Assembly: GCA_052327205.1 (NCBI GenBank)
Contig: JBMRGM010000043.1
Location: forward strand, 31,186,001 to 31,250,000
Source of the DNA: Somniosus microcephalus
Taxonomy: Eukaryota
Reading direction: 5' to 3'
Length of the DNA stretch: 64,000 bases
In this document: positions 1-64,000 of the stretch, in pieces
Numbering within the stretch: position 1 is the first letter of the stretch
Layout of the letters: each line of letters starts with the position of its first letter
Notes under the pieces: generated by a model
What the model was told of the DNA's origin: nothing
Seen by the model: only the letters and a program-made list of their open reading frames with translations
Databases searched by the model: none
Position numbers and translations under genes: made by a program

Positions 1-1165
1 AGGATACTTGTAGTCTTCAGGGTAACATAGACAGGAATGGTTAAATGGGCAGAAGCATGGCAGTTGGAGTTCAACCCTGAGAACTGCGAAGTGATGTACT
101 TCTGGAGAACTAATCTGGAAAGACAATATACAATAAAGGATTCGATTTTGAAAATGGTGGATGAGCAGAGATGACTTGATGTGCTTATAAACAAATTCTT
201 AAATATGGCAGGACAAGTTGCTAAGTTGGTTAAAGCAGCATAGGGAACACTTGTATTTTTTAAATATCGGCTTAGAATATAAAAGCAAAGAGAACATGCT
301 AGAACTTTTGAAATCAGTAGTTAGACCTCAGCTGGCCAATTCTAGGCAGCAACTTGCCAAGGCTGCTTCGACAGCACCTCCGAAACCCGCTATCTCTTCC
401 ACCTAGAAGGACAAGGCGCATCAGAACACCACCTCCGAGTTCCCCTCCAAGTCAAACACCATTCTGCCTTAGAAGTATATCGCCGCTCCTTAATCGTCGC
501 TTGGGCCAATGTCCTGGAACTCCCTCCCTAACAGCACTGTGGGAGTACCTTCACCGCACGGACTGCAGCGGTTCAAGAAGGCGGCTAACCACCACCTTCT
601 CAAGGGCAATTAGCGATGGGGAGTATATGCTGGCGTTGTCAGCGACGCCCACATCCCAAATACAAATAAAATCACACTTCAGGAAACATGCAAGAGGCAA
701 AGAAAGCATACAGAGGATGTTTACAGGATATTACCAGGGATGAGGGACTTTATTTACGAGGAGTGGTTGGAAAATTAGGAGGTGGAAGAGAGAAGGTTAA
801 GGGGTGAGTCAATAGTGATTTTCAAGAGGACGAGAGGTTTTGTTAGAGTAGATAGAGAAACAATATTCCCTCTTGATCAATAACTAGAGTTCATAGATTT
901 AACATCATTGTAAAAAGATCTTGAGGGGAGATGTGGAGAACTATTTTTCATTCAGAGAGTTGTCGGTATCTAGAACACTCCAACTGAAAATTTGGTGGAA
1001 GCGATTTCCATCAATAACTTTAGCAGTTAATTGGACGGATCTTTGAGGATGAGGACCTTACAGGGCTGCAGACAAAAGCCAGGGATATGGGACTAAGCAA
1101 GATTGCTCCTTCACGGAGTTCGATGTTCTCTGTAGCTACTGCTGAATGTTTCTATGATGCTGTAA
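1..1165 (+). mobile_element. Degenerate CR1-type LINE 3' part with a nested LINE 3' fragment (~337-670)
   Basis: KWAEAWQLEFNPENCEVM and VRPQL...HFRKH RT C-terminal motifs split by an element ending gcccacatcccaaatacaaataaaa. Confidence 0.8.
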
Positions 1166-1237
1166 CATTTCGTTGAAAGTGAACTTTGAGTTGTTGATGC
1201 ATGAATCCTTAATATCTAAGAATATTTTCGTGCAAAG

Positions 1238-1329
1238 GGTGACAACTGAAAATAGATCTGTACCTCCGAGTGAAGAAACATCTGCGAGCAATTTCGAGTA
1301 TGCAGTTGGGGGATCAGCCCCAAATACTG
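1238..1329 (+). CDS. Gene A cytoplasmic exon (VTTENRSVPPSEETSASNFEYAVGGSAPNT)
   Basis: aag| acceptor and g|gtaagc donor; clear homology to exon 29998-30083 and its downstream intron. Confidence 0.8.
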
Positions 1330-2309
1330 GTAAGCATGAACTGACACTTGAAAAATATGGTAGATTGTTCATGGTAACATTTGTTCTGCTGGTAACCCAC
1401 TGTCACATCAGTGGAAGTTCAGTGAAAACTTTAGGGAGACGGCCGTTTCACATGACTTGCACCAATATTCCGCCGACATTGCGACGGGACATGGTGGAAA
1501 TCGACCATGGACATTGGAGATCTTCATCTGCAAGCATTCAGCATATTTTGTTAGATTTATAACTTACTGCCTGGACAGGTAGCATCGCATGGGTTGAGCA
1601 TACGAAGGGAAATAGTTTGGGGTCGTTGGCACGGTCCATTTGAACCATGTTGATAGAAAGAAATGCAGGTGGTTCAGTAAAGGATGTGCCTGTTGCCCCA
1701 GCAGACTGAGCTGTCTGCGCTCTTTGCAGATGATGCTAACTGCTCCGACGCCAAGACAAAAAGCTACCCCTTATTCCCTTTTCCTTTTGAATTAATTATT
1801 TCCTCTACTTCTCATTCTTCTTTTTCTGAAGTTAGTGGGTCCCAATCGGCCGGGATTGATAGGAAGGCATCTGGGTGCTAGTCCATATGTGTTAATCTCA
1901 GAAACTGATAATCAGACATAATGAGCAATATCTTGAGTACTCAATTGACATTGGGACCTGTCTCCTCACAACCACTACAAATCAAATTTCCAAGCAAAGA
2001 ATGATGGAACTGGACCTCTCACCGCTATCTGGGTGAAAGGAATGGAGAGAATGAGAGAATGTGCTGCTCACCACCACCCTGTTTATAAGCAAGTGACTCA
2101 GCCCAGCCCCATGGCTTGGGACCAAGACACTTCATGACTTTGCTCACGGGACTTTGGATCAGCTTGTATTGATCAGGGTAAATAGTTGCTAGCTTTTAAA
2201 ACCAGTGAACACAGCTGTAAATTTCCAATCATGAATTGTAGGATGGGTCTGGTATCTAAGTGCTTCCTTGATTATCATTGATCGCAGTTTCCTCTTTCTC
2301 TCTCTACAG

Positions 2310-2366
2310 CTTCTAGTTCTGATCAGGTAACCTACAGTTTAGTAGAAGGCACGAAGCCCATGGAAG
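2310..2366 (+). CDS. Gene A cytoplasmic exon with ITIM VTYSLV
   Basis: Polypyrimidine tract + tacag| and gaag|gtaagg; 57 nt, phase 1-1; SSSDQVTYSLVEGTKPME. Confidence 0.85.
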
Positions 2367-3115
2367 GTAAGGAATCGCTGTGTTACTTTGCTAGAGGGCT
2401 TGTTAACTACTGTAAGTGTAGAGTCTGTCTTCAGTTTGTGAGACGTCATCTGGGAAGAGCCTGAATCGATTGATGCATTATAGGACTGACACCACAGTAC
2501 CAGTATTTGTAAAAGAAAAAATCACTATAGGCTCTTTGTAAGTTCCATCTCTCGGGATTAGTATCCTTAGAACCTGCACACAAACTCCCCTGTTCTGGTT
2601 TTTTGATAACATCATAACTGGCCGGACTATTAATGTTGCCATAAACTGCAATGACGATAACAAATGCTTAATATAAGTCGATCGATACATTTGAAGGCAA
2701 ATAATGTGTACTTTTGGTGGCAAACATCATCCACTCTTGGACATTTAAATCAATGCTATTCAATTAATGGTTATATATCATCCTTATTAAACTGATGGAA
2801 AAGACATGATCTATTCCCATGCACTATATTCATATTATGGATACTAATACGGTTGTCTCAATTCATTATCGCTATCAATTAATTTATATCAAGCAATCAA
2901 TCAGTCTACCTTTGTAAATGGCTATCCATTTATCCATCAATATGTTTCTATCTATGTATCTATCTATCTTTATATCTATTTTCCAAATATCTATATCTTT
3001 CTATCTATCTCCCCGTGTCTTCCTCCCTATTTCTCTATATATATCTATCGTCTCTCTATCATCTATATATTAATCCCTCGTTTTTGACTTGTTTTCTCTT
3101 TTTGTTTCTGTTTAG

Positions 3116-3181
3116 ATATTACCGGAAATGCTGCCAATTTAGTGTATTCGGAGGTCACTATCAGAAAGTCACGAGACTGTG
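3116..3181 (+). CDS. Gene A cytoplasmic exon with ITIM LVYSEV
   Basis: Strong T-rich tract + tttag| and tg|gtaaat; 66 nt, phase 1-1; ITGNAANLVYSEVTIRKSRDC. Confidence 0.85.
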
Positions 3182-3289
3182 GTAAATTCTGTGAATTGTT
3201 CGCTGCTGTTGCTAAGGGAGATGATAATTACAGTTCTAGATAATGTTGGGATATTCCTGTGCTTGGTATAGTGGGAATGAGGCACATGG

Positions 3290-5665
3290 ACTGTAAACTA
3301 AATAGTGGGGGTTGGGAATCAGGTGAAGGGGAACTTCGAAAGTCAAAGAGAAGGTAGAAGGTAATAGTGCAAGGTAGCGATAGGGTTAATGATAACTAGA
3401 GAGTGACAGGAGGAGATAGAGCATACAAACATAAACGTGCAACTACACATAGATTCAGAGTCGGTAAAAATGGTATAAAATAAATAAAAGTTATTTATCT
3501 GAATGCACACAGCATTCGTAACAAGATAGATGAGTTGGCGGCATGAAGAGAAATAAATGTGTGTGATCTGAAAGCCATTACAGAGACGGGGTTGCAAGGT
3601 GACCAAGGCTGGGAACTGAATATTCAGGGGTATTTGACATTTCGGAAGAATAGGCAGAAAGCAAAAGGAGTTGGGTAGCTCTTTTAATAAAGGATGATAT
3701 CAGTGCAGTGACGAGAAATGATATTGCCTCAGGAAATCAAGATGTAGATATAGTTTAAACGGAGAGAAGAAATAATAAGTGAAATAAGTCACTAGAGGGA
3801 GCAATCTATAGGCCTCGTAAAAGTACCTACACTGTAGGACAGAGTATAAATCTTGAAATAATATTGGCTTGTAAGAAATATACTGTGATAATCATGGGCA
3901 ATTTTAATCTTTATATAGATTGAACAAATCGAATTGACAAGGTTAGCCTTGAGGACGAGTTCATAGAATGGATTCAGGATGTTTTGCTAGAACAATACGC
4001 TGTGGAATCAACCAGGGAGAAGGCTATTTTAGACCTGGCAATATGTAATGAGGCAGGATTAATTCATGATCTCATGGTAAAGGATTCTCTAGGGAACAGT
4101 GATCATAGCATGATGAATTTCTAATTCAGTTTGAGGGTGAGAAACTTGGGTCTGAAACTAGTGTCCTAAACTTAAATAAAGGCAGTTACAAAGGTATGAA
4201 GGCAGAGTTGGCTAACGTAGACTGGGAAAATAGATTAATGAGTAAGACGGTAGAAAATCAGTGACAGGTATTTAAGGATATTTTTCGTAACTCTCAGCAA
4301 AGATTTATTCCAGCGTCAAAGGCAGACTCTACGAGAAGGATGAACATCTGTGGCTAACTAAAGAAGTTAAAGACGGTATCAAATTGAAAGAAAAGGCAGA
4401 TAATGTTGCAAAAATTAGTGGTAGGTCAGAGGATTGGGAGATTTTTGGAATTCGGCACAGGATGAATAAAAAACTAATAAAGAGGAAGAAATAGATTATG
4501 AAAGGAAACTAGCACAAAATATAAAGAAACAGACAGTAAGAGCTTCTACATGTATATAAATGGGAAGAGAATAGCTAAAGTAAACGTTGGTCACTTAGAG
4601 GATGGGACTGGGGAATTAATAATGGGAAACAGGGAAATGGCAGAGACTTTGAATACACTAAAAGCATCACAATAATAATTGGTAGTCAAGGGCTATGTTC
4701 ACAATATATATCAGTAATTTAGGTGAGGGTACCAAATGTAATATTTCCAAGTTTGCTGACGTCACGAAACCAGGTGGGATTGTGAGTTGTGAGGAGGATG
4801 CAAAGAGGCTTCAAGGTGATTTGGAGAAGTTGAGTGAATGGGCAAATACATGGCAGATGCAGTATAACGTGGATAAATGTGAGGTTATCCATTTCGGTAC
4901 AATAAACAGAAAGTCTGAATATTATTTAAATGTTGATAGATTGGGAAATGCTGAATTACAGAAGGACCTGGCCGTCCCTGTACACCAGTCACTGAAAGCA
5001 AACATGGAGGTGCAGCAAGCAGTTAGGATGGCAAATTATATGTTGGCCTCCATTGCAAGATGACTTAAGTAGAGGGAAAATGAAACCTTACTACATTATA
5101 CGTGGCCTTGGTGAGACCTTGTGCATTTTTGGTCTCCTCACCTAAGAAAGGATAAACTTGCCACAGAGGGAGTGCAGCGAATGTTCACCAGTCTGATTCC
5201 TGGGAAAGCAGGACTGTCGGATGAGCAGAGATTTGGTCGACTAGGCCTGTATTCACTAGAGTTTAGAAGAATGAGAGGGGATCTCATTGAAACGTATAAA
5301 ATTCTGACAGTGCTAGACAGACGGGATGCAGGGAGGATGTTTCCCTGGCTGGGCGGGTGGGGTCTAGAATGATGGGTCACAGTCTCAGGATGCGGGGTAG
5401 GACATTTAGGACTGAGATGAGGAGAAATTTCTTCACTCAGAGGGTGGTGAACCTATGTAATTCTCTACCACAGATGGCTGTCGAGGCCAAGTAACTGAAT
5501 ATATTTTTAGAAGGAGATAGCTAGATTTCCAGACACAAAAGGCATCAAGGGGTATGAGTAGAGAGCGCGAATATGATATTGAAATAGATAATCAGCCATG
5601 ATCACTTGAATGGCGAGCAGGCTCAAAGGGATGAATGGCCTACTCCTGCTACTAATTTTCAATTC
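3290..5665 (+). mobile_element. CR1-type LINE, internally deleted (APE endonuclease + RT C-terminus + 3' tail)
   Basis: YLNAHSIRNKIDEL endonuclease start, ISKFADVTK, WQMQYNVDKCEV, tail ggcctactcctgct; most of the RT is missing at ~4690. Confidence 0.9.
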
Positions 5666-5679
5666 ACTATGTTTTCTAA

Positions 5680-7265
5680 ATCAATGACTATCACTAGAGA
5701 AAAACTGCGAGGCAAATTAATGAGACTAAAGACTGACAATTGCCCTGGACCTGATGGCCTACTTTCAAGGGTCTTAAAAGAAGAGGCTCCAGAGATACTG
5801 GATGCGTTGTTTGTAATCGACCAAAATTCCATGGATTCTGGCGAGCTCCCAGTGCCTTGGAGAACCGCAAATGAAGCACTTCTATTAAAGAAAGGAGGGA
5901 GGCAAAAAGCAGGAAACTATAGGCCAGTTAGCCTAACATCTGTCATTGGGAAAATGCGGGAATCCATTATTAAGGAAGTCATAGCAGGACATTTAGAAAA
6001 TCCTAATGCAAACAAGCAGAGTCAACATGGTTTTATGGAAGGGAAATTGTGCTTGACAAATTTACCAGAGTTCTTTGAGGATGTAACGAGCAGGGTGGAT
6101 AAAGGGGGACCATTAGATGTGGTGTATTTGAATTTCCAGAAGGCATTCGATAAGTTGCCACATAAAAGGTTACTGCACAAGATAAGAGCTCATGGGGTTG
6201 GGAGTAATATATTAGCATGGATAGTGGATAGGATAACTAACAGAAAAATAAAAAGCCGGGATAAATGGGTCATTTTCCAGTTGGCAAACTTTAACTAGTG
6301 GGGTGCCACAAGAATCAGTGCTGGGGCCTCAACTATTTACACTCTATAGTAATGACCGGGCCAAATTTGCTGATGATACAAAGATAGGTGGGAAACAAAT
6401 TGTGAGGAGTACACAATTAGTTTGCAAATATAGATATGTTAAGTAAGTGGGCAAAAATATCGCAGATGAAGATTAATGTGGGAAAATGTGAGATTATCAA
6501 CTTTGGTAAGAAAATTAAAACAACAAATTATTATTTAAATGGAGGGAGACTATTTAATCCTGCCATACAGAGGGATCTGGGTGTCCTCGTATTTGAAACA
6601 CAAAAGGTTAGCATTCAGGTACAGAAAGTAATTAGGAAGCAAATGGAATGTTGTCCTTTATTGCCAGGGGGTGGAGCATTAAAGTAGGGAAATCTTGCTA
6701 CAACTGGAGTACTGCATGCAGTTTTGGTCTCCTTATTTCAGGCGGGATATACCTGCATTGGAGATAGTTCAGAGAGGGTTCACTAGGCTAATTCCTGAGA
6801 TGAAGCGATTGTCTTCTGAAGAAACGTTGAGCAGGATGGGCCCATACACATTGGAGTTTAGAAGAATGAGAGGTGATCCTATTGAAACATATAAGATTCT
6901 GAGGGAGCCTGACAGGGTAGATTTAGGGAGGATGTTTCCCCTCGTGGGGTAATCTAGAAGTAGGGGGCACAGTCTCAGGATAAGGGATCGCCCATTTAAA
7001 ATGGCGATGAGGAGTAATTTCTTCTCTGAGGTTCGTGAATCTTTGGAATTCTCTACCCCAGTGAGCTGTGGAGGCGGAGTCATTGATTGTATTCAAGGCA
7101 GAGATAGACATATATGTGAGCTACAGGGGAGTGAAGGTTTTTGAGGAGCGGATGGGAAAGTGGCGTTGAGGGCAATATCAGATGAGACATGATCTTATTG
7201 AATGGTGGTGCAGGTTCGAGGGACCGAATGGCCTACTCTTGCTCCTATTGCTTATGTTTCTTATG
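5680..7265 (+). mobile_element. 5'-truncated CR1-type LINE (RT)
   Basis: PGPDG...NYRPVSLTSVIGK...QHGF...YLNFQKAFDKLPH; 3' tail cctattgcttatgtttcttatg. Confidence 0.92.
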
Positions 7266-7553
7266 AAATATCACGTAGATGTTATTAGCACATGTAATTT
7301 TTACCTTACTCAGCCTGGCCGAAAATGGACAGGGTCTGGTGAAATGTCGGTTCTCAATCGCACCCATTTTTACTCTCCTACTACAATGGAGAGAAAATCC
7401 ACTGGGGATAAACCCAGAAATTGTCCCGATCCCTTCAGTTTACCGGTAGGGTAGGTGAGATTAAAATGACCCCGGATTAGGCTGGATTCATCTAATTCTG
7501 TTCATCAACTTCCCCAGATTGTTTCATTTATAATGCGTCTCCTTTATTTACAG

Positions 7554-7585
7554 GTAATGATGGTGGCGCCTCAGGAAGGAAACAG
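7554..7585 (+). CDS. Gene A cytoplasmic mini-exon (GNDGGASGRKQ)
   Basis: tttacag| and cag|gtaagt consensus sites; 32 nt, phase 1-0, which is required to join the flanking exons. Confidence 0.8.
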
Positions 7586-8174
7586 GTAAGTTATCTTTAT
7601 AGGGGAAAGATGCTGCTGATAAATACCACGACCAATGCGGGTAGATTTCTAACTTACCTTCGCAAAGTAAAGTGTCAGCCATCAGTTATAGCAATGGCCC
7701 GATTGAAACACACACCCTTATTGAAAAGATAGTCGTTTGGACTGTGAACCGAGCAGCACATTCGCTGTCACCCGTTATGGTCCCACACTGCCCAAAAGCA
7801 ATTTTAAACCTGATGTCTATTATTCTCTATCATTGGGGCAGATATTCTGCTTGCTTCTTGGGCTTAATAGAGGCAATCAGGATCTTTCACGCAGAATAGA
7901 AAACGCACACATTTAATTTGCATTGATTTGAATTAAAAGTAGAATCCGGCGGTTCCGATCAGTGCAAGTTTTAAGCCTTGACCCAATTTCTAATATCCAC
8001 ATCATTCTGTCTGCAAAGGTCATCACTAAACTGAATATATTGTCTCCACCCCACTCAAGTAGCCAGTGAATAGTAATTTAATTCCCGACGATTATTTTAA
8101 AAATTCAGTTACCAGTTGTTTACAAAATGGTAAAGACAATTGTAGATTCATTCCCCCGAAAGTTCATTGCAATC

Positions 8175-8767
8175 ATGGGTGCAGTAGCTTAGTGGTGACA
8201 TAACTGGACTAATAATCCAGAGGCTTCGACTAATGATCCGAAGAAATGAATTCAAATCCCACCACCGGCAGCTGGGGAATGTAAACTCAGTTAAATAAAT
8301 AAATCTGGGATAAAAAGCTGATAACAGTAAAGGCGACCACGACACTCTCAGGTTGTTGTAAAACCCAACTAATGTCCTCCAGGAAGGAAATTGGCTGTCC
8401 TTACCTGGTCTACCCTATATGTGACTCCAGACCCACTGCCAATGTGGTTGACAGTTAACTGCCCCTGAAATGGCCGAGCAAGCGGCGCAATCGCAACAAA
8501 CCATTACGAAAAGATGTTACCCCTATGGTAACACCTTCCCCTCCAAGTCACACACCATCCTGACTTGGAAGTACATTGCCATTCCTTCATCGTCGCTGGG
8601 TCAAACTCCTGGAACTCCCTGTCTAACAGCACTGTGGGATAACCTTCACCACACAGATGCAGCATTCCAAGAAGGCGGCTCACCACCACCTTCTCCAAGG
8701 CAATTAGGGAGGAGCAATAAATGCGGGCCTTGCCAGTGATGCCCACATCCTGTGAATGAATAAAAAG
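8175..8767 (+). mobile_element. tRNA-headed SINE with LINE-derived 3' tail
   Basis: A/B-box-like head (tagcttagtgg...ttcaaatccc); tail shared with 337-670 and 25030-25145, ending tgaatgaataaaaa. Confidence 0.75.
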
Positions 8768-9068
8768 TTATCATCCCTTGTTTAAATTTAGTCGTTGGTT
8801 TATTCATTGCTCGTTTCATTCCAACCATTTTCTTTAATTTTTTTGCTATAAAATAAATTAAGAGAGGAATCATAAGTGTATTTTTGTGTGACCTCAGCCA
8901 GTTAATTGTCAGTAGTTTTGAACACACTGAAAATCGGGCGATATTGAATTCGCCATCCATTATCCATCTCTCCCGACTTCCCTTCCACTGAAATAACCAC
9001 TGATTCTACCTCGCCAGCTGTGCACCACCGCCTGAGACCAATTTCAGCTTCCTGTTCATTAATTCCAG

Positions 9069-9197
9069 GCTAACAAGAATGGTCCCAACGACTATTGTGT
9101 CACATACGCCATAGTTAACCGTGCAAACACTGAAGCTAGTTTGGAAGGAGGCCCAATGGAAGAAGGCTGTGTCTACGAAAACTTTCCACGGAAATAA
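9069..9197 (+). CDS. Gene A terminal coding exon with ITIM VTYAIV and C-terminal YENF
   Basis: ttccag| acceptor, phase 0; ANKNGPNDYCVTYAIVNRANTEASLEGGPMEEGCVYENFPRK*; AATAAA near 9778 and 9874. Confidence 0.85.
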   Translation, partial: ANKNGPNDYCVTYAIVNRANTEASLEGGPMEEGCVYENFPRK

Positions 9198-10179
9198 GAG
9201 CAAAGCAGGATTAACAAGCATAGAAACAACAAAGAAAACAGAATGGAGGCAACGGCAATCAACTTGTGCTCTGCGCAAATTACCTGCCCTCAGGGACTTT
9301 AGTCTGAAGGCAGGTTAGGCCATTGTTCCTTGTGCAAGGCCTTCTAGGCACAGAGTTCGTGCCCGCCAGCCATTCAATTTATACGTATGTTTTACTCTGA
9401 CAGGACTTTATATCTCTGCAGCTTATATTTTGCAGAGGGTTCCTACCTCTGGCTTTGGTGGTGCTACCTGCAAGACTATACTGTTTGTAAGACCATTACA
9501 TCAGAATGTATACCCATTTTATCCATGTTAAAATGCAATTAACTAACGGGCGTGTTGGGGCCCTTGCTCTAATATTCTGCCAGTGTTCTTGAATGCTTCC
9601 GTAACTGCAGAGGGAGATCAGTAGATCTTCTGGAGAAATTATGCAAATGGCCGAAGGTGGGAGAAAACCTGTAGCAATTTCCAGGGTCAATTTTTTCTTT
9701 AATAATGTTGTAAAATGAATGCTATCAAATTGGCCGCTTGTATAACCCCACGGCCTATTTACTTTTCCATTATTTTCAATAAAGGAAAAGCGGGCATGAT
9801 GTACAATGGGAGCCTTGATTGATATCATACATTTCCCATCCTCGCCCAAATTCCAATCTATCTGAATGCCACAAATAAACTGTGTATAGAGTAACTGGTT
9901 ACTGCTTAATCTTCATCACCTTGGGGTTTAGCATTCGAGGGGCAGAGCGCAGGATAATACATCTGGCGGGGAGGATGGCTTGTTACTTGCAAAACCCATC
10001 GAATTTTGCTTTCTTTCAGCCTTTAAACATCAGGCCATTCCGTTACCGGTATCCCTCTTGCCAAATCTTCCATCCACATTCTGGCGGTAAAGTCTGAACT
10101 CTACCTCACCATATATTAGTGCCAAATGCATAAGACATAGCGTTTTGTATTGCTACATGATATGATGGGATTTTAAAAA

Positions 10180-11440
10180 TTACACAGAATTTAAAGCACA
10201 GTAACCGGCCATTCTGACCAACTGGTCTGTGCTTGTGTTTATGATGCACACGAGACTCTTCTCACCTTCTTTCGTCTAATCCTATCAATATCTCCTTTAA
10301 TTCCTTTCTCTCATATGTACTTATCCAGATTACCCTTTAAGATATCTGTGTTGTTAGCCTCCACCACCTAAACTTCTGGAATTTCTATAAGTGGACTCCT
10401 CTTCTCTATGCCTACCCTATCAAACCCCTTCATAATTTAAAATAACTCTACTCGTTCTCCCCTCAGACTTCTGTTTTCTACAGAAAAGAATCCCGATCTA
10501 TTAGTTATATCTTGAGAGTTAAGACGTTTCATTTCTGGTATAATGCTCCTCAATACGTTTTACCTTCTCTTTTTCCTCTATGCATTTTGTAATATATAAC
10601 AATAAAGAACATAAGAAGTAGGAGCAGGAGTAGACCATATGGAGCCTCGAGGCTGCTCTTGCATTCAATAAGATCATGGCTGATCTTCAAACTTAACTGC
10701 ACTTGTTTGCCCGGTCTCCATGTCCCATGTATCCACTAGAATCCAAAAATCGATCTTATCTCAGCCTTGAATGTACTGAACGATTCTGCATGCACAGCTA
10801 ATTGGGAAAGATAATTCCAAAGAGTAACTAACCTCTGAGTGAAGACATTTCTCCTCATCGCTGACCCATATCTTGAGACTATGCCCCCTAGTTATAGACT
10901 CTCCAGCCAGGGGAAACAGCCTGTCAGCATATAACCTGCAAATCCCCCTCTGAATCTTATGTTTCAATGAGCTCACCCCTCATTCTTCTAAAATCCAGTG
11001 CTTATGGTCTCAATCTACTCAATCTCTCCTCATCGGACAACCCTCTCATCCCGGGAATCAATCTAGTGGAGCTGCATTGAACCGCCTCTAAAATGGAGAC
11101 CACAAGTGTACACAATACTTTAATGTGGCCCAACTACGTTTCTATACAAATTTGACATGGCTTCTCTGCTTTTCAATGCATTTCCTCTAGAAATGCACGC
11201 CAATACTTTGGTAGCATTTTTAGGGCCTTGTCAAATTGCGTTACTAATTTTAATGATTTGTGAATGTGTACCCCTGGATACCTTTGCTCCTCTGCCACAT
11301 TTAGATTCTTATTTTGCGAGGATAAAGTGCTTCCTCATTCCTTCTACCAAAATTCACAACCTAACTATGTTAAAATTCGCTTGCCATGTAGATGCCCATT
11401 CAGCATGATTATTACCGTCTTTTTACATTTTATCGTGCTT
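10180..11440 (-). mobile_element. Old CR1 fragment with a younger CR1 3' fragment nested at ~10600-11090
   Basis: Two separate reverse-strand CR1 3' tails (~10185 and ~10605); FPLAGESITRGHSLKI. Confidence 0.8.
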
Positions 11441-11994
11441 CGACAATAACTTTTTATCGCTGAATAATAAATATAATGTTAAGAAATATTCCCTGTTGTT
11501 CACAGATTGAGACATAAGTGTAAGTCTATTCACTAGGATTTCAACAAACCTTCTGCTAATTCAATGCACAAATAAAATGGCTTTAGTTTGAAACTGGGCA
11601 ATGACCATGCCTTTCTGCCGGTGTTTCACTGGAGACTCTCTCCCAATGATTGGGTAGGACAGGGGAGGAAAAATGTATTTCTGGTGTCTTTCACTCATAT
11701 TCCGGTGCATATTTAAAATATATATATTTATTTTAATCAATAAGTATTCTTGGATGCAGCACAATATGAATATGGTAACAATTAATTCTGAAGATGGCTC
11801 CAAAATGATTAATTACTTTTTCGGAAAATTAGAGAATGTAATAACAAAAAATTTGTTAGTTTCTTATGGGCATTCCATATATTTATATAGCGCATTCTCA
11901 GTCTGTTTTAATCTACCTATCGAACTAACACTCTGTGTTTGACTTACGACCTATCTAAATATCTGTCTGTTTCTTCATCCTCAGTCTAACAAAT

Positions 11995-13400
11995 AATCAA
12001 AGGCATGCATCAATAGGACAGTTTTAGTTCCAATGATAGATTTTATCAGTAGAATCGTACAGGTACTAACCATAGAACTCTTTCAGTCGGCAAGTATATG
12101 TAATCAACATAGGCCTGTACGAGTAGGAGTATAAAGTTTGAAAAATGTTCCTGTAACAAAAGGACAGTATACTCACTAATCAAAGATCCGCAGCACTAGG
12201 ACAATATAAACAGTCATTAAAATATCTGAGCCAGTATGACAGTTAAGTTATTAATCAAAGGCCTGTACCAATAGGACAGTATAGATAATGATTAGAGACC
12301 TGCAGCAGTCGAACATTATAGGCACTAGTCATAGACCTGTAGCAAAAGGACAGATATTGGCCCAGAAATTCGGGTCTCCATGGGTGAGTACGCACGGGGT
12401 ACTCACCAGTAAGGCCGATGGAAGTGCCGGTTTCCAGCATGCACTGCGCATTCGCGGGAAACCGGCACTTCCTTTCCACTGAAAGCAGGGGTTCAGAGGT
12501 CACGTGCGCGGGGGAGGCTGCGTGTGCGCATCTAACTTACGTTTTTCTTACAGGTTTTTCCGTGAGGGTAAGTCTGCAGAATTTAGAAATACAAAAAGCA
12601 GGCGTAAGGTCTGCTTCTTACAAGGTAAATGGTGAATTAATTAAATTAAAACATTTTTTTCCACAGGTTTATTATTTTTAAATACTTTACAGCTAGGTAA
12701 GTTGATTATTAGTCCCGTTAGAATAAAAAAATATTTTTTTCAAAAATTTCTATTATTGTTTATAAATAGTTATTCCTTGTCATTTATAGTTTGTTTAGTG
12801 CTATTTTGGGGCCGTAGCACTTCCTGTCAAGACTTATGAATGGAGCATTCCCTGCTCCGATTGGCTGCTCATGGCCCACGTAATCCCAGGGGACACTTCA
12901 AATTAACTCTGCCCCTGGGATACGCAAGCACTGTGCGCCGGCAGTTTGACCAGGACCCGGATCGGAATCCCACGACTCAACCGCTGGCGCGCTAGGTTAG
13001 TGCAGATCAGGGGCTTACACCCGCAGGAAGCAACCGACCTACAATTCTGGGCCAATGTAATGAGCAATGACCGGCACCTCTAGGGCTATATATGTGCTAA
13101 TAACGAACGGCACGGTTAGTAAATTACAGGTTGCTTATCCAGTAGCTCTGCATCGGTCCCAGTCATAGACCAACACCAATGGAACTGTGCAGATTCTAAT
13201 TAGAGTTTGCCACAATATTATAGATTGGGTATTTATCGGAGATCTGTGCAAAGAGGACAGTATAGCTACTAATAGCTGGCCTGTACTAGAAGTCGTGTCT
13301 AAGTACTGATCATATACATTCTGCAGTAGGACAGTCGAGGCAGCAATCATAGACCTGCACCAGTAGGTGATACCTACAGTGAGCCCGAGAGAGGAACAAT
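11995..13400. repeat. Degenerate ~37-bp minisatellite (catagacctgtaccaataggacagtatag...), interrupted by a MITE; second copy at 43460-44170
   Basis: Recurring atagacctgt...taggacag units in tandem. Confidence 0.7.
12359..13053 (+). mobile_element. ~700-bp MITE-like element, copy 1
   Basis: Terminal inverted repeats ggcccagaaatt...aattctgggcc, AT-rich core; absent from the paralogous site near 43820. Confidence 0.8.
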
Positions 13401-13824
13401 ATTGTGTGGCTCAAGGAGATGCCCCATTTAAGCCTCGTTTTGGGCTTCAGTTATTTGAGAGTCGAATCACCTATTTGCTAAACATTATTGACGGAATTAA
13501 GCTCTCGGGACTTAAATGGTTAATCGTGCCAGGGTGTACCACCTCCCTTACCCCTCTACCATTGTACCAGGCCACATACACAGAGCGGGAGTTGACCACT
13601 TCCCTAAGCCCGTGAAAAAAACAAGCCTTCACCCTGGGGCCACAGACCAGGCCAGTCTCTCTGTTAACGTTATAAACTGCGGTTAGAATAAATCATATTT
13701 GAAACAGTTTGAACAGATTACTACGGCCTGGATTCCAACTGTTCGCTTCTGATAAGAATTCAGTTTAAAACTGACAGGGCTCAGGTAACTTTTCAGCGTT
13801 AGGGTGGATTCGTCATCGTGTCCG

Positions 13825-13963
13825 GTTTAATTTCCTCTTGGCTCCAATGTGGTCAGAAGTCACAGTGATCACAGTGTGCAGTCGGCTGGTGCATGGGCAG
13901 TGAGCAATACAGCTGCAGACTGCTCTCGGGGAACTCGCTCCAGCCGCTGTCTCCTCATTCCCC
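13825..13963 (+). promoter_or_regulatory. Candidate promoter and non-coding first exon of gene B
   Basis: PU.1/ETS-like TTTCCTCTT (13831-13839), CCAAT, RUNX-like TGTGGT (13848-13853), then a CpG-containing block ending in c|gtaagt at 13964, 98 nt before the ttttcag acceptor of the ATG exon; block conserved in 4 copies. Confidence 0.45.
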
Positions 13964-14121
13964 GTAAGTACCGACTCGGGATCTGCGCGTGCGGGCATTT
14001 GGTAATGAAGAAGTCGAACAGTGTCAGCGGCTGAATGTGATTCTATGATATCAGTTTTCAGGTGAACAGAATTGAAAACAGCTGATCCGAAGCGCGGGTC
14101 TTCGGATCCCCCGCATTCGAA

Positions 14122-14152
14122 ATGATTCACATCTGTCGCCTTCTGACCTTGT
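14122..14152 (+). CDS. Gene B leader exon S1 (MIHICRLLTL)
   Basis: ATG + 31 coding nt ending t|gtaagt; same 31-nt phase-1 size as many FcR/FCRL first leader exons; 4 paralogous copies. Confidence 0.75.
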
Positions 14153-14721
14153 GTAAGTAAATCTCAAATATTTCCAGTGCCTTTGAAAATCAACGTCACT
14201 CACCCCTGACCGTTAACCAGATTAATAAGACTCATTCAGTGAGAGGGTGCTTCACAGTAAATTAATATTCAGACTTTATTAAGGTCAAACATTCAATTAT
14301 ACTGCATTGAAATGTCATTTCCATGCTTCAGTTTTAATCAGAATTTAGTGGAACAACAGAAATAAGTTTGATTAGTCAGGCAAACAGGATCTTTCTGCTC
14401 ATCTAAGGTTGCAGCCGACCTTAGTCACATCTAAACGGTCCAATATTTATTATTTCACCAATTATTTAGCCTCACCTGCAGAAACTGCTTGCACGTTTCT
14501 TATTGTTGTCGTTTTGTTTATTAGAAAAAAATAAAATTTTTATGCGCTTCATCTCAAGTATCAGCGTTGGCTCAGTTGACTCACTCTTACAAATTGCTCT
14601 TAATACATGCGGTGAGATTTACAGTGCGTGGGTTCTGTGGCTAGATGTTAAACTTGGTCCATGTCATTGCTTGATGATTTCGTGTGCGGCAGGCACGCTT
14701 CTTGTTAACAACTGCCACAGT

Positions 14722-14723
14722 GC

Positions 14724-14757
<34 letters not shown>

Positions 14758-14895
14758 GGCGGAGTGGGAGAGGGAGTCAGTGCGAAAGACAATCAGATAG
14801 GGACAGAGAGAGACAGATAGACAGAGATTGTAAGAAAGTAACAATTAAGCTGTCCACGAAGGAGAGTGACAGAGAGAGAGAGAGAGAGAGAGGGC
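14722..14895. repeat. GA-rich microsatellite region (paralog at 45540-45710)
   Basis: (GA)n runs. Confidence 0.85.
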
Positions 14896-15926
14896 AGGAG
14901 TTTTTTTTTCAACTCAGTTTTGCAGATTCACGATGAAGGGCTTCTTTTGTTTTCTGTTGTGAGGGAGAAAATAGACATTAACGGGACGACAACACTTGAG
15001 TTAACAAAGCTGAGGAGAACATATTTACTATGATTATACTTGACCTAAACTGACGGCTTAAGGGTGTTTGGCAAGGAAATTTAAAATGCTGCATCTTTAA
15101 AATTAATTTCTGATGCTGTTTATTGGAATTTAGACAGAAATGACTCTTTATGGCCACAGGACATTGAGGCTGCCTTCCTGTGAGATGCTGACGTCAGCGC
15201 TCTATTGGCTTGTTAACCACTGGATCACAAGCCCAGCAAACAGGAACAAACAACAGGGTTTGCATCTTTAATGTACCACCGACTCTTTCACCAGAATCTC
15301 ATCTATTTTAGTAACTTGACATTAGTTGTGGGACCATGTTGGTCACAGCTACTTCCACAGATTAATGAGGTAGAGCTTAAAATATGTGAAGTTAACCTCA
15401 AGTTGTTCATTCTTGAGCATATAATAGGCCCCATGATTTATTTGTTGCACAGCACATGAAACCCACTTTTTGGAAATATTGGCCTAACTGAATGCTTGAA
15501 ACATTCACCCTATTGAATCCTAGCTGGACAAAAGTCCCAGGTTCTACATGTTGAACAATGAAATACAGACACATCTGCATTGACCATTGACCCTTTTGCA
15601 ATTATATTTGCAAGGTTTGCAGCAGCAGGCATTGCCTTAGTAGTTTGATTCCTGTGGCCTGAGGCGCGACAAAAGCTTCCTGCTGCTTTCTGCTGCTAGC
15701 GGCTGGGTCATGTATTGTCTTCACGAGTATCAGTTGCAACCCAGGTAATACTTGTGATTCTGAATCGATTAAAGATGAGTTAACTGATGATAGGAACATA
15801 CCAACAGGAGTAGGCCATTCAGCCCTTCGACGCTGCTCTGTCATTCAATTATATGATGGTTAATCTGTACCTCCACTCCAATTACCCCACTTTGCTCAAC
15901 ATCCATTGTTACGCTTACTCAACTCG

Positions 15927-16320
15927 TGTCAGCCGTGGCTCAGTGTATAGCATTCTCGCCTCTGAGTCAGAAGGTTCGTGTGATTCCGGTCCCACTACAG
16001 GGACTTGAGCACAATCAACTAAGCTGATACTCCAGTGCAGTGCTGAGGGAGTGCCGCACTGTCGGATTGGCCGTTTTTTATAATAGACGTTAAAGTGAGG
16101 CCCCTTCCAGGGTGTTTATCCCTGGTGCCCTGGGCAATATTTGTCCCTCAATCAACATGACAAAAACAGATAATCTGGTCATTATCAACATCATTGTGTG
16201 AACATTGGCTGCCACATTTCCTACACTGACTAAACTTTAAAAGTCCTTCATTGGTTTTAAAACGCTTTGGGAAGTTCGGAGGTCTTGAAAGGCGCTATAG
16301 GAATGCAACTATTTCTTTCA
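15927..16320 (+). mobile_element. Deu-SINE-like (SacSINE1-like) tRNA-derived SINE; duplicated copies at 41645-42035, 46733-47120 and ~50295-50635
   Basis: Head gtcagccgtggctcagt...gagtcagaaggtt, core ctccagtgcagtgctgagggagtg, tail aaaggcgctataggaatgcaa; family name is from recall. Confidence 0.75.
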
Positions 16321-16885
16321 TTTTTTAACGAAGATCTATCGATCTCCGTCTTGGAAGTACCAATTTACCCGCAAAATCCACAGCGGTTTTTGTAAAGAGC
16401 GTTGAAATTTCTCACTACACATTGTGTGAAAAAGTGCTTCCTGATTTCCATCCTAAATGGCCTATAAACAATTTTAATGAAATATTCCCTTCTCCTTGAC
16501 AGAACAATCACACTCATTGGCTCTCAGAACAATGATACATTTCAATATTTGTCAGTTTCCTTTCATCCGGCAGCAACTTTTCCATATAGTCCTCAGACCA
16601 TGGGGAACTTCCACAAAATAACAATTTATCTTTGTCCGTGAGAGGGACAATTGGCATCATTCGATATATTAATATTTTACATTTACTTCAACTGAACTGA
16701 ATACCTCGTGGCATGTATGGACTGGCAGCAAATGTGTTTCCGCCTGTTTTGTGTCCCTGCCGAAGTCAAATTTCAACCCCTGGGTGTTTCCTCTATTCAG
16801 CTGCCTTACAGCTGAGCAGCTGAGGTCAAACTTGAAGATGGTCTCAGATAATGAAACATATTTTACATTGTCTTCTCTCTTGCAG

Positions 16886-16915
16886 TGCAAATTACTCATC
16901 AGGCGACCACACAAG
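16886..16915 (+). CDS. Gene B leader mini-exon S2 (LQITHQATTQ)
   Basis: tcttctctcttgcag| and aag|gtatga; 30 nt, phase 1-1; conserved with splice sites in 3 copies. Confidence 0.75.
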
Positions 16916-17269
16916 GTATGATGACAATAATGTCCTTTATTGATAATAATCCAGTTGTGGAATGAACGCTTCCAATTTATATCTATAGGACAACAACAAT
17001 CCAGCAATGGAGTAATTATCAGCTGTTCGCCCGTGCGTAAAACTGTGGTTCTGGACTCGCCACCTATGAGAAACTTTCGGTCATCATTTTCATTGATTCG
17101 GTGGGAATGTAAAGTGGGCGGTTTCTCTCACGGTCGGCCAATCAGAACCCCAGTTTTAAGCCTCGGCGCCAAGTTTAATGTCTACCACAATATATTAAAG
17201 AAAAAGCGACCTAGAAATTTGTCTGTGTAACTGCTAGATCATTTAACTGTGGGTTGGCAGCGAGTAATC

Positions 17270-18900
17270 ATAACTGAGTAAATAAATGGATGGATAGATA
17301 GACAGTTCTTTGTTGAAGTAACAGGGAATGCTAATCAAATTAGTGCAGTTCACTGTCGTGTATATAGACTTTCAAAAAATGCCTAATGAAGTACCACACA
17401 ACTGACTTGTTCGCAAAAATCGTATTGTTATCATTGCGATTAAGGGGTACGGACAGCGTGGATAAGAAATTGTCTGAGACAAGGAAGCAGAGAATAGTTT
17501 TCAATTTTCGTTTTCTGTGATTGGAAGGGAATATTCAGTGTTATTCATAGTCATAGAGTTATACAGCACAGAAAGAGGCCCTTCGGCCCATCGTGTACAC
17601 GCCAGCCATCAAGCCCTATCTATTCTAATCCCATTTTCGAGCTCTTGGTCCGTAGCCTTGTATGCTGTTGCGTTTCAAGTGCTCATCTGAATGCTTCTTG
17701 AATGTTGTGAGGGTTCCTGCATCTACCATTTCATGATGATATGGAAATATATGGAAAGCGTACTTATTCTGTGTCGCTTTTATGCTTTCGCTAGTAAATC
17801 TGATGGGAGAGTGCATGGAGCACACTCCGACCATTCTGTTCTGCAATGACATATGGGGTGGGAGGCGGTGACTAGTGGTGTTTTGCAAGGATCAGTGCTT
17901 GGGCACCAGCTATTCACAATAAATATCAATGATTTGGATGAGGGAACCAAATATAATATTTCCAAGTTTGCTGATGAAATGACACGAGGTGGGATCGTGA
18001 GTTGTTATTAGGAGGCAAAGTGTCTTCAAGGAGATTTAGACAAGTTGAGTGAGTGGGCAAAACCATTGCAGATGCAGCATAACGTGGATAAATGTGAAGT
18101 TATCCACTTCGGTTGGAAAAACAGAAAGGCAGAGTACTAAATAAATGGTGATAAATTGGGAAATGTTCATGTATAAAGGGACCTGTGTGTCCTTGTACCC
18201 CAAACACTGAAAGCAAATATGCAGGTACAGCAAGCAGTTAGGAAGGCAAGTGGTATGTTGATATTCATTGCAAGAGGATTTGAGTACAGGAGCAAGGATG
18301 TCTTTCTACAGTTATAGAGGGCCTTGGTGAGACAACACCTGGAGTACTGTGTGCAGTTTTGGTCTCCTTACCTAAGAAAGGATGTACTTGACATAGAGGG
18401 AGTGCAGCGAAAGTTCACCAGACTGGTTGCCGGGATGGCAGGACTGTCGTATGAGGACAGACTGGGTCGACTAGGCCTGTGTTCACTACAGTTTAGAAGA
18501 ATGTGTGGATCTCATTGAAACGGTTAAAATTCTGGCAGGGCTACGCAGACTGGATGCAGGGAGGATGTTTCCCCTGGCTGGCGTGTCTAGAACGAGGGGT
18601 CACAGTCTCAGGATACGGGGTAGGAAGTTTAGGACTGAGACGAGGAGAAACGTCTTCACTCATAGGGTGGTGAACCTGTGGAATTCTCTACCACAGAAGG
18701 CTGTGGAGGGCGAGTCACTGAATATATTTAAGAAGGGGATAGATAGATTTCTAGACACAAAAGGCATCAAGGGGCATGGGGAGAGAGCTGGAATATGTTT
18801 GTGAGACGTAGGATCTGCCATGATCATATTGAATGGCAGAGCATGCTCGAAGGGCTGAATGGCCTACTCCTTCTCCTATTTTTCCATGTTTCTGTCTTTC
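17270..18900 (+). mobile_element. CR1 fragments: old + fragment, reverse 3' tail (17546-17730) and 5'-truncated CR1 (17860-18900)
   Basis: GSVLGHQLFTININD, HLEYCVQFWSPYLRKD, TRGHSLRIRG; 3' tail near 18860-18900. Confidence 0.88.
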
Positions 18901-19214
18901 TAAGCTGGGTCCGGTGTAAATCACAAAATCCTGATTTGCATGGTGACAGAGGAGTACCGCCAGGAAAAGGCAGGTGCTTCTGCCGCCCAAAGGTCGGCCA
19001 TTCTAAAAGTTTAAGCAGCCAGGGAGTTTCCGTTTACAACGTGCTGAGGTCGATATCAATGATGCAAAGTCATCACCAACTCAAAAGATCGATCCATGGG
19101 CACCCGATAGGTAGCGCCCATTTTGGACAGCGACTAGAAATTCTCTGTAGTGGATATTGCACAGATTAGTTTCAACAATTCTAATCAGAACATTATTTTA
19201 ATTTCATTCTACAG

Positions 19215-19469
19215 CCCATGTCCCAGAAGTAGTCCTTAGCAATCCGAGCGATGGAATCGTGAAAGAAGGGGAGACATTTTACCTGCAGTGTCGATACAGA
19301 GGCATGAAAACATTGGCTTATTGGTATAAAGATGAGACTTATATTCATTTTAAATATATATTCTTTGAAAGATATGCAGATAGTCGCAGTGGAGCGTCTT
19401 ACCAGTGTTCAGTGCCGCTGCCTTGGTCCTCCTCTGAGAAGAGTAAACCTCTGGATTTAGTCACCATTG
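19215..19469 (+). CDS. Gene B Ig domain 1 (short C2-type, FcR D1-like)
   Basis: PEVVLSNPSDGIVKEGETFYLQC...WYKD...SGASYQC...SKPLDLVTI; 255 nt, phase 1-1, canonical splice sites. Confidence 0.88.
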
Positions 19470-21264
19470 GTAGGTAAACTTCGACACCAATGATCATAGC
19501 TCAGTTTTAGTCGAGAAATGTGTCGCTTATAAAGGGGCCTCACAGTCAAATATAGTACAGGATATCAAGCACATGCAATACTGGGATAAAATTGGACCAC
19601 TGGGCAGAAGTGTATCTTCATCCCTCCTCCTAACAGGGGGACCTCTCGGTTTCCCCAGAGTTGAAATATATGCCGCTATTTTGTGCGGTAGTATCAGCCA
19701 GTTTCACCTCCCATTTATATCACATTAACTTCAATTGAAATATCGCACAGAGTCTAAATCTACCCAAATTCTTACATGTTGTTAGGTCAATCAAATGTTA
19801 TTTATTTCAAGAGAGACCTTAAACCGCTAATTGTGCATGGAACAGCGGCTCTCTAAAACAGCAGATACGAGAAAGCCACCGTTAATATCTCCTAGAGTAA
19901 TTTTAAGACTGTGTTGAAAGCTTAAATTCTATTTCCAAAGTTCAAACTACAAAATCTGTGATCTGCAAACTAGTTTATATTAATAATAATGACATCTGAG
20001 AATTGCTGTGTCGCTGGTCTGATATGCAATGACTTCTCCATTTAAACATTACTTCATCCTCTGCGAAGTAGGTTGTAGGGTGACCCATCACAGGTTTAAA
20101 ATCCAACTTTGGTGGAAGCACGTAATGGGCTCTACTCTCTCCAACCCTGTAACAAATCAAATGTAAAAGTCATAAAACCGACTGCTGTTTCGTATTCGCT
20201 CATTTGCCGCCAATGTGTATCACAAATTTATACCGGAGTGGGAATAACTTTACCTTTCATCGCAGGGTGAAATAAACAGGCGAGGTCCAATCAATCGCCA
20301 TGTTTTAGATTCAGGTGGAGTCGCATTTCTATTTACTTCAGTGTTAAATAAATCGAGAGTGGTTTGAAACTTATGGCTGCTCCATTACTGCCCTTTGGCC
20401 TCTTGGCGGTAAAAGTGAAAAGTAGCTCAAGTGTATCCTCCCGGCGCTCCCCTGGGATCAGGATTGGTTGGAAGTGCATCTGCAGACCCGAGGCATGGTG
20501 AGAAGTGGAGTGTACATTTATCTTGTGTCTCTCAGAAAACAAATTATTATGAGGTGCAACGAATGCTTTTATCTAGGTAATAAGCAATGCTAGAAAAATT
20601 GTTGATAGGTGACTAACTAGGGGCGCTCCTTGAGCACTGCCACAAGTTTATTGTATGTGCAGTGCAAAAACCCTTTACATACATAAATGGGGTTCCCTTC
20701 CGCACACCTGGCGAAGTTACAGTGGAGGAGCGAAGGCAGGAAATTGCCCTGTGTTTCCACAAAAGGTAATGGGACAATGAGCAGCTAATTTGTTTGGTCT
20801 TGCTGGACGAACGAGCAATACCCCAGGACACTGGAACGACTTCTTCGTCTTGGCGTCGTTCAATGGGATTTTTAACTGATATCAGAAGCACCTGAACAGG
20901 TGAAAGCGGCCACGGTTTTAATATCTTGATTCCACAACATTTACAAATACCAGACGTTTATTTAGAGAGGGCTGGGCATCTGCCTGGCTGTTGAATCGAT
21001 CCTCGCCATTGAACTTCGTTGATGAAACCTTGAAGGGCAATATGAGCAGTGATAGCTCAGCATTAGAAAGGGAACGGTCACTCTCTGAACCAATAAACAT
21101 TAGTTTGGCTTTTCAGGTCTTAAAATTACTTTTAGTTACTGAGGTGATACCGATTGCTCTGGATATTGAGCTGCACTTTCAAGCCAATGTTTTTTAACAT
21201 TGAAGAATGGTGCTTTAACATATTTTAATTTGTATTTCGTTCATATGTTTCACTTTTTTTGCAG

Positions 21265-21531
21265 CTTCTGATATGAATTTAACTCTGGAAGTGAATCCAA
21301 CATCCGCACTGTCAGGTGACAGTATTATCCTGAAATGTTTGATGCCTTCCTGGAAATGGAGAGAAGGTTTTCCCTTCCTGTGGTATCGAGATAAACAGTT
21401 AATAGCAGAAACTGACGAATCTCAGTACACCATAGAAAACGCAAAAGAGTCAGATACGGCACCATATCGGTGTGAACTCAAAATACGTTACAGGAAGTGG
21501 ATCTCCCCGAATGTAACCATCACCATAAAAA
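21265..21531 (+). CDS. Gene B Ig domain 2 (C2-type)
   Basis: LTLEVNPTSALSGDSIILKC...WYRDKQL...DTAPYRC; 267 nt, phase 1-1; donor a|gttggt matches paralog 54800. Confidence 0.85.
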
Positions 21532-22319
21532 GTTGGTCACTGCTTTTCTTTTTCATTTTCTTTATTTGATCTGGTAATGAGCTGTTGAAGGATGTGAAGT
21601 ATTCTAAGAATCCTTGGCCTATATATGACTGCACAACCACAGAAATGTGGTTGACTCTTAATCCCCTCTGAAATGGCTTGGCAAGCTACTAAGTTTTATC
21701 AAAGCACTAGAAAAAACTGTAAGATTAAAACTTGGAGGAACACCTGGCATTGAACTAGGCATCATATTCGGACACAGATAAGACACACAGTCAACCCTGC
21801 AAAGCCCTCCTCCCTAACATCTGGGGACTTCTGCAAAAATTGGGACAGCTGTCCCACAGACCAGTCAAGCAATAGCCTGTCATAGTGATGATCACAGAAT
21901 CATACCTTCCAACCAATGTGGTGCCTGGGTGGTGACAGAGTGATGTAACTGTGAATATTTGCAGAATTCACAGTGATCATAGTAGATGTTGAGACACAGC
22001 AGGGAATAGCGAAAAGAGCAAAGTTCTATTGAAGGATTCATACTTGAATAAGTCTTGCACAGCGTGGAGTTCCTGTATCAGCAGAATATATTAAGCAGAT
22101 TAAGTTCTCCGCAAACAAAGCAGCGAGTGGAAATCCATAACAATATAGTAATGCTGCCTACTGGAGTGTTCCACAATACAGCTGCTGGTTACCATTTAGT
22201 ACAGTCGCACCTCGTGGTGGTTCTTGGTATATCCTTGCTCTTGTTATCAATAATCTCTGCTATTTGTTTAACTATATGAGATGAATTCTTACCTCCCAAT
22301 CCATATTCTGTTTTCACCG

Positions 22320-22596
22320 AACTCTTCTCCAAACCTAAACTGAGGACTGAGCCTGCAGTTAAAATATTTGAGGTAGACCAGTTAAAATTCATTTTTTTAT
22401 TGAAACAATGCTGTTCAATATTAGGCTTCAATACACATTTCACAAAAATGGCAAAGCTCTGCAGTTGAATTCATACATCAACTCTAAGCACATGGGGGCA
22501 GCTTCTTTGAAGGGCTCGGTGACTTAGCCTTGTTGAGCAAATGCTTTCTACCACCGTGATAACAACAGAGTGATGAGGTTTCCATTACGGTAGAAG
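22320..22596 (+). pseudogene. Dead FcR D3-type Ig exon in gene B
   Basis: Homologous to 57686-57961 and 63757+, but the acceptor is cacag>caccg, with frameshifts, loss of the first Cys codon and stops. Confidence 0.85.
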
Positions 22597-24358
22597 GTAA
22601 ATAGAACCAGCTGTAATTACTGTTCATCTTTCATTTAAAGAATTCTTCAGGGGATTATAGATAAATAAATATACGGGAGGGATCCAATGTGGAAAAAGAT
22701 TTACTCCCAGCTTTATCACATAATAAATCAATTTTGGATGTGATCTGTTTAAATCAAAGCGCCACCTGGTTCTATAAAAAATCCATACATTTACTGAAAC
22801 CCACACTTGTAATAGCTGCAACGTTTGAAGACCAGTGTCCACTCCCAGTGGCTAATATTAGCTTCCTGCAATAGTGTCGAATGGGCGATACTGAATTTGC
22901 CTCCCATTATATGTCCCTCCCGTGTTTGCGTCGCATCATTATCATTGGACAGGAACATCGTGCGTGGTGTACAATTGGTGCAAGATTCGATACCACGCGT
23001 TTTACACCATGGATCCAAGGTCAAGTTACCTCCTCTGTTTCTGTCTGACTGAATCAGCAACGAGCAGAACCTGGTCAGGAACAGCACGGTGTTTAATCAG
23101 ACAGTGCCTTACCACTTATTAGTCCCGGCAATCGTTGCTAGCTGAAATCTCGGTGCTAAAATTTAACTTGGAGAGTGCAGTAGATAATTGGCAGACAAGG
23201 AAATCGAATTTCACCTGTGTGTAGATAGTATGGCCAATGAGCTACTACCGGTTTTGCACCCCAGACAAACTTGAATTTCCACCCCTCCAATTTCAGTAGA
23301 GGGGGATGACGGGGTGGCAAAACGCCGGAGGCTATTGAAGGCTGAGCCTCTGATGTCCGGCCTCTCGATTGCATTCAGTTAGAATCTGCCAATCATAACT
23401 CTATCTTTACATTTTAAAAGGAGCAGGCAATCAGAACACCAAGTGGGTGTTATCGATCCTGTGTCATCAGTGGATTTTCAAAGAATTGCATTGTCCATAG
23501 CTGAGCGTTTAACATGAATGTCCTAAAATGTGAAGGTTCGCACACGGGGATTGATCCGTGAAGTAAGGGCCTTACCTATATGTTCAACATGCACTGAATA
23601 CATAAATAACTAAATTATTGTCGCATAGACAACAGGGGAAAGGAAATAATAGCATGTTTATACAACACATTCGTGAGGCCACAGATACTGTGTCCAATGT
23701 CCTGCCTTCCATTTTAAAGAGAACAGTAAAATCACAGAAAACGGGAAGCGTTGATTCACCAGATGACGCCAGGGATGGAAAACCTTATTCACCAGAATAG
23801 ACTTGAGCTACTGGCACGAACACTACCGGAGTAGCCATGGCTAAGAGTTATTTCATTACTGTTTATTACATGATAAGACCGAGATAGGGTGATAAGGGAA
23901 TGGTATTTACTCTGATTGCGAAGACAGGAAGGAGGGATCATTGATGTATAATTATCAATATAAGCGGGAGGATAGCTTAGAAGAACGTTCTTTATTCGAG
24001 GATTGCTGGAACAAAGAATGATTGGCCAAGTGGAGCAGTGGAGTTAGATGCAATTGCATTTAGGTAGATAGTGTTTATGGTACTGGAATAGTGCAGAGTT
24101 AGTAGGAATCAGTACCAGGCCAGAGATAGTAGGGTGGCCACTAGTGGATTGCAATAGGAATCATTGCAGTTCCAGAATCAGTTTTTCCTCTATTAATTCC
24201 ACTGACTGCTGAAGTAGGAGAGGGGCACGGGCGCCCAAGATTGGAGTGGTAACCTAAATGACGAGGCTCTTTATTTTGATGAGAGCCCTATTTCACTTTG
24301 AAAGTAATACTACAAATTCCACAAAAGCAATGTAATTGACAAATGGTTATATTTACAG

Positions 24359-24646
24359 GAATCCCAGTGTCCAAACCGGAACTGGCAATCAGCCCTGGTA
24401 AAGAGTTACTGGAAGGTGACACAGCGTCGTTAACCTGCTCAGTGTTCAACGGTTCTACCCCGATTACCTACATATTCTACAAAGGCCCAAATAAAGAACT
24501 CTTCCGAGAGGAGTCCAACCTAACCGAAATTACTTACCAAATCGGTAAAGTCAACCAAAGCACCCAAGGGGATTATATTTGTGGTGTTTCAAACGAAGCG
24601 ACCAGACGTCCTCTACACAGCGATTTTGTTACGGTTGCAGTGCTAG
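24359..24646 (+). CDS. Gene B Ig domain, FCRL membrane-proximal (D4/D5) type
   Basis: IPVSKPELAISPGKELLEGDTASLTCSVFNGSTPITYIFYK...GDYICGVSN matches the PVSxP...C...GSxPIxYxFY...GxYxCxxxN pattern; 288 nt, tacag|...g|gtgagt. Confidence 0.88.
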
Positions 24647-25029
24647 GTGAGTTATTATAAATACCTCTGAGGCAGAACGAAACAAGTGACTCAGTGAGAA
24701 CAGTCCGGGAATCACTGCTTTTGCCAATAGCTTGGACGTTGTAACATCTTCTTTGACATTCTTCTGTGTGAAGTGAGGCACTGCGCCATTTACATTAAAC
24801 AGGTGAATGCCTAAAAAGAACAAGAATGTCATCTGATTGCATCAAGTATTGGTCTACAAACTGCAACTGTTAGTTGTAGATTTAAAACGGCCGATCAGTC
24901 TGTTTAATTGACAAATTGAGAGAAGTTATACGGAGAGGTTAATGACGACTCAAATCTTAATACCATCGGCAGTAATTTTTGGGCTATAAATTTTAGAACA
25001 TCATCTCTTAACCGTAGCTGCTAATACTT

Positions 25030-25622
25030 TTGTATTTGTATATGGGATTGGGCGTCGCTGGCAACATTTGCGTTAATTGGCCATCCCTAATTGCCCTTGA
25101 GAAGGTAGTGGTGAGCCACCTTCTTGAACCGCTGCAGTCCACGTGGTGATCATCCAAATTCAGTACCCTGTCCCTGCTTTCTACCCACATCCCTTGATCC
25201 TGTTAGCCTTAAGCAACATATCTAACTCCTTCTTGAAAATAATTAATGAATTGGCCTCAACTTCCTTTTGTGGTAGAGAATTCCACAGGTTCTCCACTCT
25301 CTGGGTGAAGAAATTCCTCCTCATCTCTGTTCTAAATGGCTTACCCCTTATCCTTAGACTGTGACCCCTGGTTCTGGACTCCCCGACTATCGGGAACATC
25401 CTTCCTGCATCTAATCTGTCGAGTCCTTTTAGAATTTTATACGTTTTATTGAGATCCCCTCTCATTCTTCAAAACTCCAGTGAATATAAGCCCAATTGAC
25501 CCAATCACTCCTCATACGGCATTCCTGTCATCCCAGGTATCAGTCCAGTTAATCAGCGCTGTACTCCCTCCATGGCGAGAACATCCTTCCTCAGATAAGG
25601 AGAACATCCTTCCTCAGATAAG
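25030..25622 (-). mobile_element. CR1 3' fragment (25160-25622) plus a LINE/SINE tail (25030-25145)
   Basis: MRGDLNKTYKILKGLDRLDAGRMFP...WNSLPQ on the minus strand. Confidence 0.88.
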
Positions 25623-25812
25623 TTACTTGAGGGCCAACAGTTAAAACTCGCCTGTTTGGTTGAAATATTTCACTCCAGTTCAGCGGCAGACCACAACTAT
25701 TACATTAAGGAAACATCACGGCCTGACGATTCGGGGACTTACCTTGGTAAAGCAACTACTTTGCACAGCGAGGTGAAGAAACTGAACAATCAGGTTTCAG
25801 TTTCAGTCAGAC
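25623..25812 (+). pseudogene. Dead D3-type Ig exon decapitated by a CR1 insertion
   Basis: Homologous to 59291-59569; 5' end and acceptor replaced by LINE sequence, internal deletion of the FYKDG strand, second Cys position is Gly; donor c|gtgagt retained. Confidence 0.82.
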
Positions 25813-26005
25813 GTGAGTACAATTTACTGCAATTATCTATCATCTTTCATCCACTAAATTACCAACACATGCACACAATGGGATTCTTCATTCTGGCACA
25901 GGGCTTATCTATATGTTTAAGATGCACTGTATAAATAAATGAATATATCCGTACATACTTGAAACCGTATTATGTTATTCATGGGATATGTTTATTTTAT
26001 TCCAG

Positions 26006-26107
26006 TGCAGATTCACACAACCGCGATCAGAGCCTCAGTTTTTACACTTTTTCTTGTTGCTGCCCTGATTGCACTGGTACTCGTCAATCGTCCCAACAAG
26101 AAACAAG
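26006..26107 (+). CDS. Gene B transmembrane exon with charged Arg (QIHTTAIRASVFTLFLVAALIALVLVNRPNKKQ)
   Basis: tttattccag| and aag|gtgagt; 102 nt, phase 1-1; hydrophobic run followed by a basic stop-transfer segment. Confidence 0.88.
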
Positions 26108-26631
26108 GTGAGTCATGTTTTACAGGCAGGTGATTGGCTCTATAGTCACGTGAAGGGCTTCAGTGTATTCTATATTCAGTTGCGACATTCAAAATGCAAC
26201 CATATTATTTGGGCAAAAGAGGGATAGTCTGGGCTGGAAAAAGAAAAATGTTATTTGAAATGACGATCTCAGAACAGACAGGAGCTTAAGACTGGGGCGA
26301 ATTTGCCCAGTTAAGTGTTTTTATTTCCCTTTGTGCTGTTCAGAATTGATATGCATGTGGCCGAGGGGTAGAACAATAAGTGGCAGCATCATTCGTGGTT
26401 AGTGTGAGGAGACGATGCATCCTAAAGGATTTGTAACGCGGTATATGGTAATATCTTACATGTTTCTGTATATCTTTTCTGTATTGATTCTGTATTAATA
26501 AGTCATTTAATGCACGTTTGTAAAAGTTTAGATTTAATGTGAATGAATACGTTTGCAGTTAAACAAATCCACCTGTACAGCAATATTTATTGTACAACTT
26601 GCTGAAGTAGGTCTCTTCCTGTTTTATCCAG

Positions 26632-26662
26632 AAAATTCTTCAAGAATTTCACAATCGTTTGG
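26632..26662 (+). CDS. Gene B cytoplasmic mini-exon (ENSSRISQSFG)
   Basis: cttcctgttttatccag| and gg|gtaagt; 31 nt, phase 1-2, fits both neighbours. Confidence 0.8.
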
Positions 26663-27579
26663 GTAAGTCCACGCAATTTTTAGCTGAATAAGCCATAGCT
26701 ATATCCCTGAATATACTCAGTCTCTGTATAGCTGAACTAAACGCGGTAAATGCTTGTGCGGTAGATTTTATCAATTGCATTGAACTTTAATCTGGCATTA
26801 CGGATCAGCCTCCTGTTATAGAAAACACCATATTTTAATTTAATTTGAGTTGAATGGGATTGAAAAACATGTGGTTTCTACAACGCGTGTCTGTTCTGCT
26901 ACACCACTTTTTATTCCGGGCACCGAGTTGGAAAATCTGCCCCATTGACGATAAGCCTTTACTGTAGCTCGCACTCAAACGATTACACTCCCTGCAGTCT
27001 ATAAGGAGTGATCATTTTCTAAGTTATGTCAGTTGTACCTGAACTTCCTAACTTAAACAGAGTGAAATTCGCCCTGCGTGGCACAGTAAAAGGGGTGATT
27101 ACAAATCGTTTTACAGTCCGCAGATTAGATTCCAGTGACTTGTAAACAAATATTGGGCGGAGTGTAAAAACTGTTGGAGTTTCGTTTAACCCTGCTCTCC
27201 ACCACCGCCCAAGAAGAAATTATACCCCAAACTCTTCAATCACTCAGTGAGCTGGACTATTCTTTAATCCTCCAATTTAATCCTCATGTAAATCACAGGG
27301 ACCTGAAGCATTCTAGGATTTGGTGTGCAGGGCGATTGCGCATGTAGTTAATTTTAGTAACATTCACACAGTGACTATCTCAGGCAATGGTCCATTTAAC
27401 TGAACAAGCTTTTCTGGATACAGTTCTACTATTGATCAGCTTGAACAGTGTTTGTTGGCTTGGAATATCTAGTCCCCTTGTGAATCCAGTCGCTGTTTAT
27501 TTTCCGACTCCCCTATGCTGGACATCATTCCACATGTGTTTTAACCTCTGACTGAATGTTGCTTGAACTTTCGATACGC

Positions 27580-28990
27580 TTGTGTGGCCCTCAATTTGAA
27601 ACTGTGGCACTCTTCTAGAGCTTCGGTATGGAAGCACATCTCTATACGCATTACCCAATCCTGTCATAACCATAAATAATAATTTTTAAAACTTCTCCAT
27701 CTTCTTTCAAGATTGATTTTTTTTTAAATTACTCCAACTCCTTTCAAGGCTTTATCTCCCTGGTTTTGTAACTAATCTAGTGACCCAGCCTTTATATTCA
27801 ACAAGCGTCTAGTATGTTTCTCTTATTAAAAAGATATCAACATTGTATTCACTGCGCCAGATGTGGGACATCTGCTGGGCAGAGCACAGAAAGGAAGATC
27901 TGGTCGGAATGATCTCTTGCTGAAAGCAGAAACGCTTGATTTCTGTTCCATTAAGTACCGTGAAAGGAAAATCCTGCATGTTCTGTAAAAGATGTGTTAA
28001 CCTCTCCACCATATTCTCATCTTTGCATTCCTTCAACATGATTCTTAACAAACAAATGGCAGGAAAAATCATTGATACCCCATGAACTTGCATCAATACC
28101 AATTATAAATTTACGGTTATCTTTCTTGATTTCTGTGGCCCTCAATTTGTAACTGTGGCACTCTTCTTGAGCTTCGGTATTAAAACGCATCTCTAAGCAC
28201 ATTCCACCATCCTGTCATAATCATAAATAATATTTCAAAAAACTTCTCATTCTTCTTTCAAGACTAATTTTTTCAAAATACTCCAACTCCTTTCATCACT
28301 CTGTCCCCTTGGTTTTGGAACTAATCTAATGATCCTGCCTTTACATTCATCAAGAGTCTAATATGTTTCTCTTATAAAAATGATATCAACACTGTACTCA
28401 CTGCGCCAGATGTGGGACATCTGCTGGGCTGACAGCATAACGTATGTTCAGTTGGAAGGTATCCCTTGCTGAACGCAGAACCGCTTGATATAAACACATA
28501 TAAAACACATCTGTATGCACATTTCCCAAAAACCTCTTAATCATAAATAATTATTGCTAAACTTCGCATTATTCTTTCAAGACTGAATTTTATCACAATA
28601 CTCCAACTCCTTTCAAGGCTCTATCGCCCTGGTTTTGAATGTAAGCTCGTGACACGCCCTTTATATTCAACAAAAGAATCAATGTTTATTTTATTAAAAT
28701 GATACCAGCACTGTACTCCCTGCGCCAGATGTGGGACATCTGCTGGGCAGAACACAGAAAGGAAGCTTGGTTGGGAAGGAGCTCTTGCCGAAAGCAGAAC
28801 CACTTGCTCCCTGTTCCATTAAGCTGCGTGCAAGGAAAATCCTGCCTGTTCTGTAAATGATGTGTGAACCTCTCCACCAGGTTCCTCTTTGATTTCCTCC
28901 AACGTGATTTTTAGCACAAAAATCATAGAAAAAATGTTTTTAACAAAGGACATGCTCCAATACCAACTATAATTTTAAGGTTATCTCCCG
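27580..28990. repeat. Three diverged tandem copies of a ~320-550-bp unit
   Basis: Anchor gcgccagatgtgggacatctgctgggc at ~27854, ~28403 and ~28722; tactccaactcctttca also repeated three times. Confidence 0.85.
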
Positions 28991-29997
28991 TGATTTATAA
29001 GTTACACGGTGGTGATATATCTCAACATTCTCTACAGTTCCTAATTCACTTTCAACACTGCACCCACTTTTTTTTTTAAACTGATACCCAAATATCAATG
29101 ATACATTCTTCCTTTTATTTGGTATTGAATCCTCCCTTCCATTTAGGACACAATGGGTCAAATTTGCTTTTCCAATGGAGTTGAAAGCAGGTGGTAAGGG
29201 ATGGCCGGCCAGTTTTACACACAGCCTACTTTCCATTTCCAAATTCGGCTGGAGTGTAAAACGAGCGGCTGAGCCTTTACCACCCATATTCTGCTGGACG
29301 GTAAAAGTGAATATTAACTTCAACTTTCCAACTTGCCGCTCGGGCATAAACTGCCATTTCTGGTCAGCCGTCCAATTGAGATTGCGCCCGATTATCCTGT
29401 GAAACAATTTCGAAGCTATGAAAATCCGGCGAGTGCTGTTTCTTACTGCCCAGCAGTAATGTGGATCATATACCCCCCGCCAGGAGACACTCTTACTACG
29501 TTACAATCTTCAACCATAATCAGTATAACTTAATTTGGGGCCGCAGCACACAGCGAGCACTAACGAATCTATTGCACATTTTGGACTCGACCGATTTTAT
29601 TTTCCATAAATTTCAATGGATCAAAAATGATCTAGAGGATTTCTAAATGGACAGCCGATTCGCTACATTTCGCTTTGCGGTGTCTTCAAGGACCAATTTC
29701 TACCAAAGTGAGTCATGATAATGGAAATCTGGAAAATACCTGAGGTAATTCAGGATCTGCTGAGAGAACGACGTTAGACCCCTGGGGAGGAAAGTGCCAC
29801 GGATCGGCAACCTGTCTACCTTGAGCTTCTTCAACTGGTCCAATGGATGTGGACTTGCAAGTTTAAGGTTATGTCTCTTGTAAACTGCTTGCTTGTTTTT
29901 GATATTTATTCTACTATTTCATCTTATTTGAAAGTAAAATTTCCGTTGTCCACGATTATTGTTAAACTTTAATCTCTGTGAACATTTCCGCACTTAG

Positions 29998-30083
29998 GGA
30001 GGCAACTAGAAACAGACCTCCAAGTGAAGAGAATTCTGCAGACAATTCCGAGTCTGCAGGTGTGCGATCAGCTCAAAGCACCG
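29998..30083 (+). CDS. Gene B cytoplasmic exon (EATRNRPPSEENSADNSESAGVRSAQST)
   Basis: cttag| and cg|gtaagt; phase 2-1; paralog of 1238-1329 with Tyr>Ser. Confidence 0.8.
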
Positions 30084-30399
30084 GTAAGTTCAACCTGATC
30101 AGCATGTGATGAACCGTAGATTGTTTGGGGTAACATTTCCATCGGAAGTTCTCTCCAATATCGTTATCACTTCGGCAGAAGTTAGGCTACAACTCCAGAG
30201 AGATCACCCTTTCTGCAAGTTTTCCACGGAAATTCCACCAACGTTACGACGAGACATTGGGAAAAACCACATAGAGTTTCTATTTCCTTCTCTGCGTACA
30301 CTCAGCACAATCTAGCGTTAGGTTTTCTTCTTCACTGTCTGGATATTGACCTATTATATCTCTAACATTATCTCAAAGTCTATGTCAATGGCTGGTCTA

Positions 30400-31050
30400 C
30401 ATCTATATCTGTGTCTATGTCTATGTCTCTCTCTATGTCTATTCCTATCTCGAACTCTATGTTGATCTCTATGTCCACCTCCATCAATCAGTCTTTACCT
30501 ATCTCCATATCTATGTCTAGCTCTATCTTTATATCTCTACTTCTTTATCCACCTCCATCTCTCTATCTCTACGTATATCCCAGTCTCTCGCAATCTATCA
30601 TCATGCCTCACTATATTTCTTTACATTTATCTTGCTTTCCATCGCTCCATCTCTCTCTCTATCTATCTATTTGTATCTACCTCTATTGATCACTCTGTCT
30701 TGCTGGTTACAACTCTATCTCTCTCTGTCTATGTCCATTTAGATATCGATCTCTAGCTCCCCTATCTCTACGTCTATGCCAGACTCTTTCTATATGTTTA
30801 TGCACCTCTATTTGTATCAAATAATTTATTAGTATCTCTATCACTGGCTCTAGTTATTTGTCTACCAGTAACTCCAAATTTATGTCGGTCTCAATCATCT
30901 CTCTGTCTCTGTGCCTATCAATATCTATTTCGATTTATATCCCTCTTTCTCTATATTCTATCTCTATCTTTATCTCTATCACTATCACTATCTCTGTCTC
31001 TATCTCTACCTCTGTCTAAAATCTCTACTCCCTATCTCTTTCTCTAAACC
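30400..31050. repeat. (TCTA/TCTCTA)-like low-complexity tract
   Basis: Pyrimidine-rich degenerate repeats; a shorter equivalent lies at 2940-3070. Confidence 0.85.
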
Positions 31051-31073
31051 GTCATTAATCTCTGATATTACAG

Positions 31074-31114
31074 TCATACTCTTATGGACACCTGTTGCTT
31101 GCGAAACTGTGTAA
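31074..31114 (+). CDS. Tentative gene B terminal exon (VILLWTPVACETV*)
   Basis: ttacag| after a pyrimidine-rich tract, phase 1, stop, AATAAA at 31146-31151; no homology support. Confidence 0.4.
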
Positions 31115-32112
31115 ATCCTGAGTGAAATATGATGGCTCTCTACAGAATAAAATTGTGCCTTATGTAAAGAATCAAAGTTAAGTTATACTAATATTGCAGT
31201 TAATTTACTTGGATACTCTTAAGAGCCGAGATGGATTTCCTTCTCCACCACTCGGTCGAACGAAATAAAAGTGATCTTACTGTCCTTAGATATCTTTTTC
31301 TTAATCTTTATATTCGATCTGATAATTAATTCCTTGTGAAAACATATCAAACGAGTAACAGAAATGGACTCAAAATGTGCAATACAATAGAGAATTTTGC
31401 ATTGATAGAATGTTAACTTCCTTTCATGGAAAGTTTGAATCTTCTGACTGTAACGAGGCCCATGTGACATGAATCATCAGCAACTGGAAGGCAATCGAGA
31501 GCCTGAGCACCAAGAAGATAAATACAGATGTTCGGAGTCTACAGGAATCTACAGAAAATTCTGAAGGCAATAGTTGAAGCAAGCATGTTATTCCTACAAG
31601 TGACTAAAGAACGATATTACTGGGGAGCACCTCAGTTCGTGATGTTCATTCAAAGCAAAAACTGTCAATCGTCACGATTCAACCACGATTTGGATTTTTC
31701 TTCACAAGAGCCTCTATGTACAGAACCTGATTCATTTCATTGCTGTATACAGCTGTTGATGCCTCATCACAGAGAATAAGGGGCCCAAGTTGAATAACTT
31801 CAGCATCTGTTTCTGGATGTAGATGCCATGAGGCCAATGATCTAATGAAACTTTTGATAAACTAGCTTCCTGACTGTGCCTGAAATATTTTCATTCTGAC
31901 CTAAATGACTTTCGATCGCTTGGACATTTCGCTTGTATACGCCAGATTAATAACTGCTTACCTCCCAGATGTTTCGGGACATCTTCTGATTGATTGATTT
32001 CGCCTGGAGTTTCTGTATTGGTACTAATTGTCTGCTTATAAACCTGGATGTATCATTTCAGCTACTGAAGAATTGGATTAGGTTCTGGACAGTTTCATGT
32101 GTAAGCCTTATT

Positions 32113-32525
32113 CATAAGAACATAAGAAATAGGAGCAGGAGTAGGCCAATCGGCCCCTCGAGCCTGCTCCGCCATTGAATTAGATCATGGTTGATCTGAT
32201 CCTAACCTCAAATCTACTTCCACTCTCCATCCCACCCGAACCTATGTGATCTACAAGGAGAGGAGAAAAACCAGATAAAAAAACCCAATGGCCAATTTGG
32301 GAGAAAAAATCTGGGAAATTCCTCTCCGACCTATCTAGGCGATCGAAACTCGTCCAGGAGAGCACTCTGTCCATGTCATTCCTACAGTACTTACCTTCTG
32401 TAAAAGGTGATCTCCACCCCAGCCAGCAACAGGCCCAATTTACTCTTGAAGGACACCTAGCTGGCAGCCTGTTCCCGAGGTCTCCACTAATTCCTGTGAA
32501 TAGAACCATCTCCTGAAATGTAGCA
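32113..32525 (-). mobile_element. CR1 3' fragment with a long 3' UTR
   Basis: Tail cataagaacataagaaataggagcaggagtaggcc (reverse strand). Confidence 0.7.
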
Positions 32526-32529
32526 CAGA

Positions 32530-35460
32530 ATTAGAACACAAGAAGTAGGAGCAGGACCAGGCTACACGGTCCCTGGGCCCACTCCGCCACCCACAGAGCC
32601 ATGACCGATCCGAACCTAGACTCATGTCCAATTTCCTGCCCGCTCCCCGTAACCCCTAATTCCCTTTACTTCTCGGAAACTGTCTATTCCTGTTTTAAAT
32701 TTATTTAATGATGTAGCTTCCACAGCTTTCTGGGCAGCAAGTTCCACAGACCTACTACTCTCTGTGTGAAGAAGTTTCTCCTCATCTCAGTTTTGAAAGT
32801 GCAGTTTCTTATTCTAAGATTATGCCCCCTAGTTCTAGTTTCACCCATCATTGGGAACATCCTCACCGCATCCACCCGATCAAGCCCCTTCACAATCTTA
32901 TATGTTTCAATAAGATCGCCACTCATTCTTCTGAACTCAAATGAGTAGAGTCCCAATATACTCAACCACTCCTCATATGTCCACCCCCTCATCCCCGGGA
33001 TTAACCGAGTGAACCTTCTTTGTACTGCCTCGAGAGCAAGTATGTATTTTCTTAAGTATCGACACCAAAACTGTATGCAGTATTCCAGGTGCGGTCTCAC
33101 CAATACCGTGCATAACTGCAGCAATACCTCCCTGTTCTTATATTTTATCCCCCTAGCAATAAAGGCCAACATTCCATTGGCCACCCATGCCAGACTATTT
33201 CCCCAATTCCATGATCACCTGCTGCACCTGCATACTAACATTTGGAGTTTCATGCACCAGGACCCCCAGTTCCCTTTGTACTGCAGTACTTTCCAGTTTC
33301 TTGCCATTAAGATAATAACTTGCTCTATGATTTTTCCTGCCAAAGTGCATAACCTCACACTTTCCAATATTGTATTCCATCTGCCAAATCTCTGCCCACT
33401 TATTAGCCTGTCTATGTTCCTTTGCAGGTTTTTTATGTCCTCCACACTCACTACTTTCCCTCCCATCTTTACATCTTCTGCAAACTTTGCTATGTTACAC
33501 TCGGTCCCCTCCTCCAAATCGTTAATATAGATTGTAAAGAGTTGAGGACCCATCTCTGACCCCTGCTGAACACCACTAGTTACTGATTGCCAGTCTGAGA
33601 ATTAACCATTTATCCCAACTCTCTGCTTTCTGTTAGATAACCAATCCTCCACCCATGCCAGACTATTACCCCAATTCCATGATTTTTTATCTTGAGCAAT
33701 AATCTTTTGTGTGGCACCTTGTCAATTGCCTTTTGGAAGTCTAAATACACTACTTCCACTCGATCCCCTTTAATCACCCTGTATGTTACGTCCTCAAAAA
33801 AACTCAAGCAAATTTGTCAAACATGACTTCCCCTTCATAAAAGCATGCTGACTTTGTCCTATTAAATTATGTTTATCCAAATGTCCCGTTACTGTCTCCT
33901 TATTAATGGACTCCAAAATTTTACCAACCACAGATGTTGGGCTAACTGGTCTATAGTTTCCAGCCTTCTGCCTACTACCCTTTTTAAATAAGGGTGTTAC
34001 ATTAGCAGTTTTCCAATCTGCCAGGACCTTTGAATACAGGGAGTTTTGGAAAATTATTACCAATGCATCCACAACCCCTACCGCCACTTCCCTCAAGACC
34101 CTAGGATGTAAGCCATCAGGCCCAGGGGATTTATCCGCCTTGAGTCTCATCCTCTAAGGGACCAACATTTACTTTAACCACCCTTTAACTTTTTATATAA
34201 CTATAGAAACTCTTGCTATCTGTTTTTATATTTTATTTAATTTACTTTCATAATCTATCTTCCCTTTCTTAATCAATTTTTTAGATATTTTTTACTGTCT
34301 TTTGAAGACTTCACAATCTTCTATCCTCCCACTAGATTTGGCTACCTTATATGCCCTTGTTTTTAGATGGATACTTTACTTAATTACTTTACTTAGCCAC
34401 AGATGGCTGTCATTTCTTTTACACCCTTTTTTCCTCAGTGGAATATATATTTTTTGAAAGTTGTAAAATAACTCCTTAAATGTACACCACTGCTCATGTA
34501 CCGTCTTACCCTTTAATCTATTTTCCCAGTCCACTCTAATCAATTCCGCACTCATAACTTCATAGTCTCCTTAATTCAAGCTCAGTACGCTTGTTTGAGA
34601 TCCAACCTTCTCGCCCTCTAATTGAATATGGAATTCAACCATGTTATGGTCACTCATTACAAGGGGATCCTTTACTAGGACATTTTTAATTAATCCTGAC
34701 TCATTAAACAGGACCAGATATAAGGTTGCTTGCCCCCTGGTCGGTTCAGTTGCATACTGCTCAAGAAACCCATCCCTAATGCACTCAATAAACTCTTCCT
34801 CAAGGCTGCCCTGCCCAATTTGATTTGTCCAGTTAATATGATAGTTAGAATCCCCCATAATTATAGCTGTTCCCTTATTCCAAGCCCCAACTAGTTCCTG
34901 ATTAATACTCCGTCCAACAGATTTGCAACTTTTAGGAAGCCTATAGACTATGCCCACTAGTGTTTTCTTCCCCTTATTATTCCTTATCTCACAATCCTGA
35001 TCCTTTGACCCAATATCATTTCTCTGTATTAGTGATTCCTTCCTTTATTAACATAGCCACCTCACATCCCCTTCCTTCCTGCCTGTCCTTCCTGATTGTT
35101 AAATACCCTGGTATGTTTAATTCCCAGTCATGGTCAACCTGCAGCCATGTTTCTCTAATGGCCACAAGATCATACCCATATGTCGTTATTTGTGCCGTTA
35201 ACTCGTCCATTGCGTTACGAATGCTACGTGCATTCAGATAAAGAACTTTCAAATATGTTTTATATACTTAGTCCTTGCTTTTTCCCCTTTTACTACTTTA
35301 CATTTTACTCCATACCTTCTGTCCCTTCCTGACACGCTCTGATTTTTAATTCCCCTACTGTTACCTAGGTCTATGACCTTCTCCGTTGTCATTTTTATTA
35401 TTTGCTCTCTAGAAACCTCCCCCCCACCACTTATTAGTTTAAAGCCCTCTCTACAGCCCT
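32530..35460 (-). mobile_element. CR1-type LINE covering most of ORF2 (endonuclease + RT), disrupted
   Basis: YLNARSIRNAMDEL, SDHNMV, SPGPDG, NYRPVS, YLDFQKAIDKVPH, RPHLEYC; multiple frameshifts. Confidence 0.93.
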
Positions 35461-36999
35461 GAAGCTATTCTTTCTGAAGCATTCCGAATATTTGTTACCC
35501 TAATAATTCTCTGCAGGACAATTTATTTCAGTGCTATGTTTCCTTGAATATAACATATTGACGTTGGAGCACACCGATTGGCCGATTTTAACTTGGCTGT
35601 ATCATTTCAGCTCCTGATCAGTTAGGTTCGGGCCTCGATATTTTCACGTAATAGCTGATTGGCTTTATGTAAACTTGGCACTCTATTTTGGCAGCTGAAT
35701 AAATAATTTTAACTGGAATGATTCTCTGCTGGCTGCCCTCTTTCAGTGACGGGATATTCGAACATTTCTCATGGCATTCGGAGAAAACTGATTGGCTGAT
35801 TGTAAGCACAGTGGGCTCTTCCAATATAAAAATAATCGCAATTACTATTGCAACACATATGATCAGGAGATGGTAACGTACCCGTCTGAAGTCTGTTCCC
35901 CATTACTGAATGAACAACACAGTACTGAGCGCATTCTGCTTTTCAATGGCAGGTGGAATCAATATCTTAGGAAGGGAATATTCTGACTGATCTGTAACAT
36001 GAATCGTCTTTCTTATAAGATAACTAATTAGATGAATGATTAACTATTAGAAAGCCTGAACATGAAATAGCTACGTTGGTTATTGTTGAACAGACTGGGG
36101 AAGGGGACGAATCTCTGGTTGAAAGGGTGAAGAAGTGCGAATTTTTGAAATAAATCTGAGTGTGGAGATGCCGTGTTGGATAGTTTGAACATGAGCGCCG
36201 GGTCTGATACACTTGTTTATTAACCTGACCTGTATCACCCGTGACTTGACTCACTGAAAGTGATGGAGGGGTGGAGGGGGGGACTCTTGCATGTTTAACG
36301 CTGCTGTGTATGAAAATGTTGCTGCAGTTAGTCCAAGCACAGTATGTGACTTAAAGGAAGTCGACAGCGGTACAGGTGATTTACTGATACATTGGGTACA
36401 AACACAATTTCAGATGGATGACAGCATAAGTGCAGGCAGCACCATTGATTAGTGAGGACAATGATATTGAAGCATATTTAAAAGCTACTCACAGTTTGAT
36501 GTGGTGTAAATGATTCACAGCATAATAGTTTCGCCACAGACTGAGGCAGGCAGGATTGGTGCTCGACACATGGCGTTTTAGTGCCTTGAAGAAAGACTGG
36601 GGAGGATAGTATTTTGTGACTGAATGTCGAGGAGAACTGAAGATTCGCTGACAGACTGCATTTTACAGACTGGAACAATGGTATTATCCTTTGCAGTTAA
36701 AATCCAGACAAAGCGACATGGACAAGATTTAATTGGTTTATAACATATTAGTAAAAATATAACTTTTTAAATACAGGATAACAAAACTGAGTAAGTGTTA
36801 TAATCATTACTATTTAGATTGTTGTTAGACAACCGATATTCTAGTAATGCTTGGGACAGGAGCACAATTATTGATTCACAGCCAGCCTGCTCAGGGACAC
36901 GAATTATCAAAATAAAATAGAAGCTGATGGTGTGAATGACTTGCAGGCAGGTTGGGGATGAAAGTTATTACCAACATCCAAAGACTTGGACATCTGAAG

Positions 37000-37585
37000 T
37001 ATAATTTGAGAACCAGCAATGGACAGGGTTGATGCCAGTATGAGAGCAGGAACTAATAGAGATGCAGCGGAGAGGGTCAATATTGGGACTGTACCCAAAC
37101 TTATAGGGCAATTTAGAGAGGGTGCAGAAGAGATTTATTAGAATGGTTCCCGGGATCAGGGTTTACAGTTACGTGGATAGACTACAGTAGCTGGGGTTGT
37201 TCTCCTTAGAGCAGAAAAGGCGAAGAGGAGATTTGATAAAGGTATTTAAAATCATGAAATGTTTATGTAGATTAAATAATTGAAAATCTTTCCAATGACT
37301 GAAGGATCGATAACCAGGGGGGAGAGAATTAAGTTGATTGGCATAAAAACAGACGCGACATGAGGAAAAATTATTTTAATGCAATGAGTGGTTATGATAT
37401 TGAATTCATTGCCCAATAGAGTGGTGGATGCAGATTCAATAGCAGCCTTCAATAGGGAATTGGATAAATACTGGTAGGAGAAACAAACTTCAGGGATATG
37501 GGGCAAAAGCGGTGCTGTGGTACCTTGAAAGAGCCGGTGCAGATTCGATGGACCGAATGGCCTCCTTCTGTGCTGTACTATCCCA
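37000..37585 (+). mobile_element. CR1 (HER1-like) 3' fragment
   Basis: Degenerate RT C-terminus; tail gaatggcctccttctgtgctgta. Confidence 0.78.
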
Positions 37586-37645
37586 GGCTTCTATAAAATT
37601 ATATACCCGTGCCAGTAGGACACTGATATGGTTAATCGATTCATA

Positions 37646-37997
37646 CAGCACGGTGGCACAGTGGTTAGCACTGTTGCCTCACAGCGCCAGAGACCCGGGT
37701 TCGAATCCGGCCTCGGGCGACTGTCTGTGTGGAGTTTGCACATTCTTCCCGTGTTTGCGTGGGTTTTCTCCGGGTGCTCCGGTTTCCTCCCACAGACCAA
37801 AGATGTGCGGGTTAGGTTGATTGGCTATGATAAATTGACCCTTAGTGTTAGGGGGATTAAATACGTGGGGTTACAGGGATAGGGTGGGACATGTGTTGGT
37901 GTAGGGGTTACGGGGATCGGGTGGGATATGTGTCAGTGCAGGCTCGATGGGCCGAAATGGCCTCTATCTGCACTGTGGGGTTTCTGTGATTTCTGTG
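37646..37997 (+). mobile_element. HE1-like V-SINE, near full length
   Basis: tRNA head (ggtggcacagtggttagc...gggttcgaatcc), V-domain gtgtggagtttgcacattct..ggtttcctccca, CR1-like tail. Confidence 0.88.
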
Positions 37998-38049
37998 ACA
38001 ACACATACTCAGTAATTAGAATGTTACACCACCACAATAAAAACTTGAA

Positions 38050-41000
38050 TGGACACATTTTTTAAACACAGTCAGCACTGAATGTGTAAGATATTCCATT
38101 GCCCTGCATGTCTGCAATTAGATGGCTAAACTTATCTAGAGTGCAAAAATTAACGTTAAATTATAATTAGAATATTGGCTCTGTAGAGCCAAGTTAACGG
38201 TTACCTGGAGTGAGCCAGATGCTGGGACGAGATTGGGCAGCTAAAGCAGATACACTGGATAAGCCTGTGTTTAGGCTTCAGTAATTTGTGAGTTGAATCG
38301 CCTCTTTGTAAAACACCGGGTTAAACTCTCGGGACTTTAATGGTTAATGGTGCCAGTGTGAAACACGTTCAGTGGTCACAGCTCACATTAGTTGCAGCCC
38401 TTCACCTCGGTTCCCTCTCAACCGTTGTGCCAGGCCACACACACAGAGCGGGTCTGACCGCTTCCGTAAACCCGTGAAAATAACAATCCTTCAGCCTGGG
38501 GCCACAGATCAGTCCAGTCTATGTGTTAACGGTACAAGATGCGCTTACAATAAATCATGTTCAAAACAGTTTCCAGAGATGTCTCCGGCCTGTATTCCAA
38601 CTGTTCGCTTCTGATAAGAATGTATTTTAAAACTGCCAGGGCTAATTTCACGTTTCAACGTTAGGGTGAACTCGTCATCACGGTTTAAGTTCCCCTTTTC
38701 TCCAATGTGGTCAGAAGTCACACTGATCTCAGTGCGCAGTCGCGTGGTGCATGGGCAGTGAGCTCCACAGCTGCAGACTGCTCTCGTGGAACTCGCTCCA
38801 GCCGCTGTCTCCTCATTCCCCATAAGTACAGACTCGGGATCTGCGCGTGTGGGCGTTTGGTACTGAAGAAGTAGAACAGTGTCATCGGCTGAATGTGGGC
38901 GGGTACATTTGTCGGGAACAGGAGTGGGAAGCGGAGCAATGCGCTTGGGAATAGATTGTTCTGTGTTTGACGGAATCGATCTGTTCTGGCTCTCAGTGCA
39001 AATGTTCACCCACACCTGACTAAATAGAGGCTGCATTGAAAAAAAAAAATATATGATCCATGAGTTCTTAAAAATTGGCTTGGCTCTCTCGAAGGCGAGT
39101 GACTGTCTGCAAAGTGGAAAAATGCAATGATTTGGGGAAAGGGCAGGGGAGTGGGATCAGTTAGCAAGTGCTTTCGAAGATCCGGCACAGGCACCAAGGG
39201 CCGAATGGCCTCCTTTTGTGCTGTATGATTCTATGACCTCACTTTTCAGTTAAAATGAACTGAAAACAGCTGAACCGAAGCGAGCGGTTTCACAGATGGA
39301 ATGGAGCTTCTGCTTGGAGCCCCCGCTTTCTAAATGAAGAACATCTGTCGCCTTCTGATCCTCTGTAAGGGAATCTCAAATATCACTAGTGCCTTTGAAA
39401 ATCTGCGTCATTCACCCCGGACCCACAATCAGATTAATAAGGCTCATTCTGTAAAAGGCAGCGACGCACTAAATGGATATTGACAGTTTCTGAAAGTAAG
39501 ACATTTATTTAAAATGCGTTGAAATGTCCTTACTATGTTTCAATTTTAATCTGAATTTAGTGCAACAATACTGGGTTTGATTCGTCAGGGTAACAGGATC
39601 TTTCTGCTCATCTAAAGAGATCCACTTTACTATAACAGGTTGCTTCTAAACAGCATAATATTTTTGCTTTACCAATTATTTAGCCTCACCTGCAGAAACA
39701 GCTTTCAAATGTCTAATTTTTTTAGTTTTGTTTATAAGTAGGAATTAACAGCTTATGCACTTCATATGAAGTGTCGGCGTTGTCCCATTTGTTTCACTCT
39801 TACTAAATGCTATTAATAAATGCAGTGAGCTTTGCAGTGCTTGGTTTCTGTGGCTAGCTGTTAATCTTGGTCTAAAGCATTGCTTCATGGTTTTGTGTGG
39901 CACAGGCTGGCTTCTTGTTTAACATCTGCTATAGAGAGACTGGGATAAAGATAGATTTATAGAGAGATAGAGAGGGACAAACTTTCACACAGACACAAAC
40001 ACACACACACAAGCAGATAACGAAAAATGCAGAGAGAGACCGAGACAGAGATAGAGTCAAAGAGAGAGAGATGGATTCAATGAGTCAGAGTGAAAGAGGA
40101 AGATTAACACACGAGAGAGACAGAGTCAAAGAGATACCTCAAGTCATAGACACAGATGACTGAGAGAGAGACACACAAAAAGAGGCAGAGAGAGAGAGAA
40201 CATGAGGGAGAGACAAGGAGGTACAGACACATAGTTAGACACACAGGTAGAATGGAACAACATGCAGTGGCACAGATAGCCAATGAGAGAGATAGAGCGT
40301 CAAATAGACAGAGAGAGAGCAACAGAGAGTGACATGCAGACAGTTACACTGACATATAAGGCAAGTCAGAGAGAGAGTGAGACCGAGAGTTATAGAGGCA
40401 AACAGATGAAGACCGGGAAAGTCTGACAGAGAAAGATTCAGCAAGGGACAGAGAGAGAGAGCCAGAGACAGACAAGCAGAAGGTAAACATTCAGGGAGGC
40501 GGTGGGCTAGAGATTCCGTGAGAGAGAGCGAAAGAGAGAGAGGCAGAGCGAGAGACACACAGATAGGGACAGAGCGAGACAGAGAGAGAGCATTAGTTTT
40601 TTTTCACTCACCTATGAGCAAACATAATGATTATATTTTTAAAATTACTGGTGTAAGGGAGAGCAACATACCAGGCACCATTTTGAATTTCAGGCTCATT
40701 TAATATCTGCTGCCAAACCTGGAGTTAACAAAGCTGAAGAGATAACAGTTACTTTGATTTAGCTTGAACTAAACTGACGGCTTCAAGGATTTTGGCAACG
40801 AAATTTATAATTATAGATCTTTAATGTTAATGTCTGATGCAATTTACTGGCATTTAGACTGGAGTGATTCCTTACGGTCAAATGTCATTGAGACTGCCTT
40901 GCTGTGAGATGCTGATGTCAGCGCTCTGTTGTCTGGTTAGCCAATGCACCACAAGAGATGAAAACAGGAACAAATAACGGGGTTTGCATCTTTAGTGTAC

Positions 41001-43340
41001 CACAGGCTCTTTTAGCAGAACCTCATCTATTTTAATAACAAGACATTAGTTGTGGGACCATGTCAGCCACAGCTAGTTCCACAGCTTAATGCGGTAAATC
41101 TTAAATGATGATAAGTAATTCTTAACTTGTCTGTTCTTGACCTTATAATCGCCCCCATGTTTTATTTGTTGCACAGCACATAAAATCCACCTTGTGAAAA
41201 AAATTGGCCAAATTAAATACTTGAATCATTCACCTCATTGAATCCTAGCTGGACAAAAGGCCCAGGTTCTACATGCTAAACAAGGAAATACACACACATC
41301 TGCATTGATCATTGACTTTTTTGCAATTATTTTTGAAAAGGTTGCAGCATTAGGCGTTGCCTTAGTAGTGTGATTCCTCTGGTCTGAGGCGTGATAAAAT
41401 ATTTCTGCAGCCAGCTGCTTGATCATGCACTGTCTTCACGAGCAACATTTGCCACCCAGTCAAAACTTGTGATGCTGATTAGGCTAAAGATGATTTAAAT
41501 GATGATAGAAACATTTGAAATGGAGTAGCCCATTCAGCCCTTCGAGGCTGCTGATTTTTCATTCAACTATACAATGGGTGATCTGTACCTCAACTCCAAT
41601 GACCCCCTTTTGCTCAATATACATTGTTGCCCTCGCTCAACTAGAGTCAGCCGTGGCTCAGTGAGCAGCATGCTCGACTCTGAGTCAGAAGGCTCGTGCA
41701 TTCAAGTCGCACTCCAGAGATTTGGGCAAAAAATCTGGGATCAAACTCCAGTGCAGTGCTGTGGGAGTGCAGCATTTTCAGAGGCGCCGTCTTTCGGATG
41801 ATACGTTAAAGCGAGGCCCCGTCGGGGAGATTATCCCCGGTGCCCTGGGCAATATTTGTCCTTCAGTCAACATAACATAAACAGATTATCTGGTCATTAT
41901 CATCATCACTGTGTGAAAATTGACTGCTACTCTTCCTACAGTGACTACACTTCAAAAGTACTCCACTGGCTGCAAAGCGCTTTGGGAAGTCCTGAGGTTG
42001 TGAATGGCGCTCTAAAAATGCAAGTCTTTCTTTTTTTAACTAAAATATATCTTGATCGCCGTATTGGCCGTTCCAATTTACCACCAGATTCCACAGCGCT
42101 CTTAGCGGAGTGAGTTGCAATTTCTCAATACACAATGCATGAAAAGGTGCTTCCTGATTTCCATCCTAAATGGACTATCACTAATTTTGAAGAAATGTTC
42201 TCTTCTCCATGACAGAACAAACACACTCATTGGCTCTCAGAACAATGGCTCATTTCAATCTTTGTCAGTTTCCTTTCATCCGGCAGCAACTTTCCCATGT
42301 AGTACTCAGACCATTAGGATCTTCAACAATAAAAACATCTTATCTTTCTTCGTGAGATGGTCAATTGACATAATTCGATGTATTAATATTTTACATTTAC
42401 ATCAACAGAACTGAATACCTGGCAGAACGTATAGACTAGCAGCAAATGTGGTACCGCCTGTTTTGTGTCCCTGCCGAAGTCGAATTTCTCCCCCTGGGTA
42501 TTTCCTCTTCAGCTGCCTTACAGATGAGCAGCTTTGGTCAAATTTGAAGATGGTCTCAGATAATGAAACACATTTTACATTGTCTTCTCTCTTTCAGTGC
42601 AAGTTACTCATCAGTCGAACACACAAGGTATGATGACAATAATCTGCATTATTGATAATGCATTATTGATAATCCAGTTTGTGGAATGAACGCTTCCAAT
42701 TTATAGCTATAGGACAGCAGCAATCAAGCAATGAAGTCATTTTCAGCTTCCGCCCGAGCGTGAAACTGCGTTCTGGAATCGCCACCTATAATGGAAAAGC
42801 TCGATCATCATTTTCATTGATTCAGGGTGAATTGAAAGTGGGCGGTTTCTCTAATGGTCGGCCAATCAGAACCCCATTTGTAAGCCTCAACGTAAAGTTT
42901 AATGTCTACCACAATATATTAAAGACAAAGTGACCTATAAATTGGTGTGGGTAACTGTCAGCTCATCAGCTGAGGATTGGAAGCGTGTAATCATAATTGA
43001 GTAAATAAATGGATGGATAGATCGACAGGTCTAAGATGAAATAACAACAAATGTTGATGAAATTAGGGTGTTACTCTTGTGATTAGACTTTGCAAAAGCG
43101 CTTAATGAAGTTCCACATAATAGACTTGTTTGTGAAATAGAAATCAAAGTATTAAGGACAACATAAGGGGCATCAGCTTATCATAAGAAGGGACACGTGA
43201 CCTTCAATTGCCACGATTGTCGCTATGGCTTTTCGGGTTATAGATCTATTGATCGTTAATCAAGTGCTTTTAAGGAAATATTCTAAAGGATGTCATACCT
43301 GTACTTTAACATATTCCAATATATACTTACTTTATATTTC
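38050..43340 (+). pseudogene. Gene stub 1: promoter + S1 (39334-39364, MKNICRLLIL) + S2 (42598-42627, LQVTHQSNTQ), with all Ig exons deleted
   Basis: Colinear with 47125-52500; ends with a fragment (43170-43340) of the intron that precedes Ig exon 2 (54340-54530). Confidence 0.75.
39930..40590. repeat. Degenerate GA/CA-rich tract (paralog at 48620-49290)
   Basis: Purine-rich low complexity. Confidence 0.85.
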
Positions 43341-43344
43341 TTCT

Positions 43345-46300
43345 GAGTAATATACAACATTTTCAGTCTGTTGTTATCTACATATCGATGTATCTCTTTT
43401 TGATTGTCTTACCATCTATCTAAGTATCTGTCTGTTTATTCATCGACAGTATAGCAAATAATCAAAGGCAGGCACCAATAGGACAGATTAGGTTCCAGTC
43501 ATAAATTGTATCAGTAAAATAGTCCAGGTACTAACCATAGACCTGTATCATTAGGACAGTGTAATTGATAAACATAGGCCTGTATGAGTAGGAAATAAAG
43601 TTTGAAAAATGTGCCGATACCAAAAGGACAGTATAGTTACAAATCAAAAACCTGCAGCAATAGGACAACATAAACAGTCATCAAAATACCTCAGCCAGTA
43701 TGACAGATAAGGTATTAATCATAGGCCTGCATCAATAGGACGGTATAGATAGATAATGATTAGAGACATGCAGCAGTCGGACACTGCAGGCATTAATCAT
43801 AGACCTGTATCAGAAGGACTGTGAATGTACTGAGCATTGACCAGCACCAGTAGGGCTATATATGTTGTAATTACTAACTGCATGAGTAGTAAATTAAAAG
43901 TTCCTTATCTAGTGCCTCTGTGTCGCATCCAGTTCTAGACCAACACCAATAGAACTGTGGAGATTCTAAATAGATTTCACTGCAGTAGTATAGAGTTGGT
44001 ATTTATCGGCGATCTGGGCAATGGGGACAGTATAGCTACTAAAAGCTGACCTGTACTAGTGGTGGAGTCAAGTACTGATGACATACATTCTGCAGTGGGA
44101 GAGTCGAGGCAGCAAAAATAGACCTGCACCAGTAGGTGAAACCTAGAGAGAGCTCCAGAGAGGAACAGAACTATGCGGCTCAAGGAGTCGCCCCATATAA
44201 TCCTGGTTTTAGGCTTCATTAATTTGAGTCGAATCACCTAGTTGCTAAACATTACTGACTGGATTAAACTCTCGGGACTTAAATGGTTAATTATGCCAGG
44301 GTGCAACAGTTTCAGTGGTCTGATGTTTCACTGGTATTAGCACTTCGCCTCCGTTCCCCCTCTACAGATGTACCAGGCCACACACACAGAGCTGGGGTGA
44401 CCACTTCCCTAAGCCCTTGAAAAAAACAAGCCTTCAAACTGGGGCCACAGAGCAGGCCAGTTTCTCTTTTAACGTTATAAACTGCGGTTAGAATAAATCA
44501 TATTGAAAACAGTTTCAAGCGATGACTCCGGCCTGGAATCCAACTGTTCTCTTCTGATAAAAATTAATTTTAAAACTGACAGGGCTCAGTTAACTTTTCA
44601 GCGTTAGGTTGGATTCGTCACCGTGTACGGTTTAATTTCCTCTTGTCTCAAATGTGGTCAGAAGTCAAAGTGATCTCAGTGTGCAGTCGCCTGGTGCATG
44701 GACAGTGAGCCCCACAGCTGCAGACTGCTGTCGGGGCACTCGCTCCAGCCGCTGTCTCCTCATTCCCCATAAGTACAGACTCGGGATCTGCGTGTGCGGG
44801 CGTTTGGTACTGAAGAATTAGCACAGAGTCAGCGGCTGAATGTGATTCTATGATCTCACTTTTCAGGTGAACAGAACTGAAAACAGCTGATCCGAAGCTC
44901 GCGTCTTCACAGAGGGAGGTGGACTGCTGCTCAGGTCCCCCGCATTCGAAATGAAGCACATCTGTCGCCTTCGGATCTTCTGTAGGTGAATCTCAAATAT
45001 ATCCAGTGCCTTTGAAAATCAACGCCACTCACCCCTGACCGTTAATCAGGTTAATAAGACTCATCCCGTGAGAGGGATCATCACACTAAATTAATATTCA
45101 GAGTTTATTAAGTTCAAACATTCAATTATACTGCATTGAAATGTCATTTCCATGCTTCAGTTTTAATCAGAATTTAGTGGAACAACAGAAATAAATTTGA
45201 TTAGTCAGGCTAACAGGATCTTTCTGCTCATCTAAGGTTGCAGCCGACTTTAGACACATCTAAACGGTCCAATATTTATTATTTTACCAATTATTTAGCC
45301 TCACCTGCAGAAACTGCTTGCACTTTTCTTATTGTTGTCGTTTTGTTAATTAAAAAAAAAAATTCATGCGCTTCATATCAAGTTTCAGCGTTGGCTCAGT
45401 TGACTCACTCTTACAAATTGCTATTAATACATGCGGTGAGATTTACAGTGTGTGGGTTCTGTGGGTAGATGATAAACTTGGTGCATGTCATTGCTTGATG
45501 ATTTCGAGTGCGGCAGGCACGCTTCTTGTTAACAACTGCCACAGAGAGAGAGAGAAAGAGAGAGAGGGGGAGAGAGGCGGAGCGGGAGAGGGAGTCAGAG
45601 CGAGATACAATCAGATAGGGACAGAGAGAGACAGATAGACAGAGATTGTAAGAAAGTAACAATGAAGCTGTCCACGAAGGAGAGTGACAGAGAGAGGGAG
45701 AGAGGGCAGGAGTTTTTTTTTCAACTCAGTTTTGCAGATTCACTATATGAAGGGCTTATTTTATTTTCTGTTGTGAGGGAGAAAATACACATTAACGGGA
45801 CGACATCCCTTGAGTTAATAAAGCTGAGGAGAACAAATTTACTATGATTTTACTTGACCTAAACTGACGGCTTAAGGGTGTTTGGCAGGGAATTTTAAAA
45901 TGCTGGATCTTTAAAATTAATTTCTGATGCTGTTTACTGGAATTTAGACAGAAGTGACTCTTTATGGTTACAGGACATTGAGGCTGCCTTCCTGTGAGAT
46001 GCTGACGTCAGCGCTCTATTGGCTTGTTAACCACTGGATCACAAGCCCAGCAAACAGGAAAAAACAACAGGGTTTGCATCTTTAATGTACCATCGACTCT
46101 TTCGCCAGAATCTCATCTATTTTAACAACTTGACATTAGTTGTGGGACCATGTTGGTCACAGCTAGTTCCACAGATTAATGAGGTAGAGCTTAAAATATG
46201 TGGTTAATCTCAAATTGTTCTTGAGCTTATAATAAGCCACATGAGTTATGTGTTGCACTGCACGTAAAACCCACTTTTTGGAAAGAATTGTCCTAACTGA

Positions 46301-47120
46301 ATGCTTCAATCATTCACCCTATTGAATCCTAGCTTGACAAGTCCCAGGTTCGACATGTTGAACAATGAAATACAGACACATCTGCATTGACCATTGACCA
46401 TTTTGCAATTATTTTTGCAAAGTTTGCAGCAACAGGCATTGCCTTAGTAGTGTGATTCCTGTGGTCTGAGGCCGACAAAAGCTTTCTGCTGCTTTCTGCT
46501 TCTAGCTGCTGGGTCATGTACTGTCTTCACGAGTATCAGTTGCAACCAAGTCAATACTTGTAATTCTGATTCAGTTAAAGATGAGTTAACTGATAATAGG
46601 AACATAACAACAGGAGTAGGTCATTCAGCCCTTCGAGGCTGCTCTGTCATTCAACTATATCATGGTTAATCTGTACCTCCACTCCAATTACCCCACCTTG
46701 CTCAATATCCAATGTTACTCTTCCTCAACTAGTGTCAGCCGTGGCTCAGTGTATAGCATTCTCGCCTCTGAGTCAGAAGGTTCGTCCATTCCGGTCCCAC
46801 AACAGGGACTTGAGCACAATCAACTAAGCTGACACTCCAGTGCAGTGCTGAGGGAGTGCTGCAATGTCGGATTTGCCGCCTTTCGGAGGAGACGCTAAAG
46901 TGAGGCCCCGTCAGGGGAGTTATCCCAGGTGCCCTGGCCAATATTTCACCCTCAATCACCTAACAAAAACAGATAATCCTGTCATTATCAACATCACTGT
47001 GTGGAAATTGACAGCTACGTTTCCTACAGTGACTGCACTTCAAAGGTACTCCATTGGCTGCAAAGCGCATTGTGAAGCCCTGAGGTAGTGAACGGCGCTA
47101 TAGGAATGCAAGGCCTTTTT
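43345..47120 (+). pseudogene. Gene stub 2: promoter + S1 (44951-44981, MKHICRLRIF), truncated before S2
   Basis: Colinear, highly similar copy of 11880-16320 lacking the MITE; Leu>Arg in the leader core; ends at a SINE tail. Confidence 0.75.
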
Positions 47121-48004
47121 TCGTTGTCTGCAATGAGATGGGTAAACTTATCTAGAGTCAAAAAATTAATGTTAAAATTTAATTAGAATATTTGTTCTGG
47201 TAGAGCAAAGTTAACGGTTACCTGGAGTGAGTCGGATAGGCGGAATAGATTGGGCAGCTCAAGCAGATACACTGGATAAGCCTGTGTTTAGAATTTATTT
47301 TAAAATTGCAAGAGCTCATTTCACTTTTCAGCGTTAGGTTGGAATCATCATCACGTTAAGTTTAAGTTCCCCTTTTCTCCAATTTGGTCAGAAGTCATAG
47401 TGATCTCAGTGCGCAGTCGCGTGGAGCATGGCCAGTGAGCTCCACAGCTGCAGACTGCTCCTGGGGACCTCGCTCCAGCCGCTGTCTCCTCATTCCCCGC
47501 AAGTACAGACTCGGGATCTGCGCGTGCGGGCGTTTGGTACTGAAGAAGTAGAACAGTGTCAGCGGCTTATTGTGGGCGGGTACATTTGTTGGGTGCAGGA
47601 GTGGGAAGCGGAGCCATGCGCTTGGGAATAGGTTGCTCTGTGTTTGATGGATTCGATCTGTTCAGGCTCTCTGTGGAAATGTTAACCCAAATCTGAATAA
47701 ATAGAGGCTGCATTGAAATAAACAGAATTATGATCCATGAGTTTTAAAAATTGGCTTGGCTCTCTTAAAGGCGAGCGACTGTCTGCAAAGTGGAAAAATG
47801 CAATGTTGGGGAATGGCAGGGGAGTGGGAACAATTAGCAAGTTCTTTCGAAGAACCGGCACAGGCATCATGGCCGAATGGCCTCCTTCTGTGCTGTATGA
47901 TTTTTAATTTCACTTTCCAGATAAAAGGAACTGAAAACAGCTGATACGAAGGGAGCCTTTTCACAGAGGGAAAGGAGCTTCTGCTTGGAGCCCCCGCTTT
48001 CGAA

Positions 48005-48035
48005 ATGAAGCACATCTGTAGCCTTCTGATTTTCT
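48005..48035 (+). CDS. Gene C leader exon S1 (MKHICSLLIF)
   Basis: ATG + 31 nt, t|gtaagt. Confidence 0.72.
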
Positions 48036-50938
48036 GTAAGTGATTCTCAAATATTGCCAGTGCCTTTGAAAATCTGCGTCACTCACCCCGGACCCACAAT
48101 CAGAATAATAAGGCTCATTCTGTAAAAGTCAGCGACGCACTAAATTGATATTGACAGTTTCTGAAAGGAAGACATTCATTTAAAATGCGTTGAAATGTCA
48201 TTTTCTATGTTTCTGTTTTAATCAGAATTTAGTGCAACAACAGACCTAAGTTTGATTATTCAAGGTAACAGGATCTTTCCGCTCATCTAAGAGATCACTT
48301 TTGCTATAACAGGTTGCAGCTCAATAGGATTGCTTCTAAACAGCCTAATATTTTTTAATTTACCAATTATTTAGCCTCACCTGCAGAAACTGCTTTCAAA
48401 TTTCTAATTCTTGTAGTTTTGTTTATAAGTAGGAATTAACATTTTTATGCAATTCATACCAAGTGTCAGCGTTGTCCCAGTTGTTTCAATCTTACTAAAT
48501 GCTATTAATAAATGCGGTGAGCTTTGCTGTGCTTGGTCTCTGTGGCTAGCTGTTAATCTTGGTCTGTATCATTGCTTCATGATTTTGTGTGGCCCAGGCT
48601 GGCTTCTTGTTTAACATCTGCTATAGGGAGACAGGGAGATAGATGCATTTAAAGAGAGGGAGAAACTTTCACACATACACACACACACAGCTAACAAAAA
48701 ATGTGGAGAGAGACCGAGGCAGAGATAGAGTCAAAGAGAGAGAGAGCAAAAGTGAGAGAAAGAGATGGAGTCAATGTGTCAGAGTGAAAGTGGAAGATTA
48801 ACACACGAGAGAGACAGAGTCAAAGAGATACAGCAAGTCATAGACACACATGACTGGGAGAGACACACAAAAAGAGGCAGAGAGAGAGAAAATGAGGGAG
48901 AGACAAGGAGGTGCAGACTCAGAGTGAGAGAGACATAGATTGAATGAAACAACATGCAGTGACACTGATAGTCAATGAGAGAGAGAGCGTCAAATTGACA
49001 GACAGAGCAACTGAGAGTGACATTCAGAAAGTGAGACTGACATAAGGTAGGTCAGAGAGAGGGTGAGGCCGAGGGATCTACGGGCAAACAGATGAAGACT
49101 GGCAAAGTTTGAAAGAGAGAGATTGAGTCAGCGAGGGAGAGACAGAGAGAGCGAGAAACAGACAAACAGAAGGCAAACATTCAGAGAGGCGGTGGGCTAA
49201 AGTTTTCGTGAGAGAAAGCGAGAGAGAGCGAAAGAGAGATATGCAGTGCGAGAGACACACAGATAGCGACATAGCGAGACAGAGATAGAGCATTAGGATT
49301 TTTTTCAATGCAGCAATATAATTATATTTTTTTAATTCCTGGTGTAAGGGAGAACAAAATACAGCAATGTGCTAACCGGGCACCATTTTGAATTTCAGGC
49401 TCATTTAATATCTGCTGCCTAACCTGGAGTTAACAAAGCTGAAGAGATAACATTTACTTTGATTTAACTTGACCTAAACTGGCGGCTTCAAGGATTATGG
49501 CAGCGAACTTTATAATTGTGGATCTTTAATATTAATGTCTGATGCAATTTACTTGAATTTAGACAGAAGTGACTGATTATGGTCAAATGCCATTGAAACT
49601 GACTTGCTGTGAGATGCTGACGTCAGCACTCTATTGTCTTGTTAACCACTGGACCACAAGAGCAGAAAACAGGAACAAACAACAGGGTTTGCATCTTTAG
49701 TGTACCACCGACTCTTTCACCATAATCTCAACTATTTTAATAACATGCCATTAGTTGTGGGACCATGGTAGCCACAGCTAGTTCCACAGCTTAATGCGCT
49801 AATTCTTAAATGATAATTAGTAATTCGTAACCTGTTTGTTCTTGAGCTTATAATCACCCCCATGTTTCATTTGTTGCACAGCACATAACACCCACCTTGT
49901 GAAAATAATTGGCCAAATTGAATACTTGAAACATTCACCCTATTGAATCCAAACTGGACAGAAGGCCCAGGTTTTACATGTTAAACAATGAAATACAGAG
50001 ACATCTGAATTGATCATTGAACCAGCATCAGATATTGCCTAATTAGTGTGATTCCTCTGGTCTGAGGCGTGAAAAAATCTTCCTGCAGCCAGCTGCTTGA
50101 TCATGTACTGTCTTCACGAGCAACATTTGCAACCCAGTCATAACTTGACATGCTGATTAGGATAAAGATGTTTTAAATTATGATGGAAACATATGAAAAC
50201 GAGTAGCCCATTCAGCCCTTCGAGGCTGCTCTGTTATTGAATTATATCACGGTTGAACTGTACCTCTACTCCAATGACCCCCCTTTGCTCATGTTCGTGG
50301 ATTCAAGTCGCAGACCAAAGACTTGAGCACAAAAATCTGGGATCAAATTCCAGTGCAGTGCTGTGGGAGTGCTGCACTTTCGGTGGTGCCGTGTTTCAGA
50401 TGATACGTTAATGCGAGGCCCCTTCGGGGAGATTATCCCTGGAGCCCTGGGCAATATTTGTCCTTCAATCAACATAACAAAAACAGATTATCTGGTCATT
50501 ATTATCAACACTGTGTGAAAATTGACAGCTATGTTTCCTACAGTGACTACACTTCAAAAGTACACCTTTGGCTGCAAAGCGCTTTGGGAAGTCCTGAGGT
50601 TGTGATAGGCGCTATAGAAATGCACGTCTTTATTTTATTAACTAAAATCAATCTTGATCTCCATAATCAAAGTTCCAATTTATGCGCAGATTGCACAGCG
50701 TTCTTAGCGGATTGAGTTGCAATTTCTCACTACGCATTGTGTGAAAAGGTGCTTCTTCATTTCCATTTTAAATGGCCTATCACAAATTTTAAAGTAAAAT
50801 TTCCTTCTCCATGACAGAGCAAACACACTCAGTGGCTCTCGGAACAATGATTCATTTCAATCTTTGTCAGTTCCCTTTCATCTGGCAGCAACTTTTCCAT
50901 GTAGTCCTCAGACCATTAGGATCTTCAAAAAAAACCTT

Positions 50939-51704
50939 GGCCCGTAAATTCGGTTCTCCACGGGTGAGCACGCATGGGGTACTCTCCCGTAAGCCCAATG
51001 GAAGTGCCGGTTTAGTGCAAGCACTTTGTATGCGGGGGAAACCGGCGCTTCTGTTCCCCCGAAAGAAGGGATTCAGAGGTTGACAGCGTGCACGGGAGAA
51101 GCTGCGCATGCGCATCCAAGTTACGTTTATTTTGCAGATTTTCCCGGGAGGGTATGTCTCCAGAAGTTACACGTTAAAAACCAGGTGTGAGGCCTGCTTT
51201 TTACAAGGTAAGTGCGGTGAATTAACTAAAATTAAAAAAAATTTTCCTCAGGTTTATTATTTTAAAATACTTTAAAGCAAGGTAAGTTTATTTTTAAACC
51301 CGTTAGAAAATAAAATTATTTTTTTCAAAAATGTAAATTATTGTTTAAAATAGTTATTTCATGTAATTTATAGTTTATTCAAAAAACTGTGACGAATTTT
51401 TAAAATCATTTGAAGATTTAGTGATGTTTTGGGGCCCGTAGTATTGATAAGTTTTGACAGCTCTTCCTGTCAAACTTATGAATGGGCATTCCCTGCTCCG
51501 ATTGGCCCTCCATGGCGCACGTGATCCGAGGGAATGCATTGAACTAACTGCGCCCTTGGGATACGCAAGCACTCTGCGCCGGCAGTTGGAGCATGCCCAG
51601 GATCGGAATTCCACGCGGGCCCACAGCTCAACGTCAGGCGCGCAAAGTAAGTGCAGGTCGGGGGCTTGCACCCGCGGGAAGCCCACGACCCGAATTTCTG
51701 GGCC
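50939..51704 (+). mobile_element. MITE-like element, copy 2
   Basis: ggcccgtaaattcgg...ccgaatttctgggcc; colinear with copy 1; absent from paralogous sites near 16625 and 42338. Confidence 0.82.
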
Positions 51705-51964
51705 CTTATCTTTGTTCGTGAGAGGGTCAATCGACATAATTCGATGTATTATTATTTACATTCACATCAACTGAACTGAATACCTGGCGGCACGTATAGA
51801 CTGGCGGCAAATGCGGTACCGCCTATTTTATGTCCCTGCCAAAGTCGAATTTCACCCCCTCGGTGTTCCCTCTATTCAGCTGCATTACAGCTTAGCAGCT
51901 TAGGTCAAACTTGAAGATGGTCTCAGATAATGAAACATATTTTACATTGTCTTCCCTCTTTCAG

Positions 51965-51994
51965 TGCAAATTACTCATCAGGCGACCACACAAG
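51965..51994 (+). CDS. Gene C leader mini-exon S2 (LQITHQATTQ)
   Basis: ctctttcag| and aag|gtatga; identical to gene B S2. Confidence 0.75.
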
Positions 51995-52339
51995 GTATGA
52001 TGACAATAATGTCCATTCGGTTTGTGGAATGAACGCTTCCAATTTATAGCTAAAGGACAGTAACAATCCAACAATTGAGTAATTTTCAGTTGTTCGCCCG
52101 AGCATAAAACTGACCTTCTGGATACGCGAAGTTAAGAGAAACATTCGATCATCATTTTCATTGATTCAGTGGGAATGTAAAGTGGGCGGTTTCTCTCACG
52201 GTCGGCCAATCAGAACCGCAGTTTTAAGCCTCAGCTCCAAATTTAATGTCGACCACAATATGTTAAAGACAAAGTGACCTATAAATTGGTCTGGGTAACT
52301 GCCAGCTCAGTCACCTGAGGATTGGCAGCGAGTAATAAT

Positions 52340-52960
52340 AAATGAGTAATTATATGGATTGATAAAAAAACAGTTCTTTGATGAAGTAACAGCAAGTGTT
52401 GATGAAATTAGTGCGTTAATGTTGTGTATAGGCTTTCAAAAAGCGCTTAATGAAGTTCCACATAACAGATTTGTTAGCAAAATTGAAATCCATGTGAATA
52501 AGGGGAAGTGGCAGTGTGGATAAGAAATGGACTGAGACAAATAGCAGAGATTGGTTGTGAAGTGAATATTCAGTGGTGTCTCGCAGAGGTCTGTATTGGG
52601 ACCTCTGTTCTGTCTGATAATTATATATCACTAGGACTTGGGTATACAGGGGTACAATTACAAACCTTGCAGAAGTCATGAAGCTCGGAAATGTAGCTAG
52701 CAATGCGAAAGATAGAAACAGACATCAGAAGGATAAAGACAGACTGGTGAAATGGGCAGACACATGGCTGATGCAAATTAATGCTGGAAATTGCAAAGGA
52801 CATTTACTAAAAGTGCACCAGGGACACGGGATTTCAGTTGCATGGAGAAACGAGAGCTGTTCTCCTTTGAGCACAGAAGTTTAAGGTGTGACTTGATAGA
52901 GGTGTTCAAAATCATGAAAGGTTATGATACAGTAAATAAGGAGACACTGTTTAAATTTAA
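52340..52960 (+). mobile_element. Old degenerate CR1 RT fragment (paralogous pieces at ~17300 and ~43020)
   Basis: FQKALNEVPH, DRLVKWADTWLMQIN, DLIEVFKIMKG. Confidence 0.75.
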
Positions 52961-53290
52961 GCTAATTGATAGATTTAAAACGCCTACCGCCTGATACAGG
53001 GAGGCGATTGTGCCGCCCAAACATTGGTCCTTGTGAAAATGGTAGGGGGCAGAGTGTCGGCGTTAAATGGATGGTAAGTCTACCGACCCCATGTCGAGGC
53101 CATTACCACCCGATTTCAGCAAGTTAATTTCACTTCATGAATAGAAATTTCGATCAATAGACACCCGATATGTCGCACCTGGTTGGGACACTGAGTAGAA
53201 ATTACCCACTGTACTTACTACAGTGTATAGTGCAAAGACTGGAAGTTTCCAAATTTCTAATCATAAATTCCATTTATTGTCTTTCTGCAG

Positions 53291-53542
53291 CTCCTGGGCC
53301 GGAAGTGCTGGTTAGTTTTCCCAGCAGTGGTGTGGTAAAGGAAGGAGAGGAATTTAAGCTGCAGTGTCGATACAGTGGCAAAGCTATTTACACTAATTGG
53401 TTAAAAAATAATATACATTTACATGAACTTCAGAGTGAGTTTTATGAATCACTAGCAGACAGCAGCAGTGGAGGCTCTTACCAGTGTGATGTATGGTCAA
53501 ACAAATCGGAGAGGAGTGAGGCTCTGGAAGTGGTCACAATCG
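53291..53542 (+). CDS. Gene C Ig domain 1 (FcR D1-like)
   Basis: PEVLVSFPSSGVVKEGEEFKLQC...WLKN...SGGSYQC; 252 nt; paralog of 19215-19469. Confidence 0.88.
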
Positions 53543-53594
53543 GTAGGTGAACTTTGACACTTAATATCATAGAAAATAGACAAAAGACAGAATA

Positions 53595-53950
53595 ATAAGC
53601 ATTCATATAGCGTCTATCACGACCTCCGATTGCACTTCACAGACAATTAAGTACTTTTCAATATAGTCACTGATGTAACGTGAGATAAGTGACAGCTAGT
53701 TCGGGCAGAGCAAAGCTCCCACAAAGAGCATTGTAATAATGACCAGATCATTTTACACTTCTATGCTTGCTCTAATGATTGCTCTTTCAATTATTTTTGT
53801 TGGATTTTTGACGTCCATCTAAGTGGGGATATGGGGCCTCAGTATAATGTCTCATTGGAAAGGAACCGTTTCCTGCAATAACGACACCGGGAGTCTCTGG
53901 TGTGGGATTCGAACCAACGCCTTATTGTCGCAGAGGCGATTGAGCCACGC
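53595..53950 (-). mobile_element. Degenerate Deu-SINE-like element
   Basis: Reverse-complement similarity to the 15927 SINE head and tail. Confidence 0.6.
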
Positions 53951-54539
53951 CTACTGTTGATTATTGGCTGCTGAGTCAAACCGCTGGAAGTGGCCACCAT
54001 CAGTCGGTGAACTTTGACCCATAGTCAGCTCAGCTCTTGTCACGAAAATTTACGCTTTTAAAGAGGACTCTCAGTATATATTGTGGGACAGTGTATCAAA
54101 CATATTACTTACTTGAGCAAAATTGCCAAGTGGACACTGGGATGAATGATACCATTCTGCCGCAACTCCCTTCAACCAGCTCTGCTCTAAATAGAACAAT
54201 CCCAGCTCCTTTAGTCTCACCACACCCAATGAACAAATACCAGTCGTTCCTTGAGAGAGTACCGAGTTTGTTGCTGATTTGTAGAATCGGGTTTCGAAGT
54301 AAAAGTTATTTGATGAACGTTTGAAGGACAACATACGGGGCATCAGCTGAACATAAGAAGGGACACGTGACTTTCTAATGCCACATTTGTCTCTACAGCT
54401 TTTCGGGTTATAGGCCTGTTGTTCTTTACTGAAGTGATTACTATAGATGCACTCTAATGGAAATATACTATAGGATGTCATACCTGTAGTTTAACATATT
54501 ACAATTTGTACTTACTTAATATTTCTTACATATTTTCAG

Positions 54540-54800
54540 CTTCTGATATGATTTTAACTCTTGAAGTAAAACCAAGAGCCACGTTGTCAGGTGAAAGTAT
54601 TATCCTGAATTGTTTGGTGTCTGACCAGAAAGGGAGAGGATACTTCCTGTGGTATCGGAAAGAAGAGATAATACATGGAAGTTCTCAATCTCAGTACATC
54701 ATAACTAAAGCAGAAATTGCAGATGGGGCATCTTATCGGTGTGAATGCAAAATAGGCTACAGGAAGTGGGTCTCGCAGGAAGTAAACCTCACCGTAACAG
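54540..54800 (+). CDS. Gene C Ig domain 2
   Basis: LTLEVKPRATLSGESIILNC...WYRKEE...DGASYRC; 261 nt; paralog of 21265-21531. Confidence 0.88.
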
Positions 54801-56381
54801 GTTGGTCGCTGGCTTTGCTGTTTTCCTCCCAAAGTTGCTGCTTGTTAATTTGCTGAAAGATAGAAAACGATGCGAAGAACATTCTTTGGCTGGACAATTT
54901 TTGTTTAAGTTGGTAAATATTTGCAATTACTGGGAAAACATTCCAAGCTGTGCATTGTAGGCAAGCTTCTGGGTCGCATGTGGCAAAATCAGACACTGCG
55001 TTAACTGTAAGGGCCCCATGAATCCGTAGGAGTGCATGTCTCCTTCTCGGTTGCTCCTGAGAATTATCGGGAAATGTCGTTGGAGTTCATCTGCATTTCA
55101 TTTCCGTGCTCTCACGCTGCTGGGCGATTGCATGGGCATCCCCGTGCTCATATCATTAGGCCTGCATATGGGCTAGTAATAAGAGGGTGGTTAGAATGTG
55201 GAACTCGCTCCCACAGGGAGTAGTTGAGGGAACTGCAATTAAGGTGAAGCTAGATAATTACATGAGCGAGAAAGGAATTTAAGGATATCTTGATGGGGTA
55301 GATGATGAAGGCTGGGAAGAGACCCGTGTGGAAGATAAGCACCTGCATGGACCTATTGGGCCGAATGGCCTGGCTCTCTGCTGTAAATACCGTGTACAAT
55401 GTACTATGAGTCTGGAGGGATGTTTCTGGTCTTCCACAAAAGTTTCCTATTCATTTACAATGGCGGACCCCAAGAGAGGAGGGCTCTTGAAGGACACTGG
55501 TGGTGGAGCTTTCGTCCGCTTAATCTGCCAACCAAAGTCCTTGTGAGGATCCAAGGGCATCCTAAAGTGGTAACAAGGTAGGTAGTTATTTGAATTAAAT
55601 TCTCACACCCCAAACTCCTGCCTGTCGATCGTAGGTATTGGAAGATTTTGAACTGCTAATCTTTGGCTGCAACCAGAAAGCCCCATTTCAAAGTTAACAT
55701 GAGTCTCCTGGCAGTGATCTCGGTCCTACTGATGTGTATGCAAACCAACGTAAGACCATCCCAACATAGGCGGATTTGATGCTAATGGATGGAAGATTGT
55801 AGCTGGTTCAGGCTTATAGCTGAGGCCTGGAATATTTGGGGCACTCTTTACCTTAAGTTCACAATGCACCAAGGCACCTTGTGCCCACTGGCCGATTCAG
55901 AAGGCAAAATGAGCTGGATGCACTCCTTCCAGAATCTGGTGCTGTGGATGGAATGCTCCTCAAAAAATCCGGCGTAATTTCCTTCTTTTGAAATCAAAAG
56001 TATACATATACGGCGGGTTCAGTGAGCAATAAGTGATCCTTTGTGCCGGATTTTCTATTCCCTTTTCTGCTTATGAGTTTCTTAACCACCGTACCCAACA
56101 TAGATTATTTTCAGTGTTCCAACCTAAGAGTAGCTGGGCCAAATGGTGGGGAAGTGCTGCAGGAGGAGAGCAATATCAATGAACCCAAATTGGAACCATC
56201 AGTATATTCAACAGCAACTGTCCACTGCTTCCTTTCTGTTCTGTATTTGCCCCAGCCTGGATTGGATTTGGGATTGGGATTATATAACGTGTCCAATGTA
56301 TTCGGGCTGTTGTCGAAGCAGTTCTTCGTTTGATTTAATCATTTGTTAAACTAAACTATGAAATATTGTTCCCAACATTAG

Positions 56382-56636
56382 ATGGCGATGTGGCCTTCCA
56401 GGTCGGCCCACCTTCGGTTTTGGAAGGAGATGTTCTGAATCTGAATTGTCGGTACAGAAAATATTATTTGTGGAAAGATGTTGGCTTTTACAAAGGAAAT
56501 AGAAGGATCCACTCAATGAAGTTGTATTATTGGAACGCTCTGCATAGCATTAGGGTGAATAGTTCAAAAGACAGTGGATCATACCATTGTACTATTGACG
56601 AGAAAATTTCTCGAAGTGTTCATGTTCACGTTCACG
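56382..56636 (+). CDS. Gene C Ig domain 3 (FcR D2-type)
   Basis: VAFQVGPPSVLEGDVLNLNC...KDVGFYKG...KDSGSYHC resembles the FcR D2 pattern (LLLQ..VFEGD.L.LRC..V.F.+.G..KDSGSYxC); 255 nt. Confidence 0.88.
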
Positions 56637-57685
56637 GTACGTATGCAAAATTTCAATTGGTGATATCCCTCTTTAATATTTATAAATATTACTGGTCCGA
56701 GAATTTCTGAATCTGTACAAAATTATATATAGTTCTGTGATCTCGGAATAATTTGTTCACGTTAGGTCATATGATGTTTATCTAACAACGTGCTACTTTA
56801 GTCGATATTTAACACGGGCGGGTCTCCTCCCATGCCAGCTCCAGCAGATTTCTTTCTCCTCCCAACCCACCTTTGAGGAGAATTTGGCGGCTTCCTCCAT
56901 TACCACCATGTGACATCTAGAGGCTGACGGGCAGTTTTCTGCCACGAAACCGAAATTTGATGCTGCCTCTGTCCTTAATAAGCACGATGAGTATATTTGA
57001 CATAAAGTACCAGCAGGTCCTCGTGAGACCCTGGAACGTCAGTGGTCGGTCCGCTGACGAACATTGTGGAAGGATAGAATAAGCAGTGTGCTCCTCTCCA
57101 CTCTGTTTTGCTATTTTCACTTACGTGTTTGGCGCAAACTTCGCCACAGACCCCTAATAAACTATGGGAGCAGATTCCCTTGGATGCCCTTGTCATCGCA
57201 GCGGGTGTGTTATATCATCACTGATCCATCACCCTGGCCGTGAGAATCTGGAGTCTTTGTAAATTCAGATGGTGACAACGGAGCAGGGGGCTTTGTTGGG
57301 GACAGAGCGATTTTGCTGCGACCAATTGTGGAGTTCACCGTGGTCATAATAGATGGTGAGACACGGCAGATAATGGCTAAAAGAGAAAAGAGCTATGGGA
57401 GGATTCCTGCTGAAATATAAGTCTTGTCCTGGTTGGAATTTCTGTTTCAGCACTTTATATTAAGCAGATTAAGATCTCCGCAAACAAAGCAGCGAGAGGA
57501 ATTCCACAACAATATAGTAATGCTTCCTGCTCTAGTGTTCCACAATACAGCTGCTAGTTACCGTTAATTGTAGACGCCCCTCGTGGCGATTTGCGGTATT
57601 GCCTTGCTCCTATTAAAAAGCTCTGCTGTCTGTTTAACTCAGTGATAGGAAATGTTACCTGTCAATCCAGATTCTGCTTTCACAG

Positions 57686-57961
57686 AACTCTTCTCCAAAC
57701 CTAAACTGAGGACTGACCCTGCAGTTGAAATATTTGAGGGACACCAGTTAGTATTCATCTGTATTATTGAAACAATGCCGTACAGTAATGGGCTTCAATA
57801 CTCATTTTACAAAAATGGCGAAGCTCTGATATTGACTTCATACAACACATTTAAGCTCAGGGAGACAGCTTCTTTGAAGGACTCGGGGACTTACCTGTGT
57901 GAAGCAAATATTTCCTACCGCGTTGTGAAAAAGAGTGATGAGGTTTCCATTGTGGTTAAAG
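57686..57961 (+). CDS. Gene C Ig domain 4 (FcR D3-type)
   Basis: ELFSKPKLRTDP..IFEGHQLVFIC...LQYSFYKNG...DSGTYLCEA...VVKKS is the FcgammaRI/FCRL D3 signature; 276 nt. Confidence 0.9.
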
Positions 57962-59290
57962 GTAAGGACAGCCAGCTGTAATTATTGTTGAATGAAAGAA
58001 TTCTTCAGGGGATTATACTTAAATAGACATACGAGAGGGATCCAGTCTGGTAAAGGATTTACCCACAAGTTTATCACGTAATAATCAATTTTGAATGCAA
58101 CCTGCTAAATGACAGCGCCACCTGGTTCTTACACTATCCATACATTTGCTGAAAACCGAAGTTTTAAAAGCTGCTACGTTTGAGGACCAGCGCCCACTCC
58201 CAGTGGGTAATAGTAGCTTCCTGAAATAGTGTGGAATTGGGCGATATTGAATTTATCTCCCATTATATGTCCCGACCGTTTTTGCATCCATTGATCTTCA
58301 ATGGACAGGAATATCGCGCGTAGTGTAGAATTGGTGCAAGATTCGATGCCGTGCATTTTAACCCATAGCCCCAAGGTAAAGTTACCTTCCCTGTTTCTAA
58401 CTGGCATATTCAGCAGCGAGCAGAACCTGGTCAGGAACAGCAGGGTGATTAATCAGCCAATGCCTTACCACTTACTAGCCCCGGAAATCTTTTATAGTTG
58501 AAAACTCGGGGGTAAAATTTAACATTGAGAGCGCTAAAACTGAACGGCAGAAAATTGAATTGAAATTGGCCTGTGTTTATAAAGGGTGAGCAATCTGCTA
58601 CCACCGGTTTTTTACCCCAGACAAACTTGAATTTTCACCCCCTCCAATTTCAGTAGCGGTGGATGCAAAATGCCCGAGGTCACTAACGTCTGTGCCTCTG
58701 GTGCCCGGGGATTCCTTCCCAATCTTTTAGATCCGACCAATCATAACTCGAGCTTCGCATTTTCAATGGAGCAGGCAATCTGAAAACAAGGTGGGAGTTA
58801 TCAATCCTGTGTCGGCAGTGGATTTCAGAAAAATTGTATTGATAGTAGCTGAGCGTTTAACATGAAGGTCCTAAAATTTGCAGTTGCTGCCACAACGACC
58901 AAGGATATTTCAGTATTTAAGACCCGGGAGTAAAGCATCGCCTGGGCTGAGAGCTGAGTTCAAATGATGGGGTTGTGGGGTTGGGGTGTTGGGGGATAAT
59001 CTCACAGGACCCGCAGGATGTTTCTTCCATTCATTTCAATGGAAGGGTTAACTTGTTCCCAAATCTAGCCACGACAGGATGTTCAGACCTCAAGTGATAA
59101 CTGTGTCAAGGTCCCGAACTGCATATTCCCGTAGCAGAGCGCAATCAAAGATTATTGAAAGCCTCTTTCTCTGAGCTGCTGTCGGCTTTTCATTCTTCTG
59201 CTCATTAACGTGAGTTGTCCAAACACATAAATTGTTAAGTCTGTGATGGATGTGGAACCCGGAAAATCCATGCATTATTCTATTTTATAG

Positions 59291-59569
59291 AGGTCTTCTC
59301 CATACCTACACTGAGGGCTGAGTCTGGAGCTCAATTATTTGTGGACCAACAGTTAAATCTCGCCTGTTTGGTTAAAATATTTCGATCCAATACTTCCTTG
59401 AGACTCGTATTTTACAAAGATGGACAATCTCTCACTTCAGCGGCAGACAACAACTATTACATCAAGAAGGCATCTCGGCCGGACGATTCGGGGAATTACT
59501 GGAGCGAAGCAACTACTTTGAACAGTGAGGTGAAGAAACTGAGTAATCAGGTTTCCGTTTCAGTCAGAT
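59291..59569 (+). CDS. Gene C Ig domain 5 (second D3-type; F-strand Cys>Ser)
   Basis: EVFSIPTLRAE...LNLAC...LRLVFYKDG...DDSGNYWSEATT...VKKLS; 279 nt, open, canonical splice sites. Confidence 0.78.
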
Positions 59570-60641
59570 GTGAGTACAATTTAAGACAATGTTATAACAC
59601 TTTTAAAGAGAACATGAAAATCATAGAATACAGGTAGCGTACACCAGGGAAGTAAAAGTGTATTCACCAGGATAGACTTGAGGTATTGGGACTAACACTA
59701 CCGGGTTAGCCATAGCTAAAGGTTATTTCATTAGTGGTTTTTAAATGCAAATTCCGAAATTGGGCGATTAGGGAAAGATATTTTCTCTGATTGCGAAGAC
59801 AGGAAGGAGGGATCAGTAATGTATAATTATCATTAAAGCGGGAGGGTAGCGCTTAGAAGGACGTTCTTTATATAGACGAGTGCTGGAACATAGAATGATT
59901 TGCCAGGTGGAGCGGTGGAGTTAGATAGAATTTTACAGTGAACATGAGGCTAGTGGCAGTGCCCTCGGGCCTACTGATGTGCGCCTGTCACTGCCCTACA
60001 GAAACCAGCGTAAGCCCGTCCCAACATAGGCAGATCTCTTGCTAATGGATGAGAGAGTGTAGCTGAATCAGGCATGTAGCTGAGGCCAGGAAGGTTTGGC
60101 GCACTCTTTCCTTATCGTCACAACGCAACTCGGGCACTGTGTGCCCTCTGGGAGGCTCAGAAATCAAAAGGAGCTGGATGCACACCTTCCATAATCTGGT
60201 CGGAGGGGGGGATGGAATGCACCTCACAGAATCCGGTGGAGTTTCCTTCTGTTGAGATCAATGGAGTACATTTACTGTGAGTTCGGTAAGCAATAAGTGA
60301 TCACTAGTGCTAGATTTTCTAATCCCTTATGTGCTCGGGCGTTGCTTAACCGTCGTTCCCAAAATAGTTTATTTTCAGTGTATCAAACTAAGAAGAGCTG
60401 GGCCAAATGGTGGGGAGCTGCTGCACGAGGATAGATTATCAATAAACCCCATTTACAACCATCAGTAAATTCAACACCACCCGACTGCTGTTTCCTTTCT
60501 GTTCTTCTTTTTCCCAGACTTGCCTGGAGTTGGGATTGGGGTTTTCTCGTGTCCAATGTATACGGGCTGTTGTGGAGCAGTTCTCAGTTTGAGTTAAGCA
60601 TTTGTTAAGCTAAAACCGCCACATTTTGTTCCCAACATTAG

Positions 60642-60899
60642 ATCGCAAAGTGGCCTTCAATGTCGACCCACCTTCGGTTTTGGAAGGAGGTGTTCTGAAT
60701 CTGAATTGTTGGTTCAGAATGCATTATTGGAGGCATAAAGATGTTGGCTTTTACAAGGGCAATATAAGGATTCACTCAATGAAGTTGACCGATCGGAGAG
60801 CTCTGCATAGCATTAGAGTGAATAGTTCAAAAGACAGCAGATCATACCATTGCACTGTTGGCAATAAGGAATCACGAAGTGTTCATGTTCACGTTCAAG
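60642..60899 (+). CDS. Gene C Ig domain 6 (duplicate of the D2-type exon)
   Basis: VAFNVDPPSVLEGGVLNLNC...KDSRSYHC; 258 nt; close paralog of 56382-56636. Confidence 0.85.
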
Positions 60900-61035
60900 G
60901 TACGTCGGCAATATTTCAATTGGCGATATCGCTCTTGGATATTTATCCATATTACAGGTCCGAGAGGTTCTGAATCTGTCCACATTTATGCATAGCTGTG
61001 TGAGCTCGGAAGAATTTGTTCGTGTTAGGTCATAG

Positions 61036-61754
61036 AGGCCTTGAATTTCCGTTCGGCGGTTTCCTGCCGGTAGATGCCTCCAATCGGAAACAAATCTACG
61101 AACTTACCTGCTGGTTTGGAGAGCCCGAGGCTTCCGATCCTGGGCCTCTCCTGTTGGAAATGCGCAGAGGCCCAGGTATCCCAGGGGCACATACGGTTTG
61201 CAAGCGCTCCTGGGATCACGTGAGAAAGGCGAACAAATCAAAGAAGGGAATCCCCCTTCATACATTTGACAGGTCTGTAGGGACTGAACTGTCAAAAGTA
61301 TGATTGGGAACCACATTTAAAAACACACTAAAACAGTAAATAAACTATTTAAAATTACAAAATTAAAATGAATTAAAATTCCATTTAATTAAATATTTTA
61401 AACATAATTTATAGAAAAAAAATTAAACATTTTTACTGGGCTATAAATAATTTACCGTTTCAAGAGTATTTCTAACTTATAAGTGAGTGATCAAATTTGT
61501 TATTTCTAACTTTCATCACTCTTATGCCTACTTTTACCAGTCGGACGAATTCTACAGCCTTTCAGCTGCCGGAAGTTGTGCAAACTCTCCAGCCACAGAG
61601 GCTCTTTTCTTGGGCAAGTGGATCATCTGTCAAGAGAATTCTTGACAGATCGCAGGTGCCGGTTTTAAGCGCATACCTGAAATCGGTACCTGCAAGGCCC
61701 CTATGGGTGAGTACACAGCTCGTATGCACCCGTGGGGGTTGGAAAACTTGGCCC
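61036..61754 (-). mobile_element. MITE-like element, copy 3 (inverted, more diverged)
   Basis: Reverse-complement similarity to copies 1 and 2; absent from the paralogous intron near 56770. Confidence 0.72.
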
Positions 61755-62569
61755 ATGATGGCTGTCTAACACCGTGCTACTTTAGCCAATAATTAACCCA
61801 GGGTGGGTCTCCTCCCGTGCTAACGCCGGCAGCTTTCTTTCTCCTCCCGCCCCACCTCAGAGGAGAATTTGGCGGCTTCCCATTACCAGCCTGTTACATC
61901 AAGAGGCTGACGGGGAGTATTCCCCCACTAAACCGAAATATGATGGTGCCTCTCTCCCTAACAACCACGATGATGAGTTGACAAAATGCACCAGCAGGTA
62001 CTCCTGAAAATTCAGTGGTGGGTCCGCTGATGGACTGTGTGGAAGGACACAATAAGCAGTGTGCTCCTCTCCCCTCTCTTTTGCCCTTTCCACTTACCTG
62101 TTTGGCATAAGCTTAATCACAGGCTCCTAATAAAATCTGTACACTAATGCCATTGGATGCCCTTATCATCGCAACGGGTGAGTTATATCATCACTGATCC
62201 ATCACCCTGGCCGGGAGAATCGGGAGTCTTTTTAATTTCAGATGGTGACAGCTGAGCTGGGGGCTGGCTAGGGACAGAGCAATGTAGCTGTGGATATTGG
62301 TGGAGCTCACCCTGGTCATACTAGATGGTGAAGACGCAGCAGAGAATGGCTAAAAGAGAAAAGATCTAAGGGAGGATATTCCTGCTGATAATTAAGCCTT
62401 GCCCAGTATGGAATTCCGGTTTCAGCAGAATAAATTAAGCAGGTTAAGTTCTCCGCAAACAAAGCAGCGAGAGGAAATCCATAAAAACATAATAATGCTT
62501 CCTGCTCTAGTGATCCACAATACAGCTGCTGGTTACCATTAAGTATAGGCGCCCATCGTGGCTATTCTC

Positions 62570-63660
62570 TAGATGTAATCTCTCCAAATTTGCAGACAAC
62601 ACAAAGCTTGCTGGGCGTGTGTGCTATGAGGAGGATGCCAAGAAACTCCAGGCTGATTTGGAGAGATTGGGTGATTGGGCAAAAGCGTGGCAGATGCAAT
62701 ATAACGTGGATAAATGTGAGGTTATCCACTTTGGTGGCAAAAACAGGAAGGCAGATTATTATCTGAATCGCAATAGATTGGGAGAAGGGGAAGTGCAACG
62801 AGACCTGTTTTTCCTTGTGCACCAGTCGCTGAAGGTAAGCATGCAGGTGCAGCAGGTGGTTAAGAAGGGAATTGGCATGTTGGCCTTCGTAGCGAGATGG
62901 TTTGAGTACAGGAACAAGGATGTCTTGCTGCAGTTATACAGGGCCGTGGTGAGACCACACCTTGAGTATTGTGTGCAGTTTTGGTCAGCTTATCTGAGGA
63001 AGGATCACAGATCACAGAAACCCCACAGTGCAGATAGAGGCCATTTCGGCACATATCCCACCCAATCCCCGTAACCCCTACACCAAAACATATCCCCATT
63101 TAATCCCCCTAACACTAAGGGTCAATTTATCATAGCCAATCAACCTAACCCGCCATGGAAGGAGTTCAGCGAAGATTCACCAGGCTGATACCTGGGATGG
63201 CAGGAATGACGTATGAGGAGAGATTGGGTCGATTGGGCTTGTCCTTGCTGGAGTTTAGAAGAATGAGAGGGGATCTCATTGAAACTTATAAAATTCTGAC
63301 GGGACTGGACAGACTAGATGCAGGAAGAATGTTCCCGATGGTCGGGCAGTCCAGAACCAGGGGTCACATTCTAAGGATAAGGGGTAAGCCATTTAGGACA
63401 GCAATGAGGAGGAATTTCTTCACCCAGAGAGTGGTGAACCTGTGGAATTCTCTGCCACAGAAGGCAGTAGAGGCCAATACATTAAATATATTCAAGAAGG
63501 AGTTGTATATATTTCTTAAGGCTAAAGGGATCAAGGGGTATGGGGATAAAGCAGTGACCAGGTACTGAATTTGGTTGATCGGCCATGATCGCATTGAATG
63601 GCGGAGAAGGCTCGTGGGGCCGAATGCCAACTCCTGCTCCTATCTTCTATGTTTCTATGT
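62570..63660 (+). mobile_element. 5'-truncated CR1 with a nested inverted HE1-SINE 3' half (63005-63153)
   Basis: RPHLEYCVQFWSAYLRKD|SINE|MEGVQRRFTRL; flanked by ttctc direct repeats; absent from paralogous introns near 22220 and 57590. Confidence 0.9.
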
Positions 63661-63756
63661 TTCTCGGTATTGGCTTGCTCTTATTATCAATCTCTGCTAT
63701 TTGTTTAACACAGTGATAGGAACTGTTACCTATCAATCCATATTCTGTTTTCACAG

Positions 63757-64000
63757 AACTCTTCACCAAACCTAAACTGAGGTCTGAGCCTGCAGTTGAA
63801 ATACTTGAGGGAGACCAGTTAAAATTCATCTGTTTTATTGAAAATATACCGTCAAATATTTGCTTAAAATATTCATTTTACAAAAATGGCACAGCTCTGA
63901 TCTTGACCCCATACTACAAATATATTCTCACTGAGGCAGCTTCGTTGAAGGACTCAGGGACTTACCAGTGCGTAGCAAATGCTTTCGACTTTGGTGTGAA
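63757..64000 (+). CDS. Gene C Ig domain 7 (duplicate D3-type exon, runs off the window)
   Basis: tcacag|; ELFTKPKLRSEPAVEILEGDQLKFIC...YSFYKNG...DSGTYQCVANAFDFGV, open to the window end. Confidence 0.85.

Follow-up and report, generated by a model that had tools for sequence, protein, structure and literature searches.

The present study describes a tandem array on one contig (C43) of the Somniosus microcephalus genome, which, to judge from its sequence, holds dozens of recently copied shark receptor genes with FcR-type domains in likely inhibitory and likely activating versions. The array has a repeat unit of about 70 kb, about 10 repeats and 40 transmembrane (TM) exons. The window, that is, the whole stretch of 64,000 nucleotides that was analysed, is a slice of it and contains the tail of a long gene (copy n), a short gene and the front of the next long gene (copy n+1). 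An earlier sequence-only reading had counted three tandem paralogous genes. There are instead two genes per unit of 69,783 nt, the first and the third being one gene that is met twice, in neighbouring units. The long gene comprises nine Ig domains and a triple-ITIM tail, and the short gene, as it stands in the window, three domains and a TM Arg. The Ig, TM and first tail exons of copy n lie upstream of the window (L004, L001), and two further Ig exons, the TM exon and the ITIM exons of copy n+1 lie beyond its end (L002/L003). The features of the window are listed in Table 1.

Table 1. Features read from the sequence; positions are window coordinates
Feature	Position	Strand	Remark
Long gene copy n, cytoplasmic exon 2	1238..1329	+	non-consensus Tyr (FEYAVG); similar stretch in RefSeq P0005
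Long gene copy n, ITIM 1 exon	2310..2366	+	VTYSLV
Long gene copy n, ITIM 2 exon	3116..3181	+	LVYSEV
Long gene copy n, spacer exon	7554..7585	+	32 nt; similar stretch in RefSeq P0005
Long gene copy n, last coding exon	9069..9197	+	ITIM 3 (VTYAIV), terminal YEN, stop
Short gene, leader exon 1	14122..14152	+	31 nt from ATG, phase 1; likeness to other leader matches
Short gene, leader exon 2	16886..16915	+	30 nt; resembles N-termini of RefSeq P0003 and P0007
Short gene, first Ig exon	19215..19469	+	FcR-like fold; hypervariable between copies
Short gene, second Ig exon	21265..21531	+	FcR D1/D2-like
Short gene, broken D3-type exon	22317..22597	+	stops, frameshift; approximate ends
Short gene, membrane-proximal Ig exon	24359..24646	+	D5 type
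D3-type exon fragment	25621..25813	+	internally deleted; adjoins LINE piece; approximate start
Short gene, TM exon	26006..26107	+	Arg codon AGA at 26029-26031
Short gene, cytoplasmic exon 1	26632..26662	+	no Tyr
Short gene, cytoplasmic exon 2	29998..30083	+	homolog of 1238-1329; Ser replaces Tyr
Duplicated upstream modules	39334..44981	+	extra leader exons 39334-39364, 42597-42626, 44951-44981; no own Ig exon among ORFs of at least 80 aa
Long gene copy n+1, leader exon 1	48005..48035	+	31 nt
Long gene copy n+1, leader exon 2	51965..51994	+	30 nt
Long gene copy n+1, Ig exon 1	53291..53542	+	paralog of short-gene first exon, 51% identical
Long gene copy n+1, Ig exon 2	54540..54800	+	
Long gene copy n+1, Ig exon 3	56382..56636	+	D2 type
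Long gene copy n+1, Ig exon 4	57686..57961	+	D3 type
Long gene copy n+1, Ig exon 5	59291..59569	+	D3 type; second Cys lost
Long gene copy n+1, Ig exon 6	60642..60899	+	D2 type
Long gene copy n+1, Ig exon 7	63757..64000	+	D3 type; crosses window end

The split leader noticed earlier is present before both the short gene and long gene copy n+1, and its exons resemble the N-termini of shark relatives in RefSeq. A start at an ATG just upstream of the short gene's second leader exon was ruled out, since a stop lies in frame before the acceptor. Each of the three second leader exons within the window measures 30 nt and not the 21 nt of the FcR/FCRL 30/21 rule, with which only a fraction of the Xenopus XFL genes comply (PMC2413239). 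Ten phase-1 Ig exons in the window are open and bounded by AG and GT, and Pfam assigns eight of them to Ig. By best PDB match D2 corresponds to FcγRI D2, D3 to FcγRI or FCRL, D5 to FCRL5 and domain 2 to FcγRI or FcεRI. FcγR or FCRL was the top match for four of the five window exons searched, the fifth (53291..53542) being generic. In the structural search with a predicted model of short-gene domain 1, FcγRs took ranks 1-7 and CD22 rank 8. Apart from the generic one, these domain searches ranked FcR/FCRL above LILR and gave no Ig domains of the LILR/KIR type. Best hits and the predicted fold of short-gene domain 1 thus point to FcR/FCRL ectodomains of D1/D2/D3/D5 types, in agreement with the sequence-only reading. 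It is very improbable that the array encodes receptors for adhesion or glycans of the PECAM1/CD22 kind. The name "platelet endothelial cell adhesion molecule-like" is carried by several RefSeq relatives, true PECAM1 proteins turn up far down in the array's protein search and CD22 stands at rank 8, but the leading matches for four of the five exons are FcγR/FCRL, the first domain is not V-set, and a separate PECAM1-like gene lies on C21 (69.8-69.9 Mb), so that orthology of the array to PECAM1 does not hold.

The triple-ITIM tail of the long gene was read correctly from the beginning: VTYSLV, LVYSEV and VTYAIV are all consensus ITIMs and are followed by a terminal YEN. Within the window, the LVYSEV pattern and the terminal-exon pattern have a single occurrence apiece, both in long gene copy n, where shuffled sequences would be expected to give none. 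The neighbour, said to have a TM Arg and no cytoplasmic Tyr, was also read correctly, as the Arg is in place and the two clear tail exons are Tyr-free, with the tail read to 30083. A degenerate ITIM-2 exon suspected by eye at about 31065-31114 was not placed by alignment. The Arg codon AGA corresponds to ACA (Thr) in the inhibitory forms. It lies near the TM N-terminus, as in activating LRC and XFL receptors; the NxxR motif is lacking, with Thr at the Asn position, and the tail exons are separate from the TM exon. Such an N-terminal Arg marks FcRγ partners among XFL and LRC receptors (PMC2413239). The genome contains an FcRγ gene (FCER1G), whose TM exon gave a best PDB match at E 1e-12 as against 1.5e-9 for CD3ζ. 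By analogy with LILR, PIR and XFL receptors, the Arg form would assemble with an FcRγ dimer and activate the cell via ITAM and Syk, and the phosphorylated ITIMs would recruit SHP-1/2 and damp it.

Tails have been swapped among short-gene copies. Judged by position, six of the ten copies have an Arg TM behind the short ectodomain and the other four an uncharged Thr TM, and ITIM exons are present behind both of the two Thr-TM copies checked. The first exon and the 701-nt intron that follows it are the same, base for base, in one Arg copy (L055) and one Thr copy (L059). The true matched pairs are therefore these recombinant short-gene copies elsewhere in the array. The proposal of paired receptors stands as far as the coexistence of inhibitory and Arg-type forms is concerned; it fails for the neighbours in the window, because the short and the long gene share just 51-54% identity in their first two domains. 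In the 24 TM-bearing RefSeq proteins of elasmobranchs that were examined, no Arg was found at this TM position, and for this reason the activating form may be confined to certain lineages or be missed in annotation. Four proteins came up as shorter relatives, and the two shark ones examined have no TM.

The copies vary individually in substitutions, indels, exon losses and orientation. The D5 exon of the short gene occurs in ten copies of 99-100% identity, interleaved with ten copies of the long-gene D5 at 82-85%. An intact D3 exon follows the broken D3-type exon in seven of ten short-gene copies and is absent from the copy in the window. Damaged copies are numerous: three of 11 D3 exons are broken, four of 11 copies of Ig exon 6 have stops, the third Ig exon of gene 1 has a frameshifting 23-nt deletion (in one of ten aligned copies), and one Arg-type TM exon (L028) has a non-GT donor (TT). 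The left end of the array is present twice, 5.0 Mb apart, and copy number could be inflated by assembly. Two RNA runs (X5, X6; tissue unspecified) showed no exon-exon joint among the matches listed, which is evidence neither way; repeat-derived reads dominate, with faint sense-side reads, and no RNA dataset was listed with matches over 53200-60950. From the broken exons, the doubled left end, an Arg copy that lacks both front domains, the missing Arg in the RefSeq relatives and the lack of spliced reads among those matches, it could be argued that most of the array is a single inhibitory receptor in decaying or over-assembled duplicates, with the Arg form as a truncated, non-signalling by-product. 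We regard this as improbable, since the Arg codon is retained in at least 19 of 30 TM exons examined, some of them only 86-93% identical to that of the window, the copies carry differences of their own, and the reading frame stays open through all the changes in domain 1 that are described below.

Among the nine copies that have it, the first exon of the short gene differs at 14 single-base sites in 252 nt, all 14 of them non-synonymous, and also shows an in-frame 6-nt deletion. The adjacent intron has six variable sites in 701 nt, so that the exon is 6.5 times denser (binomial about 6e-5, with sites, calls and binomial worked out by hand on an exon chosen after its variation had been seen). 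The sites are not independent, as gene conversion could import a patch. In the predicted model (pLDDT 90.8), ten of the 14 map to the BC loop, the C'/C'E turn and the FG turn. The long-gene first exon has no such excess (four non-synonymous, two synonymous), and its first two exons are nearly invariant between copies. A fast-changing ligand is likelier than an Ig Fc for these receptors.

The binding of immunoglobulin, for which the sequence-only reading had left room, is to be weighed as an alternative, in which some array members would be true Fc receptors for IgM, IgW or IgNAR and would account for the opsonisation and killing that depend on IgM in sharks. The candidate would then be the long gene, which has a D2-D3 core. 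In its favour, the D2 and D3 exons have FcγRI as their best match, with the order of the domains kept, and its first two exons hardly vary; the FcγR ranks of the domain-1 model also speak for the alternative. The Trp of the FcγRI D2 BC loop has a role in Fc contact, but its position aligns with Arg in the array D2 exon. The classical FcγR/FcεRI TM signature (M/L)Fxx(D/N)TxL is absent from the TM exons of the array, and variable domain content with rapid change fits a constant ligand poorly. In bamboo shark B cells there is expression of fcgr1a-like, fcrl3 and fcrl5 (PMC11372145), which by their names may belong to the same family and favour the alternative. The XFL account makes the case that the FcR/FCRL family took up the binding of Ig late, as a specialisation (PMC2413239). 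The rapidly changing domain 1, the missing Trp and the lack of 1q23 synteny detract from the alternative, and we consider it unlikely.

The reading that we favour as probable is that of recently amplified FcR-type receptors in which a shared front end continues either into an ITIM tail, likely inhibitory, or into a TM with Arg, with predicted FcRγ signalling. The fast domain 1 would likely follow a ligand that itself changes, for example a surface protein of a pathogen or a self molecule that is polymorphic, and not a constant Fc. Unequal crossing-over in the 70-kb array could shift new domain-1 variants between the two tails, and a ligand that exploits the brake could therefore also meet a trigger.

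All 113 D3 matches and 43 of 44 D2 matches in the genome lie on C43, which carries genes of the LRC flank: NDUFA3 (16.22 Mb), PRPF31 (16.29 Mb), a TSEN-family gene (26.44 Mb), which by motif we take to be TSEN34, and a tweety gene (26.9-27.1 Mb). The one tweety exon compared has TTYH2 as its best PDB match, and TTYH1 would be the name by elimination only. CNOT3 and DNAAF3 lie apart on C28. Linkage to genes of human 1q23 was not seen with the markers used, namely UFC1 and PRCC (both on C41) and NDUFS2, FCER1G and MPZ (all on C40, with FCER1G 0.34 Mb from NDUFS2). Searches for PEN-2 and SDHC gave no match in the genome. PIGM was found on C5 and CCDC47 on C24, and neither helps to place C43. Near a 1q23 marker on C41 there is an LRC-type exon whose predicted fold matches OSCAR, CHIR, LAIR1 and LILRA5. 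It is conceivable, at a level that falls somewhat short of probable, that sharks keep a snapshot of the common FcR/LRC ancestor, in which paired receptors of the FcR type have genes of the LRC flank around them and a 1q23 marker has LRC-type domains next to it, an arrangement opposite to that of mammals. If so, the two kinds of domain, FcRγ and paired signalling would all go back to the earliest jawed vertebrates, and the array, under diversifying selection, would be a place in which to seek the shark IgM Fc receptor.

The paired-receptor principle is already well known, and automatic annotations already call relatives of the array FCRL-like. A shark Fc receptor is reportedly the subject of a 1988 title, and the array offers candidates for that receptor and also, for ligand searches, activating copies matched to inhibitory ones in their fast-changing tips. 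FCRL genes have been said to be lacking in cartilaginous fish in a 2014 survey (PMC4016189) and in a June 2026 review (PMC13337447), the former saying the same of FcRγ and LRC-type genes and the latter asking how sharks manage antibody-driven phagocytosis. The FCRL-type, FcRγ and LRC-type sequences in this shark genome would move these origins to the root of jawed vertebrates. No dedicated description of the family was found among the openly accessible papers searched.

The closest known systems include the shark and ray models in RefSeq ("Fc receptor-like protein 2/3/4/5", "PECAM-like"; automatic names), which have the same leader type, domain types and tail layout and a D5 identity of 55-66%, and lack the Arg in the 24 examined. 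They bear out the assignment to an elasmobranch family. The array resembles mammalian FCRL1-6/FcγRI in domain types by best PDB match, in the multi-exon ITIM tail and in the nine domains of its long gene, which FCRL5 also has; it differs in lying off the contigs with 1q23 markers, in lacking the classical TM signature and the BC-loop Trp, and in its roughly 40 TM exons. With the LRC receptors (LILRA/B, PIR-A/B, OSCAR, FcαRI, CHIR) it shares the N-terminal TM Arg and near-identical ectodomains on opposite tails, and its contig carries the four LRC-flank genes named above. However, its ectodomains are FcR-type, the LRC-type domain lies on C41, and CNOT3 and DNAAF3 are elsewhere. The nearest matches outside elasmobranchs are sturgeon "FCRL5" proteins at only 25-30% identity; teleost LITRs have been described as relatives of both FcR/FCRL and LRC receptors (PMC4810170), and no protein of that name was among the array's protein-search matches. 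The XFL genes of Xenopus (PMC2413239) differ in that TM1 has NxxR and a single exon encodes both TM and tail, and in that SLAMF8/IGSF9/DUSP23 are neighbours of one XFL cluster; the shark Arg exon, unlike XFL TM1, is the inhibitory TM exon in which ACA has become AGA and further changes have occurred, and the second leader exon is 30 nt in place of 21. The same source describes for XFL a two-exon leader, phase-1 Ig exons and an expanded cluster with shuffled FcR-type domains, in which Arg-TM and ITIM forms are intermingled in similar numbers, and in these respects the shark array is much like it.

The window occupies C43:31,186,001-31,250,000 in an assembly of 6.45 Gb; exons were called by hand and compared one by one. 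The sequence-only reading had described three tandem paralogous FcR-like genes. It was found instead that the end of the window recurs 69,783 nt away in the upstream DNA. One nine-domain gene (the long gene), present in neighbouring units, therefore accounts for both gene 1 and gene 3, and each repeat unit holds two genes. The uncharged TM exon of gene 1 lies directly upstream of the window (L001:8552-8653), and gene 3 runs on into the following stretches (L002/L003) with two further Ig exons, a TM exon and ITIM exons. The proposed combination of a triple-ITIM gene and an Arg-TM neighbour is real and can be read directly from the gene anatomy, the absence of Tyr covering the two tail exons of the short gene. 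The tail layout agrees with RefSeq models from other sharks, such as P0005. The closest proteins come from sharks and rays, as had been supposed, and predicted RefSeq models exist in about fourteen of these species; thus, the family is widespread among them. Pfam gives an Ig call for 8 of the 10 Ig exons of the window and misses the second D2 exon and the D3-type exon at 59291-59569. The latter has lost its second Cys, yet its frame is open in the window and in the upstream copy. At 38000-52300 there are three tandem copies, 4-5 kb each, of an upstream module with extra leader exons, which could be alternative promoters or remnants of deleted genes.

Features located in the window and elsewhere in the genome
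Feature	Location	Description
Long gene copy n, five tail exons	1238-9197	three consensus ITIMs (VTYSLV, LVYSEV, VTYAIV) and terminal YEN motif
Short gene	14122-30083	leader exons of 31 and 30 nt, three Ig exons with open frames, Arg TM exon; traced as far as two Tyr-free tail exons
Long gene copy n+1	from 48005	leader layout as in short gene; seven Ig exons in window
FcRγ (FCER1G) TM exon	L007:1492-1596 (C40:10.607 Mb)	FcRγ match at E 1e-12, better than CD3ζ; known from TM exon alone
Tandem C2 Ig exons	L071:4211-9833, L072:6302-6652 (C41:46.20-46.22 Mb)	1 Mb from UFC1
PIR/LILR-like C2 exon	L012:5314-5610 (C28:42.237 Mb)	190 kb from CNOT3; weak full-length PIR-B and LILRB1 matches

At the level of best matches, the FcR-type assignment of the domains was borne out. 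The best PDB match is FcγRI D2 for exon 56382, FcγRI followed by FCRL5 and FCRL4 for exon 57686, FCRL5 residues 453-532 for exon 24359 (the whole-chain score being inflated by FCRL5 repeats), and FcγRI and FcεRI for exon 21265. Matches of exon 53291 are generic, with FcγRIII at E 0.003, and a fold search with domain 1 of the short gene placed FcγRs at ranks 1-7 and CD22 8th, by narrow margins. Binding of Ig Fc we consider an unlikely role of the family; in the alignment, Arg stands where FcγRI D2 has its BC-loop Trp, and none of the TM exons read shows the classical FcR TM signature. A PECAM1-like gene sits apart from the array on contig C21, and FcγR/FCRL lead the PDB matches for four of the five exons searched; an adhesion role is very improbable. 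The PECAM1-like exons occur at two sites about 120 kb apart (L010 and L011, C21:69.78-69.92 Mb) with similar second domains, and PECAM1 is possibly duplicated there.

The D5 exon of the short gene has 43 genome matches (150 of 165 candidates scored), 39 of them on contig C43, where ten at 99-100% alternate with ten at 82-85% over 30.39-31.76 Mb, besides older paralogs. All 40 matches of the TM exon (40 of 46 candidates scored) lie on C43 at 21.5-31.9 Mb. Exon content differs between copies: a 23-nt deletion in the third Ig exon of gene 1 is found in 1/10 aligned copies; a D3 exon is present in 7/10 short-gene copies, that of the window lacking it; one Arg copy is without either front domain; and in the long copies the first D3 exon is broken in 3/11 and Ig exon 6 has a stop in 4/11. 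The array, as assembled, is evolving by birth-and-death with domain shuffling. That its copies are mostly decayed or over-assembled is improbable. Bordering the clusters is a divergent subfamily whose exons are of D2 and D5 type (L013, L014; C43:25.28, 25.65, 30.29 Mb). C43 has the cluster's left end at two places 5.0 Mb apart, either as a real duplication or as a second haplotype.

Of 30 TM exons retrieved, at least 19 have the Arg codon and 8 have Thr, with 3 unread. Both types are one exon, in which the inhibitory ACA is replaced by AGA in the Arg form. The window neighbours did not hold as a matched pair, as their identity is merely 51% in domain 1 and 54% in domain 2; real pairs exist elsewhere in the array. 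There, tail swapping is directly seen: judged from exon positions, the TM that follows the short ectodomain is of the Arg type in 6/10 copies and of the Thr type in 4/10, and both Thr copies examined (2 of the 4) have ITIM exons downstream. The copy at 31.35 Mb carries IIYSVV, LVYSEV and VTYASV, a duplicate first-ITIM exon with His for Tyr and an additional C2 exon; that at 31.76 Mb carries LVYSEV and VTYATV. Between an Arg copy (L055) and a Thr copy (L059) neither the first exon nor the intron after it differs at any base, a sequence agreement which points to recent exchange. A TM Arg at this position was found in 0/24 TM-bearing RefSeq shark and ray relatives examined, and hence pairing may be particular to this lineage. 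In three relatives from other species (P0016, P0028 and P0009) a Lys or Arg precedes the Arg site by one or two residues and the tail has Tyr motifs, possibly a mixed-signal form.

An excess of change in domain 1 is also seen directly. Among the nine copies having the first exon of the short gene, single bases vary at 14 sites of the 252 nt, each time with a change of residue as read by hand, and there is one in-frame 6-nt deletion; the following 701 nt of intron has 6 sites and one indel. A hand binomial gives ~6e-5 for this excess; assuming that some three in four changes alter the residue, the probability that all 14 would do so is near 0.02; for both values the exon was chosen after its variation was seen and gene conversion was left out. 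Counts of non-synonymous and synonymous sites are 3 and 2 in the second exon, and 4 and 2 in the first exon of the long gene (9/11 copies aligned). In the domain-1 model (pLDDT 90.8) six variable sites fall in the BC loop, two in the C'/C'E turn and two in the FG turn, all of them loops at the tip of an Ig domain.

The zeta/gamma family has two genome matches, on C14 (CD3ζ-like by eye) and on C40, the latter being the FcRγ gene, 0.34 Mb away from NDUFS2. In two RNA runs, tissue not given, reads came mostly from repeats, chiefly LINE-type reverse-transcriptase fragments, with a few sense-side reads over exons and introns and no exon-exon joints among those listed. Such fragments lie at 4686-7092, 17900-18800, 24990-25600, 32700-35300 and 62500-63640.

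Marker genes were grouped by their human positions (1q23, 19q13.4, 17q). UFC1 and PRCC of 1q23 are on C41, and NDUFS2, FCER1G and MPZ on C40. C43 carries 113/113 D3 and 43/44 D2 matches as well as NDUFA3 and PRPF31, separated by 73 kb; a tweety gene and an exon of the TSEN family lie there between the two sub-clusters. Against a simple LRC-flank reading, C28 is the contig with CNOT3 and DNAAF3, the tweety exon best matches TTYH2, and NDUFA3-PRPF31 lies 9-15 Mb off the main clusters; four further markers gave no placement information. The last tweety exon matches twice, 60 kb apart (C43:26.89-27.08 Mb), which suggests a local partial duplication. The sole D2 match off C43 (E 0.065) is on C41, 1 Mb from UFC1, among several C2 exons. 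One of these, folded alone (pLDDT 82.6), has OSCAR, CHIR-AB1, LAIR1 and LILRA5 as top matches, making this a candidate LRC-type receptor gene of the shark; the C28 exon is 32% identical to it. With FcR-type domains on C43 and an LRC-like exon near UFC1, the arrangement, judged from a small number of markers and a single folded exon, looks like the reverse of the mammalian one.

Classification criteria and background were drawn from PMC2413239, PMC4810170 and PMC7916592. The domain types and exon structure are those of FcR/FCRL; the 21-nt leader exon of that family and, on the markers placed, its 1q23 linkage were not found, nor was the LRC domain type in the array, which is therefore assigned to neither family. 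Passages of the 2014 survey PMC4016189 report FCRL, FcRγ and C2-only LRC homologs all absent in sharks, in contrast to the FcRγ TM exon present here, and those of PMC13337447 (2026) restate the claim for FCRL. Bamboo shark B cells have fcgr1a-like, fcrl3 and fcrl5 by name in passages of PMC11372145 that give no analysis, and PMC6795676 refers to shark IgM papers of 1988 and 1997. No dedicated description of this family was found in the literature searched, which lay outside subscription journals and supplements.

We consider it probable that these are paired receptors with a changing non-Ig ligand. ITIM forms would recruit SHP-1/2, Arg forms would assemble with FcRγ and activate via Syk, and recombination could shift new domain-1 tips between both tail types. 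For XFL TM1 receptors, FcRγ assembly and activation are reported in PMC2413239. The mode of action would thus be like that of the XFL and LILR paired receptors.

Follow-up and report, generated by a model that had tools for sequence, protein, structure and literature searches.

The focal gene and its cluster

The window, by which we mean the whole 64,000-nucleotide stretch of Somniosus microcephalus DNA that was analysed, contains a gene that runs from a split leader through a series of Ig-domain exons to a transmembrane (TM) exon with an Arg codon and further to cytoplasmic exons (hereafter the focal gene). The ITIM exons of an upstream neighbour and the ectodomain exons of a downstream ITIM gene, both of a related class with Thr at the site of the Arg, are found in the same window (Table 1).

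Table 1. Features of the focal gene and of its neighbours (positions in the window; TM, transmembrane).
Feature	Position	Strand	Remarks
ITIM exon LVYSEV, upstream Thr-class neighbour	3116..3181	+	
Last exon VTYAIV + VYENF, upstream Thr-class neighbour	9069..9197	+	
Leader exon 1	14122..14152	+	ATG, phase-1 donor; identical in 9/10 sister copies examined
Leader mini-exon, 30 nt	16886..16915	+	
Ig domain 1, open	19215..19469	+	Hypervariable among sister copies
Ig domain 2, open	21265..21531	+	Best PDB matches are Fc receptors
Dead Ig exon	22320..22596	+	Acceptor CG, frameshift, two stops; skippable in frame; lesion common to the ITIM sisters L022 and L024
Membrane-proximal Ig domain, open	24359..24646	+	10 places with 99-100% identity, of which 6 precede an Arg TM and 4 a Thr TM
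Chimera junction	25144..25149	.	TGA microhomology between two different LINE pieces; ITIM-gene side left, Arg-gene side right
LINE fragment	25147..25617	-	Interrupts an Ig exon of the parent Arg gene
Ig exon remnant, LINE-truncated	25618..25812	+	5' part lost, ~45-nt internal deletion, second Cys missing, no Pfam match
Arg-class TM exon, 102 nt	26006..26107	+	Phase 1-1, AG/GT ends; Arg codon AGA 26029-26031
Cytoplasmic exon 1	26632..26662	+	No Tyr
Cytoplasmic exon 2	29998..30083	+	Tyr of the paralogs' EYAV motif is Ser in the focal gene
Decayed last ITIM exon	31425..31600	+	Acceptor lost, ITIM Tyr to His, 1-nt deletion
Downstream Thr-class ITIM gene, ectodomain exons	48005..64000	+	TM just outside the window (L031)

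The ectodomain of the focal gene is, by its sequence relationships, evidently of the FCRL type: (i) nine of the ten exons tested gave Pfam Ig-family matches, (ii) the best solved-structure matches are FcgammaRI and FcepsilonRIa for the second Ig domain, and FCRL5, FCRL4 and FcgammaRI for a full-length shark relative, and (iii) the database proteins nearest to the focal gene are shark FCRLs. A split leader with a mini-exon, followed by one phase-1 exon per Ig domain, is a feature of the FCRL/FcR family, and the focal gene has both.

Left of the junction (to 25149) the window is 99.1-99.3% identical to the ITIM genes L022 (from 12059) and L024 (from 9001), while right of it (from 25144) it is 98.5% identical to the Arg genes L002 and L009. 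Judged from these alignments, the focal gene is a recent deletion chimera, in which the ectodomain of an ITIM gene was joined to an Arg module. The chimeric structure is present in six of the eleven copies with an identical TM exon, the remaining five being of the parent type, and two of the latter, L009 and L010, possess the pair of leader exons as well as seven Ig exons that are free of stops and bounded by AG/GT ends. If the dead exon is skipped, the frame of the focal gene stays open through eight canonical exons, i.e. for 363 codons up to the second tail exon; inclusion of the remnant, which has an open frame behind a possible cryptic AG, extends it to 428 codons, neither form having a Tyr after the TM, and inclusion of the dead exon leads to a stop at codon 201.

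An ATG at ~15336 was rejected as a leader exon, since an in-frame stop is present in all copies, and the open reading frame at 5588-6298 corresponds to a LINE reverse transcriptase. Promoter and leader-intron segments are repeated at ~15336, 41061, 42598, 46150 and 49765, with an extra leader mini-exon between the focal and the downstream gene, which suggests partial duplications of 5' ends. The downstream Thr-class gene (L031/L032) carries an internal duplication of its D3-D4-D5 exons, in which the first D5 copy (59290-59568) is devoid of the second Cys and the second D3 of the Gly of its DSGSYHC motif.

The focal TM exon has at least 40 matches in the genome, all on the contig C43 in a tandem FCRL cluster, and many of them are spaced ~70 kb apart. 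Together with its flanks (181 nt), the focal TM exon is 100% identical at 11 places on this contig. One part of the array runs in the inverted orientation and holds copies that mirror others almost exactly (L009/L010 and L016/L017; 30.28-30.65 Mb versus 30.69-31.87 Mb), and a block at ~25.3 Mb recurs at ~30.3 Mb (25.28-25.42 versus 30.28-30.35 Mb; L012/L013 and L029/L030). Some of the copies may be duplicates created in the assembly. At a distance of ~15 kb upstream of L012/L013, which are orphan Arg TMs, lie two Ig exons of an FCRL-like type that is far more divergent (31-36% identity; L065 4531-5921 and L084 4464-5854), and related weak D6 matches are also seen on C21 near 69.8-69.9 Mb.

The transmembrane arginine and the cytoplasmic tail

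The initial annotation had proposed a TM exon with an Arg near its extracellular end, in the docking position known from LRC receptors. The exon proved to be real, and the Arg is residue 8 of the translation quoted there; it is followed by 18 uncharged residues and then by the cytoplasmic NRPNKKQ. In the Kyte-Doolittle profile the Arg is the third residue of the best window of 21 residues, whereas the best 19-residue window starts immediately after it. We place the Arg, on these hydropathy profiles, at the outer edge of the hydrophobic segment and of the bilayer. The distance from the Arg to the inner polar residue is 18, compared with 16-19 in seven frog NxxR TMs measured by script (an eighth, counted by eye, gave 17). 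The position of the Arg is thus similar to that in NxxR TMs as regards spacing, but the motif is different: the residues around the Arg read TAIR, without the LRC Asn at -3. The predicted complex of the Arg TM with two FcR-gamma TMs received a score of 0.07 and was given no weight for or against docking.

We read 38 TM exons, 30 from the genome search and eight from further stretches, with six other listed matches left out. Their residue-8 codon is AGA (Arg) in 21 and ACA (Thr) in 17, and a single branch (100/100) divides the two classes in a midpoint-rooted tree of 27 distinct sequences. The Arg of the focal exon is not a chance occurrence, being the hallmark of one of the cluster's two TM classes. 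The Arg class is further characterized by replacement of a TM Pro by Thr and by a change of the juxtamembrane FKLR to VNLP or VNRP, and its TM exon is open in all 21 copies. Thr occupies position -3 in 19 of the 21 Arg exons, the contexts being of the TAIR, TTIR or NTIR type. In the exons L020/L021 the sequence is TNTIR, which satisfies NxxR to the letter through an Asn at -3, with the other features of the NxxR module absent; this Asn arose secondarily, in a lineage whose Ig exons are frameshifted.

The two classes differ in their tails. The genome holds 25 copies of the ITIM exon, and one is located within 20 kb behind the TM exon in 17/17 Thr and 0/21 Arg cases or, when counted by tree lineage, in 7/7 Thr versus 0/7 Arg lineages; near-copies among the TM exons are not independent, and the split in tail type represents one evolutionary event rather than many. 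The survey of paralogs for TM Arg versus tail type that had been proposed as a check therefore gave a clean partition, and ITIM-bearing paralogs with the same Arg, which the initial annotation had named as evidence against its reading, were not encountered among the 21 Arg exons.

Instead, the genome search located a class-specific segment (31425-31900 in the window), which includes the decayed last exon, behind 18 of the 21 Arg exons; local BLAST placed it behind one further Arg exon, and it lies behind none of the 17 Thr exons. A single distant homologue of this exon (C43:25591587, minus strand) is intact and reads VTYATL ... IYENI. In all six Arg last-exon sequences aligned the ITIM Tyr is replaced, and five of them share the 1-nt deletion and the lost acceptor. 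The phase is 1 at the end of cytoplasmic exon 2 and 0 at the beginning of the last exon; hence, loss of the two middle exons would be expected to put the ITIM out of frame. The membrane-proximal S-x-Y-x-x-V (EYAV) motif is retained in six older Arg lineages, whereas its Tyr is replaced by Ser in the focal gene. As for the intact homologue itself (L073-L076), there is no other family exon within 36 kb upstream of it, and it may be either an orphan or part of a gene with a very long intron. The segment at 31700-31780 had been considered as a coding last exon and was rejected after alignment of this homologue. In a Thr-class gene, L049 (C43:25410686), the ITIM Tyr codon has become a stop and cytoplasmic exon 2 contains a further one, and decay thus evidently reaches the inhibitory class too.

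Origin of the arginine

The Arg and Thr TM exons with their flanks are 77-80% identical, the intron following the TM exon aligns between the classes at 67% over 754 nt, and the first two tail exons, which are separate cytoplasmic exons homologous to those of the ITIM genes, are the same in both. A single substitution, ACA to AGA, separates the residue-8 codons. Among 30 shark and ray FCRL proteins retrieved from NCBI, where they are annotated as 'Fc receptor-like' (P0004-P0033), 25 have a TM; these proteins resemble the Thr class in their Ig domain series, TM exon and ITIM tail and differ from the focal exon in that Arg is found at this site in none of the 25. The focal TM is identical to an ITIM-bearing TM from Heptranchias at 22 of 33 positions, to Thr exons of its own genome at 17-20, and to galeomorph TMs at 7-18. 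Because of the exon and intron identity, the shared tail exons and the absence of Arg from the other shark and ray FCRLs, the Arg module is a derivative of the family's inhibitory TM exon. We infer that the Thr (inhibitory) state is ancestral, since the outgroup TMs lack Arg and the Arg genes carry a decayed ITIM exon, the tree itself being midpoint-rooted.

The initial annotation had taken the Arg to be relevant to a shared FcR/LRC ancestry, and this part of it has to be given up, the exon being a derivative of an inhibitory TM exon by an ACA to AGA change, with the same intron and tail-exon layout and without NxxR. On that view the Arg would be the old docking module of LRC receptors and XFL, with its NxxR motif, passed down from an ancestor common to FcR and LRC, which would agree with the similar position of the Arg relative to the inner membrane edge, with the NxxR TMs of the frog FCRL-like proteins retrieved, and with the presence of an FcR-gamma-type TM exon in the genome. 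We consider such inheritance highly improbable, however. As described in the relevant parts of PMC6557307, the LRC module comprises Asn at -3, a DYT-like start and an acidic C-end, all of which are missing from the focal TM; the shark tail is encoded on separate exons, whereas TM1 and tail share one exon in Xenopus (PMC2413239, in its section on these genes); the exon with its flanks is ~78-80% identical to the inhibitory exon, and the intron behind it is likewise alignable; and the FCRL TMs of the other sharks and rays lack the Arg. Inheritance of NxxR is already contradicted by this exon homology.

A search of this genome for a canonical NxxR exon with a single frog TM stretch gave no match, and a protein search with the TM-containing frame left 0 of 136 candidates scored. 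DNA contigs from a sequencing run of another organism matched the class-specific flanks with 0-1 differences, the matching piece ending one base before the Arg codon; the TM is not covered by the run X4. Outside the sharks, the relatives P0085 (a bichir FCRL), P0103 and P0144 have an Arg near the top of the TM, no Asn at -3 and short tails, and are possibly further non-NxxR Arg TMs.

It is then tempting to speculate, at what we would call even odds, that sharks, without recourse to NxxR, arrived anew at an Arg TM able to dock on FcR-gamma or zeta through one transversion in the TM exon of an inhibitory FCRL, and that the cluster displays every step of this process: the charge was gained, ITIM exons were lost, the last ITIM decayed, a deletion brought the module under a hypervariable inhibitory ectodomain, and the genes were amplified and decayed.

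Function and comparison with known receptor systems

A genome search with Pfam PF11628 gave two matches, C14:86659861 and C40:10607082, each with a TM Cys and Asp, which we take from motif differences to be a CD3-zeta-type and an FcR-gamma-type exon, respectively; both are located on contigs other than that of the FCRL cluster. Shark FCRLs are now listed in database annotations; the shark passages of a 2014 survey report no FCRL or FcR-gamma homologues (PMC4016189).

Variability of the domains was compared over nine sister copies (five Arg, four Thr). Of the 249 nt of Ig domain 1, 12 are variable, versus 45 of 4508 intron nt (Fisher p = 3e-5), 11 of these 12 being scored as amino-acid changing and concentrated at codons 31-33, whereas variability of domain 2 is not raised (5/267, p = 0.2). 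Replacement changes in domain 1 occur in Arg and Thr copies alike, and one Arg copy and one ITIM copy have an identical domain 1. The pattern fits diversifying selection on a presumed ligand-binding face, and the changes clustered at codons 31-33 could in part be conversion tracts.

We favor, at a probability of roughly 0.58, the reading that the Arg genes encode, or until recently encoded, activating paired receptors, which would bind a ligand at domain 1, pair through their Arg with the Asp dimer of FcR-gamma or zeta, signal through ITAMs, and be opposed by ITIM sisters with the same ectodomain. Its formation would have involved the Thr to Arg (ACA to AGA) change at TM residue 8 on one branch of the inhibitory genes; the middle tail exons would have been lost, leaving the last ITIM exon out of frame and free to decay, and the Arg module was joined by deletion, at the microhomology junction, to the ectodomain of an ITIM gene to yield the focal gene. 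A transcript of the latter that skips the dead exon would encode a receptor of three Ig domains, with or without a 65-residue stalk, and with a tail of ~50 residues devoid of an ITIM, whose Arg could engage the two Asp residues of the FcR-gamma (or CD3-zeta) dimer, the signal being passed on by the ITAM of the adaptor. The activating type put forward in the initial annotation is thus supported by the tail split among paralogs and by the FcR-gamma TM exon in the genome, while the LRC ancestry attached to it is not. An inhibitory counterpart with a near-identical ectodomain does exist in L022/L024, up to the junction. According to those parts of PMC13107469 that deal with CD89, this receptor pairs with FcR-gamma via an Arg near the top of its TM, both Asp residues being required and assembly being sensitive to helix orientation; this sensitivity, together with the absence of NxxR, would by analogy count against adaptor docking in the shark, and the S-x-Y-x-x-V retained in the six older Arg lineages would likewise count against the activating reading.

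The ITIM loss could also reflect decay rather than adaptation, because most Arg lineages are damaged and the focal gene has two damaged Ig exons. The Arg class might then be a clade of decaying or non-signalling (decoy) genes, with the Arg an inconsequential interfacial substitution, the ITIM loss one deletion followed by neutral decay, and the eleven identical copies carried along by tandem duplication of ~70-kb units with intact inhibitory genes, a reading that we regard as tenable though rather doubtful. Of the seven Arg lineages, six are damaged or incomplete in the stretches read: no Ig exon of the family lies within 20 kb of L012/L013 or L014, L018 consists of leader and TM only, L015/L019 contain stops, and L016/L017 and L020/L021 frameshifts; in addition, four of the eleven copies of the focal clade are without domain 1 or more. 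Gain of the Arg and loss of the ITIM moreover map to one branch and constitute a single event, not a repeated one, and the Arg is located at the margin of the hydrophobic segment. In P0013 and P0042, two relatives with ITIMs, the residue immediately preceding the Arg site is a Lys, and a basic residue in this region therefore need not bind an adaptor. Decay of the class is, however, less readily reconciled with a TM exon that is open in every Arg copy, with seven open Ig exons kept in two copies, with a focal frame that is open once the acceptor-less exon, dead also in the ITIM sister genes, is skipped, and with replacement changes in domain 1 of Arg as well as Thr copies. The invariance of the Arg is by itself no sign of selection, since Thr is as invariant in its own class, and frequent decay is described for activating KIR and Ly49 as well (PMC2213150, in the passages on these families), so that decay does not separate these two readings.

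The RNA data, two raw runs with the same species label and unspecified tissue, barely cover the family and thus carry little weight as to expression. No read of at least 95% identity over 25625-26720 was found in them (17 and 1 reads at 80%), which agrees with decay as far as such thin coverage goes; at 90% likeness the signal consists almost entirely of repeats, and the single read over the TM has seven differences.

An activating receptor that relies on DAP10, DAP12 or a non-adaptor partner appears very unlikely to us. NKG2D indeed uses an Arg with DAP10 (PMC13107469, in its part on adaptors), and the residues around the shark Arg are unlike those of NxxR TMs, but the same part of that source places the basic residue of DAP10 and DAP12 partners in the middle of the membrane, an Arg at the top of the TM being suited to the Asp pair of gamma or zeta.

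If the activating reading is confirmed, cartilaginous fish would possess a paired activating/inhibitory FCRL system, and an LRC-like Arg position could then arise by convergence, so that position alone would be weak evidence of common descent of FcR and LRC. An Arg at the top of the TM would, if this is true, be an easily re-evolved solution, and the KIR-like birth and death of activating receptors would extend to cartilaginous fish. The Thr and Arg exons also provide a natural one-nucleotide pair for testing the minimum needed to dock on FcR-gamma. We found no report of a shark Arg-TM FCRL or of paired shark FCRLs in the literature, our coverage of subscription papers being incomplete, and the FCRL passages of a 2026 review do not cover sharks (PMC13337447). 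What appears to be new is hence an inhibitory-to-activating switch in an FCRL cluster of cartilaginous fish with a convergent, non-NxxR Arg. Already known, from the relevant parts of the respective papers, are the combination of an FcR ectodomain, an Arg TM and FcR-gamma in Xenopus (PMC2413239) and the switch by charge gain and ITIM loss in KIR and Ly49 (PMC2213150).

The closest parallel in architecture is Xenopus XFL, for which the sections concerned in PMC2413239 (see also PMC4536121) describe FcR domains, an Arg TM and association with FcR-gamma upon co-transfection, and argue for a common origin of FcR and KIR. Like the shark cluster, XFL is an expanded FCRL set in which ITIM-less Arg-TM genes are intermingled with neutral-TM ITIM genes, with domain shuffling and an Arg near the outer end of the TM (PMC2413239). 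XFL TM1, however, which shares its homology with the TMs of LRC receptors, is an NxxR exon that also encodes the very short tail, whereas the shark exon reads TAIR, is followed by separate tail exons and is a close derivative of an inhibitory TM exon.

With regard to the evolutionary route, activating KIR and Ly49 are described in PMC2213150, in the parts devoted to them, as having gained a TM charge and lost the ITIM, and as having then spread by recombination, with frequent decay. KIR2DS/3DS, macaque KIR3DH and activating Ly49 thus resemble the shark genes in charge gain and ITIM loss on one branch, recombination onto new ectodomains and many pseudogenes, the ITIMs of macaque KIR3DH having been lost via a frameshift caused by exon loss. 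They differ in that activating KIR employ Lys and DAP12, whereas in the shark an Arg at the top of the TM is found on the FCRL ectodomain of a cartilaginous fish and the adaptor is a predicted one. Finally, the LRC NxxR receptors (FcalphaRI/CD89, GPVI, NKp46, LILRA and OSCAR), as covered in parts of PMC6557307 and PMC13107469, share with the shark an Arg close to the outer end of the TM, which is expected to face the Asp pair of FcR-gamma or zeta; the shark TM has neither the Asn at -3 nor the DYT start nor the acidic C-end of these receptors, and it belongs to an FCRL-type ectodomain and to a TM exon that would not be related to theirs by common descent.
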